A stretch of 64,000 nucleotides of DNA, taken from the NCBI GenBank assembly GCA_026391475.1, contig JAPLED010000087.1, positions 31,744 to 95,743 of the forward strand, in the 5' to 3' direction. The position numbers and the translations under genes were made by a program. The notes under the pieces were generated by a model, which ran no database searches, was not told the DNA's origin, and saw only the letters and a list, made by a program, of their open reading frames with translations. Of this stretch, positions 1-64,000 are shown in pieces. Source of the DNA: Bacteroidia bacterium. Lineage in GTDB: Bacteria; Bacteroidota; Bacteroidia; Bacteroidales; VadinHA17. Position 1 is the first letter of the stretch. Each line of letters opens with the position of its first letter.

Positions 1-1881
1 AGTTGCCAGAGCCTCTTTGATCTTATCGGGATTTGAAGTCGGTTTATCAATTTTGTTGATAGCGAATATAATCGGGACACCTGCTGCTGAGGCATGATTA
101 ATAGCTTCTTTGGTCTGAGGCATAACACCATCATCAGCTGCAACTACAATAATTGCTATGTCAGTTATTTGAGCACCTCTTGCACGCATGGCTGTAAAAG
201 CCTCATGCCCAGGCGTATCCAGGAAAGTTATCTGGCGTCCGTCTTCAAGGATAACTCCATATGCACCGATATGCTGAGTAATACCTCCGGCTTCACCTGC
301 AATCACATTTGTATTCCGGATATAGTCGAGCAATTTTGTTTTCCCATGGTCAACATGTCCCATTACAGTAACAATCGGAGGCCTTGGTTTAAGATCTTCC
401 TCTTCATCTTCAACTTCCCTTACTGCTTCCTGCAATTCCGCACTGACAAATTCCATAGTGAAACCAAATTCATCAGCAAGAATTGCCATTGTTTCAGCAT
501 CGAGACGCTGGTTAATGGAGACAAAAAGTCCAAGATTCATGCATGTGGAAATGATATCAGTAACGGGAATGCTCATCATCGAAGCAAGTTCATTAACTGA
601 AACGAATTCCGTTACTTTAAGAATATTTTTATCCTGTTCTATCTTATCAACTACCTCTTTATGTTTTTGGCTGATAGCCTCTCTTTTATCTCTTCGGTAC
701 CTCGAGCCCTTTGATTTCCCTTTTGTAGTGAGCCTGGCAAGGGTCTCTTTAATCTGTTTCTGAACTTCTTCTTCATTCACCTCAGCCCTGACAGGTCTTT
801 TTTTAATGACTTTCTTGGCGCCGGGCTTTTCCTTTTTATCGGTAGATATAGGTTTGACGACAGGTGTTCCCTCTTTTTCTTTCAGTATTCTCTTTCTTCT
901 CTTTTTTCTCCGGAAATCGGATTCCCCGCTTACCCTTACAGGTTGAAACGGAGTAGTTTTCTTTTTCTCTTCTACAGGCAAATCTATTCTTCCGACAACT
1001 CTTGGTCCAACAAGCTTTTTAAAATCTGTCTTATAAAGAGCGATAATATCCTCTTCCTGTTCAGGGATGAACACTTCATCAATTATTTCTTCAACAAAAA
1101 GCTCTTCAATCAAAGGTTCGGGGATAGTTTCTTCGATAATTTCCGGTTCTTTCTTTCCGGCCGCTTTCGTTTCTTCCGGTTTAGGAATATCTATTTCTTT
1201 ACTTTTCTGTTTCGCTGTATCTTTAGGTTTCTCTTTCTGTTCCTCTTTTTTTACAGGTTTGGTGTCTTTGGCAACTGTATCGAGATCAATTTTCCCGACA
1301 ATTTGAAGATCAATATTTGTTTTAGGTTCTTTTTCTTTAACGGGAACTGTGGTAACAGGCGTTTCCTTTTCGGTGGCAGGCTTTTTCTTATCAGGTTTTT
1401 CAGCTTCAACCGGGGTTACCGAAACCTTCTGCCCTGGTTCTTCTTTGGGTAGCGCTGCCTTTTCAACCTTTGGTTTTAATGTCTTTTCAAGGTCAATTTT
1501 GCCAACAAGTTTTATATCAGGCTTTTTGATTTCGGTCTTGATATCCACAGTTGTCTTAACTCCCGAAGAATCTTTGACCAGGACATCTTCATCCCTGTCA
1601 GCATCATCAGATTCAATTTTCTCTGAAAAATCATCAATGGAAACAGATTCCTTTTTCCTGTGGAGATCTTTAAGGATAAGTTTTTCAGATTCTTTTTTAA
1701 CGCTGATGTCTGTGCTATATTCTTTTATAAGCAGAATATATGCTTCATGCGGAAGTTTTGTATTTGGGTTGGGATCAAGGTCGAACCCTTTCTTGTGCAG
1801 AAATTCCACAATAGTGGAAATTCCTACATTGAATTCGCGGGCTGCTTTGCTTAATCTTGTAACCTTAATATCCTCTGTCAT
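1..1881 (-). CDS. infB: Translation initiation factor IF-2, partial (C-terminal part lies beyond the window edge)
   Basis: The minus-strand frame is open from position 1 to the ATG at 1881. It is absent from the ORF track because no stop lies in the window. The N-terminus reads [34 protein letters not shown], followed by a K/E/P-rich low-complexity region. GTPase motifs [10 protein letters not shown] (~340-370), DTPGHEAF (~205-230) and NKID (~40-60) are present. Its position after rimP-nusA matches the conserved operon. Confidence 0.93.
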
Positions 1882-1946
1882 AAATATGCCTTGCCTTTAT
1901 TTAAACTTCAAAAACAATCTGTTTGTGAATAGCTTATATTAGTATT

Positions 1947-3185
1947 TTATTCAAATTCGGCTCTGAGGATATTAACAACCTCTTTAACAGTTTCCTCTTC
2001 AAGATCAGTCCTTTTAACAAGGTCGCTGATTGAAAGGTTTAAAACGCTTCTTGCAGTATCGCAACCAATAGCTTTGAGCTCTTCGATTATCCAATCTTCA
2101 ATTTCATCACCAAATTCCTCAAGATTAACATCTTCCTCATCTTCTCCACCCGGTTCCCTGTAAACATCAATCTCATAGCCGGTAAGCTGGCTTGCAAGCT
2201 TAATATTAAGACCTCCCTTACCAATAGCAAGAGATACTTCATTCGGTTTCAGATAAATTTGTGCCCTTTTTGTCTCTTCAACAAGTTTGATAGAGGTTAT
2301 CTTTGCCGGACTGAGTGCCCTTTGGATGAAGAGTTGATTGTTGGAAGTAAAGTTGATCACATCGATATTTTCATTACGCAATTCCCTTACGATCCCGTGT
2401 ATCCTTGAACCTTTCATTCCAACACATGCACCAACAGGATCAATTCTCTCGTCGTACGACTCAACAGCAACCTTGGCACGCTCCCCCGGAACCCTTACGA
2501 TCTTTTTAATGGTAATCAGCCCATCAAAAATTTCAGGGACTTCCAGTTCAAATAATCTTTCAAGGAATACCGGCGATGTACGGCTGAGAATAATGAACGG
2601 TGTATTGTTTCTCATTTCAACCTTGATCACCACTGCCCTTATTGAATCTCCTTTACGGAAATGGTCGGAGGGTATCTGTTCGCTTTTGGGCAGAATAAGT
2701 TCATTACCATCATCATCCAGAACAAGGATCTCTCTCTTCCATACCTGGTAAACTTCGCCGGTAACTATTTCGCCGATCCTGTCTTTATACTTGATGTATA
2801 TATTATTTTTCTCAAGATCGAGTATCCGTGCGGTAAGATTTTGCCTTAACGATAATATTGCTCTTCTTCCGAAGTCAAGAAATTTGACCTCATCAGAAAC
2901 CTCTTCGCCAACTTCATAATCTTCATCTATCTCCTTGGCCTTTGAAAGAGGTATCTGCATAACAGGATCGGTTAACTCCTTATCATCAACAACAACCCTG
3001 TTTCTCCATATTTCAAAGTCACCCTTATCGATATTGACGATAATGTCAAAATTATCAGCTGAACCGTACTTCTTTGCGAGCATGCTTCTGAATACATCTT
3101 CAAGAACGCTCATCATGGTAGGGCGGTCAATATTTTTCAGCTCCTTAAATTCCGAAAAAGTGTCGATTAAATTAACATTTTCCAT
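1947..3185 (-). CDS. nusA: Transcription termination/antitermination factor NusA
   Basis: 412-aa ORF with the NusA N-terminal domain, an S1-like segment (GEIVTGEVYQV) and KH-domain signatures (VGACVGMKGSRI, AIGKGGLNIKLAS). It is flanked by rimP and infB. Confidence 0.95.
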   Translation of the reverse strand: MENVNLIDTFSEFKELKNIDRPTMMSVLEDVFRSMLAKKYGSADNFDIIVNIDKGDFEIWRNRVVVDDKELTDPVMQIPLSKAKEIDEDYEVGEEVSDEVKFLDFGRRAILSLRQNLTARILDLEKNNIYIKYKDRIGEIVTGEVYQVWKREILVLDDDGNELILPKSEQIPSDHFRKGDSIRAVVIKVEMRNNTPFIILSRTSPVFLERLFELEVPEIFDGLITIKKIVRVPGERAKVAVESYDERIDPVGACVGMKGSRIHGIVRELRNENIDVINFTSNNQLFIQRALSPAKITSIKLVEETKRAQIYLKPNEVSLAIGKGGLNIKLASQLTGYEIDVYREPGGEDEEDVNLEEFGDEIEDWIIEELKAIGCDTARSVLNLSISDLVKRTDLEEETVKEVVNILRAEFE

Positions 3186-3205
3186 CTGGTGTAAGCCTCT
3201 TATTA

Positions 3206-3631
3206 TTACTTAATTGTTAAAATAACTCTTGTCGATTTTATCTGGTCAAAATTGAAAGAGAGAACTTTAAATTCGGTCTCAAGTTCAAATCCGCCTTCTG
3301 TAACATTTTTAAGTTTTCCGGCTAACTTAGAACCTTCATTGTCAATTACTTCTACTTTTTTGCCTTCATTTTTTAAATACTGTTTAATAACTGCAAAAGG
3401 CAAATCAAGACCGGGCGACGATACCTGTAACTCAAAATCCTCCTTATCTCGGTCGAGACTCTTTTCAATATGTCTGTGTATAGCTGCACATTCATCAATT
3501 GTAATACCCTCATTTTTATCGGCCAGCACAGTGATCCTGTTCGAGCTGCTTACTTTTACAGCCACAAGAAAGAGTCCGGTTCCCTTTATGAACTCTTCAA
3601 CTAATCCCTGTATTGACTGTTTTTCTACCAT
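3206..3631 (-). CDS. rimP: Ribosome maturation factor RimP
   Basis: 141-aa ORF with the RimP-like SSPGLDLPF motif, immediately upstream of nusA. Confidence 0.85.
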   Translation of the reverse strand: MVEKQSIQGLVEEFIKGTGLFLVAVKVSSSNRITVLADKNEGITIDECAAIHRHIEKSLDRDKEDFELQVSSPGLDLPFAVIKQYLKNEGKKVEVIDNEGSKLAGKLKNVTEGGFELETEFKVLSFNFDQIKSTRVILTIK

Positions 3632-3655
3632 TTTCTAAAAACCGATAACAAAATA

Positions 3656-3671
3656 GGGGACTCTGGTCCCC
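3656..3671 (-). promoter_or_regulatory. Leader hairpin (GGGGAC-N4-GTCCCC) followed on the minus strand by a T-rich tract, 25 nt upstream of the rimP start. Candidate attenuator.
   Basis: Perfect 6-bp GC stem read directly from the sequence. On the transcribed strand it is followed by TATTTTGTTATCGGTTTTT. It lies between the predicted -7 box and the rimP ATG. Confidence 0.4.
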
Positions 3672-3700
3672 TAGGTCTCAAACACCCCTCAATTCGGTTG

Positions 3701-3731
3701 CAAAGGTACATATTTATATTAAATCACCAAA
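3701..3731 (-). promoter_or_regulatory. Candidate Bacteroidetes sigmaA promoter for rimP-nusA-infB (-33 TTTG, -7 TACCTTTG)
   Basis: The minus strand reads TTTG (3731-3728), a 19-nt spacer, then TACCTTTG (3708-3701). This matches the TTTG-N19-21-TAnnTTTG consensus described for Bacteroides and Flavobacterium. Confidence 0.5.
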
Positions 3732-3755
3732 AATATTAACATTAATATTGAAGTA

Positions 3756-4808
3756 TTGTGCTTGTGGTTCAAAGATGTAGCTTGGAAATCAGCAAACATT
3801 TCGATATTTGCGATTGACTTTAAACTTCCGGTTAATAAAACAACATTTATCAGGTTCACTGTGAAACAGGCAGATATATATGACAATAATGACAGGTTAA
3901 TACTTGAAAATTGTACGTTATGCCCAAGGGAGTGTCGTGTTAACAGGTTCAGAGAAGAAGCTGGATATTGCGGTATGGATGCAGGTTTGAATATCGCATC
4001 GGTATGTATCCACAGGGGAGAGGAGCCTTTCATAAGCGGGATAAGTGGTATCTGTAATATTTTTTTTGCTGGTTGTAATCTGCATTGCATTTATTGTCAG
4101 AATCACGAAATAAGCCGGCCTGGATCGGTAATACGGAATACGGAAATGGACATGTACACAGTGTTGGATCGTATAGAAGAATTACTTTCAAAAGGTATTA
4201 CAGCTGTTGGTTTTGTATCTCCTTCTCATGTTGCACCGCAGGTAAAGGCAATAATAAAAGGGATGAATTCGCGTGGGTTGAAACCAATAACAGTATATAA
4301 TACAAATAGTTATGATAAGATTGAAACCATCCGCAGTCTCTACGGATTAATTGATGTGTATCTGCCCGATTATAAATATGTTACCTCTGAAATTGCAACA
4401 GAGTATTCCGATGCTTTTGATTACCCGGCAGTTGCCTTAAAAGCCATTAAAGAAATGTACTATCAGAAAGGATCAACTCTGAGGGTTAATGAAAATGGTT
4501 TGGCAGAAAATGGAATGCTGATCAGGCATCTTGTTTTACCCGGTCATGTGGAAGAGAGTAAAAATGTTTTAAGGACAATAGCTGAAGAGTTGTCGTCAGG
4601 TGTTCATCTTTCGCTCATGTCACAATACCAACCCACATCAGTAGTGAGAAATCATCCTGTCCTAAACCGTTCGCTTTACAAAGCAGAATATGAGGCTGTT
4701 GTTGAAGCAATGGAAGATCTCGGATTCAGAAATGGCTGGGTTCAGGATATGGATAGCAATCAGAACTACCAGCCCGATTTCAGAAAGGAACATCCGTTTG
4801 AAGAATAG
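3756..4808 (+). CDS. Radical SAM protein, PflX-like (COG1313 pyruvate formate-lyase activase homologue)
   Basis: CNLHCIYCQN is a CxxxCxxC radical-SAM cluster motif. The N-terminal CTLCPRECRVNR..GYCG motif is typical of the PflX group. The true start is uncertain. The ATG at 3756 lies very close to the rimP promoter, and an in-frame GTG at 3861 is an alternative. Confidence 0.75.
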   Translation: MCLWFKDVAWKSANISIFAIDFKLPVNKTTFIRFTVKQADIYDNNDRLILENCTLCPRECRVNRFREEAGYCGMDAGLNIASVCIHRGEEPFISGISGICNIFFAGCNLHCIYCQNHEISRPGSVIRNTEMDMYTVLDRIEELLSKGITAVGFVSPSHVAPQVKAIIKGMNSRGLKPITVYNTNSYDKIETIRSLYGLIDVYLPDYKYVTSEIATEYSDAFDYPAVALKAIKEMYYQKGSTLRVNENGLAENGMLIRHLVLPGHVEESKNVLRTIAEELSSGVHLSLMSQYQPTSVVRNHPVLNRSLYKAEYEAVVEAMEDLGFRNGWVQDMDSNQNYQPDFRKEHPFEE

Positions 4809-4809
4809 A

Positions 4810-5526
4810 TTACATAAACTTCTCCCTCTTCTGAAGGTTGTATAAAGCTGCCAGAAGGAACACGATTGTTCCGGTAATCAGAACTATCCTGTTTTTAAGA
4901 GTAATGATTGCCCATGTTGTCTCATTTACATCACGTGGCAGGTTGAATGGGTTAAGGAACACGTTCCACTGGCTCTTACTCAATGGCGTACTAAGTATAA
5001 GGAATATCAGCCCGAATATTATCATGACGACAGCTGTTCCATTTCCATTTCTGATAACAGTTGAAAGCATAAAAGCCATTACACCAAGAAAAATAACAGG
5101 TAGCATCACCTGCAACGTCATATTTACAGTGCGGAATCTGACAATAAACACAGAAGACAACAGTGTGAAAGCTAGCATGATGATGAAAGCAATTATAAAT
5201 ATCAGCACTATTCTTACGAGCCAGACTTTGTACCTATAGTTAGGTATTCCAAATAATATTTCAATAGTTCTGGCATCCTGATCATTCTGAACGCCAAAGA
5301 CCGATGGATAAAAAACCAGAAGTATCCCTGAAAAGAGAAAAATTCCGTACATATCCTCCATCTTTGAAACGTCATTTGAGAACACATAAATTATTGAAAG
5401 TCCGACATAAAACAATATAGATCCGGTAAGAAACCAAATGAACTTATTTGCGAAGATAATTCGTAGATTATAAATGATCATCTTATAAATAATGATGATA
5501 TAATTATGTAAGTTTGTGCCTTTCAT
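4810..5526 (-). CDS. ABC-2-type integral membrane permease (about six TM helices), last gene of the efflux operon
   Basis: 238-aa hydrophobic ORF with about six predicted TM segments. It lies 24 nt downstream of the ORF carrying the fused ATPase domain. No sequence motif was recognised, so the call rests on topology and context. A start at M16 (5481) is possible. Confidence 0.55.
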   Translation of the reverse strand: MKGTNLHNYIIIIYKMIIYNLRIIFANKFIWFLTGSILFYVGLSIIYVFSNDVSKMEDMYGIFLFSGILLVFYPSVFGVQNDQDARTIEILFGIPNYRYKVWLVRIVLIFIIAFIIMLAFTLLSSVFIVRFRTVNMTLQVMLPVIFLGVMAFMLSTVIRNGNGTAVVMIIFGLIFLILSTPLSKSQWNVFLNPFNLPRDVNETTWAIITLKNRIVLITGTIVFLLAALYNLQKREKFM

Positions 5527-5550
5527 TTTATTAATATTAAACTGTTTATT

Positions 5551-8500
5551 TTAAGAAGCAGTTCTGACTTTCTTCCTGAGAATCCACAAATAAGCATCCT
5601 CAAGATTTGGAGTCACACTGACTGCGTCCTGATGTGGTTTATCTTCAGAAATACATCTTACTCTTACATTTTCTCCTTCGGACATGTGGTGTACCACTAA
5701 ATGACTTTCAATAAAACTGGCGAAGTCTTTTACAGGAATATTGAATTGCCAGACATGCTCTTCTGCCTCATTTGTCATGTCAATTGGTTTGCCAAGATAC
5801 ATCAGAATTCCTTTGTTCAGGACAGCGACCTGGTAGCAGGAGCTTGAGATATCCTCAATAATATGTGTGGAGAAGATGACCACTCTGTTGCGGCTAAGCT
5901 CCACAAGAAGGTTTCTGAACCTGATCCTTTCCCGGGGATCAAGACCGGCAGTAGGCTCATCAACAACGAGTATACGTGGCAGATGAAGAAGTATTTGAGC
6001 TATACCCATTCTTTGTTTCATTCCTCCTGAGTAAGAGCTTATTTTATCATGTCTGCGGTCCTCCATATGAACAGCATTCAGGCAGTATGTAACTCTTTCT
6101 TCTCTTATTTTAGCATCAGTGATGTTTTTAAGAATAGCCTGATAATGAAGATAATCATGAGCTGTCATATTTTCATAGCTTCCAAACTCCTGAGGAAGGT
6201 ATCCGATAAGTCCCTGAAGCTCTTCTCTCTTTTTTTGAGTGTCCATTCCATTTATCCATACCTTACCGTAGCTCTGTTCCAGGATGCCACAGATTATCCG
6301 CATAAGTGTCGTTTTACCTGCACCATTTGGCCCAAGAAGGCCAAACATACCGTTCCCGATATTCAGTGAGACACAACTTAAAGCTTTGAAAGGCTTTTTC
6401 TTTCTGCCTATCAATGGTATTGCTGCAACTATTTTATAGAAATTCTTACGGATATTTTTAAACCTGCCTTCGAGACGATAGATATCTATATTCTCTGAAC
6501 TCATTTTAATTCCTGTTCTGTATATAATAAGGCCGAAAAACCATAAGACTCCAAGTATAAGTACTATCGCAATGTTATGCCACCTTATCTGAAAGAGATA
6601 AATATTACCCAGTGGTATGATCCAGAATATCAGTGCATCAAGTATTCTTACAATCCCGGAATATATTTTCTTTTTTTCTGATGATGCAAAATTTGTCAGT
6701 AATTTTTTGAAAGGGATCCAGATGCCCAGAAGGGAAAACCATATACAGATACTGAATATAAAAATCCAGAAACCGCTTTTCAGATAAAAATATGTAAAAT
6801 AGATAACAAACCCGATCAATGGTATTTGCCAGGTCAGATGGTTCATATCTCTCCATGATGAAAAGTCCTTTTCAAGCCCAAGCCTTTCCCTTATTCTTAA
6901 GCCAGCTTTCCATTCCCGTGTAAGACGACTGCCTCTGTCATATATTTTGACAAGGCTCTGAACATAAATATTAATAGGTTCATCAGAAGAGATTACAGTC
7001 TCTCTTGCTTTTCTAAGTGTGTTGATAAAAAACCATGTGGCTGCCGGTACAATGATTAATGAGAGTATTGTTGTTATCAATTTCCAGAGGAATTGATCAA
7101 TATAGGTATATATCACAAGTATAAGTAAAGCTAATACGATGAATTGAATAACTTTTATTTTCAAGTTAAGTGAGTAGATCCATTGAAGTGAGTTTTCGAG
7201 GCCTGAGTAGAAAGTAGGAATAAAGATAAGTGTCAGCATTGTACTAAGAGTCAAACCTCCGATGACAGTAATTGCAAAAGCAGCACCAATGGTAGCAACA
7301 AATTCAGATTTTCCCATAGCCAGTGGAAAGAGGGCAATCACAGTTGTTGAGGCAGTGATCAGGATAGGTCTAACCCGCGCTATTCCTGCAGTCATTAAAG
7401 CGCGTGAACGTCTGTTGCCTCTCTTCCTTAAAATATTGGTATAATCAATAAGGAGAATTCCATTGTTTACCACCACACCGAGAAGTATTAGGAATCCGAT
7501 CAGAGTATTGGCATTTAGAAGAGAATTGTTTGTTAGAATAAGCGCAATAAGTGAACCTAATGCGGCAAGTGGTATGCTGAACATCAGGACCACCGGGGTG
7601 GAAAGTGATTCAAAAACTGAAGCAAGGATCATATAGATAAGGAGGAATGCCATCCCGATAAGGTAATAGAAATCTTTCAGCGGGTCCTCCTCATGAACGA
7701 CTTCGACTGCTATTCCTGAAGGTATATTGATATCTGAAACAATCGATTCTATTTCTGTTCTTGCACCTTCCAGCAGATCTTTGGAGCTAGTTATATCTGA
7801 ATTAAAACTATATGTAACTGTAATTTTTTTCTCACGGTTTTCCCTGTGTATGTTCCCCATACCAGATGAAAATACAACATTTGATAATTCCTGCATTTCC
7901 ATTAAATTGGAATTGCTACTTGTCACTTCGAGATGTTTAAGGTCATCGATTGTCTTGTTCGTATTTACCTTGATCTGACCTGATTCATCTGTATATTTCA
8001 GAGTGATATCATAGCTTTCGGTCCCCTGTAAAAAAGTTGCACCTGAGGAATATTCTCTCCCAAAAGTGGAAAGTGCTGAGGAAATATTATTCAGGGTGAA
8101 ATTATTACGTCCGATATAATCCATATCAAACTTTAAATGTACTTCAGGTGTATTATCCTGAACATTAACATTCACACTACTAATTGTTGACAGATCCTGA
8201 ATAGCTGCCTTAATATCATCTGAAAGGTTTTTCATCTGTTCGAAATTCTGTCCTTTTATGATAACACTTTCGCTTGTTGTTCCCATACCCAGAAGGTTCA
8301 TAAAGTTTGCCCCGGGATTTACCGCTCCTCCTCCTCCTCCTCCTGAGCCGGAATAACCCCCACCTGAAGAAATCTCATTCATGGTGATTTCTCCTGTCCT
8401 CATGTTTCTTACTTTTTCAAGAATGTCATTTTTAATTTCCGGAAGAGTCCTTTTGCTTGACTTATCCCATTTTTTAGCAAGATTTACAGTTAATGTTGCT

Positions 8501-10299
8501 TTTGCTTCCTCGATTCTGCTCACGATATCTTCTTTTTCCGGTACTCCACTAAGTCTTTGTTCAATTTGGGTAACGAATGCATCTGTTTTTTCAAGTGTCG
8601 ATCCGGAAGGCATTGTAACTGAAAGTCTGAAACTCGGAGTCTCAACTTCCTTTGTTGAACTGATACTTAAGGTCAGGCTGATAAGAAGTGCAGCGAAGAA
8701 CACAACGAGTGTGCCTATTATAGTACCTGCCGGGTTCCTCATACTGGCTTTGAGGGTAAGATAATAGGCCTGAATAAGCCGGTTATGTATCGAAAGCTTT
8801 TTAAAGATTCCTAAATCGGATCCCTTCGCTAATTTAAGAATAAAATGCGTTGCCATAGGGATAAAAAGAAGAGCAACGACCAATGAAATGACCAGGGTTG
8901 AGATTATAGAAACGCCAATATTCTTACCGATAATTTTGATCATGAAGTTGTCCGAGAAAATAAAGGGCAGGAAAACGGTTATAGTCGTAAGAGTTGCTGC
9001 AAAGATTGATCTCCATACCTCACTGGTTCCCTGCTTAACAGCAGTATCAATATCCTTTCCCTGACTTACAAGCCGGTAAATATTCTCAAGGACAACCACC
9101 GAATTGTCGACAAGCATACCAATGGCAAGAGCCATTCCAACAAGTGTAAGGCTGTTTATTGAGATATTATATGCATAGAAAAAGTTAAAGGCTGCATAAA
9201 CCGAGATAGGAATTGAAAGTGCAATTATAAAAACCAACCGGATATTACGTAAAAAGAACCACAATATAAGTACTGCAAGTATTCCTCCGATGACAGCCAG
9301 ATGAATTATCTCGTTTAAGTTGTTCTCCATGATTTCGGCATTATTGTTCTGGACAACTATTTCCACGCCTTCAGATTTCAGATTGTCGTTCAGCGTTTTA
9401 ACCACATTAAGGGTTTTGTGGGAAAGGTCGATCAGGTTAGCCTGATTATCATTTATAAGTGTAACTGTCACTGCATCGAGCCCATTGACCCGGCTATAGG
9501 AAGTTTGCTCTTTGACTCCAAAAATAATATCGGCAATGTCTTTCAGAGTCACAGACCCGTTTTGTTTTACAATAATATTTCCAATTTCGTTAACGTCAGT
9601 ATATTCAGATGTCACATTAACAAAAAGTTTATTGGTTCCTTCCTTCACCGATCCGACAAAGGTTTTATCCTTACCATTGTTGTTCAGAAGGTTTGTGACC
9701 TGTGCCATGGAAATCCCATATGCTTTGCAGGCTTTTTCATTAAGTCTGACCTCAATAGATTTTGCCTGACCACCGTACACCTGAACACCTGCTATACCAG
9801 TAATATTTTCAAGTTCAGGTGATATTTCCTTATCCGTTATGTTACGGATCCTGTCTATTCCTCCTTCACCTCTGATCTGTAATTCCATGAACTGGCTTGC
9901 AATCTGTGTGATATCAATTTTTACAACAGTAATTCTGAACTCAGCAGGCAACGTTGTTTTCACCAGGTTTATCTTTTCCTGCAGCTTCAGATTTGCATAT
10001 TTCATATTGGCATTCTGATTGTAATAAAGGATTATCGTCCCGGAACGGGAAGTAATGTTTGATTCAATCTTTTCAATGCCTTCAAGAGTACCAATAGCAC
10101 CTTCCAGGGGAATTATTGCCTGGTTTTCAATATAATTAGGATCTAACTCAAGAGGAGTAGAAACCTGAACAATGAGAGTCGGAAGTTGAGAATTAGGAAA
10201 AAGTTCAATCGGGAGTCTCTTATAGGAAATATAACCAAGCATTGTAAGCCCGATAAAGACCATACAGATCAGCACCTTTCTCTTTATAATGAAATTCAT
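5551..10299 (-). CDS. Fusion protein: RND (AcrB/HAE-type) efflux permease, about six extra TM helices, and a C-terminal ABC transporter ATP-binding domain
   Basis: Residues 1 to about 1040 are collinear with the neighbouring 1040-aa RND permease. They share the N-terminal TM, two large periplasmic loops, and motifs such as LVGMALAIGMLVDNSVVVLENI and VVNNGILLIDY. The C-terminal ~290 residues carry Walker A GPNGAGKTT, Q-loop LPQEF, signature SGGMKQR, Walker B ILVVDEPTAGLD and H-loop STHII. One uninterrupted 4749-nt frame. Confidence 0.85.
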   Translation of the reverse strand: MNFIIKRKVLICMVFIGLTMLGYISYKRLPIELFPNSQLPTLIVQVSTPLELDPNYIENQAIIPLEGAIGTLEGIEKIESNITSRSGTIILYYNQNANMKYANLKLQEKINLVKTTLPAEFRITVVKIDITQIASQFMELQIRGEGGIDRIRNITDKEISPELENITGIAGVQVYGGQAKSIEVRLNEKACKAYGISMAQVTNLLNNNGKDKTFVGSVKEGTNKLFVNVTSEYTDVNEIGNIIVKQNGSVTLKDIADIIFGVKEQTSYSRVNGLDAVTVTLINDNQANLIDLSHKTLNVVKTLNDNLKSEGVEIVVQNNNAEIMENNLNEIIHLAVIGGILAVLILWFFLRNIRLVFIIALSIPISVYAAFNFFYAYNISINSLTLVGMALAIGMLVDNSVVVLENIYRLVSQGKDIDTAVKQGTSEVWRSIFAATLTTITVFLPFIFSDNFMIKIIGKNIGVSIISTLVISLVVALLFIPMATHFILKLAKGSDLGIFKKLSIHNRLIQAYYLTLKASMRNPAGTIIGTLVVFFAALLISLTLSISSTKEVETPSFRLSVTMPSGSTLEKTDAFVTQIEQRLSGVPEKEDIVSRIEEAKATLTVNLAKKWDKSSKRTLPEIKNDILEKVRNMRTGEITMNEISSGGGYSGSGGGGGGAVNPGANFMNLLGMGTTSESVIIKGQNFEQMKNLSDDIKAAIQDLSTISSVNVNVQDNTPEVHLKFDMDYIGRNNFTLNNISSALSTFGREYSSGATFLQGTESYDITLKYTDESGQIKVNTNKTIDDLKHLEVTSSNSNLMEMQELSNVVFSSGMGNIHRENREKKITVTYSFNSDITSSKDLLEGARTEIESIVSDINIPSGIAVEVVHEEDPLKDFYYLIGMAFLLIYMILASVFESLSTPVVLMFSIPLAALGSLIALILTNNSLLNANTLIGFLILLGVVVNNGILLIDYTNILRKRGNRRSRALMTAGIARVRPILITASTTVIALFPLAMGKSEFVATIGAAFAITVIGGLTLSTMLTLIFIPTFYSGLENSLQWIYSLNLKIKVIQFIVLALLILVIYTYIDQFLWKLITTILSLIIVPAATWFFINTLRKARETVISSDEPINIYVQSLVKIYDRGSRLTREWKAGLRIRERLGLEKDFSSWRDMNHLTWQIPLIGFVIYFTYFYLKSGFWIFIFSICIWFSLLGIWIPFKKLLTNFASSEKKKIYSGIVRILDALIFWIIPLGNIYLFQIRWHNIAIVLILGVLWFFGLIIYRTGIKMSSENIDIYRLEGRFKNIRKNFYKIVAAIPLIGRKKKPFKALSCVSLNIGNGMFGLLGPNGAGKTTLMRIICGILEQSYGKVWINGMDTQKKREELQGLIGYLPQEFGSYENMTAHDYLHYQAILKNITDAKIREERVTYCLNAVHMEDRRHDKISSYSGGMKQRMGIAQILLHLPRILVVDEPTAGLDPRERIRFRNLLVELSRNRVVIFSTHIIEDISSSCYQVAVLNKGILMYLGKPIDMTNEAEEHVWQFNIPVKDFASFIESHLVVHHMSEGENVRVRCISEDKPHQDAVSVTPNLEDAYLWILRKKVRTAS

Positions 10300-10331
10300 T
10301 TTATTAATTGGTCTTAGTCATCATAAGTAAA

Positions 10332-13300
10332 CTATTCATTCACTGGCTTTTTCCTGGTGATTTTGTCACTGAAGGAATCAAAAACCCAATAAACACATGG
10401 TATCACTATCAAGGTGAGGATAGTTGACGTAACCAGTCCTCCAATCACCGCAAGCGCCATCGGAGATCTGAGTGATGCACTTTCGCCGATGCCGATTGTA
10501 AGTGGAATAAGCGCAAATATTGTTGTAAGACTTGTCATTAAAATAGGTCTGATTCTCTGTGATCCTGCAGTAATTATTGAGTCTTTTTTGTTTAATCCGG
10601 TCCGGCGTAATTGGTTTATACGATCAATAAGAATAATTGCATTACTCACAGCAATCCCTCCAAGCATAATGATGCCAATGTATGCCATCATATTGAGGGT
10701 TTTTCCCAACAGGAAAAATGTCAGAATGGTACCGACTGCAGCAAGAGGTATTGTTAATAAAATAACAAAAGGTTGAATTATTGATTCAAATTCAGCTGCC
10801 AGAACCATAAATACCAGGATAATTGACAGAATCAGTGCAAATGTCAGGTTAGACATTGATTCTTTTCTCATTAGCTCTTCACCTGTTATTTGAATCCTGT
10901 AGTTAGCTGGCAATGGAACTGATTTCAGCGATTCTCTAGCATCTTTTACGATCTTGTCAAAGGGTTTGGATTTATTAACCATAGCATATATATAGCTTGT
11001 CCGGCTCTGATCTCGCCGGGTAATTTCCCTGGGGGATATAACTGTTTTGACAGTAGCTAACGAACTCAATGGTACCTTTACCGATCCTGCTGTAATCAGG
11101 AGATCTTCAAGTTGATGAAGTGAAAGATCTCCGAGCTTAATGGTTATGTCCTTCATCTCACCATCCTTTTCCATTGTGCCTGCAGTAGCGCCAGAGAGAT
11201 AACTTTGTATCTGACTGATTACATTATTTACCGAAACATTATAATAACTAGTCTTAAACCTGTCAACAGCTACTTCAACTTCCGGAGTTCCCTGGTCAAG
11301 GGAAGTTGTAATATTATAAAGACCACTGTTATTCTGAAGCACTTCTTTTGATTCATTAATTATCTTTTCAATCTCGGTAAAGTCTTTCCCTTTTACCTCA
11401 ACAACAAATGGGGCTTCGCTGGTTCCCAGAGAAGCTTGCAGCGCTGTTTCTTCCTGGGAAAAGCTTACATCAAGGTCAGGAATCGTCTTAAGGTATTTCT
11501 CAACAGTTCTGATAGCTTCTTCTGTCAGATATGCATATTCATTTTTCAGAAATACTTTAATGTTTGCAAAATTCTCATTTTTGGAAGTTGCAGATTGGGT
11601 GGTTGTATTTATATCCCCACCTGCCTGACTGTAAATCATCCTGATTTTGTCACCAAGAAGTTCATTGATAGTTCCTTCAATTTTTTGGATTGTACTTTGA
11701 GTACGTTCAAGATTTGTCCCTTCCGGAAGTTTCAATCCTACAGTAAATTCAGATGAAGATGATTTTGGCATATACTCACTTCCAAGTTTTGGTATGAGAA
11801 GTACGGTCAACCCCATAAATACAATAGACAGAATGATCACAATCAATCTCTTTTCGATGATTTTTGAAAGAAACTTTGGATACCATCTGAATTGCATTGG
11901 GCTGCTAAGTTGAACATTTTGTCCTTTCTTCTCACGAAAAAGAGTACTTACCAGCATTGGAATGACGAGCATTGCAACAAATAAAGATGAGATCAGAGCA
12001 AAAGCTACTGTCCAGGCCTGGTCTTTGAACATTTCACCGGAAGCTCCTCTTAGATACACTATAGGAAGGAAGACAACTATTGTTGTGATTGTAGAAGCCG
12101 TAATGGCTCCTCCGACCTGCCCGGTACCAATAATTGCTGCATCGCGCAATGACATTCCTTCATCTCTGTTTCTGGTAATATTTTCAAGGACAACAATTGC
12201 ATCATCAACCAGCCTGCCGGCCCCGAGCGCCAGCCCTCCCAAAGTCATTATATTTAATGTCAGGTGATTGAAATACATTAGGTTGAATGTTGCTATTATG
12301 GAAATAGGTATGGCAACACTGACCACCATTGTGGTACCTATCCTTCGGAGGAAAACATATAAAACAATCATTGCAAGGAAAATTCCAATAAGCCCGGAAT
12401 TCTTTACCTCTTTAATGGCATTGTCAATATATTTTCCCTGATCCTTTACAACTATGAATTCATATCCAGGGAGAGCTTTTGTAAGAGTGCCCAGAGCATC
12501 GTTAAGGTTGTTAACGGCGTCAACGGTATTATATTTGGGTTCTTTGTAAATTGACAGGCCTATGCAGCGTTCACCATTAAGTGTGATAATATTTTCAGGA
12601 TCTTTATTTTTATATTTTATGGTTGCAACATCGCGAAGATAAATTGGAACTTTTTCTATTGAGGTAGCGGTCGTGCCCGAAGCTGCAGTCGTACCTGCCT
12701 GGGAGGACTGTTTGAATCCGACAACTATGTTCTCAAGATCTGTTAAATTTTCCAGGACACTTACACCTTTGACCACATATTTAAGACCCAGATCAACAAT
12801 AGAACCTCCTGATACATTTTTGTTATAATTTGTTATCTGTGCAGCAATAGCGTCAGCGCTCAATCCGAAAGATTCAAGTATATATTTATTGGTTTCAATT
12901 ACAACTTCGCTCTCTTCCTGACCAGTTAGTTTCACATCAGCTATGCCTTCAATTCTGACTAGTTCGTTTCGGATATAGTTTTCTGCAACTTTCCTTAATT
13001 CATCCATGTCAGTAATTTCCTTGTTCCTCAATCCCACAATCATAACGGGTGAAGCATTAGGATCGTATTGAGAAATATTAAACTCCTGGAGGTCCGAGTT
13101 CTGACTGAATGAGTTTAATGCCTTCTGCAAGTCGAGAAATGCCTCGTCCATATCTTTGTTCCAGCTATATTCGACTGTTATCAGTGCTGAACCGACCTGG
13201 GAGACTGAGGATACCTGGATGACATCACTCTGTCGCATGGAAAGCGATTCTATCTGATCAACATAATTTTTCTCGATTTCTTCCGGTGGTTTTTCCCCGG

Positions 13301-13454
13301 CAGTGAATTCAATATATATCTTCGGATTGTTCAGGTTTGGGAAGAGATCAGTTCCCAGTTTTCCTAGAGATATAACTCCAAGAAGAATAATGCCGAGTAC
13401 CAACATTAGAACTGTAACCGGGTATTTTACAGCAAATTGGGCAATCCTGTTCAT
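10332..13454 (-). CDS. Efflux RND transporter permease subunit (AcrB/CzcA superfamily)
   Basis: 1040 aa with a 12-TM architecture and two large periplasmic loops. Conserved TM4-type motif GGLALGAGRLVDDAIVVLENI. It follows the MFP gene directly. Confidence 0.92.
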   Translation of the reverse strand: MNRIAQFAVKYPVTVLMLVLGIILLGVISLGKLGTDLFPNLNNPKIYIEFTAGEKPPEEIEKNYVDQIESLSMRQSDVIQVSSVSQVGSALITVEYSWNKDMDEAFLDLQKALNSFSQNSDLQEFNISQYDPNASPVMIVGLRNKEITDMDELRKVAENYIRNELVRIEGIADVKLTGQEESEVVIETNKYILESFGLSADAIAAQITNYNKNVSGGSIVDLGLKYVVKGVSVLENLTDLENIVVGFKQSSQAGTTAASGTTATSIEKVPIYLRDVATIKYKNKDPENIITLNGERCIGLSIYKEPKYNTVDAVNNLNDALGTLTKALPGYEFIVVKDQGKYIDNAIKEVKNSGLIGIFLAMIVLYVFLRRIGTTMVVSVAIPISIIATFNLMYFNHLTLNIMTLGGLALGAGRLVDDAIVVLENITRNRDEGMSLRDAAIIGTGQVGGAITASTITTIVVFLPIVYLRGASGEMFKDQAWTVAFALISSLFVAMLVIPMLVSTLFREKKGQNVQLSSPMQFRWYPKFLSKIIEKRLIVIILSIVFMGLTVLLIPKLGSEYMPKSSSSEFTVGLKLPEGTNLERTQSTIQKIEGTINELLGDKIRMIYSQAGGDINTTTQSATSKNENFANIKVFLKNEYAYLTEEAIRTVEKYLKTIPDLDVSFSQEETALQASLGTSEAPFVVEVKGKDFTEIEKIINESKEVLQNNSGLYNITTSLDQGTPEVEVAVDRFKTSYYNVSVNNVISQIQSYLSGATAGTMEKDGEMKDITIKLGDLSLHQLEDLLITAGSVKVPLSSLATVKTVISPREITRRDQSRTSYIYAMVNKSKPFDKIVKDARESLKSVPLPANYRIQITGEELMRKESMSNLTFALILSIILVFMVLAAEFESIIQPFVILLTIPLAAVGTILTFFLLGKTLNMMAYIGIIMLGGIAVSNAIILIDRINQLRRTGLNKKDSIITAGSQRIRPILMTSLTTIFALIPLTIGIGESASLRSPMALAVIGGLVTSTILTLIVIPCVYWVFDSFSDKITRKKPVNE

Positions 13455-13459
13455 GATTT

Positions 13460-14515
13460 TTATTTAATAATTTTAACCTTTGACCTGGTGCTTAGTGTTT
13501 CAAAACCACCGATTACGACACGGTCATTCTTTAGCAAACCTCCTGTTACCTCAACATCAGTCAGATTTTCAAGACCAGTCCGGATTATCCGTTCAGAAGC
13601 CGTCCCGCCGCGTTCGATGACGAAGATCGTTTTGCCTCTTTGCCGTGAGAGGATTATACTTTTAGGTATTACAATAACAGAGTCTTTATGGTTTATTACA
13701 ATATCAGCTTTGACATACATACCCGGCCTTAGAAGATAATTTGGATTATGGATCAGGATATTTCCCGGGAAAGTTCGTGTATCGGCATTTATCGCAGGGG
13801 ATAGTTGCGTTATATTCCCGATTATGGTGTCCTTGGGAATAGTATAATTGGTTAACTTGACTGCCTGGCCAGGTTTTATTATTGAGATATATTTTTCAGG
13901 CAACTGTACATTCATATACATCATCTGGTAATCCATTATTTCGACAATAATTGAACCTGTATTTGCCCTGGTCCCCTGGGTATAATAAGGTAAATTAACT
14001 ATGACCCCGTCGATAGGAGCAATAATCCTGGTCTTTGCCATCTGAAGCTTCGCGTTTTCCACAGCTGTTTTAGCATTCGCGTTATTAATACTTGCTGTTT
14101 TAATATCATTAAGCGTAACCCCTCCCTTTTCATATAATGATTGCTGTTTTGTGAGCTCACTCTCTGTGAGTTCGAGATTAAGCTGACTGGTTTCAAGTTT
14201 AAGAGAATTAACATATTCCTGATCCTCTAATCTGGCTATGAGATCGCCGGTTCTGACTTTATCATTCAGCTGCCATGCTTTTCCCGTATGTGGATTTTTT
14301 TCAAGAAAATAATTGGCTGTAATCTCCGATTTTACCAGAATCTCACCTATCGGATAAGCTGTTCCTGATGTGTTAACATATTCTTCAATTGACTTAAGAG
14401 TAACATCCTGCACAGAAACAGGAATTTCAACATCAGCATTAAGATTCTGATTCTGGTTCCTGCAGCTAATGGCCACGAAAACAGTTGCTAGTATTATGAA
14501 TAAACTTTTTTTCAT
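13460..14515 (-). CDS. Efflux RND transporter periplasmic adaptor (membrane fusion protein, HlyD family) lipoprotein
   Basis: 351 aa with lipobox VAISC. Coiled-coil hairpin region (LKLETSQLNLELTESELTKQQSLYEKGGVTLNDIKTA) and beta-barrel segments typical of MFPs. Confidence 0.9.
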   Translation of the reverse strand: MKKSLFIILATVFVAISCRNQNQNLNADVEIPVSVQDVTLKSIEEYVNTSGTAYPIGEILVKSEITANYFLEKNPHTGKAWQLNDKVRTGDLIARLEDQEYVNSLKLETSQLNLELTESELTKQQSLYEKGGVTLNDIKTASINNANAKTAVENAKLQMAKTRIIAPIDGVIVNLPYYTQGTRANTGSIIVEIMDYQMMYMNVQLPEKYISIIKPGQAVKLTNYTIPKDTIIGNITQLSPAINADTRTFPGNILIHNPNYLLRPGMYVKADIVINHKDSVIVIPKSIILSRQRGKTIFVIERGGTASERIIRTGLENLTDVEVTGGLLKNDRVVIGGFETLSTRSKVKIIK

Positions 14516-14528
14516 ATATGATTTATTT

Positions 14529-16022
14529 TTAATATTTTAAGGTCTTAATCGGAATGACCGGTTGTTTCTTTTCAAAGTCGTAAAGTGCCTGTATTTTAAG
14601 ATTCAGGAGTTCAAGCTTATAAGATATTAAAGAATTTGTGTAAGAAAGCTTGTTTTGCGAGAGCTGGTTCTGATAAATACTCAGATCCATACCTGTCAGG
14701 TCTCCGTTTTTATACTTTTCAAGATTTAAGTCGTAAGTTAGTTGTGCATTATTGACCGACTGACGTGCGATTTCTATCTGGTTTTGGAGATTATTAAGAC
14801 TTCTGTAACTCTGTCTTATACTTAAAATTATATCGTTCTGTTCTACCCCGAGATCAATTTTGTTTGACTCAATTGATGCTTCAGTTGACTTTATTCTTGA
14901 TTTTTTTTCTCCCCAATCCCAGAGTGGGATTTGAAAAGACAATGCGACATTTTCATTGTTTTTTGGATCTGTATAAATATCTTTAAGGTTTTTATTATTC
15001 CCGTTAATTCCAAAAGAAAGGCCAAGGTTTCCCTTGAATTCATTAAGCGCCTTAGTCTGAATAAGATCATCATATGATGTTTCAATAGCTATCTGTCTTT
15101 GCCTCAATTCCATCCTGTTTGCGAGCCCCTGATCAATAGCAAATGCTATATCGATCTTTACTGTTGTATCAACTGCTATGTTTGGTATTACAAGAATATC
15201 GTCATATAGGTTTATACCAACCATGTTCTTAAAGGCATCCTTGGAATTTTCAAAAGCCACCTGCTTGTTTTCATAATCCGACTTGGTTGTCGCAAGGTTC
15301 AACTCAGCCTGAAATATTTCTGACTGAGCTGAAATTCCTGCATTAACTTTATTCTTCGAGATTTCATAGCTTTTCTGCATATTCTGATAAGCCTGGTTTG
15401 AAATATCCAGGCTTTGTTGCTGCTGATAAACAGTGTAAAATGCCTGGGTAACACTCTTTTCCATAGACAGGAGCTGAATGGCATAGTTAATCTGAGCATT
15501 CTCAAGTGACAGTTTAAGTTCTTTAATGGTGAGCTTGGTCCTGTTATAGGTGAACAGAGGCTGATTAAGGTTAATAGAAAGATCATTATTAAATTTTATT
15601 CCTTCTTGAGTTGGGAATTGTTCATTTAAAATGGTATTGGTATAACTAAAATTGTCAGTCAGAGAAATAGTTGCATCTGTAGGTAGAATAGGCTGTTTAA
15701 TTGTAAATGAACCTGAGCTCTGTAAACTCTTTGTAGTGTTAAAACCAGAATTAGTATAATACGCCCTGTTTTGAGAATAATTTAAAGGATTTACCAATAA
15801 AGAAAAATTTGATTTTAATGCAGCATTCTGAGCATTAAGATTTTCCTGGCTCCTTATAAGGTTAAGCCTTGTTTTTAATATAGTCGGACTATTTGATTCA
15901 GCTATAGTGAGAGCTTGTTCCATTGTAAGTCCTTTTTGTGCTGATACATTGTTAAAAATAAGGTTCACCAAGAGGAAGACTGACGGATAAATCCATTTAA
16001 ATATTATGAATTTCTTTTTCAT
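14529..16022 (-). CDS. TolC-family outer membrane efflux protein
   Basis: 497 aa with a signal peptide. It has a two-fold internal repeat of long helical segments rich in N/Q/L/S, as in OEP/TolC proteins. Operon position is next to the MFP. Confidence 0.85.
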   Translation of the reverse strand: MKKKFIIFKWIYPSVFLLVNLIFNNVSAQKGLTMEQALTIAESNSPTILKTRLNLIRSQENLNAQNAALKSNFSLLVNPLNYSQNRAYYTNSGFNTTKSLQSSGSFTIKQPILPTDATISLTDNFSYTNTILNEQFPTQEGIKFNNDLSINLNQPLFTYNRTKLTIKELKLSLENAQINYAIQLLSMEKSVTQAFYTVYQQQQSLDISNQAYQNMQKSYEISKNKVNAGISAQSEIFQAELNLATTKSDYENKQVAFENSKDAFKNMVGINLYDDILVIPNIAVDTTVKIDIAFAIDQGLANRMELRQRQIAIETSYDDLIQTKALNEFKGNLGLSFGINGNNKNLKDIYTDPKNNENVALSFQIPLWDWGEKKSRIKSTEASIESNKIDLGVEQNDIILSIRQSYRSLNNLQNQIEIARQSVNNAQLTYDLNLEKYKNGDLTGMDLSIYQNQLSQNKLSYTNSLISYKLELLNLKIQALYDFEKKQPVIPIKTLKY

Positions 16023-16068
16023 TGTAAAATGTATTATATCTAACTTTTAACTTTCTACTTTTTACTTT

Positions 16069-19000
16069 TCACTTCTGTCTCACCCATTTTATTGCGTCTC
16101 CAATCACAGCCCTTCCTGTTGAAAGATTTGAAAGAATAACTTTCGCTGTGTCGGCCGCAAGGTAATATGTACCCAGTTTGTTCCAGCCACTCTCGGCATT
16201 TATATAATCAAGAGATATATCTTCAATCCCGCCGTCATGAGAAATGCGGAAATGGAATTCTTTGTAAGGTTCAGAAAGCTGTCCTCTTCCACCTGTTCCC
16301 TGGCCTCCGGCCCTACCCGGTCCAGGTGCTCCTCCCGTTCCTCCGCCTCCTCCTGTTCTGCCACCTCCGGTTCTGGCCCCACCACCACCTCCGGTTCTGG
16401 CAGCTCCACCGCCCATTACCATCATCCTGTCGGTAGTTTTACCGACATAACAGAAAATATCATAATAACCTGGTATGTTTATAACAGTAGCCCATGTTAC
16501 TGTTTTATCCCCGATGCCACTTTTGGTGTAGACTGCTGAGCGAATATATTTTCCAAAATATAATGATTGGACAGCAGGTTGCCAGTATGCGGGAATCCTC
16601 ATAAGACTTATTTGTTGATAAGTACTTCCGTTTTTGTTTTGAATTCCAAGAAGTTTTTTCAATCTGTTCACAGTATTTTGTTTGCTGATTTTGAAACCTG
16701 GATCCTCATTATCAACTATTATTTCAGTTGAATCAGAAGAAGAAGGATCATATGAAATAATTTCTTCACCTGAGAATTCGCTGATAATACTTTTTGATTT
16801 AATTATTTTATCAATTGGTAATGTGATCTCACCGGGAATGTTTTTTGCAAAGAGAGTATTTATCATCATTGTTCTTGGCTGGGCATCGAGGACAATACCA
16901 ACTCTTTTTGTCTCATCAGGTCCTAAGTAAACAATTTTCGAAATATCGGCAGCTTCCATACCACGCCCCTGGGAAGATATCTGCATCCTTCCGCCACCCC
17001 CTGCAAAACCGCCACCACCTCCGAAGCCGCCACCACCTCCTTCACCACGAGCGCCACCTCCGCTTCCACGTCCTCCTCCTGCACCACCGGTACGAAATGA
17101 TACATTAAATAACCCACCTGCAGCTTCCGGATTGGATGCAATAAAAGTAACCTGATATCTTGATCTGTCGCCGATTACAATTTCGGTTGCCTCCAAATGT
17201 GCAAACAGGAATCCGGGTTGTTCCTTACCGTTGAACCAATCATACAGATAAGGATAAAATTCGAAACCGAACTTATTTTTAATATCATTATTGAAATTTT
17301 TAATGTCGACTCTTTTAAACCGATGATCATCAATATATTTGACAAACCAATCCTTAAATTCATCAATCCCTGCTTTTGACCTGATCAGGTTAAAAAAATT
17401 ATCACCCTTGATGGTCAAAACAGTGTTCAAAGTATCGCCACCCGGATTTTTTGCAAGCATGTCTTTAAAACTCTGGTTTTTCAGGATGAGATTGGCAATG
17501 TCATTTTCAGTAAGATTGCCAGCCATTGCCTGCAAACCAGCTCTGCCGGGAGAATTAACTTTTTGAAGATGAGCTTCAAAAACAGCATTAATAACCGGAT
17601 ATTCTGAAGAGTAAAAATTATTCTTGAAAAAGTAAAAGCTTGGACCCAAAAGATACCTTGTCGGTTCATTTACAACAACCCCGTTCACAAACCTGAAATT
17701 CTCACCACTGATAAAAGTGCTCCTCATGAAATTATTGAAAATCCTGACATGTAGCTCTTTGTCTGTAATAACCTGTCCATTGCGTGTCATCCTTTTCTTC
17801 TGCTGTTGGAATTGCTTATAGAAACCGGCCTGGTTCAGCGTAGAAAGTCTTTCGGGAAGTAGAACCATTGATGGTTGCACTTCTGCCCGGGTTTGAGTGT
17901 TTTCCTTAGGGTAAGAATAAAATTGCACCGGTACCTCAATCAGACTAAGAGTTTCGAAAGGATATTTTGTTGAAAAGTTAGTTTCAAGATCTCTCATGAG
18001 ACCCGAAATAAGTAAAGGTATAGTGTCTTTTATCGCTTCGAGGTCTTTTATATAATAATCGTTCCCGGGGAAATGATAGGAAATATATTCGACGGAATCA
18101 ACCTTAATTTTGTTGGTCAGATAATTACCTATTGCAAGTGTCAGACCTGTCAGCGGAGATTTCGGTTTATATATATAGTATCCATTTTCTTTGCTCATTT
18201 TGCCCTGGGAAATAGCTACCAGATTATTCTCTGCTTTTACTTTAAGAGAATAATTAGTAAAATCAATCTTTATCTGAGCTGGATTGGATGGGTAGTAATT
18301 GAGGCCGGCAACAGGATACCAGTGAGTCTCAGGAGTAAGCAACACATAGTCCCTGGTAAGGAAGGCCTGCCGCTTATTCACATTAACCATTGCAATTCTA
18401 TATGGATTCTCATTGATATTATCACTATAATTTGGATAACAAAATGATTCATTGATACTTCCTGAATACACAAACTCAATGTTATCACTCTTTCCGGGAG
18501 TAAGGATTTTTTCCGGGTTTATTTCGATTATATGATTTATTCTTTTGAATTTCAGATCTTTTCCACCGGAAGATATTTTTGTTACTGACAATGAAGGATT
18601 AAGGGAAAAGTAATATTGACTAATTGGTTCATTATTATCATTTAAAATTGTCAGAGCTGCGGTTGCCTCAAATGACTTTCCTTTATGAATAAATTCTATA
18701 GATGCATCAGTTACGGTAGCAAATTTTTTATTTTCAAACTCTTTGTTTGTTTTTATTACCAGTTTTTTATCAATAACCCCTTTTCTGTAAGTGGAGTAGG
18801 TATTTAAAGTACAGATTACCGATCCTCCCAGAAAAACGAACAAGAATATTATGGTCAGGATTCTATGAACTTTAGATTGTGGTAATCGTTTAAATAACAA
18901 AATTGTTGCCATGATCAGGGAAAGTCCTGAAAAAAGATAAATAAGTCTTTGATTGATTATAACACTTAAATTATCAAACCCGATTATGCCTGATTTGAAA

Positions 19001-19629
19001 ACGGGAAGACCGAAAGCCAAATAGTCGAAAATCGATCCGGCTCTGAAGTATAGGTAGAAAATATCAAGGGCAGCATAACCGAGAAGAATAAGGAACGTTA
19101 TTGCCTGGTTTTTTATTAATGACATCAGGGTGAAAGCCAGTCCCAGGCTGAAAATCAATGTCGGTATAGTTATGATGAAAAGATAATAGAAGTATGACAT
19201 TATATTTACTGACATACTCTTTGAAATGATATTAATTACCAGACATATTGCAAGTATCAATAAGTTCAGGCTCAGGAACAGCCTGAGAATTCCCCATGAT
19301 TTTCCAATAATATATTCAAAATTAGACATCGATCTGGTATAAAGTACTTCATTGGTATCCAGCTTCTTGTCACGTTTAAGAAAATCTGCAGCCAGGAAAA
19401 TAACCACAATTGCCTGGGCAATATTAAGCAGGTAAAGATTAATAAGCGGGAGAGAGGAAGAGATAGATATTACTTCCCACCCCTCATTACCGACAGGAGA
19501 AAACATACCGATGTTCATTAACGTGAAAATAAACACTACACCAATTGAGAAAAGACGGAAAAACCAGCTTCGCCTGAGAGTCTTTGCCTCATACCGGGCA
19601 ACTGTTCTGATATTTAACAAAGATGCCAT
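16069..19629 (-). CDS. ABC-2 permease (about 7 TM) fused to a large M1-aminopeptidase-like periplasmic region without HExxH/GxMEN motifs, containing two Gly/Arg-rich inserts and a golvesin-C-terminal-like tail
   Basis: 1186 aa. The N-terminal ~280 aa hold about seven TM helices. The remainder resembles the 'ABC transporter permease/M1 family aminopeptidase' architecture as I recall it from Flavobacteriia. No HExxH or GxMEN motif occurs anywhere in the translation. The C-terminus (...WNKLGTYYLAADTAKVILSNLSTGRAVIGDAIKWV) resembles golvesin-C-like domains. Domain calls come from memory and visual inspection, not from an HMM. Confidence 0.6.
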   Translation of the reverse strand: MASLLNIRTVARYEAKTLRRSWFFRLFSIGVVFIFTLMNIGMFSPVGNEGWEVISISSSLPLINLYLLNIAQAIVVIFLAADFLKRDKKLDTNEVLYTRSMSNFEYIIGKSWGILRLFLSLNLLILAICLVINIISKSMSVNIMSYFYYLFIITIPTLIFSLGLAFTLMSLIKNQAITFLILLGYAALDIFYLYFRAGSIFDYLAFGLPVFKSGIIGFDNLSVIINQRLIYLFSGLSLIMATILLFKRLPQSKVHRILTIIFLFVFLGGSVICTLNTYSTYRKGVIDKKLVIKTNKEFENKKFATVTDASIEFIHKGKSFEATAALTILNDNNEPISQYYFSLNPSLSVTKISSGGKDLKFKRINHIIEINPEKILTPGKSDNIEFVYSGSINESFCYPNYSDNINENPYRIAMVNVNKRQAFLTRDYVLLTPETHWYPVAGLNYYPSNPAQIKIDFTNYSLKVKAENNLVAISQGKMSKENGYYIYKPKSPLTGLTLAIGNYLTNKIKVDSVEYISYHFPGNDYYIKDLEAIKDTIPLLISGLMRDLETNFSTKYPFETLSLIEVPVQFYSYPKENTQTRAEVQPSMVLLPERLSTLNQAGFYKQFQQQKKRMTRNGQVITDKELHVRIFNNFMRSTFISGENFRFVNGVVVNEPTRYLLGPSFYFFKNNFYSSEYPVINAVFEAHLQKVNSPGRAGLQAMAGNLTENDIANLILKNQSFKDMLAKNPGGDTLNTVLTIKGDNFFNLIRSKAGIDEFKDWFVKYIDDHRFKRVDIKNFNNDIKNKFGFEFYPYLYDWFNGKEQPGFLFAHLEATEIVIGDRSRYQVTFIASNPEAAGGLFNVSFRTGGAGGGRGSGGGARGEGGGGGFGGGGGFAGGGGRMQISSQGRGMEAADISKIVYLGPDETKRVGIVLDAQPRTMMINTLFAKNIPGEITLPIDKIIKSKSIISEFSGEEIISYDPSSSDSTEIIVDNEDPGFKISKQNTVNRLKKLLGIQNKNGSTYQQISLMRIPAYWQPAVQSLYFGKYIRSAVYTKSGIGDKTVTWATVINIPGYYDIFCYVGKTTDRMMVMGGGAARTGGGGGARTGGGRTGGGGGTGGAPGPGRAGGQGTGGRGQLSEPYKEFHFRISHDGGIEDISLDYINAESGWNKLGTYYLAADTAKVILSNLSTGRAVIGDAIKWVRQK

Positions 19630-19644
19630 TAGCGTTTTTTATCG

Positions 19645-20538
19645 TTAGTCAATTAAAGTTGTATGTAATTTATGCTCCATGTAATATACATAGGCATGCT
19701 CAATGTCAGGATCAATGCTGATTGCATTATAATCAGGGACATCATCCGACACAACCTGAACTTCCCAGCCTGTCTCATTGGGTATTGTAGAAATAACATT
19801 GTAAATTTCTTTTACCTTTTCATATTCATATGGGGTCAGATTAAGTTTGAATACATGGCCTTCAGCATGTTTAACCAGGTTCTCGGGAGAACCATAGTAA
19901 ACTAATTCTCCCCTGTCAAGCAGGGCCATTCCCTGGCAGGTAGAAGAAATATCCCCAACAATATGAGTCGACAGAATAATAATTACATCATGCTGGCTTA
20001 GCTGGGAAAGTACATTTCTGAATTTAATCCTCTCGTCAGGATCCAGTCCTGTAGTGGGTTCATCGACAATTATAATCTTTGGATTACCAATGAGAGCCTG
20101 TGCAATACCCAGCCGGCGCTTCATGCCACCCGATAACTTGTTGGCCCGCCTGTCGCGCGCTTCAAGAAGCCCGACCTGATCAAGTAATCTGTCAACCTCT
20201 GCCATTCTTTCCTTTCTGTTTTTCAATCCGGCAAGAGACCCTGCATAATCCAGGAACTCCCAGGTCTTAAGGGCAGTAAAAAATCTGAAATCCTGGGGAA
20301 GATACCCAAGAATACTTCTTAGTTCTTTTCTGTGTTTTTGAATATCTTTGCCATTTACCATTACCAATCCTGATGTAGGTTTCATCAGGGTTACAAGTAT
20401 GCGCATAAGACTTGATTTGCCTGCTCCGTTTGGACCCAGCAGACCAAACATACCGGTACCGAATTCAAGATTGATGTTCTTCAGGGCATGATTGCCATTT
20501 GGATATACTTGATTAAGATTCTGAATTTCAATTTTCAT
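19645..20538 (-). CDS. ABC transporter ATP-binding protein (ABC-2/DrrA-like), first gene of the operon
   Basis: Walker A GPNGAGKSS, Q-loop LPQDF, signature SGGMKRR, Walker B IIIVDEPTTGLD and H-loop STHIV. It lies 15 nt upstream of the permease fusion gene. Confidence 0.93.
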   Translation of the reverse strand: MKIEIQNLNQVYPNGNHALKNINLEFGTGMFGLLGPNGAGKSSLMRILVTLMKPTSGLVMVNGKDIQKHRKELRSILGYLPQDFRFFTALKTWEFLDYAGSLAGLKNRKERMAEVDRLLDQVGLLEARDRRANKLSGGMKRRLGIAQALIGNPKIIIVDEPTTGLDPDERIKFRNVLSQLSQHDVIIILSTHIVGDISSTCQGMALLDRGELVYYGSPENLVKHAEGHVFKLNLTPYEYEKVKEIYNVISTIPNETGWEVQVVSDDVPDYNAISIDPDIEHAYVYYMEHKLHTTLID

Positions 20539-20736
20539 AAAAATTCATATTGATAATTCAATTATACGAAGAAAATAGAAAATATATAGACTATTTAATG
20601 AATCCAAATATTCCATTCATTTGAATATTTTAGTTTCTTTTTAACAGAAATCGGATTCGCTTACGAAGGGATGAATTGATATTGGAATAACTACATTGTA
20701 AAACTAATTCCTATTTTTGTAGATAAAAATTTCCAG

Positions 20737-21990
20737 GTGGTTTATCTGACAAATAAGCGAAAAATTATTAACGATCCGGTTTATGGATTTATCAGCATCC
20801 CGGGGGATTTTATTTTCGACCTCATTGAACATCCATGGTTTCAGAGGTTGAGGAATATAAAACAACTGGGATTGACGAGTTTTGTATATCCCGGGGCAAA
20901 TCACAGCCGGTTTCAGCATGGTCTGGGAGCATTGCATCTGATGGATTCGGCTATAAGCACACTCAGAAGCAAGGGTGTTATTATTTCACCGGTAGAGGAA
21001 GAAGCCACCTTCATTGCAATTCTGTTGCATGATGCCGGTCATGGTCCCTTTTCGCATGCTCTTGAAAACGCGATAATTAACGGTATCACTCATGAAGATC
21101 TTTCTCTTCTTCTCATGAGAATGCTGAATGAGAAATATGGAGGGAAACTTGATCTTGCAATTGAAATCTTCAGGGGAATCTACCCCAGAAAATTTTTACA
21201 TGAACTTATCTCTGGCCAGATAGATATGGACAGGTTGGATTATCTGCGAAGAGATAGCTTTTTTACAGGAGTTATTGAGGGAGCAGTCGGATCCGACAGG
21301 ATAATCAGAATGCTTAATGTTGTGGACGATAGTCTAGTTGTAGATGAAAAGGGAATCTATTCACTAGAGAAATTCCTGATTGCACGGCGACTGATGTACT
21401 GGCAGGTTTACATGCATAAGACGGTCCTTTCATCCGAAAGCCTCCTTGTCAAAATACTTAAACGTGCGAAAGAACTTGCTAATGAAGGCGTTGATCTGTA
21501 TGCCACACCTGCTCTCAGATTCTTTCTTTACAATAAAATAGGTCATGCCGACCTTACTGATGACGGTAACTTTACCCCCGGTCTGATTGCTGCAAATTTT
21601 ACAAGACTTGATGATACAGATATCCTGGTTTCAGCCAAATTCTGGGCCGATCATTCCGATAAGGTTCTTTCAGATTTGTCAGGCAGGTTGTCACGAAGAG
21701 ATCTCTTTGCTATTGAGTTACAGAATGACCCTTTTCCTGAAAACAGGGTTAAGGAACTCAGAACTCTGGCAGGAGATTTGATGAATGTGAGTCCGGAGCT
21801 TGAAGATTATTATGTTTTTACTAATAGTATCTCAAATCTGGCATATACACCGGAGGCTCCTGATGTGAAAATATTGCTCAAGAGTGGAAAAACATCTGAT
21901 ATTTCAACTGTTTCAGATATATTTGACCACAGGTTCCTGTCAGAAAGAATAACGAAATACTTCCTTTGCTATCCAAAAGAATGTCGATAA
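20737..21990 (+). CDS. HD domain-containing phosphohydrolase (dGTPase/SAMHD-like family commonly found upstream of lpxD in Bacteroidota)
   Basis: RFQHGLG...LLHDAGHGPFSH HD motif and DRLDYLRRDSFFTG. GTG start per the ORF track. A TATTTTTG -7-like box lies at 20712-20719. Confidence 0.85.
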   Translation: MVYLTNKRKIINDPVYGFISIPGDFIFDLIEHPWFQRLRNIKQLGLTSFVYPGANHSRFQHGLGALHLMDSAISTLRSKGVIISPVEEEATFIAILLHDAGHGPFSHALENAIINGITHEDLSLLLMRMLNEKYGGKLDLAIEIFRGIYPRKFLHELISGQIDMDRLDYLRRDSFFTGVIEGAVGSDRIIRMLNVVDDSLVVDEKGIYSLEKFLIARRLMYWQVYMHKTVLSSESLLVKILKRAKELANEGVDLYATPALRFFLYNKIGHADLTDDGNFTPGLIAANFTRLDDTDILVSAKFWADHSDKVLSDLSGRLSRRDLFAIELQNDPFPENRVKELRTLAGDLMNVSPELEDYYVFTNSISNLAYTPEAPDVKILLKSGKTSDISTVSDIFDHRFLSERITKYFLCYPKECR

Positions 21991-21997
21991 CTTATAA

Positions 21998-23044
21998 ATG
22001 AATATCATGGAATTTACTGCCGCAACAATAGCCGGATTTTTAAATGGCGAAATAGAAGGCAACCCCGACATTAAAGTCAATACCGTTGCCAAAATCGAGG
22101 AAGGCCAAAATGGAGCTCTGTCATTCCTGGCCAATCCGAAATATGAAAATTATTTATATACAACAAAATCATCTGTTGTTCTGGTTAACAAAAGTTTTGT
22201 GCCTTCAGCTAAGGTAGATGCCACCCTCATAAAAGTCGAAAATGCATATGAGGCATTTGCATCCCTTCTTCGTCTTGTTGATCAGTCCCGTCCAAGAAAG
22301 AAAGGAATTCACACTACCGCAATTATTGAGGCAACAGCTAAAATCGGTTCTGATGTTTACATCGGTCCATATGCCTATATCGGCGAAAATTCCGTTATCG
22401 GCGATGGATGCTCTGTTTATCCGCATGTTTTTATTGGCGACAACACGAAACTTGGGAAAAATTGTACGATTAATCCGGGAGTTAAGATTTATCATGATTG
22501 TCTTGTGGGTGAAGGTTGTATAATACATGCCGGAACGGTGATCGGAAGCGATGGATTCGGATTTGCTCCCCAATCGGAAAGCGAATACATAAAGATCCCT
22601 CAGTTGGGGAATGTTATCATTGAAGACCATGTTGAGATTGGAGCAAATGTTACAATTGATAGAGCAACAATGGGATCAACAATTATCCGTAAAGGTGTTA
22701 AATTGGATAACCTCATTCAGATCGGACATAATGTTGAGGTGGGAGAGAACACTGTTATGGCCGCACAGACAGGTATTGCAGGATCAACAAAAGTCGGAAA
22801 GAACTGTATGTTTGGAGGACAGGTTGGTATTGCCGGTCATATTAAAATTGCAAACGGAACAAAAATCGGAGCTCAGGCAGGAATCCTTGGAGAAATAAAA
22901 GAAGAAAACACGATCATTCTCGGTTCACCGGCAATCGATTATAAACAGTTTTTTAAATCTTCAGTGATTTTTAAAAAATTGCCGGAGCTAAAGATAAAAA
23001 TTGATACACTGGAAAAAGAGATAGAGTCTCTGAAAAAGAAGTAG
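21998..23044 (+). CDS. lpxD: UDP-3-O-(3-hydroxyacyl)glucosamine N-acyltransferase
   Basis: 348 aa with left-handed beta-helix hexapeptide repeats and an LpxD N-terminal domain ([14 protein letters not shown]). Sits in the lpx cluster. Confidence 0.92.
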
Positions 23045-23166
23045 TTTTACATTACGGTCGAAACTGAATATGTTGTAATAAATTTAGTTATAGGACAATT
23101 TTTTGGATTGTTCGAAATATTTTTATTTTTTTTGTACCCGGAATCTTAATTTAATATTTAACACTG

Positions 23167-24561
23167 ATGAGTGAAAAACAGAGGACACTTGCAAAGGAAA
23201 TAAGCCTTACCGGGAAGGGGTTGCATACCGGAATTAGTGTAACAATAACATTTAAACCGGCTCCGGTAAATCACGGATATAAATTTTGCAGAGTGGACCT
23301 TCCGGGGAAACCTATAATTGATGCACTGGCTGAACATGTTACAGATACATCGCGGGGAACGACCCTGGTGCAGAACAATGCTTCTGTATCAACTATTGAA
23401 CATGTTCTGGCCGCATTCCATGGTTTGCGTGTTGATAATGCCCTGATTGAGTTAGATGGAACTGAAGCACCGATAATGGGGGGCGGGTCATGGAAATTCG
23501 TTGAAGCAATTAAGGAAGCAGGTATCGTTGAGCAGAAAGAAGATAGAAATTACTTTGTTGTCAAACAAAAGATCACCTTCTCTGATGAAGAACATGGAGT
23601 GGACCTGATAGTTTATCCCGATGATCATTTCAGCGTAAATGTTCTTATCGATTATAATTCCAGGATACTGGGAAACCAGTATGCTATTCTTGATACAATT
23701 GATGATTTTGAAGAGAAGATATGCAGAAGCCGCACATTTGTATTTTTTCATGAACTGGAGCCCCTTTTTAATAAGGGACTTATAAAGGGCGGTGATCTTG
23801 ATAACGCAATTGTCATACTCGAAAAAGAGGTTGAACAGTCTGAAATAGACCGTATTGCCAAACTCTTTAACCGTCCCGGCATCAGCACACATATCGCAGG
23901 GATACTTAATAATACCGAATTGCGTTACCCAAATGAGCCGGCACGCCATAAACTTCTCGACATTGTGGGTGACCTGGCACTGGTCGGTCATCCGATAAAA
24001 GGCAAAGTTGTGGCAACCCGCCCCGGCCATTTTGCCAATACACGGTTGGCAAAAATCATGAGACAGGAGATTAAGAAAATTCTTTCAAAACGTGATATTC
24101 CGGTCTATGATCCCTCACAACCTCCTGTCTTTACTCTCGAAGAGATCAAAAAACGATTGCCACACAGGTTTCCTTTTTTGCTTGTTGATAAAATAATTTC
24201 TCTTGATGAATCCTCAATTGTGGGTATCAAAAATGTTACATTCAATGAATCATTTTTTCAGGGTCATTTTCCGGATGAACCTATCATGCCTGGAGTCCTG
24301 ATGGTTGAAGCCCTGGCACAGACAGGCGGATTGCTTGTTCTGAGTACTATTGAAAATCCTGAAAAATATTCTACTTACTTTCTTAAGATTGACAAACTTA
24401 AGTTTAAACAAAAAGTTGTTCCCGGAGATACTGTGATACTAAAAATGGAACTGGCCGACGTTATGCGGAGAGGGATAGTTACGATGTTCGGTCAGGCGTT
24501 TGTAGGGAACAAACTTGTTTTAGAAGGAGAAATGACTGCTCAGGTAGTAAAAAATAAATAA
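23167..24561 (+). CDS. lpxC/fabZ: Bifunctional UDP-3-O-acyl-GlcNAc deacetylase / 3-hydroxyacyl-ACP dehydratase
   Basis: The N-terminal LpxC part contains GKGLHTG and HKLLDIVGDLAL. The C-terminal FabZ hot-dog part contains LPHRFPFLLVDKI and FFQGHFPDEPIMPGVL. This fusion is characteristic of Bacteroidota. Confidence 0.95.
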   Translation: MSEKQRTLAKEISLTGKGLHTGISVTITFKPAPVNHGYKFCRVDLPGKPIIDALAEHVTDTSRGTTLVQNNASVSTIEHVLAAFHGLRVDNALIELDGTEAPIMGGGSWKFVEAIKEAGIVEQKEDRNYFVVKQKITFSDEEHGVDLIVYPDDHFSVNVLIDYNSRILGNQYAILDTIDDFEEKICRSRTFVFFHELEPLFNKGLIKGGDLDNAIVILEKEVEQSEIDRIAKLFNRPGISTHIAGILNNTELRYPNEPARHKLLDIVGDLALVGHPIKGKVVATRPGHFANTRLAKIMRQEIKKILSKRDIPVYDPSQPPVFTLEEIKKRLPHRFPFLLVDKIISLDESSIVGIKNVTFNESFFQGHFPDEPIMPGVLMVEALAQTGGLLVLSTIENPEKYSTYFLKIDKLKFKQKVVPGDTVILKMELADVMRRGIVTMFGQAFVGNKLVLEGEMTAQVVKNK

Positions 24562-24568
24562 AAGATTA

Positions 24569-25342
24569 ATGATCTCAAATTTAGCTTTTATCCATCCCGA
24601 TGCCAAAATAGGTAAAGATGTTACCGTTGAACCTTTTGCCTATATCGCAGGAAATGTCGTAATTGGTGAGGGAACATGGGTTGGCCCCAATACAACAATC
24701 ATGGATGGCGCCAGAATCGGAAAAAAATGCAGAATATTCCCTTCTGCAGTTGTTTCAGGTATCCCTCAGGATCTTAAGTTCAGAGGGGAGGAGTCTATCG
24801 CTGAAATCGGAGATAACACAACTGTAAGAGAAGGTGTTACAGTAAACCGTGGTACTGCCGCCGTTGGTAAGACAGTTGTAGGAAACGGTTGTCTTTTAAT
24901 GGCTTATGCTCATATTGGTCACGATTGTACTATCGGGAACAACTGTATTATCGGGAATTTCAGCGGTCTGGCCGGTGAAGTGAAAGTTGACGATTGGGCT
25001 ATTCTCAGTGGAGGTACCCTGGTTCACCAATTCACGCATATCGGAGCTCATGTCATGTTAGGTGGCGGTGCAAAAGTGAGAACAGACGTTCCTCCGTTTA
25101 TAAAAGCTGACCGCGACCCCCTCTCTTATCTGGGATTAAATTCAGTCGGACTAACCAGGCGTGGGTTCGAAAAGGAACGAATTGACGAGATTCACAATAT
25201 ATACAGAGTTATTTATCAGAATGGCATGAATATTTCACAGGCTCTTGATAATATTGAAAAAGAATTCAAACCATCACCTGACAGGGATTATATTCTGGAA
25301 TTCATAAGAAAATCAGAAAGAGGAATCATAAGGGCCAGGTAA
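24569..25342 (+). CDS. lpxA: Acyl-ACP--UDP-N-acetylglucosamine O-acyltransferase
   Basis: 257 aa with hexapeptide repeats and an LpxA C-terminal helical domain. Last gene of the lpx cluster. Confidence 0.92.
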   Translation: MISNLAFIHPDAKIGKDVTVEPFAYIAGNVVIGEGTWVGPNTTIMDGARIGKKCRIFPSAVVSGIPQDLKFRGEESIAEIGDNTTVREGVTVNRGTAAVGKTVVGNGCLLMAYAHIGHDCTIGNNCIIGNFSGLAGEVKVDDWAILSGGTLVHQFTHIGAHVMLGGGAKVRTDVPPFIKADRDPLSYLGLNSVGLTRRGFEKERIDEIHNIYRVIYQNGMNISQALDNIEKEFKPSPDRDYILEFIRKSERGIIRAR

Positions 25343-25367
25343 GGACCTTTACGTTGCCATTAATTAT

Positions 25368-26981
25368 TTATTCAAGAATAACAGTTTTATCTTTCGGATA
25401 TTTGACTGAATAAGTTAATACAATCTGTTTAGTTTCCTGCTGCTTTATTTCAAGATCCCACTTGATTTCACCTGTTTGTGCGTTGTACCTGCCACCTGAT
25501 AATTCAATAGCTTCAACTGTTATGCCGCTATTTGATGAAACCGGGATCTGATCATTAAGAGTTATTTTAACAGGGTTTGCTTTATTATTCCTGATCGTCA
25601 GGAGGAATGAATAAGTCTCTGTCTTGTTCGTACCAATTACCTTTTTGTTTGTGAAATCTTTGCGTTTCTCCCTTTTTACCAGGATACTGTTATCTGTTCC
25701 CAGGGATATTGTAAGAGTATCTGTTAGCTGGTTAACATTCAGGTATGATTTGCCGACGAACGAATTCTCGAAATAGAGAGTTGCCTCTCCGCTCTGAAGA
25801 CTTAATTTTGCCCAGTCGGTAATATTTGCTGTCAGGTAGACCAATGGCGACATCTTAGGCAAGGTGACATATTTGTAATCAGCAGGGGCTGTAAGCCGCT
25901 GAATTTCAACCGTCTGCATTTTACCATCAGAAGGTATAGTATATGGGATAGCAATATCAAATGTGATCGTTGTCTCTCCAACCTGTTTTTCAACTGTTAT
26001 CGGGGTAGCTTCCATCGCCTTTGCTTCCATTTTAGTATCAGCAGCCATTTCCAACATCAAAGGAGCATCGCTTCGGTTTACACCTGCAATCTTACCTCTT
26101 TGGATTGGTGGGGCAGGATAATAATAATCAATAAACCATGGATATAAAACAGGGATATCTCCTGCTACCCATGGTGTGGCGTTTGAGAAACTTAACTTAA
26201 CATCTTTCCACGCAACTCCGGAGTTCTGAAAAACATTGGCCTTGTAAAAAATTGTAACAGGATTTTTAATATCATCAACCCTGATATCATATGAAGGATA
26301 CCACCCAGCATTTGTAACAACATAACTGAAGGAGAATTTTCCGGAAAGCTGTTTTTCAGAGGTGACGGTAACAGAAATCTCACCAGAAGGAAGTTGTTGT
26401 TTTCCAAGTTTTTCGGCTATCTGCTGCTGAAGGGCAGTTATCTGCTTTTCATAATCTTTTATCAAGCGCTCTTTTTTCAGTGATGTCATAGTGATTTGAT
26501 CCATGTTATTAGTATACAGATCCATAACACTCTTAAGCTGTTCAATAGTAAATGTTGTTTCCTTAACAAGAATAGCCCTGTTGGCTACAAGGAAAGCCTC
26601 TTTTTCCTTAAGAATTCTGAGAGCAGCCTTCTCATCCTCTACTTTAATCTGAAGAGCCTCGATCTGACTCTTAATATTCTTTACTTCCGGGGCATCTTCA
26701 AGATTCAGCAGATAATTATTTTGGTGATTGACAGAGAGGATAGTGAATTCTCCAAATCCCTTTACCTGTATACTCTGTACGTCTATAAAAGGAGAGAGAC
26801 CTGAAAGTTTCAGGATAGTTTTCCCTGGCAATAGCGAAACGGATGTCTCATGATCAATTTGTGCCCGGTCGGGAAAAACTGTAACATGCTTTATTTCAGC
26901 TTTTATCTCCTTTTCAGTCTGGGCAGTAAGACTAAGTCCAGTCGAAATGAGGAATATTGAAACAATTACAACTCTTTTCAT
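25368..26981 (-). CDS. DUF4139/DUF4140 (mucoidy inhibitor MuiA-like) family secreted protein
   Basis: 537 aa with a signal peptide. The layout is an N-terminal beta region, a central coiled coil (ALQIKVEDEKAALRILKEKEAF...) and a C-terminal beta domain, as in this family. Assignment is from recollection of the family architecture. Confidence 0.6.
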   Translation of the reverse strand: MKRVVIVSIFLISTGLSLTAQTEKEIKAEIKHVTVFPDRAQIDHETSVSLLPGKTILKLSGLSPFIDVQSIQVKGFGEFTILSVNHQNNYLLNLEDAPEVKNIKSQIEALQIKVEDEKAALRILKEKEAFLVANRAILVKETTFTIEQLKSVMDLYTNNMDQITMTSLKKERLIKDYEKQITALQQQIAEKLGKQQLPSGEISVTVTSEKQLSGKFSFSYVVTNAGWYPSYDIRVDDIKNPVTIFYKANVFQNSGVAWKDVKLSFSNATPWVAGDIPVLYPWFIDYYYPAPPIQRGKIAGVNRSDAPLMLEMAADTKMEAKAMEATPITVEKQVGETTITFDIAIPYTIPSDGKMQTVEIQRLTAPADYKYVTLPKMSPLVYLTANITDWAKLSLQSGEATLYFENSFVGKSYLNVNQLTDTLTISLGTDNSILVKREKRKDFTNKKVIGTNKTETYSFLLTIRNNKANPVKITLNDQIPVSSNSGITVEAIELSGGRYNAQTGEIKWDLEIKQQETKQIVLTYSVKYPKDKTVILE

Positions 26982-27136
26982 ACTTCAATTATAAAATTAG
27001 TTCTCTAAAGTTAAGATTTTTTTTTACGCCTTTATGCCGTTGCATAATTGAGTCTTAAATATATGTTAAATATTCTCTTTTCCTGCTCCAGATCGGTGTA
27101 ATTCCATATCTTCGCCAAATATTTAAAAAATTCAAA

Positions 27137-28204
27137 ATGAAAGGACTAAGAATTGGGAATCTTACGATACCAGTTCCAGTTATACAAGGTGCTATGGGTG
27201 TAGGCATTTCTCTTTCAGGACTTGCTTCTGCTGTCGCGAATGAAGGTGGAGCAGGGATTATCTCAAGCGCCGGACTCGGTCTTTTGTACAAAGATTTTTC
27301 ATCTGATTTTCTCGAAGCCAGCATATACGGACTCAAAGAAGAGATACGCAAAGCCCGTGAAAAGACATTAGGTGTTATCGGTGTTAATGTTATGGTTGCG
27401 ATGACCAATTTTACCGATATGATTAAAACGGCAATCTCTGAAAAGGTCGATATAATTACGGCCGGAGCAGGCCTTCCGCTTAATCTGCCGTCTTTTTTGA
27501 AAAAAGACAGTACCACAAAGCTGATACCCATTGTCTCATCCGCAAGGGCAACAAAGATAATCTGTGAAAAATGGAAAGCCAATTACGATTATCTGCCCGA
27601 TGCTGTTATTGTGGAAGGTCCCAAGGCGGGTGGACATCTGGGCTTTAAAGAAGAACAGATATTTGATGTTGATTATTCTCTTGAAAAGCTTGTCCCGGAA
27701 ATCGTCAATGAACTGAAAATATTTGAGGATAAGTATGATACAAAAATTCCACTTATTGCTGCGGGGGGTATTTATACGGGCGAAGACATTCATAATATTC
27801 TGAATCTGGGAGCTTCGGGAGTTCAGATGGCTACCCGTTTTGTAACAACTGAAGAATGTGATGCATCACCTGCTTTCAAACAGGCTTATATCGATGCTGA
27901 AAGTTCTGATATTGAAATTATTAAAAGTCCTGTGGGTATGCCGGGACGGGCAATCATTAGCAACTTTATTACAAAAGTGAGAGAGGGTAAAAAGCAGCCG
28001 AAAAGATGTCCTTTCAAATGTATCAAGACATGTGATATATCAAAAAGCCCCTATTGTATAATAATCGCACTAATTAATGCACTTAAGGGTAATTTTGAAA
28101 GTGGCTATGCGTTTGCCGGATCAAACGCTTTCAGGGCAACTAAAATTTCTTCGGTAAAAGAGATATTTCAATCTTTATTAAAGGAATATAAAGAAAGTAA
28201 GTAA
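27137..28204 (+). CDS. Nitronate monooxygenase / NAD(P)H-dependent flavin oxidoreductase family (FabK-like)
   Basis: TIM-barrel FMN-binding signatures: PVIQGAMGVG, VIVEGPKAGGHLG, IAAGGIYTGEDI. Confidence 0.8.
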   Translation: MKGLRIGNLTIPVPVIQGAMGVGISLSGLASAVANEGGAGIISSAGLGLLYKDFSSDFLEASIYGLKEEIRKAREKTLGVIGVNVMVAMTNFTDMIKTAISEKVDIITAGAGLPLNLPSFLKKDSTTKLIPIVSSARATKIICEKWKANYDYLPDAVIVEGPKAGGHLGFKEEQIFDVDYSLEKLVPEIVNELKIFEDKYDTKIPLIAAGGIYTGEDIHNILNLGASGVQMATRFVTTEECDASPAFKQAYIDAESSDIEIIKSPVGMPGRAIISNFITKVREGKKQPKRCPFKCIKTCDISKSPYCIIIALINALKGNFESGYAFAGSNAFRATKISSVKEIFQSLLKEYKESK

Positions 28205-28232
28205 GTAGTCTGACTTTTTAAATTTTCAAATT

Positions 28233-29648
28233 TTAATTAACCAACTCCAGATAACTCACACTCCCTGTCGCTACAACAGCTTCTCCTTTATTCGCCATCG
28301 GGCAACCGGGAACAGGACAATTGATTATTTTGTGTTCATTATTATCTGAAGGCTCCCATCCCATAATAAAGTATAATACAAAGAAACCTATTATATAAGC
28401 CACTGCTATATGCCAGCCGTTTTTAACCCAGAGAACGACATTACGGGCTTCAGGAAATTTATTGGTAATAGCCACACCTGCAGATGATCCAAACCATATC
28501 ATTGACCCTCCGAATCCGACACTATATGCCAGCATTCCCCAGTCATAGTGACCCTGATCGAGGCAAAGCTTGGTAAGCGGGATGTTATCAAATACTGCTG
28601 AAAGGAATCCGAGGGCAAGGGCAGTGATCCATGAAGCATCTGGGAGTTCTTCTACCGGCATCATCGAAGCACAAAACACTAAACATAGCAGGAATATTGT
28701 TCCTTTAATAGCTCCTGGTACCTCTTGCCATGGAACAGGCCTTAGAAGCGCTCCGATAACAATTGCGATCCATACTCCCAAAGCGGGCATATCGTAAAGT
28801 ATATTGGAAATAATTGCGCCGGCAAGGATAAGACCAACGTTAAAGATCTTTACCCAGTCAATCTTCACTGTTAAATCTGAATCTTTTTGTATTCTTTGGT
28901 ATTTGTCCTGCTGATGTGATGCAAACCAGGCAAAAAACAAAAGTGCGGTACCGGCAGCTATAAACCCATGCAGAACATTAAATGCGCTGACACCGTCAAT
29001 CCACATCATTGTTGTAGTTGTATCTCCTACAACGCTTCCGCTTCCTCCTCCATTGCTTGCAGCCACAATGGCTGCGATATAACCGATGTGAACTTTTTTC
29101 TTAAATACCACCAGGGCAATTGCTCCACCGATAAGAGCAGCAGCAATATTATCAAGGAATGATGATAAAATGAATACGAAGACTAAAAGTATAAACGGAC
29201 CTTTCCAGTCATCAGGAAGAAATCGTGGTAATACATCCGGAACACCTGATTCTTCAAATATTTTTGATAAAATAGCGAAACCAAGCAAGAGACCCAGAAG
29301 ATTAATTATAATACCCCATTCCCCTTGACGTAAACCTTTGTCCATTAATTGTTCGCCAAATGGGGTTTGGCCAAAAAGATGTTCGATGAGATGAAAGCCC
29401 GGATCAAAAACAAGTTTGAAAGTCAGCAATACAGTAAGTCCGATGACTGCAACCCGGAAGGTGTGTTTGTGAAACAGAGCTACCCCGAGAAGAATAAATC
29501 CGAAAATAATAAATTCAAGCCTTACAGGTCCGACTGATGGGACGGTACCTCCTGCAGCAAAAAGGCAGAACGGCGAGAATAAAATTAAAGATAGCATGAA
29601 CAATTTCTTGCTGTTAGTTATGATCAGTGATTTAAAATAGTTTTTCAT
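28233..29648 (-). CDS. NhaD/ArsB-superfamily Na+/H+ antiporter-like membrane transporter
   Basis: 471-aa polytopic membrane protein with SSFLDNIAAAL and GDTTTTMMWI motifs, reminiscent of NhaD-type antiporters. Confidence 0.65.
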   Translation of the reverse strand: MKNYFKSLIITNSKKLFMLSLILFSPFCLFAAGGTVPSVGPVRLEFIIFGFILLGVALFHKHTFRVAVIGLTVLLTFKLVFDPGFHLIEHLFGQTPFGEQLMDKGLRQGEWGIIINLLGLLLGFAILSKIFEESGVPDVLPRFLPDDWKGPFILLVFVFILSSFLDNIAAALIGGAIALVVFKKKVHIGYIAAIVAASNGGGSGSVVGDTTTTMMWIDGVSAFNVLHGFIAAGTALLFFAWFASHQQDKYQRIQKDSDLTVKIDWVKIFNVGLILAGAIISNILYDMPALGVWIAIVIGALLRPVPWQEVPGAIKGTIFLLCLVFCASMMPVEELPDASWITALALGFLSAVFDNIPLTKLCLDQGHYDWGMLAYSVGFGGSMIWFGSSAGVAITNKFPEARNVVLWVKNGWHIAVAYIIGFFVLYFIMGWEPSDNNEHKIINCPVPGCPMANKGEAVVATGSVSYLELVN

Positions 29649-29870
29649 TATGAAATAATTGTTTTTAATGGTATGATGCCTGCCTATCGGCAGACAGGCA
29701 GCTCGTCCAGCAAGGCGGGACTCGGTTCATTTATCCAGTTATGCATAAATAATTAAATCGAAAATTAAGAAGTCGCCAAGATAAAAATATTTTTTGTTCC
29801 GCATCCATTTAAAAGTTGCCATTTTCAATCTTTTATAATCATCTCTCCATATTCAAATTTCCAGAAAGAT

Positions 29871-29903
29871 TCTGTCACAAATCCTATATTTTTTATACTT
29901 TTG
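29871..29903 (+). promoter_or_regulatory. Candidate promoter of the suf operon (-33-like TCTG, 21-nt spacer, -7 TACTTTTG)
   Basis: TACTTTTG at 29896-29903 fits TAnnTTTG. TCTG at 29871-29874 is a 3/4 match to TTTG at the correct spacing. It lies about 94 nt upstream of the sufB ATG. Confidence 0.35.
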
Positions 29904-29996
29904 CATGTTTATTTAGATTAAATATAATTAACAAAATAACAAAATGTATTCAGGTTTGTTCTTATTAATAGATTAATGCTGTTGATAAACAAGTAG

Positions 29997-31445
29997 ATGG
30001 AAAAGGATCAGGATAAGATATTAAGTGACGTAACCTCAGGCGAATATAAATATGGATTCTATTCCGATATTGAAATGGATCGGATCCCTAAAGGACTCAG
30101 TGAGGATGTGGTAAGAATTATTTCGGGGAAGAAGAATGAACCTGAGTGGCTGCTCGACTTCCGCCTTAAAGCATACCGCCATTGGCTGATAATGAAAATG
30201 CCAACATGGCCAAATCTTAAAATACCACCTATTAATTATCAGGAGATTATCTTCTATGCCGCCCCGAAACTAAGGAAGAATTTAAATAGTATTGATGATA
30301 TTGATCCCGAACTGAAAAAAACATTCGACAAGCTCGGAATACCGCTCGATGAACAGAAACATCTTGCCGGGGTAGCAGTTGATGCTGTAATTGATAGTGT
30401 TTCGGTTAAGACAACTTTTAAGGAGACACTTGCTGAAATGGGAATAATATTCTGCTCGTTCAGTGATGCCGTAAAAGAATATCCCGACCTGGTTAAAAGA
30501 TATATGGGTTCAGTAGTTCCATATACCGATAATTTTTTCGCCACCCTTAACTCAGCCGTTTTCAGCGATGGTTCATTCTGTTATATTCCAAAAGGTGTAA
30601 GATGCCCTATGGAGCTCTCAACTTATTTCAGAATCAATTCGGCAAATACCGGTCAGTTTGAACGGACACTACTGATAGCAGATGAAGAAAGCTACGTCAG
30701 TTATCTGGAGGGTTGCACCGCTCCCTCAAGGGATGAAAATCAGCTTCATGCCGCAATAGTTGAGATAGTAGCAGAAAAAAATGCCGAAGTGAAATATTCC
30801 ACAGTTCAGAACTGGTATCCCGGAAATAAAGAAGGAAAAGGAGGAGTCTTCAATTTCGTAACTAAGAGAGGAATTTGCAAGGGAGAAAACTCTAAGATAT
30901 CGTGGACTCAGATTGAAACAGGGTCTGCAATTACATGGAAATATCCTTCATGTATTTTGCGCGGAGATAATTCAACAGGCGAGTTTTATTCGGTTGCCGT
31001 TACAAACAATTACCAGCAGGCCGACACAGGAACTAAGATGATCCATATCGGAAAAAATACAAAAAGCACAATCGTCTCAAAAGGGATCTCAGCCGGAAAA
31101 GGGCAGAACAGCTACAGGGGGCTTGTTAAGGTTTTAAAAAATGCAACAAATGCAAGGAATTTTTCCCAGTGCGATTCGTTATTGCTGGGCGATAAATGCG
31201 GAGCTCACACCTTCCCCTATATTGAGGTCGATAACCAGACCGCAATTGTTGAACATGAAGCAACAACTTCAAAAATAGGTGAAGATCAGATTTTTTACTG
31301 CAACCAGAGAGGTATCTCAACTGACGATGCAATCGGACTTATTGTTAACGGATATGCACGCGAGGTAATTAATAAACTACCAATGGAGTTTGCTGTTGAA
31401 GCTCAGAAGCTTCTTCAGATAAGTCTTGAGGGCAGTGTAGGCTAG
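29997..31445 (+). CDS. sufB: Fe-S cluster assembly protein SufB
   Basis: 482 aa, highly conserved SufB sequence ([30 protein letters not shown]). Confidence 0.96.
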
Positions 31446-31475
31446 AATAATAATTTTATACGATTATATATTATC

Positions 31476-32240
31476 ATGTTGATTATAAATAATTTAAAAG
31501 CCTCAATCGGGGGTAAGAATATATTAAAAGGAATTAGTCTTGAGGTAAAACCCGGGGAGATCCATGCAATAATGGGTCCAAACGGATCAGGGAAAAGCAC
31601 TCTTGCTGCAGTTCTTGCAGGACGTGAGTTAGTGGAAGTCACCGAAGGAACAGTTACATATTTCGGGAAGAACCTGCTTGAAATGACAGCAGAAGACCGT
31701 GCAAAAGAGGGAATCTTCCTCGGATTTCAGTACCCCATAGAAATACCTGGGGTAAGTATGGTAAATTTCATGAAAACAGCTGTAAATGAAAATCGTAAGC
31801 ATAAAGGACTTGATCCTCTTTCAGCATCAGATTTTCTTAAAATGATGCGTGAGAAAAAAGAATTGGTTGAGATCGATTCAAAACTGGCAAACAGGTCTGT
31901 CAATGAAGGTTTTTCAGGCGGAGAAAAGAAGAAGAATGAGATTTTCCAGATGGCGATGCTCGAACCAAAACTTGCTATACTCGATGAAACTGATTCAGGC
32001 CTCGATATAGATGCTTTGCGTATTGTGGCTAATGGAGTCAACAAACTTAAGCTTCCCGATAATTCATTCATCGTTATAACTCATTACCAGAGGCTTCTCG
32101 ATTACATCATCCCGGATGTTGTTCATGTTCTTTACGATGGGAGGATAGTTAAAACAGCCGGAAAAGAACTCGCCCTTGAACTGGAAGAAAAAGGATATGA
32201 CTGGATCAAAAAAGAGGTCGAAAATAATATAATAGCATGA
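31476..32240 (+). CDS. sufC: Fe-S cluster assembly ATPase SufC
   Basis: Walker A GPNGSGKST, signature FSGGEKKK, Walker B LAILDETDSGLD. Confidence 0.96.
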   Translation: MLIINNLKASIGGKNILKGISLEVKPGEIHAIMGPNGSGKSTLAAVLAGRELVEVTEGTVTYFGKNLLEMTAEDRAKEGIFLGFQYPIEIPGVSMVNFMKTAVNENRKHKGLDPLSASDFLKMMREKKELVEIDSKLANRSVNEGFSGGEKKKNEIFQMAMLEPKLAILDETDSGLDIDALRIVANGVNKLKLPDNSFIVITHYQRLLDYIIPDVVHVLYDGRIVKTAGKELALELEEKGYDWIKKEVENNIIA

Positions 32241-33595
32241 ACGGTAAATCAGAAGTAACAGAAAGATATATAGAACTTTATAAGGAAAATATTGACAAGA
32301 TTTCCGGTGTTTCTTCTCATTATATTAATTCTTTCAGGGAGGCAGCTTTTGAGAAATTCAGAGAGCTGGGTATCCCGACAAAGAAGAATGAAGCTTATAA
32401 GTATACCAACCTCAATATCTTTTTTGATCACGATTATAAGAGCTATTTTATGCCGGTAACATCGGATTTTGTCAAAGCTGAGGAGTTCCGTTGTGATGTA
32501 GCTGATCTTGATACGCATGGAATTGTTTTACTGAATGGATTCTATCCGACAATAAACGAAAAACTTCGTCAGTTGCCCTCTGGCGTCTGGATCGGTAGTC
32601 TCAATGAAGCGGCGGTCAGATTCGCTGACAAGATTGAAAAACACTATGGCAAATACGCAAAAACCGAAACTGACGGACTCATACATCTGAATACTGCGAT
32701 GGCTTCTGACGGTGTATTTATATATGTCCCTGAAGGAGTAACTCTGACGAAACCTGTTCAGATCGTCAACCTTGTTCAGTCGGATGAGGATATGTTTAAC
32801 CAGCACAGGAACCTTATAATTGTTGAGAAAAACGCAGAATTTTCACTCATAATCTGCGACCACACACTCTCTCCAAAAAAGTTTCTTACCAATGCAGTAA
32901 CAGAGGTATTTGTTGGCGAAAACGCCCATTTTGACATTATAAGAGTGCAGAATGAACATAATAATGCATGCAAGATAACCCATACATTTATCCATCAGGA
33001 GAAAAACAGTGTCGCTTCTTCAAATAACATGACTCTCCATGGTGGACTTATCCGGAACAGTACATATCATTACCTTGGAGGTGAAGGAGCAGAGAGCTAT
33101 TCATACGGCCTGTTCCTTGCTGACAAATGGCAGCATATCGATAATTTTGTGAATGTTGATCATGCTTCTCCGCATTGCACCAGTAACCAGTTGTTTAAGG
33201 GAGTGCTTGATGATATGTCAACAGGTGCTTTTAACGGCCGTATTCTGGTGCGACCGGATGCACAGGGAACACTTGCTTACCAGAAGAATAACAACATCCT
33301 TCTTACCGACGATGCAAAGATGGACACCAAACCACAACTCGAAATTTATGCAGATGATGTAAAATGCAGTCACGGAGCAACGGTTGGCCAACTCGACGAT
33401 GATGCTCTCTTCTATCTTCAGTCGCGTGGAATAAATAAGCGTGAAGCGAGGCTTATGCTTATGTTCGGATTTGCCCACGAAGTTATACAGAATATTAAAA
33501 TTGAAGCTCTTCGTGAAAGAATGGATAACCTGGTGATGCAGCGGCTGAAAGGAGAACTTTCACGGTGCGCCAGTTGTATGGTTAAGTGTGGATAA
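32237..33595 (+). CDS. sufD: Fe-S cluster assembly protein SufD
   Basis: 452 aa with a SufB/D beta-helix core (QKNNNILLTDDAKMDTKPQLEIYADDVKCSHGATVGQLD). 4-nt overlap with sufC. Confidence 0.92.
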   Translation: MNGKSEVTERYIELYKENIDKISGVSSHYINSFREAAFEKFRELGIPTKKNEAYKYTNLNIFFDHDYKSYFMPVTSDFVKAEEFRCDVADLDTHGIVLLNGFYPTINEKLRQLPSGVWIGSLNEAAVRFADKIEKHYGKYAKTETDGLIHLNTAMASDGVFIYVPEGVTLTKPVQIVNLVQSDEDMFNQHRNLIIVEKNAEFSLIICDHTLSPKKFLTNAVTEVFVGENAHFDIIRVQNEHNNACKITHTFIHQEKNSVASSNNMTLHGGLIRNSTYHYLGGEGAESYSYGLFLADKWQHIDNFVNVDHASPHCTSNQLFKGVLDDMSTGAFNGRILVRPDAQGTLAYQKNNNILLTDDAKMDTKPQLEIYADDVKCSHGATVGQLDDDALFYLQSRGINKREARLMLMFGFAHEVIQNIKIEALRERMDNLVMQRLKGELSRCASCMVKCG

Positions 33596-33607
33596 TCTGA
33601 AAATAAA

Positions 33608-34825
33608 GTGAAAGATATAGCAGAAATACGGGCCGATTTTCCAATTCTGAACAGGAAAGTTTACGACAAGCCCCTTGTCTATTTCGACAATGGTGCCACT
33701 ACCCAAAAACCTCAATGTGTTATTGATGCTGTAACTGAGGTATATACAACATATAATGCCAATATTCACAGAGGGGTCCACTTTTTAAGCGACATGTCAT
33801 CTGAAGCTTATGAAAATGCAAGAGAAAAAGCAAGGTCATTTATTAACGCCGGAAAAAGAGAAGAGGTTGTCTTTACATCAGGCACTACCGGTTCTATCAA
33901 TGGTATTGCTTTTTCCTTCGGTGAACGATATATTAAACCCGGTGATGAGATAATCATAAGCCATCTTGAACATCATGCCAACATTGTTCCATGGCAGATG
34001 ATGTGCGAAAGGAAAGGCGCTGTTTTACGGGTTATCCCTATTAATGATACTGGAGAAATCATCTTAGAGGAATATCTGAAAATGCTTTCATCAAAGACCA
34101 GACTTGTATCTGTCACACAGGTATCAAACGCTCTTGGAACAGTTCTTCCTGTAAATGAAATAATTGCTGCTGCACATTCTGTTAATGTACCTGTTCTCAT
34201 TGATGGGGCCCAGGGTATTCAGCACGGAGTTGTTAATATGAAAACAATGGATTGTGATTTTTATGTTTTCTCCGGCCACAAGATATACGGACCCACAGGC
34301 ATCGGAATCTTGTATGGTAAAGAGAAATGGCTTTCGGAATTGCCCCCGTTTCAGGGCGGCGGCGATATGGTTGATAAAGTTACATTTGAAAAAACTACCT
34401 ATAACGAACTTCCTTTTAAATTTGAAGCCGGAACAATGAACTTTACCGGTGCAATTGGTATGGCCAGGGCGCTGGATTATGTTAATAGTATAGGAAAGGA
34501 AGATATTGCAGTAAGGGAGAAAGAACTTCTTTCCTATGCGACAGAAAAACTATCGGGCATAAACGGTTTGAAAATATATGGTAATTCTGTCAGGAAGATT
34601 CCGATAATCTCTTTTCTTCTGAAAGATATACACCAATATGATGCCGGAATGATCCTTGACAAGATGGGAATAGCCGTCAGGACCGGGACACATTGCGCTC
34701 AACCGGTGATGGACCGTTATGGTATCGATGGCACAATACGGGCTTCAATCTGTTTTTATAATACAAAAGAAGAGATTGACACTCTTGTTGTTGGAATTGA
34801 AAAGGTGATTAGTATGTTTGCATAA
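33608..34825 (+). CDS. sufS: Cysteine desulfurase SufS (class V aminotransferase group II)
   Basis: PLP-lysine context FSGHKIYGPTGIG and active-site Cys loop RTGTHCAQP. GTG start per the ORF track. Confidence 0.93.
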   Translation: MKDIAEIRADFPILNRKVYDKPLVYFDNGATTQKPQCVIDAVTEVYTTYNANIHRGVHFLSDMSSEAYENAREKARSFINAGKREEVVFTSGTTGSINGIAFSFGERYIKPGDEIIISHLEHHANIVPWQMMCERKGAVLRVIPINDTGEIILEEYLKMLSSKTRLVSVTQVSNALGTVLPVNEIIAAAHSVNVPVLIDGAQGIQHGVVNMKTMDCDFYVFSGHKIYGPTGIGILYGKEKWLSELPPFQGGGDMVDKVTFEKTTYNELPFKFEAGTMNFTGAIGMARALDYVNSIGKEDIAVREKELLSYATEKLSGINGLKIYGNSVRKIPIISFLLKDIHQYDAGMILDKMGIAVRTGTHCAQPVMDRYGIDGTIRASICFYNTKEEIDTLVVGIEKVISMFA

Positions 34826-34834
34826 AGAAATTAT

Positions 34835-35257
34835 ATGACAATCAGCGAAGTACAAGATAGTATAATTGAAGAGTTTTCATTGTTTGATGACTGGATGGAT
34901 AAATATAACCTTCTTATTGATATGGGAAAAGAATTGCCGGTTATTGATCCTAAGTTCAAAGTAAAAGATTTTCTGATAGAGGGCTGTCAATCGAAGGTAT
35001 GGCTGCATCCTGATTATGATGGTAAAATAATAACTTTCACTGCCGATAGTGATGCAATTATAACAAGAGGTATTGTAGCTCTTCTGATAAAAGTATTTTC
35101 AAACCGGACGCCGGAAGAGATAATATCTACAGATCTCTATTTTATTGAAAAGATAGGACTGAGGCAGAACCTCTCTCCGACGCGTTCCAACGGACTTCTT
35201 TCAATGGTACGTCAGATGAAACTTTATGCACTGGCTTTTAATGCAAAAAGTAATTAG
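34835..35257 (+). CDS. sufE: Cysteine desulfuration (sulfur acceptor) protein SufE
   Basis: 140 aa with the conserved IEGCQSKVWL active-site cysteine motif. Confidence 0.9.
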   Translation: MTISEVQDSIIEEFSLFDDWMDKYNLLIDMGKELPVIDPKFKVKDFLIEGCQSKVWLHPDYDGKIITFTADSDAIITRGIVALLIKVFSNRTPEEIISTDLYFIEKIGLRQNLSPTRSNGLLSMVRQMKLYALAFNAKSN

Positions 35258-35265
35258 TGAAAGTT

Positions 35266-35293
35266 CCCCTCCTTGGAGGGGGCAGGGGTGGGT
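35266..35293. repeat. GC-rich CCCCTCC-TT-GGAGGGG palindrome plus a G-rich tail, in the sufE/DUF59 spacer
   Basis: The sequence reads cccctccttggagggggcaggggtgggt. The same CCCCTCC / GGAGG(T)GG motif set recurs at 51185-51292. Confidence 0.5.
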
Positions 35294-35341
35294 AAAAAGG
35301 ATATATAATAAAATATTGATCACTCTTAAAACAATGTAACA

Positions 35342-35662
35342 ATGGACTCCTCCGAACAGCTTGAAATTGAAACCAGGATTGGAGCAGTACTGAAGAGTAT
35401 ATTTGATCCGGAAATCCCGGTGAATATTTATGACCTGGGTCTCATCTATGAGATAAGTATTGATGATGAGCATATTGCGCATATAACCATGACACTTACT
35501 GCTCCCAATTGTCCAATGGCTGAAGAACTTGTTGAGGAGGTAAAATATAAAGTGGGTGGTACCAGAGGTGTTAAAGACTGTGATCTTAAACTTACTTTCA
35601 ATCCGCCCTGGGATAAAAGTATGCTCAGCGATGAGGCTAAACTTGAGCTTGGATTTCTTTAG
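35342..35662 (+). CDS. SUF-system Fe-S assembly protein, DUF59 (SufT/PaaD-like)
   Basis: 106 aa with the DPEIPVNIYDLGLIY and LTAPNCPMAE motifs typical of DUF59 proteins. Confidence 0.88.
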   Translation: MDSSEQLEIETRIGAVLKSIFDPEIPVNIYDLGLIYEISIDDEHIAHITMTLTAPNCPMAEELVEEVKYKVGGTRGVKDCDLKLTFNPPWDKSMLSDEAKLELGFL

Positions 35663-35674
35663 AATTATTTGTAT

Positions 35675-36619
35675 ATGACTACTTCGGCTGATAAAACCCT
35701 TTCATTGCTGATAAAGGAGAATGCTTATGAACATGGGTTTGATCTTTGTGGTATCGTTCTATCAAAATCATTCAAAGAGCACGAACCCATTATAAGAAAC
35801 TGGTGTTCTTCTGGGATGAATGGAGATATGGACTATCTGGGTCAGTATATTGAAAAAAGGATCAATCCAGGCCTTCTTATTCCCGGTGCGAAGTCAGTCA
35901 TTGTTACAGGGTTAAATTATTATACAGAGAAAAAGCAGGGAGGAAATGGTATTCCGGTGATTTCCAGATATGCTTATGGTATTAATTATCATAATGTTAT
36001 TAAAGGCAAACTTAATAAGATCCTGGATTACATTAAAAGTATTAATCCAGAGGTAGTAGGAAAATCTTTTGTCGATTCCGCTCCGATTATTGAAAAGGCC
36101 TGGGCAAGGGAAGCCGGTTTAGGATGGCCGGGACGACATTCCATCCTGATCAACAATAAAATCGGATCATTCTTCTTTCTTGGGGTCATTGTACTTAATA
36201 TTGATCTGGATTGTGATAAACCTTATACTGAAGATCATTGCGGTACTTGCACCTTATGCATTGATTCATGCCCAACCGGGGCAATTAATGAAAACAGGAC
36301 AATTGATGTCCGAAAGTGTATCGCATATCTGACAATTGAAAATAAAGGTCCTGTCCCTGAAGAGCTTGCCCGAAAAATGGAAGGAAGAGTTTTTGGTTGT
36401 GACAAATGCCAGGAGGTATGTCCATGGAACAAGATTGCGAAACCACATAAAAACCCGGAATTTGAGCTTCCTGAAGAGATAAAGCAGATGACAGCAGAAG
36501 AGTGGCATAATCTTACAAGGGAGCAGTTTAACAGGCTCTTTAAAAGATCCGCAATTGAGAGAAGAACATATGAGCGGTTTATGCAAAATGTAACAATTGT
36601 TACAAAATTCAGCAGCTGA
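35675..36619 (+). CDS. queG: tRNA epoxyqueuosine(34) reductase
   Basis: Two 4Fe-4S motifs (CGTCTLCIDSCP and CDKCQEVCPWN) and a QueG-like N-terminal region. The ORF track starts at TTG 35669. The ATG at 35675 is preferred. Confidence 0.88.
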   Translation: MTTSADKTLSLLIKENAYEHGFDLCGIVLSKSFKEHEPIIRNWCSSGMNGDMDYLGQYIEKRINPGLLIPGAKSVIVTGLNYYTEKKQGGNGIPVISRYAYGINYHNVIKGKLNKILDYIKSINPEVVGKSFVDSAPIIEKAWAREAGLGWPGRHSILINNKIGSFFFLGVIVLNIDLDCDKPYTEDHCGTCTLCIDSCPTGAINENRTIDVRKCIAYLTIENKGPVPEELARKMEGRVFGCDKCQEVCPWNKIAKPHKNPEFELPEEIKQMTAEEWHNLTREQFNRLFKRSAIERRTYERFMQNVTIVTKFSS

Positions 36620-36727
36620 TTTCTGCACTGATTGTCGGCAATTTTTGATTCAACATCAAAAAAATCACAATAAGATTTTACCTTGCTGTTAAATTAACGT
36701 CTTAATAATACAATACCAGATAGTATT

Positions 36728-37273
36728 TTGATAGATATAAAACTTATTGAAGAGTGCAAGGGAGGAAATTTTAATAATTTCAGAAAACTTGTCGGACTGA
36801 CGTCTCCCTTTGCGTTCTCAGTAGCTTTCAGGATGCTCGGGGACGAGGATCAGGCGAAGGATGTTGTTCAGGAAACCATGATTACCATTTGGCAGAAGCT
36901 TAAAAAGATCAAATCAGCAGAAGTTTATAAAACCTGGATATACAGAATTGTGGTGAATAAATGTTATGATCAGTTGAGAAAAAGGAAGAGAAATCCGGAA
37001 TTTGTGGCAGATGAACAGACCTGGGCACTTATTTCAAACAGGATTTCGGAAGGACCGTCTGCCGCTCTTGAGAATAAAGAAACCTCAAGGATCATAAGTA
37101 TTCTGACAGAAAGGCTGAGTCCAAAACAAAAAGCAGTTTTTATATTATCAGATCTCGAAGAAATGTCAAGTGATGAAATATCTGAAATAACCGGTATAAG
37201 TAAATCAGCTGTAAAAGCTAACCTGCATTATGCAAGGAAAAATATTTCTGAAAAGGTTGAAAAATATTTATAA
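36728..37273 (+). CDS. ECF (sigma-70 group 4) RNA polymerase sigma factor
   Basis: Region 2 (DQAKDVVQETMITIWQKL, WIYRIVVNKCYDQLRKRKR) and a region 4 HTH (MSSDEISEITGISKSAVKANLHYARK). TTG start. Confidence 0.88.
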   Translation: MIDIKLIEECKGGNFNNFRKLVGLTSPFAFSVAFRMLGDEDQAKDVVQETMITIWQKLKKIKSAEVYKTWIYRIVVNKCYDQLRKRKRNPEFVADEQTWALISNRISEGPSAALENKETSRIISILTERLSPKQKAVFILSDLEEMSSDEISEITGISKSAVKANLHYARKNISEKVEKYL

Positions 37274-37280
37274 CAAAAAA

Positions 37281-37820
37281 ATGGAAAATGAAAAATATAT
37301 CAAGGTTTTAAATATCCTCAGAAAATCCAAACCTGTGTTAGGTTCAACGGATAATATTGAAAAAGAGGTGATTAAAAGGATAGCAAGAGTTCATCAATCC
37401 AGATTAAATCTTTCAGAAGTAATTGATTTTTTGTTCGGATGGGTTTATATTGGATGGGTAAGAAGGAGTCTAATTACTGCTTCAATTGTTTTGGTTTTGG
37501 TTTTTGTATATCAGCAGAGTATCATTCTGAAACGGATAGATTTTCTCAGCAGGCAGACAGTTGTTATTGATAGAGAAAACGTATCAACACATGAAGATGA
37601 AATTGAAAAAAAGCTTTTAATATATAAAAATTCGGGCCGGAGATTCTCCTCAAAAACCATAACAATATCAGAAAAGCAGATGAAAGAGTTGCTTGAGTCA
37701 GTAAATGAATTGCAGATTAAATACAAGGATCTTGAAAACCTGATTGAAGAAGATCCTGAACTGAAAAAGTTAATTGAAAAGAAGTTGATCGAAAATAATC
37801 GTACCAAAATTAATCTTTGA
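37281..37820 (+). CDS. Putative anti-sigma factor: single-pass membrane protein with a coiled-coil C-terminus
   Basis: ATG at 37281 (MENEKYIKVL), 8 nt after the sigma-gene stop. One TM helix (ITASIVLVLVFVYQQSII). The call is from position only. The ORF-track start at 37230 overlaps the sigma gene and is less likely. Confidence 0.45.
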   Translation: MENEKYIKVLNILRKSKPVLGSTDNIEKEVIKRIARVHQSRLNLSEVIDFLFGWVYIGWVRRSLITASIVLVLVFVYQQSIILKRIDFLSRQTVVIDRENVSTHEDEIEKKLLIYKNSGRRFSSKTITISEKQMKELLESVNELQIKYKDLENLIEEDPELKKLIEKKLIENNRTKINL

Positions 37821-37824
37821 AGCC

Positions 37825-38877
37825 ATGAAAAGAAAATCATTTAAACTGATCGTCTCATTGATTCTTATGATGGTTGTATCATGTGATGAGCCTGAAACTG
37901 TTGTGACGAATTATGTTCATCCCGATGGATCCATTACGAGAAAGATTGAGATGCGGAATCTTGAAAATAAATTTAAACTATCTAATATTCAGGTACCATT
38001 TGACAATACCTGGACCGTAAAAGACTCTGTAGAGATAAGCCAAAAAGGCGATACAACCTGGATAAAAAGAGCAGTGAAACAATTTAAAAATATTGATGAG
38101 ATCAACCTGACTTATAAAACAGATTCAGGAGCTAACAAAGAAATTTCGAGACACGCCGGATTTAATAAAAGATTCAAATGGTTTAACACAGAATACCGGT
38201 TTTCAGAAATAATTGATAAAAAACTGGCATTTGGCTATCCGGTAAGAGATTTTTTAAACGATGAAGAACTCTTATATTTTTATTCTCCTGAGAATGTTAA
38301 ACACGAGAAAGAGAACGGTTCGGATAGTCTTAAATTCAGAGCACTGAATGATTCAGTTAAACATAAAACCGACACCTGGACCTCAAAAAACCTTGTTTCA
38401 GAGTGGATTGGTGAGTTTTCAAAACTTACTGCAGGAAAAGCAGGGAGTGACATGAACAAGGAATCATTAAAAGCACGAGAGGATGAATTTGTGAAAATTG
38501 TTGAGGCTAATAATGAGAAATTCGATAGTTTATGGTCAAATGGTATTTTGCTTAAAGAGTTCATTGGTGAAGCTAATGCCCTGAAATATAAAACAGAAGC
38601 GGATACTGCAATCGAATCTGTTACTAAGAACTTTTTTGTGAATTTCAAAGACTATACCGTCAGGATTGTAATGCCCGGGAAAGTGATCGGTACCAACGGT
38701 TTTATTGACAGCAGCCAGGTACTGCTCTGGCCTGTAAAATCTGACTTTTTTTTAACAGAACCATATGAAATGTGGGCTTTATCGAAGATCCCGAACAGGT
38801 GGGCATGGATTGTTTCAGGATTGTTCCTGGTGTTTGTATTAACAGGTGTGATTATAAGAGTCATAAAAAAAGGCTGA
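37825..38877 (+). CDS. Hypothetical lipoprotein with a C-terminal TM anchor, co-transcribed with the ECF sigma/anti-sigma pair
   Basis: Lipobox MMVVSC and a C-terminal hydrophobic helix (WAWIVSGLFLVFVLTGVII). No family recognised. Confidence 0.5.
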   Translation: MKRKSFKLIVSLILMMVVSCDEPETVVTNYVHPDGSITRKIEMRNLENKFKLSNIQVPFDNTWTVKDSVEISQKGDTTWIKRAVKQFKNIDEINLTYKTDSGANKEISRHAGFNKRFKWFNTEYRFSEIIDKKLAFGYPVRDFLNDEELLYFYSPENVKHEKENGSDSLKFRALNDSVKHKTDTWTSKNLVSEWIGEFSKLTAGKAGSDMNKESLKAREDEFVKIVEANNEKFDSLWSNGILLKEFIGEANALKYKTEADTAIESVTKNFFVNFKDYTVRIVMPGKVIGTNGFIDSSQVLLWPVKSDFFLTEPYEMWALSKIPNRWAWIVSGLFLVFVLTGVIIRVIKKG

Positions 38878-38894
38878 ATCACTCAGCCTTTTTT
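38865..38894. terminator. Bidirectional intrinsic terminator between convergent genes
   Basis: AAAAAAAGGCTGA-atcac-TCAGCCTTTTTT. The GC core is flanked by an A-run and a T-run, and it overlaps the stop codon at 38875-38877. Confidence 0.7.
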
Positions 38895-38931
38895 AACCCA
38901 ATCTAATAAACCAAATTGCTAACAACCATAA

Positions 38932-39438
38932 TTATCTGACGTAATCCTTTAATATCAGCATCAACTTCTGACGAGTGAAGAAGATCCTGCTTTTAACTGT
39001 ACCGATTTTTAATCCAAGTTCATCGGCAATCTCTTTATATTTATAACCTTCGATATGCATCCTGAATGGAATCCTGAACTCATCATTCAAAGAATTAATT
39101 GCTTTTTCAATTTCGCCTTCGGCATATTTGGATTCAGGTGAAATAAACCCTTTGTCATGAGGCTGATTGATGTAATAGAGGTCCTGCGTTCCGTCGATAA
39201 TTGTATTCTCTTTAACATTTCTCCTGTAGTTATTTATGAAAGTATTCTTCATTATTGTAAAAACCCAGGCCTTGAGATTGGTATAATCGACGAATTTGTC
39301 TTTATAAGTGATAGCTTTAAGATAGGTGTCCTGTACAAGATCCAGAGCAGTATCGCGGTCGGATGTAAGGCTCATTGCAAACCTCTGAAGATTGGTCTTC
39401 AATCCGATGAGGTTATTGTTAAATTCAAATTGTGTCAT
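38932..39438 (-). CDS. ECF (sigma-70 group 4) RNA polymerase sigma factor, no adjacent anti-sigma gene
   Basis: Region 2 (ALDLVQDTYLKAI, WVFTIMKNTFINNYRR) and region 4 (YKEIADELGLKIGTVKSRIFFTRQKL). Confidence 0.88.
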   Translation of the reverse strand: MTQFEFNNNLIGLKTNLQRFAMSLTSDRDTALDLVQDTYLKAITYKDKFVDYTNLKAWVFTIMKNTFINNYRRNVKENTIIDGTQDLYYINQPHDKGFISPESKYAEGEIEKAINSLNDEFRIPFRMHIEGYKYKEIADELGLKIGTVKSRIFFTRQKLMLILKDYVR

Positions 39439-39718
39439 AGCTCTTAGTTTTATTATTGTTGAGACAAATTAATACAGATAAATAAAGATATGCAAATCTT
39501 AATATCTTTAAATCGTTATATTCTAATGATTTTATAAATAACTGAAATTTGTAATAATAATATATACAGTTATTTATGTCCATTATATTTAATGTTTTCT
39601 AAATATTCTATAAATTGATATTTTGAAGTTTTTTATTCTTTTTGTTGAGATTTATTTTATGATTTTCGGGGTATTGTTATATGGATTATTTGATCAACTT
39701 TCGTATTTTTAAAGAAAA

Positions 39719-40546
39719 ATGATTATGGATTTCAATATTAAACTAAGCAATGGACAGGTTTTGCGGGGCATGATCCAGAGCCCCGGAGAAAACACAAAGG
39801 CAGTAATCATCCTTGTTCACGGTCTTGGCGAGCATATTCAACGCTATATATATTGGGCTGATTTATTTAAAAAAGAGGGAATCGGATTCGCCGGTGTTGA
39901 TCTTCCCGGTCACGGTCGCTCTGAAGGAAGAAGAGGCAATATAACAAGTTATGCTCTGCTTGGAGATATGATAGATATCCTTTTGAATAGCTGTAAAAAG
40001 ACTTTTCCCGGAATCCCTGTTTATATCTATGGGCACAGTCTGGGCGGAGGTATTGTTCTTGATTATCTGTTACGCAGAAACCCAAAGGTTAAAGGTGCAA
40101 TAGTTACATCGCCATGGCTCCGTCTTTCATTTGAACCGGCAAAGGTTAAACTTATTATGGCTTTTGTAATGAAAAATCTGCTTCCCGGACTCATCCAGCC
40201 ATCAGGGCTTAATGTAAGTCACATCTCTCACGATGAAGCAGTTGTTGAAAAATACAAAACCGATCCTCTTGTTCACGGAAAAATATCTGTAAGCCTCTTT
40301 CATGGGGCGATGACAGCTGCAACATATTCACTAAAACATGCTTCAGACCTTAAAGTTCCGACGCTTATGCTCCATGGTAGTGATGATCTGGTCTGTTCAC
40401 CCGAAGGTAGCCGCGAATTTGCGGGAAAAACCAGTTTGGCTGATTTGAAAATATGGGATGGCGGATATCATGAATTGCATAATGAACCATTTAAAGATGA
40501 AGTATTTGCTTATATTATAAACTGGATAAACCGGAAGCTTGCATAA
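39719..40546 (+). CDS. Alpha/beta hydrolase (lysophospholipase / monoacylglycerol lipase-like)
   Basis: Nucleophile elbow GHSLGG, HG oxyanion motif (VHGLGEH), and C-terminal D...H (GSDD, HELHNE). Confidence 0.82.
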   Translation: MIMDFNIKLSNGQVLRGMIQSPGENTKAVIILVHGLGEHIQRYIYWADLFKKEGIGFAGVDLPGHGRSEGRRGNITSYALLGDMIDILLNSCKKTFPGIPVYIYGHSLGGGIVLDYLLRRNPKVKGAIVTSPWLRLSFEPAKVKLIMAFVMKNLLPGLIQPSGLNVSHISHDEAVVEKYKTDPLVHGKISVSLFHGAMTAATYSLKHASDLKVPTLMLHGSDDLVCSPEGSREFAGKTSLADLKIWDGGYHELHNEPFKDEVFAYIINWINRKLA

Positions 40547-40567
40547 TGAATTATTCAATTTAGAGAC

Positions 40568-41551
40568 ATGGAGCTCAGGACCACATTTAATATTGAACCA
40601 TCCCTGGATAAGATCTCCTATAACGATCCTGTGATGTTCATCGGATCATGTTTTGCCTCATCAATCGGCTCGCAGATGGAGATGGGCCGTATGCAGGTAA
40701 TCATAAATCCTGCAGGAGCTGTGTTCAATCCTGTTTCAGTATGTAATACAATAGATACCATTACATCAGGAAAGGAATTTGTTCAGGACGACTTATATTA
40801 TCACGATGGAAATTATCTTAGTTTCTATCATTACACTGATTTTTCGTCTGACGACCCGGTAAAAGTTTTGGGAAAGATCAATAATAAATCAAAAGAAGCT
40901 TTAGCCTTTTTAAAAAATGCAAGGTTCCTTTTCATAACATTGGGCACTGCAAGGGTTTACAGGTGGAAGAAGACAGGTCTGATAGTGTCAAACTGCCATA
41001 AGATCCCCTCTGACCATTTCGAACCGGAACTGCTGACAGTTAATGAGGTTGTCGCTTTATGGGCAAAGCAGCTCGACAGGTTGCATTCACTCTTTCCCCA
41101 ATTGAAAGTTGTCTTTACCATCAGTCCGGTAAGGCACTGGAAAGATGGTGCCCATGGTAACCAGATTAGCAAATCGGTATTATTCCTTGCAGTTGAAGAG
41201 TTACTTAACCATCCGGTTTCGCCGCAATATTTCCCTGCTTATGAAATGGTTATGGATGATTTGCGTGATTACAGGTTTTATAACGACGACATGCTTCATC
41301 CTTCAACCACCGCAATTAATTATATATGGGATGCATTTTCCAGATGCTTTATGGAAAACAAGACTATGAATATATGGAATGAGGTTGTTAAAATAACTAA
41401 AGCTTGCACCCACCGTTTAAATGCCGGTTCTGGTTTTAAAATAAATAGTTTTGCAGAGCGGATGCTTCAACAGATTTCTGATATTGAAGGCAAAGTTCCG
41501 TTAATAGACCTTTCACATGAGCGGAATTATTTTCTCAACCTGCTGAAATAG
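40568..41551 (+). CDS. GSCFA domain-containing protein
   Basis: Eponymous motif FIGSCFASSIG near the N-terminus. SGNH-like layout. Confidence 0.8.
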   Translation: MELRTTFNIEPSLDKISYNDPVMFIGSCFASSIGSQMEMGRMQVIINPAGAVFNPVSVCNTIDTITSGKEFVQDDLYYHDGNYLSFYHYTDFSSDDPVKVLGKINNKSKEALAFLKNARFLFITLGTARVYRWKKTGLIVSNCHKIPSDHFEPELLTVNEVVALWAKQLDRLHSLFPQLKVVFTISPVRHWKDGAHGNQISKSVLFLAVEELLNHPVSPQYFPAYEMVMDDLRDYRFYNDDMLHPSTTAINYIWDAFSRCFMENKTMNIWNEVVKITKACTHRLNAGSGFKINSFAERMLQQISDIEGKVPLIDLSHERNYFLNLLK

Positions 41552-41611
41552 TAGTCAATAATATCCAGCAGGTTGGAAAATTACTTTATGTTCATTGTTA
41601 ATAAATGGTAA

Positions 41612-42511
41612 CTAACGGAGAGACTCGATTGTCTTGATAAAATGTACCGGGTCTTTTGTTATAATAAGCCTGTCATAAGATTTCTTACTGTACTCTTCAG
41701 GAAAATCAGTCAGAATTATCTTTTTTAACATTAAAGATTTCCCGATATTGCTGAAATAACCGATTTTCTTTTCGGCAAAATCAAAAGCACTTGAGTTTAC
41801 CACGAGATATTCAAAGGGTTTTATTTTATGAATCTCAATTACTTCAGAAGCAGGTAGTATTCCACCTGTAAAAATCACATCAAAGCCCCTTTTTTTCAGG
41901 GCATATTTATAAAAGAGGAAGTTGTTATCAGTGAGATTATCTGATGTATTAATCATTGCAACGGTAGGTTTCGATTTGCCTGTTACAGGCTCAAGTAAGT
42001 TATCCTCAATGATGATAATCTGCTTGATTGTATTTCTGACAAATTGTTCCTGTGCTCTGGAAAGACTTCCTGTTTGCCAAAGAATCCTTGTTTTTTCAAG
42101 GAGGGGGTAAAGATACCTTGAGTAAGCTCTTTCAATGCCCTGATATTTAATGAATGGAATGAGAGCTTCTTTAAACAAAACCTCATTGAACCTGATGGCT
42201 GACATCAGAATTTTTCCAGGTTGGAAATCCTGATCAAGGTCATCATGTTTACTGCTGACCGTCATTACCTGCTGCGTAAGTTCATCTTCATTTAACCGGG
42301 CAATTTTGGATATTTTCAATCCATTGCGGTTAAGGTATGCGACATTTAGAATCTTTTTGAGTTCTGTTTCGCTGTAAGTTCTTATATTTGAGTCGGTTCT
42401 GTCAGGCTCAAGTATCTTGTACCTCTTCTCCCAAATCCTTATGGTATGGGCTTTAATGCCCGAGAAATTTTCAAGATCTTTTATCGAAAACACATTTAAA
42501 CCTTCTTCCAT
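41612..42511 (-). CDS. MerR-family transcriptional regulator with a CarH/LitR-like C-terminal domain lacking the B12-ligand His motif
   Basis: N-terminal MerR HTH (FSIKDLENFSGIKAHTIRIWEKRYKILEPDRTDSNIRTYS). The C-terminal Rossmann-like region (PTVAMINTSDN...GFDVIFTGG) has no (D/E)xHxxG motif. Confidence 0.7.
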   Translation of the reverse strand: MEEGLNVFSIKDLENFSGIKAHTIRIWEKRYKILEPDRTDSNIRTYSETELKKILNVAYLNRNGLKISKIARLNEDELTQQVMTVSSKHDDLDQDFQPGKILMSAIRFNEVLFKEALIPFIKYQGIERAYSRYLYPLLEKTRILWQTGSLSRAQEQFVRNTIKQIIIIEDNLLEPVTGKSKPTVAMINTSDNLTDNNFLFYKYALKKRGFDVIFTGGILPASEVIEIHKIKPFEYLVVNSSAFDFAEKKIGYFSNIGKSLMLKKIILTDFPEEYSKKSYDRLIITKDPVHFIKTIESLR

Positions 42512-42681
42512 AGCTGTATTTCAATAATAATTTAGCATAAATAATCGTTATTACAATCAGGTAAACAATCATGAAACAGAATTGTTTAACAAACTTTTAT
42601 TAAGAGTCTAATTGAATTTTATTATAATGCGGAAACTTCCCCGGAAAATCCGTAACAAAAGACGAAAATAGCGAATTTCTT

Positions 42682-43053
42682 TTATTCAGATTCTTCAACC
42701 ATTATTTTTTTTACAACTCTCGTCCCGTCACTGAAAATGATAGTTACCAGATACATTCCCCTTTTTGTATTTTCGAGTAAGATCTTTATTAATTGCTGCG
42801 GATTGCTATATTGAACTCTGAAAACATCCTGACCGATTATATTAGTGATCTTTACAAAAGACACATCCCTGTCGGTTTTAATTGTAAAACTGTTTTCCCT
42901 TACTGGTACAGGATATATGCTCACATTAATATTAGCAACATCTCTTGAAATATCTTTTTGAGGAAGATTACTAATAACAGCGATAGTATCCTTCTGGGCC
43001 TGAAGGGTTGACGTTAAAATAATAATAAGTATAAAGAGTAAACTCTTCTTCAT
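42682..43053 (-). CDS. Small T9SS type A sorting (Por_Secre_tail) domain-containing protein
   Basis: 123 aa. It consists of a signal peptide, a linker of about 30 aa, and a C-terminal ~75 aa with the CTD pattern (VSIYPVPVRENSFTI...ITNIIGQDV...GMYLVTIIFSDGTRVVKKIMV). Confidence 0.75.
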   Translation of the reverse strand: MKKSLLFILIIILTSTLQAQKDTIAVISNLPQKDISRDVANINVSIYPVPVRENSFTIKTDRDVSFVKITNIIGQDVFRVQYSNPQQLIKILLENTKRGMYLVTIIFSDGTRVVKKIMVEESE

Positions 43054-43106
43054 ATATTACCTTTTAAATAATCTCTATCAAAAATTGTGCTAAAGTTAAC
43101 AATATA

Positions 43107-43880
43107 TTAAATAAAATGTTCTAAGAGCAGTTTAGCTTTCTCCAGATCATCAGGTGTATCAATACCTATATTTTCCCACAAAGTAACTGCTGTTCTGATC
43201 CGAAAGCCGTTTTCTATCCACCTGTTCTGTTCAAGCGATTCCGAAATTTCGAGAGGACTACGGGCCAATAATGTTATCCTTTTCAGTGTTTCTGTCCGAT
43301 ATGCATATAGACCAATATGTTTATAATAAATATGTTTCATCGACCAGTCACTCTTTTCAGCATCTCTGATAAATGGTATTGCAGCCCGGCTGAAATAAAT
43401 GGCATCTCCTTCTGAGTTTAGAATCACTTTTGGCTGGTTTGGGTTAAAAATATCCTCCCCCGGTTCAGTCCTTCTTACCAGTGTTGCTATTTCTACCTTT
43501 TCCCCGGTGAAGCATTTCATGAGGAGATCGATCTGCTCCGGTTTAATGAAAGGTTCATCACCCTGAATATTTATGACAATATCGATAGGTTTACCTGTCT
43601 CACTGGTTATTCTGGTAACAGCTTCCGCGCAGCGATCGGTTCCGCTATGATGATTGGGTGAAGTCATTATTGCTTTTCCCCCGAAGTTTAATACTGTGTC
43701 GAATATCCTTTTATCGTCTGTGGCAACATAAATGAGGTCGAGTGATTTGCCGGCCTGTTCATATACTCTTTGTATCATCGGCTTATTCCCGATCAGTGCA
43801 AGCGGTTTGCCCGGGAACCGTGATGAGGCATACCGTGCAGGTATTATACCGGCAAAATGATATCGTTTATCTGCTTTCAT
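43107..43880 (-). CDS. kdsB: 3-deoxy-manno-octulosonate cytidylyltransferase (CMP-KDO synthetase)
   Basis: IIPARYASSRFPGKPL N-terminal motif and INIQGDEPFI. Confidence 0.93.
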   Translation of the reverse strand: MKADKRYHFAGIIPARYASSRFPGKPLALIGNKPMIQRVYEQAGKSLDLIYVATDDKRIFDTVLNFGGKAIMTSPNHHSGTDRCAEAVTRITSETGKPIDIVINIQGDEPFIKPEQIDLLMKCFTGEKVEIATLVRRTEPGEDIFNPNQPKVILNSEGDAIYFSRAAIPFIRDAEKSDWSMKHIYYKHIGLYAYRTETLKRITLLARSPLEISESLEQNRWIENGFRIRTAVTLWENIGIDTPDDLEKAKLLLEHFI

Positions 43881-43954
43881 GTTGCAAATTTACGAAAAAT
43901 GAATTTCCCAATGTTTTAAAAAAACGTTAAATTCGCAGGATTGTAAAACAGGAA

Positions 43955-45199
43955 ATGAAAGATCTGCAAAATATTAAGCAAAGGTTTGGAATAATTGGTA
44001 ACAATGAGGACCTTAACCGGGCTATTGACATTGCTGTACAGGTAGCCCCAACTGATCTTTCAGTTCTGATTACTGGCGAAAGCGGAACCGGGAAGGAGAT
44101 TTTCCCCCAGGTAATTCATAATTACAGTGCCAGGAAGCATGGCCAGTACATTGCAGTTAACTGTGGTGCAATACCCGAAGGAACAATAGATTCTGAACTG
44201 TTTGGCCATGAAAAGGGTTCCTTTACCGGAGCAACAGAGAGCAGGAAAGGTTATTTTGAAGTCGCTGATGGGGGAACAATCTTCCTCGATGAAATAGCGG
44301 AATTGCCATTGTCCACACAGGTTCGCCTTCTCAGAGTACTTGAAACCGGTGAATTTATCAGGGTTGGTTCATCAAAGGTTCAGAAAACAAACGTCAGGGT
44401 TATTGCGGCAAGCAATGTTGATGTGCCAAGGGCAATTGACAATGGTAATTTCAGAGAGGATCTGTTCTACAGACTAAATACTGTCCCGATAAGAATACCT
44501 GCTTTGAGAGAAAGAGATGAAGATATTTTTCTTCTCTTCCGGAAGTTTGCTGTTGATTTTGCGGAGAAATACAAAATGCCTGCAATCAGACTTGATTCAG
44601 AGGCAAAAAATGTTCTTCTTAATTATTCATGGCCAGGTAATGTAAGGCAGCTTAAAAATATTACCGAACAGATATCTATTATTGAAAGAGAGCGGGAAAT
44701 CATTGCTCCGGCACTTCGCAATTATCTTCCTGAATATGGCGGTGCTAAGCTTCCTGCTGTTATAAAAAAGGATGAAGACAAATCATTTTCTTCTGAAAGA
44801 GAAATATTATATAAGATCCTTTTCGATATGAAAAGTGATATGAACGACCTTAAGAAACTGGTTTTTGATCTTCTCAGGCGGGGAGAAACAGATGTTACTT
44901 TTCAGGAGACTAACTCAAGGGTTATTAAGAATCTTTTCAGGGAAACAAACGGAGAAGAAAGTGTTTCCGGTAGTACTGAGACACCCTCTGTTGATTTTTC
45001 ACCGCATCAGAACAGGAATGACATACAGGATACAGAAGAGATATTTGAGGAATCGCTTTCCCTTGCCGACAAAGAGGTGGAAATGATAAAAAAGGCTCTC
45101 GATAAATATAATGGGAAAAGAAAAATTGCAGCAAATGAACTTGGTATCTCTGAACGAACCCTCTACAGAAAGATTAAAGAGTATGGAATTGAATCGTAA
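43955..45199 (+). CDS. Sigma-54-dependent transcriptional activator (AAA+ domain plus Fis-type HTH, no N-terminal sensory/receiver domain)
   Basis: Walker A GESGTGKE, GSFTGA loop (GAFTGA variant), Walker B GGTIFLDEI, and C-terminal HTH (AANELGISERTLYRKIKEYGI). The AAA+ core begins within about 20 aa of the N-terminus. Confidence 0.9.
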   Translation: MKDLQNIKQRFGIIGNNEDLNRAIDIAVQVAPTDLSVLITGESGTGKEIFPQVIHNYSARKHGQYIAVNCGAIPEGTIDSELFGHEKGSFTGATESRKGYFEVADGGTIFLDEIAELPLSTQVRLLRVLETGEFIRVGSSKVQKTNVRVIAASNVDVPRAIDNGNFREDLFYRLNTVPIRIPALRERDEDIFLLFRKFAVDFAEKYKMPAIRLDSEAKNVLLNYSWPGNVRQLKNITEQISIIEREREIIAPALRNYLPEYGGAKLPAVIKKDEDKSFSSEREILYKILFDMKSDMNDLKKLVFDLLRRGETDVTFQETNSRVIKNLFRETNGEESVSGSTETPSVDFSPHQNRNDIQDTEEIFEESLSLADKEVEMIKKALDKYNGKRKIAANELGISERTLYRKIKEYGIES

Positions 45200-45719
45200 G
45201 AATATTGTCAATTATCCGGTAAAAAGTCTATTTTGGCTTTTGTTTCTTATTGGAGTTACAATATTAAATGGATGCGGAATATATTCATTTTCCGGAGCCA
45301 GCACTAAAGGGTTAAAGACAGTAAGTGTACAATATTTTCAGAACAGGGCCCCGCTTGTTCAGCCAGGACTCAGCCAGTATATAACTGATGCACTGATTGA
45401 TAAATGCAAAGCCCAGACTAGTCTGGGATATATTAACGGGATTGGCGATGTGAATTTCGAGGGAGTAATAAGTGATTATAACACACGTCCATCGACTGTG
45501 GGTGCTGATGCAACAGCTGCTACGAACAGATTTACAATCTCGGTAAAAGTAAAATTCACAAATGCTATCGAGCCCGAACTTAGTTTTGAACAGACATTTT
45601 CGAGATATGAGGACTACAATGGCAACCTCGATCTGAGTGCTGTTGAAAAGGAACTTTCGGATAAGATTATAGAAATGATTGTGGAAGATATTTTTAATCA
45701 GGCCTTTGTCAATTGGTAA
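45183..45719 (+). CDS. lptE: LptE-family LPS-assembly lipoprotein (Bacteroidota type)
   Basis: ATG at 45183 overlaps the preceding stop. Lipobox ILNGC, then GIYSFSGAS...VSVQYFQNRAPLVQPGLSQ...DIFNQAFVNW, as in Bacteroidetes LptE-family proteins. The ORF-track start at 45111 lies inside the upstream gene. Confidence 0.75.
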   Translation: MELNRKNIVNYPVKSLFWLLFLIGVTILNGCGIYSFSGASTKGLKTVSVQYFQNRAPLVQPGLSQYITDALIDKCKAQTSLGYINGIGDVNFEGVISDYNTRPSTVGADATAATNRFTISVKVKFTNAIEPELSFEQTFSRYEDYNGNLDLSAVEKELSDKIIEMIVEDIFNQAFVNW

Positions 45720-45725
45720 CCGGCC

Positions 45726-46658
45726 ATGAACAGAAATGACTTTTTAAATATGATTGAGGATATAGTTCCGGTAAACCGCCTGATGATAGGGGAGGTTTAC
45801 GAGTTGATTGATATTTTTCCATATTTTCAAAGTGCCCATATGTTGCTGTTAAAAGGGCTGCAAAACAATGCTGATGTAAAATTCGAAAACCAGCTCAGGA
45901 ATTCTGCGATCCATATTGCTGACAGGGAAGTGTTGTATTATCTCCTGAAAACAAAAACTTCTCCTCAGATTGAACAAGTCGAAAGCAAAAAGGATAACGT
46001 TTCATCAGAAGACCTTGTTTACGATACGCAACAGACTGTTATTGAATCTGCAAAAAACAGTGAGTACCTGATTAATGAAATAGAGAAAATCTCTGGTGAA
46101 ACTGAATCAAAGGAACAGCAAGATTCCGGCAACCAGACTCCCTGCCATTCAATATTGATTTCAACAGAGTCAGATAATGGAGAATCCGCCGGAGTGATGA
46201 TTCTCATGGATGAAGAGGCATCTCCTTATGAAGATCAGATATTTTATATGGATCCTGGCTTTTCAGTTCCGGATCATAGTGATCTTCTGGAACTCGATCT
46301 TGATGAGAACATGACAATCATTTCTGACGAAAGTGCTAAAAGCCAGGGGCAGTTTAGCTTTGAGGGTAAGAGTTCTAAAAAGCAGTTACAGTCTGACCTT
46401 ATTGATAAATTCATTATTGCTAATCCAAGGATTGAGCCAACTAAGGAAAAAACAAATCTGCCTGTTGAAGATATTTCAAAACCATTTGTTGAAATTGAGA
46501 GAGTATTTATTACGGAGACTCTTGCAAGAATTTACGTTAATCAGGGGTATTACTCGAAGGCGATAGATATTTATGAGAAATTAAATTTGAAATTTCCGGA
46601 AAAAAGCAGTTACTTTGCGTCTCAAATCGAAAAGGTTAAAGAGTACATAAAAAAGTGA
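45726..46658 (+). CDS. Hypothetical protein with an acidic central region and a C-terminal TPR-like motif
   Basis: The C-terminus (ETLARIYVNQGYYSKAIDIYEKLNLKFPEKSSYF) looks like a TPR unit. The central part is an S/E/D-rich low-complexity region. Confidence 0.55.
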   Translation: MNRNDFLNMIEDIVPVNRLMIGEVYELIDIFPYFQSAHMLLLKGLQNNADVKFENQLRNSAIHIADREVLYYLLKTKTSPQIEQVESKKDNVSSEDLVYDTQQTVIESAKNSEYLINEIEKISGETESKEQQDSGNQTPCHSILISTESDNGESAGVMILMDEEASPYEDQIFYMDPGFSVPDHSDLLELDLDENMTIISDESAKSQGQFSFEGKSSKKQLQSDLIDKFIIANPRIEPTKEKTNLPVEDISKPFVEIERVFITETLARIYVNQGYYSKAIDIYEKLNLKFPEKSSYFASQIEKVKEYIKK

Positions 46659-46662
46659 ACAG

Positions 46663-47028
46663 ATGGGAATTTATATTTTTGTTTCAATATTAGTAATTAT
46701 CGCATGTTTTCTCCAGATTCTGATTGTTCTTGTTCAGAACTCGAAGGGTGGTGGATTAGCTGCTAATTTTACCTCAGCAGGTCAATCAATGGGTATCCGC
46801 AAAACTGCAGATTTCCTTGAGAAGTCTACATGGACGCTTGCAGGTGCAATTTTGATCCTCTGTGTTGTTGCAACAGCTACTATCCCGCGCGGAACAACTT
46901 CAGGACGTTCCAGGATAGAGAACCAGATTCAGAATGCTGTTGACCCGAATGCAATTCCAACACTCCCTACAGCTGTTCCTCCGTCAACTACAACTCCTCC
47001 GGGAAGTTTGGATCAACCTGCAAAATAG
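46663..47028 (+). CDS. secG: Preprotein translocase subunit SecG
   Basis: Two TM helices and the conserved LVQNSKGGGLA loop. Confidence 0.88.
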   Translation: MGIYIFVSILVIIACFLQILIVLVQNSKGGGLAANFTSAGQSMGIRKTADFLEKSTWTLAGAILILCVVATATIPRGTTSGRSRIENQIQNAVDPNAIPTLPTAVPPSTTTPPGSLDQPAK

Positions 47029-47212
47029 ATTTTAATTGAATGGAATACTTTGCAAGAGTGTCAGTTTGTCACATACGGACACTTTTTTATTATGTTAATA
47101 ATGTATTGTGTTTTAGGATTTTACGGATGTTTATTGCATTTTATTTCAGGAAATGGCAGGAGGGCGCCATTAAAATGTCCTTAATGAATCCAAAATGGCA
47201 TTATTTTCAATT

Positions 47213-47228
47213 TGGCATGGAATATGCT
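47213..47228 (+). promoter_or_regulatory. Sigma-54-like -24/-12 element TGGCAT-N5-ATGCT upstream of groES
   Basis: GG and GC dinucleotides sit at the canonical 10-nt spacing (TGGCATGGAATATGCT), 48 nt before the groES ATG. No TAnnTTTG box was found anywhere in the 247-nt upstream spacer. Confidence 0.3.
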
Positions 47229-47275
47229 TAAAAAGGAAGTCGGTAAATAGATGTTTAACTTTAAAACTAGATAAA

Positions 47276-47554
47276 ATGGCACAAATGAAAGGAAAAATTT
47301 TAGCAGGTAAGGTTCTTGTGAAACCTAACGAAGCTGAAGAAAAAACTGCAAGTGGAATAATTATTCCTGATTCCGCAAAGGAAAAACCACGTCAGGGCAA
47401 AGTAATTCTTGTTGGCACAGCTAAGAAAGATGAAGAGATGGAAGTAAAGAAAGGTGATGTTGTTCTTTACGGAAAGTATGCAGGACAGGAACTTACAATT
47501 GACGGTGAGGATTATCTGCTTGTATCTCAGACAGACATTCTTTTTATTGCTTAA
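47276..47554 (+). CDS. groES: Co-chaperonin GroES
   Basis: MAQMKGKILAGKVLVKPNEAEEKTASGIIIPDSAKEKPRQGKV... The ORF-track N-terminal extension from 47195 is not GroES-like. Confidence 0.95.
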   Translation: MAQMKGKILAGKVLVKPNEAEEKTASGIIIPDSAKEKPRQGKVILVGTAKKDEEMEVKKGDVVLYGKYAGQELTIDGEDYLLVSQTDILFIA

Positions 47555-47573
47555 TTTTTCGCAAACAAATTAA

Positions 47574-49220
<1,647 letters not shown>

Positions 49221-49240
49221 AATAAGCATAGTATTATACA

Positions 49241-49277
49241 GAGCCCTTCATCAATAAGTTGAAGGGCTCTCTTTTTA
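49241..49277 (+). terminator. Intrinsic terminator after groEL
   Basis: Perfect 10-bp stem GAGCCCTTCA / TGAAGGGCTC with a 9-nt loop, followed by TCTTTTTAT. Confidence 0.85.
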
Positions 49278-49299
49278 TATGTTAAAGCCGATAATTTTA

Positions 49300-49307
49300 T
49301 ATATTTG
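49300..49307 (+). promoter_or_regulatory. Candidate -7 box (TATATTTG) for lepA
   Basis: Fits TAnnTTTG, 27 nt upstream of the lepA ATG. No clear -33 TTTG. Confidence 0.35.
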
Positions 49308-49333
49308 CACCTGATTAAAAGCAAGCTTGTTCG

Positions 49334-51121
49334 ATGGACAATATCCGGAATTTCTGCATAATAGCTCATATTGACCATGGCAAGAGTACCCTGGCCGACC
49401 GGTTACTGGAGAAGACCAATACAATAACCGAAAGAGAATACCAGGCACAGGTACTCGACGACATGGATCTTGAAAGGGAAAGAGGCATAACAATAAAGAG
49501 TCATGCAATTCAGATGGAATATTTCCATGACGGTAAAAAGTATATCCTGAATCTTATTGATACACCCGGACATGTTGACTTTTCATATGAAGTATCACGA
49601 TCAATTGCTGCATGCGAGGGTGCTTTGCTTGTTATAGATGCTACTCAGGGAATACAGGCACAAACAATCTCGAACCTTTATATGGCTATCGACCATAATC
49701 TTGAAATTATTCCGGTGCTAAACAAAATGGACATGGCCAACGCGATGCCTGAAGAGGTTAAGGATCAGATCGTTGACCTTGTAGGCTGCAAAAGGGAAGA
49801 CATCATTGAAGCAAGCGCAAAGACAGGCATGGGAGTAGAAAAAATTCTTCGTGATATTGTAAATCGTATTCCACCTCCGGAAGGAAATCCCGATGCTCCT
49901 TTACAGGCTCTGGTATTTGATTCAATCTTCAATTCATTCAGAGGTATTATTGCTTACTTTAAAATAATTAATGGAACAATACGTAAAGGTGACAGGGTAA
50001 AATTCTTCAGTACTGAACTTGAATATAATGCAGAAGAAATAGGAGTCTTAAAATTTAAACAGGATCCCCGCGATAAATTGGGTGCAGGCGATGTTGGTTA
50101 TATTATTTCAGGAATAAAAAACTCCGTAGAAGTTAAGGTTGGTGATACTATTACACATGTTAAAAACCCCTGTGATAAAGCAATTTCAGGATTTGAGGAT
50201 GTTAAACCAATGGTGTTTGCCGGAATTTACCCTATTGATGCTGATGAGTATGAAAACCTGAGAATTTCAATAGAAAAGTTACAGCTGAATGATGCTTCTC
50301 TTTCATTTATTCCGGAATCATCAGCAGCACTTGGATTTGGCTTCAGGTGTGGTTTCCTGGGACTACTTCATATGGAAATCATCCAGGAGCGTCTCGAAAG
50401 GGAGTTCGACATGGATGTGATTACAACGGTACCAAACGTTTCTTATAAAGCATATACCATCAAAGGAGAAGAGATTGATGTTCATAACCCATCAGGGTTG
50501 CCTCCGGTTAACCATCTCGACCGTATTGAGGAGCCCTATATTAGCGCACAGGTAATTACACTTTCTGAATATGTAGGCTCAATAATGAATCTTTGTATTG
50601 ATAAAAGGGGAGTTCTGAAAAATCAGGTTTACCTTACAAGAGACAGGGTTGAAATAACTTTCGAAATGCCTCTGGCAGAAATAGTTTTTGATTTTTACGA
50701 TAAGCTTAAAAGCATTTCAAAAGGATATGCCTCTTTTGATTATTACTATACCACCTATCAAAAAGCAGATCTTGTTAGACTTGATATCCTTCTGAATGGT
50801 GAAATGGTTGATGCTCTTTCCACACTTATATATAGAGGCCATGCATACGATTTTGGCAAGAAGATGTGTGTCAAACTTAAAGAACTTATTCCGCGTCAGC
50901 AGTTTGACATTGCCATACAGGCAGCCATAGGTGCGAAAATTATTTCCCGCGAAACAGTAAAGGCAGTCAGAAAGGATGTAACAGCAAAATGTTACGGCGG
51001 TGATATTACAAGGAAAAGAAAACTTCTGGAGAAACAGAAGAAAGGGAAGAAACGAATGAGGCTGGTGGGAAATGTTGAAGTTCCTCAACAGGCATTCCTT
51101 GCAGTTTTAAAACTTGACTAA
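49334..51121 (+). CDS. lepA: Translation elongation factor 4 (LepA)
   Basis: [34 protein letters not shown], and the LepA-specific C-terminal domain. Confidence 0.97.
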
Positions 51122-51157
51122 CCAAATTTTTTGAGGCTCTATTAAAAATGTTTTTAA

Positions 51158-51296
51158 ACCACCCCGTCACGCCTATGGCGTGACACCCCTCCTTTAAAAA
51201 GTAGGGGAAAGTGTTGATATATAATGCTATAACTTTCTCCTCCTCTTTAGAGGAGGAGTACCCTGACCGAAGCGTCAGGGGGAGGTGGTGGGCTTT
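51158..51296. repeat. Cluster of GC-rich hairpins in the convergent lepA / response-regulator spacer. Likely bidirectional terminator(s) or a REP-like element.
   Basis: GTCACGCC-tat-GGCGTGAC (51166-51184), CTCCTCCTC-ttta-GAGGAGGAG (51237-51258), and CCCTGAC-cgaagc-GTCAGGG (51261-51280). Terminal GGAGGTGGTGGG followed by CTTTT. Confidence 0.6.
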
Positions 51297-51311
51297 TAAT
51301 ACAATCTTTTT

Positions 51312-51998
51312 TCAGCAGATAAGTTTATAGCCTCTTCCGTGTACGTTTAATATTTTTACAGACGGGTCTTTTTTGAGATATTTTCTCAATCTTGTAATAT
51401 ATACATCCATGCTCCTGGCATTAAAATAGTTATCATCAATCCAGATAGTTTTTAATGCAAAGTTTCTCTCCAGTATTTCGTTCCCATGCCGGCATAATAG
51501 TTCAAGCAGCTCTGATTCCTTTGTTGTGAGCTTTATTAGCTGATCCCCGTAAAAAAGCAATTGTTTCAAAGGATCAAAAGAATAACCTCCAATTACATAG
51601 GGTCCCTCTTTTTTATTTACGGAAGTACTGGTGGTTCTTCTCAGTATGGCTTCGATGCGGTAAAGCAGCTCCTCCATTGAAAATGGTTTTGTAATATAAT
51701 CATCAGCACCTGATTTGAATCCTTCTATTATGTCTTCTTTCTGGTTTTTTGCTGTAAGAAAAATTATAGGTACTTCAGGGTTTGTAAGGCGAATCTCTTT
51801 TGCAAGAGTAAGTCCATCCATTTCGGGCATCATAATATCAAGTATACACAGGCCGAATGACTCTGCTGAGAAGGCTTCAAGAGCCAGACTACCGTTAATG
51901 AACAGTGTTGTTTCATAGTTCTTAGCGGTGAGATAATTCCTTAACAAGATGCCCAGGTTGCTGTCATCTTCGGCAAGCAGAATTCTAATCTTATTCAT
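51312..51998 (-). CDS. Two-component response regulator, OmpR/PhoB family (winged-helix)
   Basis: Receiver domain (ILLAEDD, phospho-acceptor context ILDIMMPEMDG, K in LTAK) plus a trans_reg_C domain (RLRKYL...ILNVHGRGYKL). Confidence 0.92.
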   Translation of the reverse strand: MNKIRILLAEDDSNLGILLRNYLTAKNYETTLFINGSLALEAFSAESFGLCILDIMMPEMDGLTLAKEIRLTNPEVPIIFLTAKNQKEDIIEGFKSGADDYITKPFSMEELLYRIEAILRRTTSTSVNKKEGPYVIGGYSFDPLKQLLFYGDQLIKLTTKESELLELLCRHGNEILERNFALKTIWIDDNYFNARSMDVYITRLRKYLKKDPSVKILNVHGRGYKLIC

Positions 51999-53551
51999 TT
52001 TAATCCGTTTTGTGGAAGAAAAATAGTAAATCTTGTTCCTTTATTAATCTGGCTATCAGCCTTAATTGTTCCGTTATGTTCTTCTATAATCTTCTTAACA
52101 TAACTCAAACCGAGTCCAAACCCCTTTACATTATGAACATTACCGGAAGGGACACGAAAGAATTTGTCAAAAATCCTCTTCAGGTTTTCTTTACTTATCC
52201 CCATGCCTTTATCTTCAATAGTAACCAAAATACCTTTCTTGTTATTACGGGTGGAGATAATTATTTCCGGTTTATCTTTAGAGTATTTAATTGCATTATC
52301 GATAAGGTTGGAGATTGAATTCAGAAAATGAATTTCATCAATCATCGCAAGTGACATCGTGGCCTGAAAATCGTTCTTTATCGAACCATCGCGGTTTCCG
52401 ATCTGAAGAGCGAAATTTTCCACTGCTTTAATAATTATCCCATTAACATCCAACTCAGCCAGATTGAGTTTCATTTTTATTTTTTCAAATATTGCCATCT
52501 GGAGAACTTTCTCAACCTGGAACTTTAGTCTCATGCTCTCATCGGAAATGACTTTTGCCAGGTTGTCGATATTTCTATCCTTGTCGGAGATTGTTTTATC
52601 GGCCATCATCTGGGAAGCCAGAGATATTGTGGAAATAGGTGTTTTAAGCTCATGAGTCATATTGTTTATGAAATCACTCCTTATTTCTGAAATCCTTTTT
52701 TGCCGGAAAATAACGATAAAAGTCCCGGTGGAAAGGATCAGCAGAAGCAAGGTAAACAGCAGGGACAAAAAACCAAGGATTCCGATTTTCTCAAATTTAT
52801 ATTGTCGTTCCTGAAGGCAATATAGCACTATCTGATTCTGACTGGGAACAGGGTCGTTCGGAAAAAGCTGAATAATGAATTTATTTGTCCCGGGCTTATC
52901 GGTAAAACCCGGCGTTTTCCATATATTTCCCAGGCGGCCGGACCGGATGGAGAATTCATAATCGAGATAAATTCCGGCATTATTAAGGGCTGTTCTGAGT
53001 TGCTGATTCATATTTTCAGGATCGATTCTTTCTCTGATATCAGGGGTATTGCGAAGTATTTTCTCCATTATATTCTCGAGGAAAACAATTTTATTGCTCA
53101 CCCTTCCGGTTATATCCGAATTAGTTATTTGTGGCGAAGGTTCAGTTGTTTCATCTGTGGAAAAGGGAGAAATATCTTCAGCTGAAATAAATATTTTATG
53201 ACCTGAACTGGTTATTGCTATTGGTTCACCAGGATTATTAAGTCCATACATTTCAAGAAGTTCTGAGTTGGGCCGATATCCCTGAAGTTTCCTGGCCAGA
53301 GGAGAATTTGCCGGAACAATTGCTGTAACTGAATCTGTGGATGCAGGATCGATATCTTCAACGATATTTTTAATTAATTCCTTCTCTTCAAGATCAAGAA
53401 CGACTGACTCAAGAGCTTTATTAGCAAGGTAACGGAATTGCTGATCGGTTATAGCAATCGCATTTCGAATCCAGTATAACTGTATAAGGATCAGCCCCGA
53501 GATAGAGAGAAAAAAAAATATGGCCAGTAATACTATGGTTTTCCGTTTCAT
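51995..53551 (-). CDS. Sensor histidine kinase (two TM helices, HisKA plus HATPase_c)
   Basis: H-box FINNMTHELKTP, N-box LIDNAIKYS, and G-boxes IEDKGMGI / GFGLGLSYV. 4-nt overlap with the regulator gene. Confidence 0.92.
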   Translation of the reverse strand: MKRKTIVLLAIFFFLSISGLILIQLYWIRNAIAITDQQFRYLANKALESVVLDLEEKELIKNIVEDIDPASTDSVTAIVPANSPLARKLQGYRPNSELLEMYGLNNPGEPIAITSSGHKIFISAEDISPFSTDETTEPSPQITNSDITGRVSNKIVFLENIMEKILRNTPDIRERIDPENMNQQLRTALNNAGIYLDYEFSIRSGRLGNIWKTPGFTDKPGTNKFIIQLFPNDPVPSQNQIVLYCLQERQYKFEKIGILGFLSLLFTLLLLILSTGTFIVIFRQKRISEIRSDFINNMTHELKTPISTISLASQMMADKTISDKDRNIDNLAKVISDESMRLKFQVEKVLQMAIFEKIKMKLNLAELDVNGIIIKAVENFALQIGNRDGSIKNDFQATMSLAMIDEIHFLNSISNLIDNAIKYSKDKPEIIISTRNNKKGILVTIEDKGMGISKENLKRIFDKFFRVPSGNVHNVKGFGLGLSYVKKIIEEHNGTIKADSQINKGTRFTIFLPQNGLK

Positions 53552-53827
53552 ACAGACACAAAAGTACTTGTATATATTTTATATTACCACTCTTTAACTT
53601 TCTTTAACAACCTTGACTGTTTCAGGCGATTATTACAGGAATTGCGAAAACGCAAAAAATAAATTATTTTAACATATCATTAAATAATTGTTAATATTCA
53701 ACCATTTATAATAATATATTTTTTTGTTATCAATACTGTTAATATATTTGTAAAGGATTTGGCATGATATTTGAACCAGAAGATATAGAGGTTTTTTTCA
53801 TAGGTTAGGTTAGTTTTTAGGGTTATC

Positions 53828-53866
53828 AAAAAAGTGAGCCGCTTTCATAGCGGCTCACTTCTTTTT
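53828..53866. terminator. Bidirectional intrinsic terminator (downstream of the rnc-operon last gene on the minus strand)
   Basis: GTGAGCCGCT-ttcat-AGCGGCTCAC is a perfect 10-bp stem, flanked by AAAAAA upstream and TTCTTTTT downstream. Confidence 0.85.
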
Positions 53867-53887
53867 ATATCATGTCTCTGGAAAACT

Positions 53888-54328
53888 CTATTGGGTTAAG
53901 TATTGTAAATTCCTATCCTTAAAGGTATTTATATCAATATTGAACACTGCATTTACAGATTCAATTTCTCTCAGACTGGCAGTTATCTGGTCTGTATTAT
54001 TTCCCATTTCAGCATCCTGTACCTGAAAAATGTAATCTACATTTTTCAGTTTTTTAAGAAGAAAGCTTTTGCCAGACCGGTTTGAGAACAGGTTAAACAC
54101 TACATCCGGAGACTTACTGGAATCCGAAAACCGGCTAAATGCCAGTTCAGATCCGGTATCATCGGTAATCTTAAGGGGTAATATGTTTTTAAGAGAAACC
54201 CGGAATTTCTTATTAATTGAAAGTGAAAGTTTATAGTCAGGTTCTGCCGATACTATTCCAAGAAGTATAAACTCATCTTTCTGGTTAATCTTAAGTTGCA
54301 CTCGTGTAATTCTTTGAATACTCTTCAT
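53888..54328 (-). CDS. Conserved Bacteroidota hypothetical protein, probably of the IPExxxVDY family
   Basis: 146 aa directly downstream of rnc. It has the N-terminal FILLGIVSAEPDYKLS pattern and a ...LKNVDYIFQV motif. Assignment is from recollection of the family, not from a search. Confidence 0.55.
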   Translation of the reverse strand: MKSIQRITRVQLKINQKDEFILLGIVSAEPDYKLSLSINKKFRVSLKNILPLKITDDTGSELAFSRFSDSSKSPDVVFNLFSNRSGKSFLLKKLKNVDYIFQVQDAEMGNNTDQITASLREIESVNAVFNIDINTFKDRNLQYLTQ

Positions 54329-54377
54329 CTTTCGACGGCTTAACTAATAAAGTTAAGTAAAAAAGAAATACTAAACC

Positions 54378-55118
54378 TTATACGTTGAATTTATCTTTCA
54401 GCCTTCTCCATGCCTGACTGGAAGCTTCCTGTTCGGCCTCCTTTTTTGAGGCTCCGTGGCCTTCCCCTAACTCTTCTTTATCAATGAAAAGGGTTGTTGA
54501 GAAGACAGATTTTTTGAGGTAAAAATCATATTCCTCATTATATGTGAACATGAGGTTGGATTTATGCTTTTGCACCCATTCAAAAATAAGACTTTTATAA
54601 TCTGTATCAGTATTAACGATCACATTCAGATCGAGGTATTTATTAAGCACATTCCTGATAAAGAGCTTTTTGGTTTTTTTGAATCCTTTGTCTATAAAGA
54701 CCGATCCGATAAGTGCCTCGAGGGCATCACCATAAAGATTTTTTGTCGGGTGAACAGAACTGACATTGCTGATAAGGATTTTATTGATCCCCATTGATAC
54801 CGCCAGTTGATTAAGTACTTCCCTGTTTACAATCCTTGACCGTATTTTGGTCATAAAGCCTTCGCTGGCATCTGGGAATTTCTCGAAGAGATAATCTGAC
54901 AGAATTGCATCGAGCACGGCATCTCCCAGATACTCAAGCCTTTCATTATTCACTTTCTTACCATTGGGCAGGGTAAAAGAAGCTGATCGGTGGATAAATG
55001 CTATTTCGTATAATTTAAGGTTTCCTGGACTAAAGCCTAAGATCTTTTTTAAACGGGAACCAAATTCCCGGTTATCGAGTATATATGTACCATTTATTCT
55101 TTTCCGGAATAATGACAC
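54378..55118 (-). CDS. rnc: Ribonuclease III
   Basis: RNase III signature ERLEYLGDAVLD and a C-terminal dsRBD (GEGHGASKKEAEQEASSQAW). The GTG start overlaps the fabF stop by 1 nt. Confidence 0.93.
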   Translation of the reverse strand: MSLFRKRINGTYILDNREFGSRLKKILGFSPGNLKLYEIAFIHRSASFTLPNGKKVNNERLEYLGDAVLDAILSDYLFEKFPDASEGFMTKIRSRIVNREVLNQLAVSMGINKILISNVSSVHPTKNLYGDALEALIGSVFIDKGFKKTKKLFIRNVLNKYLDLNVIVNTDTDYKSLIFEWVQKHKSNLMFTYNEEYDFYLKKSVFSTTLFIDKEELGEGHGASKKEAEQEASSQAWRRLKDKFNV

Positions 55119-56365
55119 TAAACTTCAGCTTTTTTAATGACGACAGAAGCGTTATGACCCCCAAACCCAAATGTATTGCTGATGGCAACATTAACTTTTC
55201 TGTTCTGGGCTTTGTTGAGTGTAAGATTCAGTTTTTGATCAATTGCAGGATCAGGAACCTTGAAGTTGATGGTAGGAGGAATGACGTCGTGAACAACAGC
55301 CATTATGGCTGCAATTGCTTCAATAGCACCGGCTGCTCCCAAAAGGTGACCTGTCATTGATTTAGTCGAACTGATATTAAGCTTATAGGCATGTTCTCCA
55401 AAAACATTTACAATAGCTTTTGTTTCAGAGACATCACCCAGCGGAGTTGCTGTGCCATGTACATTTATGTAATCAACATCTTTGTACTTCAGGCAGGCAT
55501 CATTTACCGCAAGTTTCATTACATTCCGTGCACCAAGTCCCTCAGGATGAGGAGCCGTCAGATGATAGGCATCAGCAGTTAATCCTGTACCAACTAATTC
55601 GGCATATACTTTTGCACCTCTTGCTTTAGCGTGTTCATACTCCTCAACTACCAATGCGCCTGCACCTTCTCCCAGGACAAACCCATCACGGGTCTGATCG
55701 AAAGGTCTTGATGCAGATTGAAATTCAGCATTATTTGTAGAGAGGGCCTGTAATGCATTAAAACCACCAATTCCCGGTTCATTGATACTGGCTTCTGAAC
55801 CTCCGGTAATGAAAATATCTGCTTTTCCCCAGCGTATATAATTGATAGCATCAATAATTGCGTTGGTGGAGGAGGCACATGCTGAAACAGTAGCGAAGTT
55901 TGGCCCTCTGAAGCCGTATTTTATTGAGATTGATCCAGCAGCAATGTCTCCGATCATCTTGGGGATAAAGAATGGACTAAAGCGGGGTGTCCCATCCCCA
56001 AGGACATAACTTTTAATGGCCAGAAAAAAGGTTTCAAGTCCCCCGATACCTGAAGCCCAGATAACCCCAACCCTGTCTTTGTCAACTTTTTCCAGATTTA
56101 ACCCTGAATCAATTACTGCTTCGTCAGTGGCAATGAGTGCATACTGAGAATACAAATCCAGTTTGTTGGCCTCTTTCCTGTCAAAATACTTTGCAGAGTC
56201 GTAGTCCTTTAATTCGCAGGCAAATTTGGTTTTGAACTTTTCAGTATCAAAACGTGTAATCATTACTGATCCGCTGACACCATTTTTTAGTCCTTCCCAA
56301 TATTCGTGCAAATTATTACCTAAAGGAGTTAATGCTCCCAGACCTGTCACTACAACTCTTCTCAT
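55118..56365 (-). CDS. fabF: Beta-ketoacyl-ACP synthase II
   Basis: Active-site Cys context ATVSACASS, and the His/His contexts HGTATPLGD and KSMTGHLLGAAG. Confidence 0.96.
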   Translation of the reverse strand: MRRVVVTGLGALTPLGNNLHEYWEGLKNGVSGSVMITRFDTEKFKTKFACELKDYDSAKYFDRKEANKLDLYSQYALIATDEAVIDSGLNLEKVDKDRVGVIWASGIGGLETFFLAIKSYVLGDGTPRFSPFFIPKMIGDIAAGSISIKYGFRGPNFATVSACASSTNAIIDAINYIRWGKADIFITGGSEASINEPGIGGFNALQALSTNNAEFQSASRPFDQTRDGFVLGEGAGALVVEEYEHAKARGAKVYAELVGTGLTADAYHLTAPHPEGLGARNVMKLAVNDACLKYKDVDYINVHGTATPLGDVSETKAIVNVFGEHAYKLNISSTKSMTGHLLGAAGAIEAIAAIMAVVHDVIPPTINFKVPDPAIDQKLNLTLNKAQNRKVNVAISNTFGFGGHNASVVIKKAEV

Positions 56366-56388
56366 AAATGGGTTATTAAAAATGCAAA

Positions 56389-56625
56389 TTATTTTGCATT
56401 CTCCTCAATGTACTTGATAGCATCTCCGACTGTGCCAATGGTTTCTGCCTGATCGTCGGGAATACCGATATTGAATTCTTTCTCAAACTCCATGATTAAC
56501 TCAACAGTGTCAAGAGAGTCTGCACCTAAATCATTTGTGAAACTGGCTTCCGGAGTTACTTCTGATTCGTCTACTCCAAGTTTGTCAACTATAATCTCCT
56601 TTACTCTTGTGGCAATGTCCGACAT
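56389..56625 (-). CDS. acpP: Acyl carrier protein
   Basis: 78 aa with the phosphopantetheine attachment motif DLGADSLD. Confidence 0.97.
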
Positions 56626-56807
56626 AATAATAAATTTTAATTAATATTAATTTTTGAACCATGTAAAGAAATATATTTGTACTTTATTTTTCAAGAGATT
56701 TGATGTTTTTTTATTTAGGTTACAGTTTAATGTGTTGATAATTAGAAAAATAATCTTATTTTAAGGAATTATTAATAATGGTTGATAAATATGCTAATTA
56801 TCAAAAT

Positions 56808-57410
56808 ATGAGGAATATAGCAATTTTTGCTTCTGGCTCCGGTACTAATGCAGAAAACATTATTCAATACTTTTCGAACAGAAATACAGCTAAAGTAAGT
56901 CTTGTTTTGTCAAATAAGCGTCAGGCAAAGGTTCTAAAAAGGGCTGAAGCACTTAAAATAAGAACTGTTTTTTTCGAACATAAGGAATTTTATATCACAG
57001 GAAAGGTACTTCGTTACCTTGGATTATATAAAATTGATTTTATTGTTCTGGCGGGATTTTTATGGCTCGTACCCGAGAATATAATTGAACAATACCCCGG
57101 ACGGATTATAAATATTCACCCTGCACTTTTACCTGGTTATGGTGGAAAAGGAATGTATGGAGATGCTGTCCATAAAGCAGTGATTGATAATCATGACAGG
57201 GAATCAGGAATCACTATTCATTATGTAAATAAATTGTATGATAAGGGGGATATAATATTTCAGGAACGTTGTAAAGTTGATCCTTCTGATACTCCCGACT
57301 TACTTGCTGAAAAGGTTCATGCCCTTGAATATCTGCATTATCCAAAGATTATCGAAGACCTGGTGGTAAAATTGCCTGATTTTTTAATTAAAGGTCCCGA
57401 GGAGGCTTAA
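56808..57410 (+). CDS. purN: Phosphoribosylglycinamide formyltransferase
   Basis: MRNIAIFASGSGTNAENI, NIHPALLPGYGGKGMYG, and the catalytic His/Asp context. The ORF-track start at 56778 adds 10 non-conserved residues. Confidence 0.88.
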   Translation: MRNIAIFASGSGTNAENIIQYFSNRNTAKVSLVLSNKRQAKVLKRAEALKIRTVFFEHKEFYITGKVLRYLGLYKIDFIVLAGFLWLVPENIIEQYPGRIINIHPALLPGYGGKGMYGDAVHKAVIDNHDRESGITIHYVNKLYDKGDIIFQERCKVDPSDTPDLLAEKVHALEYLHYPKIIEDLVVKLPDFLIKGPEEA

Positions 57411-58625
57411 GATAACAGTTTTGATTTTTTCAAACTTCACCCTGTTTTCCTCTGACACTGGTTCTACGGGCGGTGCATCAACTTTCAGAGGATCGACCGG
57501 TGATCCATTTTTATAGAACCTGAAATCGAGGTGCGGTCCTGTCGAGAGTCCGCTGTTTCCTACATAACCTATTATATCACTCTGTTTAACCATAACTCCC
57601 GGAGCTATCCCTTTTCTGAAACTGCTCAGGTGAAGGTATGCGGTTGAATATACACTGTTATGTCTTATCCAGACAATTCTTCCCGATCCGTTTTCAATGG
57701 AGGTGGAAATAACTCTGCCATCACCTATTGAATGAACAGGAGTTCCTAAAGGAGCAGCATAATCGACACCAAAATGTGGCCTTCGTATTCTAAGAATCGG
57801 ATGGAGCCTGCTTGATGAGAAACGTGAGCTTATTCTAGAAAACTGCAACGGTGCTTTTAAAAATGCTTTCCTAAGGCTGTTCCCATCAATGTCAAAATAT
57901 GTCTCTTTTCCATCCTGGATAAATGGTATTGCCGTTATTGATGAACCTGTCCTGTTAAACTGAGCTCCATATATTTTATCTGTGCCCAACGACTTGTCAT
58001 CGATAAAAAGTTCTTCATATATCACCTTAAAATTGTCTCCTTTCTGTAATCCGAAGAAATCGACTGTCCATGCAAAAATGTCAGATAATTCAACTACTAG
58101 GGAAGGATGCAGGCCTCCTGCAATCATAGCATCCCAGAGTGAGGTTTCGATAGTCCCCGATGCATATTTGATTTCACTTTTTATCTCCTTTCTGAATGGC
58201 GTAATATTAAGCGAATCATTAAAGCTGAATACATAACAGGTTGAAGGGTCATGTTCGTATACCAGATATCTCGCCCTGGCAATACTGTCTCTGTCGCAAA
58301 AAAGGATATAGTTATTACCTGACCGGATATTTCTTACATTAAAAACTGTTTTGGAATTTTTAATTGCCTGGTCAATCTCCTGCATACTGATACCTTGTTT
58401 GATGAGAATTTCTGACAGGAAACCATTTTGCTTAATATGACCGGGAACCAATTTGAATGAGTCGGCAGGGATTCCATACAAAAGTACAGGACTTCTAAGT
58501 TTTTGATTAACAGTCGTGTCTGATACAACTGAGATAATTTCAGGTTTATTATTCACTGAATTATTACAGGAAACAGAAAGAAATATAAAAGCAATTGTGA
58601 TTAAGGATTTTAGGTTGGTATGCAT
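57384..58625 (-). CDS. M23-family metallopeptidase (peptidoglycan DD-endopeptidase-like) lipoprotein
   Basis: Zinc motifs HFGVDYAAP and GPHLDFR, plus YLHLS. ATG at 58625 gives the signal/lipobox MHTNLKSLITIAFIFLSVSC. The upstream TTG at 58658 lies inside the heptamer repeat and is unlikely. Confidence 0.88.
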   Translation of the reverse strand: MHTNLKSLITIAFIFLSVSCNNSVNNKPEIISVVSDTTVNQKLRSPVLLYGIPADSFKLVPGHIKQNGFLSEILIKQGISMQEIDQAIKNSKTVFNVRNIRSGNNYILFCDRDSIARARYLVYEHDPSTCYVFSFNDSLNITPFRKEIKSEIKYASGTIETSLWDAMIAGGLHPSLVVELSDIFAWTVDFFGLQKGDNFKVIYEELFIDDKSLGTDKIYGAQFNRTGSSITAIPFIQDGKETYFDIDGNSLRKAFLKAPLQFSRISSRFSSSRLHPILRIRRPHFGVDYAAPLGTPVHSIGDGRVISTSIENGSGRIVWIRHNSVYSTAYLHLSSFRKGIAPGVMVKQSDIIGYVGNSGLSTGPHLDFRFYKNGSPVDPLKVDAPPVEPVSEENRVKFEKIKTVILSLLGTFN

Positions 58626-58651
58626 CAATATATCAGTATAATTTGTGTGTA

Positions 58652-58742
58652 AGACCAAAGACCAAAGACCGAAGACCGAAGACCGAAGTCAGAAGTATTG
58701 ATCCTGATTGCTTCCGGCTTCCGACTTCCGACTTCTGACTTT
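58652..58742. repeat. Heptamer-repeat inverted element, copy 1 (between the leuS stop and the M23 gene start)
   Basis: The left arm is (GACCAAA)2(GACCGAA)3 followed by GTCAGAAGT. The right arm is GCTTCCG-GCTTCCG-ACTTCCG-ACTTCTG-ACTT. A perfect 11-bp inverted pair AAGTCAGAAGT (58686-58696) / ACTTCTGACTT (58730-58740) is present. Confidence 0.8.
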
Positions 58743-61406
58743 TCAATTTTTAATCACTATGTTAACGATCCTGTTCGGAACAACTATTATATTCGAAGGA
58801 GTAGCAGTTCCAATCCATTTCTTAGCCCTCTCATCAGCCAGAACTATTTTAATGATTTCTTCTTTGGACAGGTTGACCGGAAGTTCAATTTTAAACCTCA
58901 TTTTACCGTCAAATGATACCGGATAATCAAAGATGTCTTCTTTCAGAAACTCCTCATTGAATTCAGGCCATGGCTCATATGAAAGAGTTTCATTATGACC
59001 CAGCAGATGCCATAATTCCTCAGCCATGTGTGGCGCAAAAGGAGCAAGGACCTTTGTAAATATGCAGGCGGTATCAACTGTTACTTTACCCTTTTTTGTT
59101 GCAAGGTTGAGGAATATCATCATCGCAGAAATTGCTGTATTAAACCGGAGATTTTCAATATCCCCTTCTACTTTTTTAATAACCTGGTGAAGTCCTTTTA
59201 AAACCGTTCCATCTTCCTCTCCATTAGTTATATTATCAGGATTTGACAGGAACCTGAAAGCCCTCCCAAGGAATCCGAATACTCCTTTGACGCCTTTATC
59301 GTCCCATGGTTTTGTAACATCGAGTGGCCCCATAAACATCTCATAAAGTCTTAGGGAGTCAGCCCCGTATTTTGATGTAACATCATCGGGATTAACTACA
59401 TTCTTGAGAGATTTTGACATTTTGGCGACGATTTGTTTCATTTCGTCACCTGTCTCTTTATGGAAGTATTTGCCTTCACGCTCTTCAACCAGATCACCTG
59501 AAACCCTGGACCCTGATTCAGTTTCGTAAGCAAAGGCAAGGATCATTCCCTGGTTGAATAATCTTTGATACGGTTCGTCTGTTGAGACAATTCCAAGATC
59601 AAATAATACTTTGTGCCAGAACCGGCTGTAAAGGAGGTGAAGGACAGCATGTTCAGCGCCACCAATATAAAGATCGACCGGCATCCAGTATTTCTCTTTT
59701 GCCAGGTCAAAAATCATTTTGTCATTTTTCGGATCAATAAACCGGAGGTAATACCAGCATGATCCTGCCCACTGAGGCATGGTATTGGTTTCCCTTCTGC
59801 CTTTGCGTCCGTTTTTATCAGCTATATTCAACCATTCAGTTGAGTTTGAAAGAGGTGATTCGCCCGATTCGCCTGGAAGATATTTTTCAAGTTTTGGCAG
59901 TTCGAGGGGAAGTTCATTCTCGTTCATCGCTGTAATTTCTCCATCTTCCCAATGAATTACAGGAAATGGCTCACCCCAGTATCTCTGCCTGCTGAAAAGC
60001 CAGTCGCGGAGCTTATAGTTAACTTTCGCTGTCCCCAGGTTTTTAGTTTCAAGCCACTTGGTTATATGAGCTATACCGGCATCTTTATTCATGCCGTTTA
60101 TGTCAATACCAGTCGATTTATTTGATGAGTTAATATATTTCCCATCTTCAGTCCAGCATTCCTTCCCTTCAAGGATTCTTTTCTTCTGCTCTGAATCAGA
60201 AACATCAGGATCTTGTATGCAGGCAATAGGAAGGTGGAATTTCTGAGCAAATTCGAAGTCCCTGTTGTCATGAGCAGGAACCGCCATTATTGCACCTGTG
60301 CCGTAACCTGTTAATACATAATCAGCTACCCATATCGGTATCTGTTTCTTATTTACAGGATTAATTGCATACCTGCCGGTAAAGACCCCTGTTTTTTCTT
60401 TTGCAAGATCAGTCCGGTCAAGGTCTGATTTAAGAGAAGTAGCTTTAATATAATCGTTAACGGAATTTTTATTGTCATGTGTTGTAATTGCATCGGTAAG
60501 AGGATGTTCAGGTGCAATTACCATATATGTTGCTCCAAACAGTGTGTCGGGCCTTGTTGTAAAAACGGTTAAATTTTCGTTTAATCCTTCAATTTTAAAA
60601 TCAACTTCAGCACCGGTTGAACGCCCTATCCAGTTGCGTTGCATATCCTTAATACCTTCAGGCCAGTCGAGTTTATCAATGCCTTTCAGCAGCCGTTCGG
60701 CATAAAGTGGAATGCGGAGCATCCATTGTTTGAGATTTTTCTTTTCAACCCTGTTCCCGCATTTCTCATGAGAACAATCATTCAGCACCTCTTCATTTGC
60801 ACAGACGATCCGGCAGTTTGGACACCACCATACCAGTGCATCGTCGTAGTATGCAAGTCTCCTGGAATCAATGTATTTAACTATCTCTTTCTGACCAGGC
60901 TTTGCAATGTTTTCCGGTAACTTTAATTCGGAAATTGGTCTTCCTCTCTGCAATTTATCATCGAACCATGTATTATAGAGCTGTATAAATATCCACTGGG
61001 TCCATTTAAAATAGCCGGGATCAGTTGTATTAATTTCTTTGTCCCAGTCATAACTTAGTCCGAGTTCTTTTATCTGTCTTCTGAAAGTATCACAATTGTT
61101 CTTTGTGGTAATTGAAGGATGTGTTCCGGTTTGTATGGCATACTGTTCTGCAGGAAGGCCGAATGCATCCCATCCCATTGGGTGGAGTACATTGAATCCT
61201 TTCATCCTCTTGTATCTGCTGAAGATATCAGTTGCTGTATATCCCTCAGGGTGACCCACATGCAGACCTGCCCCTGACGGGTAAGGGAACATGTCGAGAA
61301 TATAACACTTTTTCGGATTGGTTAAATCTTCCGGAGTTTTAAAGGTTTTGTTATCCTCCCAGTATTTCTGCCACCTCTTTTCAATTTCGTGGAAATTGTA
61401 ATCCAT
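58743..61406 (-). CDS. leuS: Leucine--tRNA ligase
   Basis: 887 aa with HIGH-type motif ([12 protein letters not shown]), KMSKS, and the CP1 editing domain. Confidence 0.97.
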
Positions 61407-61437
61407 CTTGCTCTTTTCTTGATAAGTTGTTAATAAT

Positions 61438-61520
61438 AAGTCCGAAGACCGAAGACCGAAGTCCGAAGTTTAAAGATCTCCATCGTATCTAAAATTCTTA
61501 ACTTCTGACTCCCGACTTCA
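61438..61520. repeat. Heptamer-repeat inverted element, copy 2 (in the leuS 5' leader/promoter region)
   Basis: AAGTCCGAAGACCGAAGACCGAAGTCCGAAGTT - 28 nt - AACTTCTGACTCCCGACTTCA. It shares the exact 10-mer ACTTCTGACT and the GAAGACC heptamers with copy 1, in the same orientation. Confidence 0.8.
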
Positions 61521-61675
61521 CAGCATTTAAACCTGATTAGTTAAGATAGTTTTAATGCTGAATATGAGTCTGCGAAAATAGAAAATCTTTGGCAAATATC
61601 ATTAATGAGGTGTTGCAATAGGTGTGTGGATAAGGTAAATTTACTGAATTAGTTGTATAAATGGGCTTTTGGTTA

Positions 61676-61683
61676 TATTTTTG
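61676..61683 (+). promoter_or_regulatory. Candidate -7 box (TATTTTTG) for tRNA-Arg
   Basis: Fits TAnnTTTG and ends 12 nt before the first tRNA nucleotide. Confidence 0.45.
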
Positions 61684-61695
61684 CGTTGTTATTAT

Positions 61696-61768
61696 GGTCC
61701 CGTAGTTCAATGGATAGAATGACAGATTCCGGTTCTGTTGGTTGGGCGTTCGAGTCGCCCCGGGATCA
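61696..61768 (+). tRNA. tRNA-Arg (anticodon CCG)
   Basis: Folded by hand as a cloverleaf. The acceptor stem is GGTCCCG / CGGGATC with one G-U pair. The D-loop contains AGTTCAATGGATAG. The anticodon stem-loop is ACAGA-TTCCGGT-TCTGT. The T arm is GGGCG-TTCGAGT-CGCCC. Discriminator base is A and no CCA is encoded. Confidence 0.9.
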
Positions 61769-61770
61769 CA

Positions 61771-61794
61771 AAAAGGCGCTGAAAGGCGCCTTTT
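61771..61794. terminator. Bidirectional intrinsic terminator shared by tRNA-Arg (+) and the 193-aa gene (-)
   Basis: AAAAGGCGC-tgaaag-GCGCCTTTT, a perfect palindrome with flanking A and T runs. Confidence 0.8.
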
Positions 61795-61827
61795 CAAGTT
61801 AAAAGTAAAAAAAAGCAGGAGAGACAA

Positions 61828-62409
61828 TTAATCCCTTAAGATTTCGATCATTTCAGTTATAGCTTCAGTATCGACAGGATCTCTGACCGGAGATAAGCCT
61901 AAAAGCATCCTGACCTTGTTAAGATCATCGCCGGTAATAAAATCTTTACCTATTATTATATAGTAAAGTAATGCCGATTTCAGTGTATTGGATTTGACCC
62001 TGAAAGAGTGCGGACTTGATCGGGCCGGGAAAAGATGAACGTACCTGATTTCGTTATTGTGATATTTAAGGGTCCATTGTGAACTGTCGGATAATGAGAT
62101 TATTCTGAAGTTATTCATATTTATACCTTCCCAAAGGGAGAAAGGCTCTCTCCTTAAAATATCTTTCTGTTCAAGGAATTCTTCAACTTCTTTGCAAATA
62201 TTAATAATAGATAATGATCCGGTATAAACATCCATTACAGATGTGCCCAGATGTTTCAGATCTTTAATGAGATTTTTAATATCAGCATTAGATTCATCTT
62301 CTATTTTAAGATTTATGAACTCTTTAATGAATCCAAGATGGTGCTTAAGAGGGTTGAATAAAAGGGGTTCAGGTATTTGATAACCAATATTCATTATACA
62401 AAGATACAC
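61828..62409 (-). CDS. Hypothetical protein (no recognised family)
   Basis: 193-aa ORF with normal composition, ending at the bidirectional terminator. The start is possibly at 62394 (MNIGYQ). Confidence 0.5.
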   Translation of the reverse strand: MYLCIMNIGYQIPEPLLFNPLKHHLGFIKEFINLKIEDESNADIKNLIKDLKHLGTSVMDVYTGSLSIINICKEVEEFLEQKDILRREPFSLWEGINMNNFRIISLSDSSQWTLKYHNNEIRYVHLFPARSSPHSFRVKSNTLKSALLYYIIIGKDFITGDDLNKVRMLLGLSPVRDPVDTEAITEMIEILRD

Positions 62410-62511
62410 TAAAGAAAAAATGAATATTAAAGAATGATCAGGTGTGAATGTCAGAATATTCAGAATCGATTAACTTTATGAACCGAATAAGCGACTTTTA
62501 ATTTTTAAGAT

Positions 62512-63765
62512 ATGCCAGACTCTTCAAGACGGAATTTCTTAAAGACAATAAACCATAAGCAACCGGACAGAGTAGTTGTGGATTTTGGTTCAACTGCTGT
62601 AACCGGAATTCATGTAATTATAGTTGAAAAGCTTCGTCAATACTACGGACTGGAGAAAAAACCTGTCAAAGTTATTGAACCGTACCAGATGCTCGGAGAG
62701 ATTGACAATGAGTTGATAAAAGCAATGAACATAGATGTAATTGGATTGTTTTCTGCAAAGAATATGTTCGGAGTTCCGAATGAAAACTGGAAGGTGCATA
62801 AAACGCTTTGGGGACAGGAGGTGCTTTTTCCCGGAACTTTTAATTACACTTATAACAACAATGGTGATATTCTGATGTATCCGGAAGGAGATACTTCTGT
62901 ACCTCCAAGTGGTATGATGCCAAAGTCGGGTTACTTTTTCGACGCCCTCGACAGACAGCAGCCCATTGATGAATCAAAGCTGAAAGTAGAGGACAACCTT
63001 GAGGAATTTGGTCATATCACTAAGCCGGAGCTTACTTACTGGAAAAATCAGATTAAATTACTTGAAGATAATTCAAAAGCAGTAGTTGCTTCTTTAGGAG
63101 GGACAGCCCTGGGAGATATTGCCCTTGTCCCTGCTGTCGGATTAAGGAATCCAAAAGGAATTCGTGGTGTCGAAGAATGGTATATTTCCACACTCATAAG
63201 AGAGAATTTTATTAAAGAAATATATGACAGGCAGACAGATATAGCCATTGAAAATCTTAAGTTACTACACAATGTCATAGAAAATAAAATTGATGTTGTC
63301 TTTACTTGTGGTACCGATTTCGGTACCCAGAACTCAACTTTCTGTTCACCTGAGACCTATGACCGGATATGGATGCCCTATTATAGAAAGGTAAATGACT
63401 GGATCCATCAGAATACAAACTGGAAAACATTTAAACACTCATGCGGTGCTGTTGAACCGCTTTTGTCGCATTTCATCGAATCGGGATTTGATATTATAAA
63501 TCCGGTTCAGATCAATGCTTCTGGCATGGACCCACGTAAACTAAAGAAAGAATATGGCGATAAAATTGTTTTCTGGGGTGGAGGTATTGATACTCAGGGT
63601 GTTTTTGCTTTTGGAACCCCTACCCAGGTTAAAGAACAGGTTAAGTCGCAGTGTGAAATACTTAACAATAACGGTGGCTTTGTCTTTAATACTGTTCATA
63701 ATATTCAGGCAAATGTCCCCTTTGAAAATGTCGTAGCAATGCTGGATGCTTTAAAAGAACTCTGA
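62512..63765 (+). CDS. Uroporphyrinogen decarboxylase (URO-D)/MtaA-like family protein
   Basis: 417 aa. The N-terminal FLKTINHKQPDRVVVDFG and C-terminal FWGGGIDTQ...GGFVFNTVHNIQANVP patterns resemble URO-D-fold proteins. Moderate confidence without an HMM. Confidence 0.55.
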   Translation: MPDSSRRNFLKTINHKQPDRVVVDFGSTAVTGIHVIIVEKLRQYYGLEKKPVKVIEPYQMLGEIDNELIKAMNIDVIGLFSAKNMFGVPNENWKVHKTLWGQEVLFPGTFNYTYNNNGDILMYPEGDTSVPPSGMMPKSGYFFDALDRQQPIDESKLKVEDNLEEFGHITKPELTYWKNQIKLLEDNSKAVVASLGGTALGDIALVPAVGLRNPKGIRGVEEWYISTLIRENFIKEIYDRQTDIAIENLKLLHNVIENKIDVVFTCGTDFGTQNSTFCSPETYDRIWMPYYRKVNDWIHQNTNWKTFKHSCGAVEPLLSHFIESGFDIINPVQINASGMDPRKLKKEYGDKIVFWGGGIDTQGVFAFGTPTQVKEQVKSQCEILNNNGGFVFNTVHNIQANVPFENVVAMLDALKEL

Positions 63766-64000
63766 TGAAAGACCATAAATTTAACTGGAATTATCTTTTA
63801 AGTATTTCGCTGGTATCTGCAATGGGAGGCCTTCTTTTTGGTTATGACTGGGTCGTAATAGGAGGGGCAAAGCCTTTTTATGAACCTTTCTTTGGAATTT
63901 CAAATAGCGCTGCTTTACAGGGTTGGGCAATGAGCTGTGCCTTAATAGGATGTCTTGGGGGTGCAATGTTATCTGGCTGGCTAAGTGACCGATTCGGGAG
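63765..64000 (+). CDS. Sugar-porter family MFS transporter (XylE-like), partial (N-terminus only)
   Basis: The ATG overlaps the preceding TGA (TGATG). MKDHKFNWNYLLSISLVSAMGGLLFGYDWVVIGGAKPF...GGAMLSGWLSDRFG contains the LFGYD and G-x3-D-R-x-G-R-type motifs of sugar porters. Confidence 0.8.
   Translation, partial: MKDHKFNWNYLLSISLVSAMGGLLFGYDWVVIGGAKPFYEPFFGISNSAALQGWAMSCALIGCLGGAMLSGWLSDRFG

Follow-up and report, generated by a model that had tools for sequence, protein, structure and literature searches.

The window analysed here comprises 64,000 nucleotides of contig JAPLED010000087.1 (assembly GCA_026391475.1) from a Bacteroidia bacterium. It harbours seven consecutive minus-strand ORFs, encoding in order ATPase-1 (g1), permease-1 (g2), a TolC-like outer-membrane protein (OMP; g3), a periplasmic adaptor (MFP; g4), RND-1 (g5), an RND-2–ATPase-2 fusion (g6) and permease-2 (g7) (Table 1). 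The gaps separating them, from g1 to g7, are 15, 46, 13, 5, 32 and 24 nucleotides in the ORF listing; the number of ORFs, their strand, order and spacing match exactly those given in a preliminary description of this DNA. The unit is bounded by neighbours on either side: a convergent radical-SAM gene (3756–4808, plus strand) adjoins g7, and a divergent cluster of HD-domain, lpxD, lpxC-fabZ and lpxA genes lies beyond g1. The presence of nusA, rimP and lpx genes around the operon bears out the housekeeping surroundings previously noted. A conserved block is found 60–95 nucleotides upstream of the g1 ATG across 72 relatives; the intergenic region has no match in Rfam.

Table 1. Features of the seven-gene locus (window coordinates)
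Feature	Position	Strand	Basis or remark
Divergent intergenic region upstream of g1	20539..20736	.	Presumed operon promoter/operator region
g1, ABC ATPase-1, 297 aa	19645..20538	-	Pfam ABC_tran, E 2.7e-32
g2, ABC-2-type permease, 1186 aa	16069..19629	-	Hydropathy, homologues
g2 membrane domain, aa 1-275	18805..19629	-	Hydropathy, model helices, weak ABC2_membrane matches in orthologues
g2 M1-metallopeptidase-like pseudo-enzyme domain, ~aa 300-846	17092..18732	-	Foldseek, weak Pfam
g2 Gly/Arg-rich low-complexity tract 1, aa 848-881	16987..17088	-	Sequence; pLDDT <50
g2 C-terminal beta-rich region ending in Golvesin_C (CBM6/35/36-like)	16072..16971	-	Pfam
g2 Gly-rich tract 2, aa 1073-1116	16282-16413	-	Splits Golvesin_C domain
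g3, TolC-like outer-membrane factor (OMF), 497 aa, signal peptide	14529..16022	-	Pfam OEP, E 4e-42, two stretches; TIGR01844, E 1.6e-27
g4, periplasmic adaptor (MFP), 351 aa	13460..14515	-	TIGR01730 RND_mfp, 176.4 bits vs 94.9 cut-off; HlyD_D23
g5, RND-1, 1040 aa, 12 TM	10332..13454	-	ACR_tran, E 1.7e-211, full length
g6, fusion of RND-2, six-TM linker and ABC ATPase-2, 1582 aa	5551..10299	-	One uninterrupted ORF
g6 RND-2 domain, aa 1-1035, 12 TM	7195..10299	-	ACR_tran, E 4.3e-160
g6 extra helical hairpin TM13-TM14, aa 1046-1092	7024..7164	-	Hydropathy, AF2 helices, conserved in alignment
g6 displaced NBD first beta-strand and A-loop, INIYVQSLVKIYDRG, aa 1109-1123	6931..6975	-	Columns L, V, K, Y, R invariant
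g6 178-aa insertion inside NBD	6397..6930	-	Basic amphipathic helix, then four TM helices (TM15-18)
g6 rest of ABC ATPase-2, aa 1302-1582	5554..6396	-	ABC_tran, E 3.6e-28
g7, permease-2, 238 aa, six TM	4810..5526	-	Divergent ABC-2 family permease; small system-tied family

ATPase-1 displays Walker A (aa 35–42), signature (135–142), Walker B with the catalytic Glu (155–162) and H-loop (190–194) motifs, followed by a C-terminal extension, and none of the 77 orthologues lacks any of the five ATPase motifs. Its best NCBIfam matches, DrrA and GldA, each fall below the equivalog cut-off. The adaptor is probably a lipoprotein (Cys18), as its signal peptide and AISC lipobox suggest.

The RND–ABC fusion and its conservation

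The g6 product carries ACR_tran (aa 2–1032) and ABC_tran (1312–1451) domains in one frame. Its NBD, 41% identical to g1, contains Walker A (1323–1330), signature (1423–1430), Walker B plus Glu (1443–1450) and H-loop (1477–1481) motifs and a C-terminal domain; the catalytic motifs are invariant in the alignment, and each of the 52 orthologues of scorable length has them. TM_1403, ABCA4/7/1 and NosF are its fold matches. Judged from the alignments, this NBD is split, with β1 and the A-loop lying upstream of a conserved four-TM insertion: removing the insertion lets the g1 HMM align from position 2 with 280.8 bits, compared with 273.5 bits from position 17 for the unspliced sequence and 273.9 bits for a shuffled control. 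The linker contains invariant residues and a conserved cytoplasmic amphipathic helix. Alignments reveal no conserved charged residues in its six helices, which therefore resemble a tether rather than a pathway. The AlphaFold model of g6 is poor (pLDDT 67.8), and helix packing and stoichiometry are of low confidence.

Complete g6 orthologues of 1562–1616 aa were recovered from 51 separate species, spanning Bacteroidales to Latescibacterota, with identities in the RND portion from 77% down to 30%. No unfused version of RND-2 and its NBD was found among approximately 60 species, the seemingly split genes being frameshifts in long-read assemblies. The fusion is thus genuine and ancient. That it might be an assembly or sequencing error, or a stop codon lost in one genome, is refuted by the comparative data and has a vanishingly small probability: frameshift-fragmented genes do occur in several related long-read assemblies, but 51 independent species-level assemblies share the uninterrupted architecture and length, including those of the isolates Prolixibacter bellariivorans, Draconibacterium mangrovi, Parabacteroides massiliensis, Marivirga sericea, Labilibacter sediminis and Maribellus maritimus. 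In Marivirga tractuosa (L050) the fusion ORF is intact and RND1 is in two pieces.

The wider gene order is equally persistent. The fusion and the order g2, OMP, MFP, RND1, RND2–NBD, permease-2 recur in approximately 60 (50–60) species-representative genomes of Bacteroidales, Marinilabiliales, Cytophagales, Calditrichota and Latescibacterota, and are kept in each genome locus with sufficient flank, except that the OMP gene is absent from the Latescibacterota loci. Median junction lengths are 12–32 nucleotides, with 4-nucleotide overlaps in several cases, and the recurrence of this order with such short junctions far exceeds chance. The g1 gene immediately precedes g2 wherever this could be checked: in approximately 80 metagenome loci and, in the same arrangement, at distant loci (L166 and L167 of Cytophagales, L067, L075 of Ancylomarina euxinus, and L078). 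At locus L065 g1–g2 are present and no OMP, MFP or RND genes adjoin them, so that the first ABC module can be genomically separate. Genes beyond the seven are not conserved between lineages. The layout, earlier described as non-standard, is therefore real and strongly linked, and the neighbourhoods conserved across genomes speak against a fortuitous adjacency of ABC and RND genes.

Two divergent ABC-2 permeases and a periplasmic arm

Hydropathy indicates that g2 begins with seven membrane helices (N-in/C-out), beyond which about 900 aa lie in the periplasm. Its homologues, 1108–1215 aa long, are mostly annotated as hypothetical and in some cases as NosY-like permeases (JGI); weak ABC2_membrane_2/3/4 matches come from distant orthologues. 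The g7 protein itself has no Pfam match; among 36 diverse members of its family, 15 match ABC2_membrane_3 (best E 2.3e-10) and 14 ABC2_membrane_2. The family is restricted to 190 clusters (50% identity, E ≤ 1e-3) among 1.84 billion representatives, and g7 lies directly 3′ of the fusion gene in 55 of 55 loci examined. On the strength of these profile matches, both permeases are divergent ABC-2 proteins and not of the MacB type; profile searches found neither an FtsX domain nor a MacB periplasmic domain in the ABC parts of the operon.

For the g2 pseudo-enzyme domain, each of the top 50 Foldseek hits is an M1 peptidase or has the M1 fold (lowest E 1e-10), although the query model was poor (pLDDT 49.0) and leaves the ectodomain fold at low confidence; weak matches to Pfam Peptidase_M1 and to PDB 3cia point the same way. 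The HExxH zinc motif is missing from 126 of 127 homologues and the GxMEN exopeptidase motif from all 127. The M1-like fold thus offers no support for the periplasmically processed substrate proposed in the preliminary description, and the giant domain is more likely to serve in binding or as a scaffold. At the C-terminus, the Golvesin_C match reaches 42.7 bits, above the 31.6 cut-off (aa 1124–1183, profile positions 70–131), and a weak match to profile positions 20–67 precedes tract 2. The golvesin domain has been equated with CBM6-CBM35-CBM36_like_2 (PMC9166713).

Relation to known pumps and possible modes of action

Tandem RND paralogue genes sharing one adaptor and one OMF recall MdtABC-TolC and MuxABC-OpmB. 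The analogy with MdtBC drawn earlier is reasonable, the best solved-structure match of RND-1 being MdtB (9lyq). In contrast to those pumps, however, RND-1 and RND-2 share only 26% identity, and neither reaches the equivalog cut-off for MdtB or MdtC; both are without a Lys in TM10 and, in most cases, without the second Asp of TM4, and RND-2 carries a fused ABC ATPase. The parallel with MacAB-TolC holds insofar as genes for an ABC ATPase, an adaptor and a TolC-like channel occur together; it fails for the permeases, which have six or seven helices of ABC-2 type instead of the four-TM MacB/FtsX architecture with its periplasmic domain, and an RND pair is added. By analogy, ABC-2 exporters with an adaptor (YbhGFSR, YhiI-RbbA-YhhJ) or a periplasmic partner (NosDFY) are closer precedents than MacB. 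In Escherichia coli YbhGFSR and YhiI-RbbA-YhhJ, ABC-2-class NBDs and two unlike ABC-2 permeases are encoded beside an MFP gene, as they are here, and provide a precedent for two NBDs and two different permeases acting as one transporter; these systems, however, lack an RND and a giant periplasmic domain, and the RbbA equivalog cut-off is not reached (142.8 vs 1050 bits). In NosDFY, too, an ABC-2 membrane domain is coupled with a large periplasmic module; NosF ranks among the closest structural matches to NBD-2, and some g2 homologues carry a NosY-like annotation; but the g2 module is fused to the permease, is M1-like and CBM-like rather than a NosD β-helix, and the operon has no copper or N2O-reductase context. 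The domain order of g2 and its upstream ATPase gene also resemble an annotation class of ABC-2 permease/M1-aminopeptidase fusions, in which a membrane domain precedes an M1-like extracytoplasmic domain and an ATPase gene lies upstream; unlike these, g2 has neither HExxH nor GxMEN, adds Gly-rich tethers and Golvesin_C, and resides in an RND operon. Literature searches yielded no earlier description of the RND–ABC fusion architecture or of the operon.

The favoured reading, to which an even chance may be assigned, takes the products of all seven genes as a single composite exporter that is conserved and spans the envelope, its ABC-2 modules being permanently attached to a heteromeric RND/MFP/OMF pump. 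Gene order suggests physical association beyond the covalent fusion in g6. The hybrid envelope-spanning export machine envisaged previously is supported in part, its processed substrate excepted.

The proton relay of the RND pair bears on a different possibility. In g5, TM4 reads LVDDAIVV and TM10 IAVSNAII, with Ser at the position of AcrB K940; the g6 counterparts are LVDNSVVV and VVVNNGIL, the latter without Lys. Across homologues, all 52 RND1 and all 57 RND2 sequences have Asn or Ser in place of K940; at the position of D408, the second TM4 Asp, 50 of the 52 RND1 sequences have Asn, and every one of the 57 RND2 sequences has Asn, Ser or Thr. The equivalents of D407, R971 and T978 are invariant in both. 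As far as the alignments indicate, both paralogues are without the canonical AcrB triad, whereas unfused RND paralogues in related genomes (L032, L056) retain DD and Lys; the altered relay argues for specialisation to this system. The six extra helices, the split NBD and the degenerate relay of both RNDs do not feature in the preliminary description. It is conceivable, if doubtful, that the fused NBD, dimerised with a second NBD, acts mechanically through the six-helix linker to power or gate the conformational cycle of the RND, replacing or supplementing the proton-motive force (PMF). The missing AcrB-type relay, its retention in the unfused paralogues, an NBD that is catalytically intact by its motifs and fused in every case, and the conserved linker with its amphipathic helix are all consistent with such an ATP-driven or dual-energised RND. 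However, SecDF, a member of the RND superfamily, achieves proton coupling with just an Asp/Arg pair, and with D407 and R971 equivalents invariant PMF coupling may persist; g7, a separate ABC-2 permease, would be an ordinary transporter partner for the NBD, and we know of no mechanism that would pass NBD motion to the RND transmembrane bundle.

It is rather improbable that the operon encodes separate, co-regulated transporters, namely a PMF-driven two-RND pump beside one or two ABC-2 exporters for the same or related substrates, with the fusion ensuring only stoichiometric co-expression or co-localisation. All components belong to families able to act alone, L065 carries g1–g2 without the remainder, and inner-membrane and RND pumps can cooperate sequentially with no need of contact. 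Yet a neutral fusion is unlikely to have lasted across several phyla with a specialised, invariant six-TM linker and a split NBD, members of the tiny g7 family directly follow the fusion gene at each locus examined, and an unfused version is absent from the species surveyed.

Comparably improbable is a mechanotransducing role for the ABC modules, like that of NosDFY, FtsEX or LolCDE, in place of substrate translocation. ATP hydrolysis by g1–g2 would then move the periplasmic arm; the arm would capture a ligand containing glycan or peptide, located in the periplasm or associated with the cell wall, and feed it to the RND, or would instead anchor the complex in the envelope. The arm of about 900 aa, with its non-catalytic M1 fold and carbohydrate-binding-like Golvesin_C on Gly-rich tethers, suits this role, and a NosF/NosY-class assignment is suggested by the fold of the NBD and by some JGI annotations; nevertheless, the ectodomain model is of low confidence, the ligand class is guessed from domain families, and the fusion of the NBD to RND-2 is left unexplained.

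SecDF acting with SecA/SecYEG, in which a PMF device of the RND superfamily with an Asp/Arg relay cooperates with an ATPase in one export pathway, offers a conceptual precedent; SecDF is not homologous in role, is unfused, handles protein substrates and has no adaptor or OMF. In the composite exporter, g3, g4 and the two RNDs would form a tripartite conduit from the periplasm to the outside, the RNDs probably assembling as a heterotrimer of the MdtB2C kind. The six extra helices of g6 tether RND-2 covalently to an intact ABC-2-class ATPase, which together with the free ATPase g1 and the permeases g7 and g2 would constitute the ATP-driven inner-membrane part, arranged either as two homodimeric modules or as one heterodimeric NBD1/NBD2–g2/g7 transporter. 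As we infer the coupling, this part would spend ATP on extracting the substrate from the cytoplasm or the inner leaflet, or on flipping it, and may also move the M1-like/CBM-like arm of g2; the substrate would then pass straight to the neighbouring RND porter domains and out through the adaptor/OMF duct. If such a heterotrimer contained one or two fused subunits, the three-fold symmetry of the RND could be squared with the two-fold symmetry of the ABC dimer.

The seven-gene unit and its distribution

The unit consists of seven minus-strand genes, g1 to g7, separated by gaps of 15, 46, 13, 5, 32 and 24 nt, and the ORF list reproduced exactly the order and spacing reported in the preliminary description. 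On the g7 side it is bounded by a convergent radical-SAM/4Fe-4S gene, with one base separating the stop codons, and on the g1 side by a divergent cluster of lpx genes. Together with nusA and rimP further downstream in the window, the lpx genes bear out the housekeeping surroundings ascribed to the operon. The current source labels for these proteins are 'efflux RND transporter permease subunit', 'ABC ATPase' or 'ABC-type multidrug transport system ATPase', and 'hypothetical protein'. The true start of the radical-SAM gene probably lies downstream of the listed TTG, since a gene beginning there overlaps a region near 3654-3673 with a terminator-like hairpin on the minus strand. A tRNA-Arg (CCG) gene is the sole RNA gene detected within the window.

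Features of the seven-gene unit and of its surroundings
Feature	Coordinates	Strand	Description	Basis
radical-SAM/4Fe-4S gene	3756-4808	+	convergent neighbour of g7	
g7	4810-5526	-	238 aa, six hydrophobic helices, no Pfam or NCBIfam match	ORF list, hydropathy
g6	5551-10299	-	1582 aa, ACR_tran (aa 2-1032) and ABC_tran (aa 1312-1451) in a single frame	ORF list, Pfam and NCBIfam
Gly/Arg-rich tract of RND-2	8323-8370		predicted second periplasmic loop	
g5	10332-13454	-	full-length ACR_tran	ORF list, Pfam and NCBIfam
TM4 of RND-1	12189-12212		Asp-Asp	
g4	13460-14515	-	RND-type adaptor with lipobox	ORF list, Pfam and NCBIfam
g3	14529-16022	-	OEP/TolC-like	ORF list, Pfam and NCBIfam
g2	16069-19629	-	1186-aa membrane protein, only clear domain C-terminal Golvesin_C	ORF list, Pfam and NCBIfam
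second Gly/Arg-rich tract of g2	16282-16413		aa 1073-1116	
first Gly/Arg-rich tract of g2	16987-17088		aa 848-881	
g1	19645-20538	-	ABC ATPase	ORF list, Pfam and NCBIfam
upstream region	20570-20635		surrounds the inverted repeat	
inverted repeat	20597-20621	-	AATGAAT-N11-ATTCATT	
lpx cluster	20737-25342	+	HD-domain gene, lpxD, lpxC-fabZ, lpxA	
tRNA-Arg (CCG)	61696-61769	+		

The distribution of the unit was surveyed with an alignment of the segment between the end of RND TM12 and Walker A, scanned against one genome per bacterial species. At least 62 loci matched it over its full length. Those among the matches listed belong to uncultured Bacteroidales, Rikenellaceae, Prolixibacteraceae (Prolixibacter bellariivorans, Draconibacterium mangrovi, Maribellus, Mariniphaga and Sunxiuqinia), Marinilabiliaceae, Labilibacter, Proteiniphilum, Odoribacter, Parabacteroides massiliensis, Bacteroides sp. 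224, Tannerella and Cytophagales (Marivirga sericea, M. tractuosa and Cyclobacteriaceae), as well as to one Calditrichaceae and three Latescibacterota genomes. Gene order was scored by mapping the seven window proteins onto six-frame ORFs of the loci. Among the matches listed, every sufficiently flanked locus displays the order g2 C-terminus, OMP, MFP, RND-1, a single ORF for RND-2, linker and NBD, and g7; the Latescibacterota loci lack the OMP gene and keep the remainder. Two of these, L063 and L064 (1-12350), carry a deep-branching form of the gene cluster in which RND-2 is ∼33% identical and no OMF gene lies between g2 and the adaptor. Junctions are short, with median gaps of 32, 24.5, 28, 14.5 and 12 nt and some overlaps of 4 nt among the matches listed; the value of 14.5 nt refers to the RND-1–RND-2 junction in 56 species among these matches.

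As g1 falls beyond the 10-kb flank of the scanned loci, its position was checked separately. In ∼80 metagenome loci seeded on g2 (58–87% identity), g1 is directly upstream of g2 wherever upstream sequence is present, and the same arrangement is found in L166, L167 (a Cytophagales relative), L067, L075 (Ancylomarina euxinus) and L078. An exception is provided by L065 (positions 9965-19864), located on a complete Bacteroidales MAG chromosome, where g1 and g2 are followed by genes for a sigma-54 response regulator, LemA and a TPM-domain protein, and no OMP-MFP-RND set is present at the locus. The preliminary description had allowed for a merely fortuitous adjacency of ABC and RND genes in this genome. 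The recurrence of the same order across species, the short junctions and the location of g1 before g2 across lineages contradict this possibility and show that the seven-gene unit is conserved.

Beyond these seven genes, the neighbourhood differs between lineages. No eighth gene is conserved after g7, the commonest candidate family occurring in at most 6 of 55 loci among the matches listed. The divergent lpx cluster adjoins g1 in ∼80 close relatives; as a functional clue this adjacency was rejected, as it is confined to the close clade and missing in L166, L167 and L065, and it probably reflects synteny and not a functional link.

Upstream of g1, a perfect 7-bp inverted repeat is located ∼60–85 nt from the start codon. 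The repeat lies inside a conserved block common to 72 related loci; the consensus of the relatives differs from the window repeat. It could represent an operator, or else promoter elements belonging to one or the other of the divergent operons. Rfam detected no riboswitch or leader upstream of g1. A promoter/terminator scan was uninformative, with 80 matches against 58 expected and 18 against 11.5 expected, the internal matches being all weak, and the sigma-70 consensus is ill-suited to Bacteroidota.

The RND-ABC fusion protein

The fusion of RND-2 to the second ATPase, already recognized in the preliminary description, is corroborated by a single frame in the window and by at least 51 complete orthologous ORFs of 1562–1616 aa. 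These lengths were taken from genome loci because protein searches with a short query yielded nothing but short or partial entries: the C-terminal 549 aa of g6 retrieved many proteins combining PF00873 and PF00005 at 54–85% identity, most of them truncated by contig ends. The few apparent splits of the fusion are frameshift fragments in long-read assemblies. In three long-read MAGs (L001, L002 and L058) the large genes are broken into many frameshift pieces, so that the fusion seems split in gene calls. An artefact is excluded, and the RND and ABC parts are permanently and covalently joined. A search for plasmid-borne homologues of the linker found none.

Hydropathy, alignment and AlphaFold secondary structure (pLDDT only 67.8) agree on the anatomy of g6. 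RND TM12 is followed by a conserved amphipathic segment (GLENxLxW), a helical hairpin formed by TM13 and TM14 (aa 1046–1092), a basic cytoplasmic stretch, the motif INIYVQSLVKIYDRG (aa 1109–1123; L, V, K, Y and R invariant), a basic amphipathic helix, four further TM helices connected by periplasmic loops of 3–6 residues and, finally, KPFKALSCVSLNIGNGMFGLLGPNGAGK and the remaining NBD. Compared with the g1 N-terminus, MKIEIQNLNQVYPNGNHALKNINLEFGTGMFGLLGPNGAGK, the motif at aa 1109–1123 is identified by sequence as the strand and loop that open the NBD, namely its first beta-strand and its A-loop. A g1-orthologue HMM was run against g6 with the 178-aa insertion spliced out: it aligned from position 2 with 280.8 bits, compared with 273.5 bits from position 17 when the strand was absent and 273.9 bits when the strand was shuffled. 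Taken together, the splice test and the anatomy indicate that g6 has 18 TM helices and that a membrane insertion of four helices splits its NBD, a topology consistent with the positive-inside rule.

The conserved linker residues are Trp, Pro and cytoplasmic basic residues, and the alignment shows no charged intramembrane residue among the conserved positions. This absence suggests that the linker may be a tether or coupling element and not a transport pathway. As the AlphaFold2 models were too poor for helix packing and interfaces, only their secondary structure and a consistent fold-match family were used.

Transporter classes and the periplasmic region of g2

Both NBDs in the window preserve Walker A, Q-loop, signature, Walker B-Glu and H-loop, and every one of the 77 g1 and 52 scorable g6 orthologues keeps these motifs, so that both ATPases are intact. 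The g1 protein and the NBD of g6 (NBD-2) share 41% identity over 277 residues, a common C-terminal domain included. The closest NCBIfam models for both are DrrA and GldA, both below cut-off; against the GldA equivalog TIGR03522 (cut-off 402.6 bits) g1 scored 185.6 and the g6 NBD 169.4 bits. These sub-cut-off scores and the lack of any Pfam GldG-like domain in the operon led to rejection of a GldAFG gliding-motility transporter. The closest folds to NBD-2 are TM_1403, ABCA4/7/1 and NosF.

The g7 family is very small, with 190 clusters at 50% identity (E ≤ 1e-3) among 1.84 billion representatives. The g7 protein itself matches ABC2_membrane Pfam families only at E 0.25; of 36 diverse relatives, 15 match ABC2_membrane_3 (best E 2.3e-10) and 14 ABC2_membrane_2. 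Distant orthologues of the g2 membrane domain show weak ABC-2 matches (E 6.6e-5 to 9e-3), none of which reaches the gathering score. None of the seven proteins matches FtsX/MacB_PCD, and relaxing the threshold to E ≤ 10 brought up no match for g2, g7 or the linker. These searches place the permeases g2 and g7 probably in the ABC-2 class and not with MacB/FtsX; a MacB-type tripartite pump was rejected, there being no FtsX-type four-TM permease with a periplasmic domain between TM1 and TM2. No significant similarity emerged from hhalign comparisons of g7, the g2 membrane domain and the six-TM linker, and the sole match of the g7 profile to PDB sequences was a marginal one to CcmB (E 1.6).

The g2 chain after the seventh helix is predicted to be periplasmic. 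In Foldseek, each of its 50 best matches is an M1 metallopeptidase or another protein of M1 fold, TAF2 of TFIID for example, with E down to 1e-10 but low TM-scores and a poor model (pLDDT 49.0). Pfam Peptidase_M1 (PF01433) stays under its threshold in g2 as well as in orthologues; these matches, a weak one to PDB 3cia and precomputed PF01433 matches on Cytophagales fragments agree with the M1 fold. The GxMEN exopeptidase motif is absent from all 127 g2 homologues, and HExxH is missing in 126 of the 127, the lone HEFKH occupying a non-homologous position. An active M1 zinc aminopeptidase, defined by HExxH(x18)E and GxMEN, was thus rejected, and the domain is predicted to be a pseudo-peptidase serving as a non-catalytic arm. 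The same missing motifs argue against the periplasmically processed substrate envisaged in the preliminary description. At the C-terminus, Golvesin_C (PF25275) scores 42.7 bits against a cut-off of 31.6, and 65.4 bits in a Latescibacterota g2 orthologue; this domain has been equated with a CBM6/35/36-like carbohydrate-binding fold in a Bacteroides lectin paper (PMC9166713). Two Gly/Arg-rich tracts of GGGRG type, the second of which interrupts Golvesin_C, are putative spacers. Similar tracts are seen in Latescibacterota g2, and a further one lies in RND-2.

The RND pair and the proposed machine

Both RND proteins match ACR_tran across profile positions ∼1–1020 (E 1.7e-211 for g5 and 4.3e-160 for g6) and have 12 TM helices each by hydropathy; this fits the architecture of AcrB/HAE-1-like members of the RND superfamily, with its two large periplasmic loops. 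Against the multidrug RND model NF033617 (cut-off 1250 bits) they reach 558 and 444 bits, respectively, both below it. The two are 26% identical to each other, and their closest solved relatives are MdtB for RND-1 and ZneA for RND-2. The analogy with MdtBC drawn in the preliminary description stands in so far as two RND paralogues are encoded next to each other along with a single adaptor, in which the set partly resembles MdtABC; orthology does not, since g5 scores 361 against 1584 bits for NF007798 and 358 against 1774 bits for NF007905, the MdtB/MdtC equivalogs, and g6 lower still.

Proton-relay positions, numbered after AcrB, were placed through alignment to MdtB and scored in 52 RND-1 and 57 RND-2 sequences. 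The canonical HAE-1 relay (D407 and D408 in TM4, K940 in TM10, R971 and T978 in TM11) is not retained. D407, R971 and T978 are invariant in both subunits. D408 is replaced by Asn in 50 of the 52 RND-1 sequences and by Asn, Ser or Thr in all 57 RND-2 sequences; K940 is Asn or Ser in RND-1 and Asn in RND-2, never Lys. Pooled, the K940 equivalent is Asn/Ser in 109/109 and the D408 equivalent Asn/Ser/Thr in 107/109. The window RND-1 is one of the two with Asp at 408, its TM4 retaining Asp-Asp where 50 of 52 orthologues carry Asp-Asn. Unfused RND paralogues in two of the genomes retain VDD and TKN; together with the relay scores, this indicates that the relay is reduced to Asp/Arg in both subunits. 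SecDF manages with an Asp/Arg pair, so that the RND pair may, but need not, have lost proton coupling.

How the parts work together can be read in several, partly overlapping ways. The favoured reading, that the seven proteins form one composite machine, is evenly balanced between acceptance and doubt. The OMF, the adaptor and an RND-1/RND-2 heterotrimer would constitute the exit conduit; the ABC part would extract or flip the substrate, might move the g2 arm and would load the adjacent RND, the fusion enforcing proximity and stoichiometry. Such a machine would partly resemble in its working the adaptor-dependent ABC-2 exporters and NosDFY. If each trimer held two fused subunits, an NBD-2 homodimer could work with g7, and g1 and g2 would make up a second homodimeric module; alternatively, one fused subunit would pair its NBD with g1, and g2 and g7 would be unlike permease halves, an arrangement with precedents in YbhFSR and RbbA-YhhJ.

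A more radical proposal, which we consider unlikely, is a tripartite efflux class in which the fused ATPase energises or gates the RND scaffold. The RND pair would have abandoned the AcrB-type Asp-Asp-Lys relay, and its functional rotation would be driven by an ABC dimer acting via the six-helix linker, with or without a contribution from the residual Asp/Arg site; a heterotrimer of 2:1 or 1:2 composition would resolve the mismatch between trimer and dimer. An ATP-driven RND seems improbable, the reduced relay and intact ATPases notwithstanding, and would be categorically new if ATP does drive the RND. Transporters that are independent and merely co-regulated are a doubtful reading alongside a permanent covalent fusion, and ABC modules acting as mechanotransducers, for which the non-catalytic g2 arm would be a candidate moving part, are given a comparably low probability.

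Full-text searches for RND-ABC or permease/M1 fusions, subscription-only papers outside, and a comprehensive 2021 review of tripartite systems did not reveal any account of an RND-ABC fusion. Efflux pumps are sorted by energy source, tripartite ones being RND-, ABC- or MFS-driven, and a conserved RND-ABC fusion crosses that division. The module offers a tractable system for the coupling of cytoplasm-to-periplasm transport to expulsion across the outer membrane and for the fit of a three-fold RND to a two-fold ABC engine. As it is present in cultured Bacteroidota (Parabacteroides, a Bacteroides sp., Prolixibacter, Draconibacterium, Marivirga and Ancylomarina) and in many environmental and gut/rumen MAGs, it may bear on intrinsic resistance or envelope biogenesis.

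What the first reader, a model, noticed from the sequence alone, without database searches (positions are those of the whole stretch)
5551..10299. One ORF fuses a complete RND permease to a complete ABC ATPase domain through about six extra TM helices
RND pumps are proton-motive-force antiporters and ABC transporters are ATP driven. I do not know of a characterised protein that joins the two.

What the sequence shows:
- A single 4749-nt frame encodes an AcrB-like permease (about nt 7180-10299), collinear with the adjacent 1040-aa paralogue.
- Next come two TM helices, a short cytosolic segment (EPINIYVQSLVKIYDRGS) that looks like an ABC beta-1 strand, and four more TM helices (about nt 6505-7179).
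- The frame ends in an NBD (about nt 5551-6504) with every catalytic motif intact: GPNGAGKTT, LPQEF, SGGMKQR, ILVVDEPTAGLD and STHII.

The TM count is even. An RND C-terminus is cytoplasmic, so the NBD stays in the cytoplasm. This topological consistency and the intact motifs argue for a selected fusion rather than a lost stop codon. It suggests ATP-coupled or ATP-gated RND transport, or physical tethering of an ABC exporter to an RND/TolC conduit.
Basis: partly seen in the sequence, partly recalled or inferred. Interest (0 to 1): 0.85.

Follow-up and report, generated by a model that had tools for sequence, protein, structure and literature searches.

The report
RND efflux pump fused to ABC ATPase
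One conserved 1,582-residue membrane protein joins a complete RND efflux-pump subunit (normally proton-driven) to a complete ATP-hydrolysing ABC domain. I found no description of this hybrid in the literature, it occurs across Bacteroidota and related phyla, and it may link two energy sources in one export machine.

Summary
ORF 5551-10299 (-) encodes a full-length RND permease (aa 1-1032), six extra TM helices and an ABC nucleotide-binding domain (NBD) with all catalytic motifs.

**It is not a lost stop codon.**
- Independent assemblies reproduce the junction at 100% identity.
- 25 of 31 related species-representative genomes carry an intact ORF of about 1580 aa.
- Fourteen deeply diverged full-length clusters have the same layout. 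They include Ca. Latescibacterota and KSB1.
- The cultured Tangfeifania diversioriginum, and a contig carrying the identical Maribellus comscasis 238-aa permease, also have it.
- The ATPase motifs are invariant or nearly so in 40 aligned members. dN/dS is 0.03-0.16 in all three parts.

**New findings.**
- The NBD's first strand and A-loop tyrosine lie upstream of a four-TM insertion, which replaces a 5-residue turn in the operon's free paralogous ATPase.
- The 238-aa downstream protein is a type V (ABC-2) permease and always follows the fusion.
- The core cassette is adaptor, RND, RND::NBD, ABC-2 permease. An outer-membrane factor precedes it in Bacteroidota. A second ABC-2 pair lies upstream in Bacteroidales and Latescibacterota.

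**Best reading.** A type V ABC exporter is covalently tethered to a heteromeric RND tripartite pump. How energy is coupled is unknown. Six full-text searches found no description.

The parts
5551..10299 (-). Whole fusion gene, 1582 aa: RND permease, 2 TM helices, NBD strand beta-1, 4 TM helices, rest of the NBD, C-terminal domain
   Evidence: ORF list and translation. Pfam ACR_tran plus ABC_tran. Conserved as one ORF in relatives.
7204..10299 (-). Complete RND permease domain (aa 1-1032), 12 TM helices and two periplasmic loops. TM4 reads LVDN, TM10 reads VVNN, TM11 reads RVRPILIT.
   Evidence: Pfam covers profile 3-1018 of 1021. NCBIfam RND_permease_2 scores 444 bits, below its 1250-bit cut-off. 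Best PDB sequence matches are ZneA 4k0e and MdtB 9lyq. Motif conservation.
7003..7164 (-). Two extra TM helices (aa 1046-1066 and 1070-1099) that leave the cytoplasm after RND TM12 and return to it
   Evidence: Hydropathy. AF2 helices 14-34 and 38-67 of the 550-aa model.
6934..6981 (-). NBD strand beta-1 with the A-loop aromatic residue (EPINIYVQSLVKIYDR; Y1121), separated from the rest of the NBD
   Evidence: AF2 strand at aa 1111-1120. Same I-x-I-x-x-L-x-x-x-Y pattern as beta-1 of the free paralogue, MKIEIQNLNQVY. I1111 and K1118 are invariant and L1116, I1119 and Y1120 nearly so in 40 members.
6883..6927 (-). Conserved amphipathic helix RLTREWKAGLRIRER after beta-1 (R, E and W nearly invariant)
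   Evidence: AF2 helix 93-107. Conservation.
6493..6828 (-). Four-TM insertion (aa 1158-1269) lying between beta-1 and beta-2 of the NBD
   Evidence: AF2 helices 126-140, 144-173, 178-208 and 211-237. Hydropathy and positive-inside count. The free paralogue has only a 5-residue turn here. No homologue of this linker exists outside the fusion family.
5800..6390 (-). NBD core from beta-2 onwards, with Walker A (6307-6333), Q-loop (6184-6198), signature (6010-6030), Walker B plus catalytic Glu and D-loop (5938-5973) and H-loop (5857-5871)
   Evidence: Pfam ABC_tran. Closest NCBIfam families are GldA and DrrA. PDB matches are ABCA, TM_1403 and NosF. Motifs invariant or nearly so in 40 members. Coordinates checked.
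5554..5799 (-). C-terminal beta-rich domain of the ATPase (aa 1501-1582), as found in ABC-2-type ATPases
   Evidence: AF2 strands 484-518. Foldseek aligns 285-302 columns to TM_1403 (4yer) and NosF (7osf, 7o0y). It aligns with the C-terminus of the free ATPase.
4810..5526 (-). 238-aa type V (ABC-2) permease, the presumed membrane partner of the fused NBD. Layout: N-terminal interface helix, 6 TM helices, and a short helix at aa 85-92 inside the conserved motif NDxDxRTIEILFGIP.
   Evidence: Always directly downstream of the fusion. hhalign gives 99.2% probability (E 9e-20) to the Latescibacterota orthologue, which passes Pfam ABC2_membrane_2 (32.8 bits against a 27.2 cut-off). AF2 pLDDT 81.6. 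All of the top 18 Foldseek hits, and 20 of the top 21, are type V transmembrane domains: PmtD, NosY, ABCG25, ABCG2, ABCG5/8.
10332..13454 (-). Partner RND permease, 1040 aa, unfused paralogue
   Evidence: Pfam ACR_tran E 2e-211. 26% identical to the fused RND. Always directly upstream of the fusion.
13460..14515 (-). Periplasmic adaptor (membrane fusion protein), 351 aa
   Evidence: Pfam HlyD_D23 and HlyD_3. NCBIfam RND_mfp scores 176 bits against a 94.9 cut-off. Syntenic.
14529..16022 (-). Outer-membrane factor (TolC family), 497 aa
   Evidence: Pfam OEP E 4e-42. Syntenic in Bacteroidota. Absent from the Latescibacterota and KSB1 loci.
16069..19629 (-). 1186-aa membrane protein with about 7 N-terminal TM helices, a degenerate M1-peptidase-like region and a Golvesin_C domain. 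It is linked to the cassette; a role in it is not shown.
   Evidence: Pfam Golvesin_C. Orthologous to the Latescibacterota 1124-aa neighbour (E 3e-61), whose N-terminus weakly hits GldF. Lies upstream of the outer-membrane factor in 22 Bacteroidales loci. No HExxH or GxMEN motif.
19645..20538 (-). Free ABC-2-type ATPase, 297 aa, paralogue of the fused NBD and first gene of the run
   Evidence: Pfam ABC_tran E 3e-32. NCBIfam best matches DrrA and GldA. 41% identical to the fused NBD over 277 aa, E 1e-79. An orthologue sits in the same position in Latescibacterota.

Best explanation
**What it is (confidence about 0.95).** This is a genuine, selected fusion protein. It is the fourth gene of a conserved envelope-export cassette. 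The core, in order, is periplasmic adaptor, RND permease, RND::ABC fusion, type V ABC permease. An outer-membrane factor precedes it in Bacteroidota. A second ABC-2 ATPase/permease pair lies further upstream in Bacteroidales and Latescibacterota.

**How it most likely works (inferred; the 0.4 below refers to this part).**
1. The C-terminal NBD is an active ATPase of the ABC-2 class.
2. It dimerises and docks on the short cytoplasmic helix of the 238-aa permease, giving a type V ABC exporter core, (NBD)2(permease)2.
3. Eighteen TM helices (12 RND plus 6 extra) hold this core covalently against the RND pump.
4. The RND part assembles with its unfused paralogue into a heterotrimer. Two fused subunits plus one free subunit would reconcile three-fold RND symmetry with a two-fold NBD dimer.
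5. The ABC module moves a membrane-embedded or cytoplasmic substrate to the outer leaflet or periplasm at the cost of ATP.
6. The RND/adaptor/outer-membrane-factor conduit then expels it. The result is a two-step relay within one complex.

**Shown here:** the architecture, the topology, intact and conserved catalytic motifs, the split beta-1 with its four-TM insertion, the fold and family of the 238-aa permease, and strict gene linkage.

**Inferred only:** ATP hydrolysis, the NBD-permease contact, the subunit stoichiometry, substrate hand-over, and the substrate itself (unknown).
For: **The fusion is real**
- Complete RND and ABC domains sit in one ORF.
- Independent assemblies reproduce the junction.
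- The ORF is intact in 25 of 31 related genomes. Three others are cut by contig ends and three are interrupted.

**It is old and widespread**
- The linker has homologues only inside proteins of 1550-1585 aa with the same layout. There are 102 hits among 1.84 billion representatives, 14 of them full-length clusters.
- Source names include Rikenellaceae, Ca. Latescibacterota and KSB1.
- The cassette is present in the Tangfeifania diversioriginum assembly. It is also on a contig that carries the identical Maribellus comscasis 238-aa protein.

**The ATPase is under selection**
- Walker A, Q-loop, signature, Walker B with the catalytic Glu, and H-loop are invariant or nearly so in 40 members (at most 3 deviating sequences at any core catalytic position). 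Their RND parts share only 33-59% identity with the window protein.
- The NBD is the best-conserved part, at 60-78% identity.
- dN/dS is 0.03-0.075 for the NBD, 0.10-0.16 for the linker and 0.06-0.09 for the RND part.

**The NBD class matches the permease class**
- The NBD is of the ABC-2 type: GldA and DrrA by NCBIfam, TM_1403 and NosF by fold.
- It is 41% identical to the operon's free ATPase.
- The 238-aa protein is a type V permease.
- It follows the fusion in every locus examined, in the usual ATPase-then-permease gene order.

**Topology and partners**
- The number of extra helices is even, and K+R counts are 27 inside against 2 outside.
- Two RND paralogues are always adjacent. MdtB and MdtC, the known heteromeric RND pair, are among their closest characterised matches.
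Against: - Nothing computed here shows contact between the NBD and the 238-aa permease. Nothing shows NBD dimerisation or a 2:1 heterotrimer either.
- The free ATPase and the 1186-aa protein could instead be partners of the fused NBD or of the 238-aa permease. They are absent from the KSB1 locus, and their presence in Prolixibacteraceae could not be checked.
- Three tethers hold the NBD to the membrane. Whether that geometry allows canonical docking on a coupling helix is unknown, because model coordinates could not be inspected.
- The window's own 238-aa protein does not reach Pfam significance (E 0.25).
- Its Foldseek E-values are weak (7e-3 to 0.8), although probabilities are 0.96-1.0 and TM-scores 0.50-0.61.
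- The substrate is unknown.
Confidence: 0.4

Rival explanations
1. Co-assembly only. The fusion ensures that an ABC-2 exporter and an RND pump are made and placed together, for example at a fixed ratio or at one envelope site. The two transport cycles stay energetically and mechanistically independent, and there is no direct substrate hand-over.
For: - Both modules look self-sufficient: a complete RND with its adaptor and outer-membrane factor, and a complete NBD with its own type V permease.
- The linker is the least conserved part, at 23-44% identity among distant members. Its helices have no recognisable transporter homology.
Against: - Co-expression in one operon would already give co-production. 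A covalent link kept across at least three phyla suggests more than co-localisation.
- So does a four-TM insertion inside the NBD.
- The linker is still under purifying selection, with dN/dS 0.10-0.16.
Confidence: 0.2
2. ATP-gated RND pump. The RND heteromer remains driven by the proton-motive force. The NBD acts as a nucleotide-dependent switch, through the six extra helices packed against the RND transmembrane domain, that permits or blocks RND cycling according to cellular ATP. The 238-aa protein would be an accessory of this switch.
For: - The NBD is joined to the RND transmembrane domain by helices that directly follow TM12.
Against: - Regulatory or degenerate NBDs usually lose catalytic residues. 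Here the catalytic Glu and the H-loop His are invariant in 40 members.
- The strictly linked type V permease has a conserved short cytoplasmic helix in the position of a coupling helix. That points to a transporting ABC module rather than a sensor.
Confidence: 0.15
3. ATP-driven RND. ATP hydrolysis, not the proton gradient, powers the periplasmic pumping movements of the fused RND subunit. This would resemble the way MacB transmits NBD movements to its periplasmic domain.
For: - The fused RND lacks two residues of the AcrB proton-relay set. The equivalent of D408 is Asn and that of K940 is Asn, both essentially invariant in the family. The equivalents of D407, R971 and T978 are kept.
Against: - The unfused partner RND has the same VDN and VN(N/D) pattern in most lineages. 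The window's clade, with VDD and VSN, is the exception. The deviation is therefore a trait of this RND clade, not a consequence of the fusion.
- One TM4 Asp and the TM11 Arg remain.
- No mechanical path from the NBD to the RND periplasmic domain is evident.
Confidence: 0.15
4. Artefact or decay. The long ORF results from a lost stop codon, a misassembly joining two genes, or a pseudogene in which the ABC part is no longer used.
For: - Three of 31 related loci have an interrupted frame.
- Long contigs L001 and L002 show the gene in pieces.
- One 2.4-kb contig (L045) has an in-frame stop just before the linker.
Against: - The junction is identical in independent assemblies.
- The ORF is intact in 25 genomes and in 14 distant clusters.
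- dN/dS is far below 1 everywhere, and the catalytic motifs are invariant or nearly so.
- In L001 and L002 the neighbouring genes are fragmented in the same way. That points to indel errors in those assemblies.
Confidence: 0.01

Closest known systems
MdtABC-TolC (heteromeric RND tripartite pump of Enterobacteria)
   Same: - Two paralogous RND permease genes lie side by side behind one adaptor gene.
- MdtB and MdtC are among the best characterised matches of both RND parts.
- The 2021 review describes MdtBC as a rare RND heterotrimer (PMC8277102).
   Different: - No Mdt subunit carries extra TM helices or an NBD.
- Identity is low: NCBIfam scores of 253-361 bits are far below the equivalog cut-offs of 1584-1774.
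- Heteromer formation was not tested here.
MacAB-TolC (ABC-driven tripartite pump, type VII ABC)
   Same: - An ABC ATPase works with a periplasmic adaptor and an outer-membrane factor across the Gram-negative envelope.
- The NBD is fused to membrane helices in one polypeptide (PMC8277102).
   Different: - MacB has its NBD at the N-terminus, four TM helices and its own periplasmic domain, and no RND domain.
- The NBD here is of the ABC-2 class (GldA, DrrA, NosF-like) and sits at the C-terminus of an RND permease.
Type V (ABC-2) exporters with separate subunits: NosDFY, PmtCD, GldAFG, DrrAB, ABCG and ABCA
   Same: - The fused NBD plus its C-terminal domain resembles NosF and TM_1403. By sequence it resembles GldA and DrrA.
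- The 238-aa permease model matches PmtD, NosY, ABCG25 and ABCG2 transmembrane domains.
- Gene order is ATPase then permease.
   Different: - In these systems the ATPase is a free soluble subunit, or in ABCG it is fused to its own transmembrane domain.
- None is fused to an RND permease, and none has TM helices inserted between beta-1 and beta-2.
CFTR NBD1 regulatory insertion
   Same: It is an insertion at the same structural site, between strands beta-1 and beta-2 of an ABC NBD. This rests on my own knowledge of CFTR structures and was not tested here.
   Different: The CFTR insertion is about 30 disordered soluble residues. Here the insertion is about 180 residues, with an amphipathic helix and four TM helices.

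Membership tests
RND permease superfamily (Pfam ACR_tran) | Full-length 12-TM architecture with two large periplasmic loops, matching the family profile end to end | tested here: met
   ACR_tran over aa 2-1032, profile 3-1018 of 1021, E 4e-160. Collinear with the 1040-aa paralogue. PDB sequence matches to ZneA, MdtB, AdeB-like pumps, CmeB, MexB and AcrB.
HAE-1 type RND (AcrB/MexB) | Proton-relay set: two adjacent Asp in TM4 (AcrB D407, D408), Lys in TM10 (K940), Arg and Thr in TM11 (R971, T978) | tested here: not met
   TM4 reads LVDN, TM10 reads VVNN and TM11 reads RVRPILIT. The equivalents of D408 and K940 are Asn, essentially invariant in 40 members. Partner RNDs mostly show the same pattern. 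AcrB residue numbering is from my own knowledge. NCBIfam scores are below all RND equivalog and subfamily cut-offs.
ABC ATPase (Pfam ABC_tran) | Walker A, Q-loop, LSGGQ-type signature, Walker B followed by the catalytic Glu, D-loop, H-loop His, A-loop aromatic residue | tested here: met
   GPNGAGKTT, LPQEF, SGGMKQR, ILVVDEPTAGLD and STHII are present and invariant or nearly so in 40 members. The aromatic residue Y1120 in ...KIY (Y in 39 of 40 members) lies on the beta-1 segment. Pfam E 4e-28. Fold matches to many NBD structures.
ABC ATPase | ATP hydrolysis and dimerisation of the NBD | not testable with these tools
   Needs biochemistry or a multimer model. Only conservation of the catalytic residues speaks for it.
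ABC-2 / type V ABC exporter (the NBD plus the 238-aa permease) | Permease with an N-terminal interface helix, six TM helices, and a short cytoplasmic helix between TM2 and TM3 within an E-x-E-x-x-T-x-E-type motif; matches ABC2_membrane profiles or type V structures | tested here: met
   - Window protein: Pfam ABC2_membrane_3 only at E 0.25.
- Its Latescibacterota orthologue (hhalign 99.2%, E 9e-20) passes ABC2_membrane_2 at 32.8 bits against a 27.2 cut-off.
- The AF2 model has this helix layout.
- All of the top 18 Foldseek PDB hits, and 20 of the top 21, are type V transmembrane domains, with TM-scores 0.50-0.61.
- The conserved motif is NDxDxRTIEILFGIP.
ABC-2 / type V ABC exporter | Physical pairing of this NBD with this permease | not testable with these tools
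   Only strict adjacency in every locus.
MacB-type (type VII) tripartite ABC pump | N-terminal NBD, four TM helices of the FtsX type and a periplasmic domain between TM1 and TM2 | tested here: not met
   There is no FtsX/MacB_PCD Pfam hit on the fusion or on the 238-aa protein. The closest NBD families are GldA and DrrA, not MacB or LolD.
Heteromeric RND pump (MdtBC type) | Two RND paralogues encoded together | tested here: met
   The 1040-aa RND lies directly upstream of the fusion in all loci that reach it.
Heteromeric RND pump (MdtBC type) | The two paralogues form one heterotrimer | not testable with these tools
   Needs co-purification, a structure or a multimer model.

The most novel reading that the evidence does not exclude
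A dual-energised envelope exporter. A 2:1 RND heterotrimer carries a built-in type V ABC transporter, so that ATP hydrolysis and the proton gradient act on the same substrate path within one covalently linked complex. ATP would either load the RND pump from the inner leaflet or cytoplasm, or directly drive or gate its cycle. This would be the first natural transporter to combine primary and secondary active transport modules in one polypeptide. It would also be the first NBD with TM helices inserted into its beta-1/beta-2 hairpin.
Probability: 0.35. Interest if true: 0.9.

Novelty: new variant of a known kind. Interest (0 to 1): 0.75.

Why it matters
**Why a specialist would care**
- RND pumps and ABC transporters are the two main engines of Gram-negative efflux. 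They are treated as alternatives with different energy sources.
- A conserved natural protein that joins them covalently, with a partner RND, an adaptor, an outer-membrane factor and a dedicated ABC-2 permease, raises a concrete and testable question. Can ATP-driven and proton-driven transport be coupled in one machine, and if so, how?

**Open problems it touches**
- How cytoplasmic or inner-leaflet substrates reach RND pumps, which capture substrates from the periplasm or outer leaflet.
- How a three-fold symmetric pump can cooperate with a two-fold symmetric ATPase.

**The four-TM insertion**
- I know of no precedent for TM helices inserted inside an ABC NBD. It shows that the beta-1/beta-2 hairpin tolerates a membrane anchor.

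**Tractability**
- The system occurs in cultured Prolixibacteraceae (Tangfeifania diversioriginum and, by the identical 238-aa permease, Maribellus comscasis). Genetics, biochemistry and cryo-EM are feasible.

Tried and rejected
1. **Lost stop or misassembly.** Rejected. Independent assemblies and dozens of intact orthologues agree.
2. **A dead proton relay specific to the fused subunit.** I first saw D408N and K940N in the fusion against DD in the window's partner RND. Most partner RNDs carry the same VDN / VN(N/D) pattern, so the argument does not discriminate and was dropped.
3. **The six extra helices as a cryptic ABC transmembrane domain.** There was no Pfam hit at E up to 10. The only homologues are inside the fusion family. 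hhalign against the 238-aa permease family gave under 2% probability. Foldseek hits of the 550-aa model were driven by the NBD alone.
4. **Free-standing 'linker + NBD' proteins as an ancestral form.** Only P0155 (526 aa) is a candidate. It sits 64 nt from the end of a 2.4-kb contig with an in-frame stop upstream, so it remains undecided.
5. **A profile of the 238-aa family against PDB sequences.** This gave only chance hits. The fold search was needed instead.
6. **Fragmentary hits in the first homologue search.** All hits were under 950 aa, which made the family look fragmentary. Loci L001 and L002 showed that long-contig cases are genes broken by frameshifts. That database also seems to lack longer proteins; full-length members came.
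7. **A riboswitch or other RNA element upstream of the operon as a clue to the substrate.** None was found. The sigma-70 and terminator scan was uninformative.
8. **Fetching DNA further upstream in Tangfeifania.** This was meant to test for the free ATPase and the 1186-aa gene.
9. **A PDB sequence search with the 1186-aa protein.** It returned only a weak M1-aminopeptidase hit and glycine-linker artefacts.


Full report
**1. Observation**

The minus strand carries one ORF from 10299 to 5551, encoding 1582 aa.
- Pfam places a full-length ACR_tran domain on aa 2-1032 (profile 3-1018 of 1021, E 4e-160). It places ABC_tran on aa 1312-1451 (E 4e-28).
- The RND part aligns end to end with the neighbouring 1040-aa RND (26% identity, E 3e-90).
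- Between the two domains, hydropathy and an AlphaFold2 model of aa 1033-1582 agree on six TM helices. That model has mean pLDDT 78.6 and was built from 49 sequences.
- Two helices follow RND TM12 (aa 1046-1066 and 1070-1099). Four more lie at aa 1158-1269.
- Predicted cytoplasmic loops carry 27 Lys+Arg and predicted periplasmic loops carry 2. AcrB-type RND proteins end in the cytoplasm (established knowledge), so the NBD is cytoplasmic.

**2. Not an artefact**

- Contigs assembled independently from other sequencing runs match window 4728-7526 (100%) and 4728-7191 (99.96%) without gaps. They cover the RND/linker junction.
- A scan of one genome per species returned 31 related loci, all Bacteroidales-type MAGs at 58-88% identity. 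In 25 the frame is open for 1576-1622 aa. Three are cut by contig ends and three are interrupted.
- Shorter 'proteins' on long contigs (L001, L002) come from assemblies in which neighbouring genes are fragmented too.
- dN/dS against six relatives is 0.06-0.09 for the RND part, 0.10-0.16 for the linker and 0.03-0.075 for the NBD.

**3. Spread**

- The 278-aa linker alone was searched against 1.84 billion representative proteins. It has only 102 relatives (71 at E below 1e-10).
- All 14 full-length relatives are 1550-1585 aa, with the linker at about residues 1022-1303. The linker therefore exists only in this fusion.
- Source names place members in several taxa:
  - Bacteroidales, Odoribacter, Rikenellaceae, Prolixibacteraceae and Draconibacterium
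  - Ca. Latescibacterota and candidate division KSB1
- All of these belong to the Fibrobacterota-Chlorobiota-Bacteroidota group.
- The whole cassette is present in the Tangfeifania diversioriginum assembly GCA_900141875.1. It is also on a contig carrying the identical Maribellus comscasis 238-aa protein, and on a 6.1-Mb contig.
- In an alignment of 40 full-length members, the Walker A, Q-loop, signature, Walker B with catalytic Glu, and H-loop positions are invariant or nearly so.
- The NBD is the best-conserved part: 60-78% identity where the RND part has 33-59% and the linker 23-44%.

**4. Anatomy of the ABC part**

- The NBD belongs to the ABC-2 class. The best NCBIfam families are GldA and DrrA. 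The best PDB sequences are ABCA, TM0544, TM_1403 and NosF.
- The model, including its C-terminal beta-rich domain, matches TM_1403 and NosF.
- The operon's first gene (19645-20538) is a free 297-aa ATPase. It is 41% identical to the fused NBD from beta-2 to the C-terminus (E 1e-79).
- Its N-terminus reads MKIEIQNLNQVY-PNGNH-ALKNINLEFGTGMFGLLGPNGAGKS: beta-1, a five-residue turn, then beta-2.
- The fusion has the same beta-1 pattern (INIYVQSLVKIY). It is modelled as a strand, and the aromatic A-loop residue is conserved.
- About 180 residues, comprising an amphipathic helix and four TM helices, separate this strand from beta-2 (KPFKALSCVSLNIGNGMFGLLGPNGAGKTT).
- The NBD is thus split by a membrane insertion and held to the membrane by three connections.
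- Model coordinates could not be inspected. Pairing of beta-1 with the NBD sheet is inferred from the strand assignment and from the paralogue alignment.

**5. The 238-aa protein**

- It has no significant Pfam or NCBIfam hit of its own.
- Its family profile aligns over 232 columns with the Latescibacterota neighbour (hhalign 99.2%, E 9e-20). That neighbour passes the Pfam ABC2_membrane_2 threshold (32.8 bits against 27.2).
- An AlphaFold2 model (pLDDT 81.6, pTM 0.79, 59 sequences) gives this layout:
  - an N-terminal interface helix
  - six TM helices
  - a short helix at aa 85-92, between TM2 and TM3, inside the invariant motif NDxDxRTIEILFGIP
- All of the top 18 Foldseek PDB hits, and 20 of the top 21, are type V ABC transmembrane domains: PmtD, NosY, ABCG25, ABCG2 and ABCG5/8. 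TM-scores are 0.50-0.61 and probabilities 0.96-1.0, with weak E-values.
- The gene follows the fusion in every locus seen.

**6. Gene context**

- Seven tightly spaced genes on the minus strand run from 20538 to 4810: free ATPase, 1186-aa membrane protein, outer-membrane factor, adaptor, RND, fusion, permease. Gaps are 5-46 nt.
- The five genes from the outer-membrane factor to the permease are syntenic in the Bacteroidales loci that reach them.
- The 1186-aa gene lies upstream in all 22 loci that reach it.
- The Latescibacterota locus has free ATPase, 1124-aa orthologue (E 3e-61), adaptor, RND, fusion and permease, without an outer-membrane factor.
- The KSB1 locus has only adaptor, RND, fusion and permease.
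- The core is therefore adaptor, RND, fusion, permease.
- In Bacteroidales the cassette sits between lpxD-side genes and rimP-nusA. It is chromosomal core, not a mobile element.

**7. Mechanism**

The evidence best fits a type V ABC exporter (fused NBD plus 238-aa permease) tethered to an RND tripartite pump.
- The reasons are the ATPase-then-permease gene order, the matching classes of NBD and permease, the invariant catalytic residues, and the strict linkage.
- A constant second RND paralogue invites a 2:1 heterotrimer as the answer to the three-fold versus two-fold symmetry problem. MdtBC is a known heterotrimer (PMC8277102).
- A plausible function is a relay. ATP-driven extraction or flipping of a membrane or cytoplasmic substrate would be followed by RND-mediated expulsion.
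- These steps are inferred. I give this reading about 0.4.
- The rivals are co-assembly without coupling (0.2), ATP gating of a proton-driven pump (0.15) and ATP-driven RND movement (0.15).
- The last rival drew on the altered relay residues (TM4 VDN, TM10 VNN). Partner RNDs mostly share them, so this is a clade trait.

**8. Comparison with the known, and novelty**

- Each module belongs to a known superfamily (see the membership table). The RND part does not meet the HAE-1 relay definition or any NCBIfam cut-off.
- I found no described system with an RND permease and an ABC NBD in one polypeptide, and none with TM helices inserted in an NBD.
- Six full-text searches returned nothing relevant, including exact phrases such as 'RND-ABC' and 'ATP-dependent RND'. 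The 2021 Chemical Reviews survey of tripartite systems mentions no such fusion in the part held.
- Databases hold the sequences under names such as 'efflux RND transporter permease subunit' or 'hypothetical protein'.
- Two limits apply. Subscription literature was not searched, and no domain-architecture database was available.
- I class it as a new variant of known kinds, close to the border of something categorically new if energetic coupling is shown.

Noticed in passing
window 16069-20538 (-): The two genes at the head of the same gene run are a free ABC-2-type ATPase (297 aa) and a 1186-aa protein. The latter has about 7 N-terminal TM helices, a degenerate M1-peptidase-like region without HExxH or GxMEN, and a C-terminal Golvesin_C domain. 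The same pair precedes the RND cassette in Ca. Latescibacterota (L039). It may belong to the machine or be a second, linked ABC-2 system.
   Followed up: partly
window 8284-8370 (-) (fusion aa 644-672) and 16960-17094 (-) (1186-aa protein): Both proteins carry glycine-rich low-complexity loops in their predicted periplasmic parts: SSGGGYSGSGGGGGGAVNPG and GGAGGGRGSGGGARGEGGGGGFGGGGGFAGGGG. In the fused RND the loop is Gly/Ser-rich in most family members and is followed by a conserved hLGhG motif. The unfused paralogue lacks it.
   Followed up: partly
window 9100-9140 and 7460-7500 (-) (TM4 and TM10 of the fused RND); partner RND 10332-13454: Both RND paralogues of this clade deviate from the AcrB proton-relay set: TM4 is VDN and TM10 is VN(N/D) in most lineages. 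Only the window's close relatives have VDD and VSN in the partner. How these pumps couple to protons is unclear.
   Followed up: partly
L045:1-130: A 2.4-kb contig (GCA_028748505.1) encodes a 526-aa 'linker + NBD' protein followed by the permease. An in-frame stop lies just upstream, in a stretch (…LEFSN*QVCW…) that resembles the RND/linker boundary. It may be a naturally split version, a pseudogene or a sequencing error.
   Followed up: partly
L043:4842-5222 (Tangfeifania diversioriginum): A 126-aa PDDEXK_3-family gene sits between the partner RND gene and the fusion gene in this isolate, interrupting the otherwise tight cassette.
   Followed up: no
L002, L041, L043, L050 downstream of the permease: In the Prolixibacteraceae-type loci a Peptidase_U32 gene (419 aa) follows the cassette. 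In Bacteroidales the convergent radical-SAM gene, rimP and nusA follow instead.
   Followed up: no
L001 and L002 (ENA ERZ25039461, ERZ25039483): On these long contigs the RND genes and the fusion are called as strings of short ORFs, which looks like indel errors of the assembly. The large protein database used returned no member longer than about 950 aa, so full-length fusions appear to be missing from it.
   Followed up: partly
window 11238-11266 (-): A perfect sigma-70 consensus (TTGACA, 17 nt, TATAAT; 12 of 12) lies inside the coding region of the partner RND gene. It is probably chance, and this promoter type is not typical of Bacteroidota.
   Followed up: no
window 3756-4808 (+) and 4810 (-): A radical-SAM/4Fe-4S family gene converges on the permease gene, with the two stop codons only about 1 nt apart. 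The arrangement is conserved in many Bacteroidales loci.
   Followed up: no
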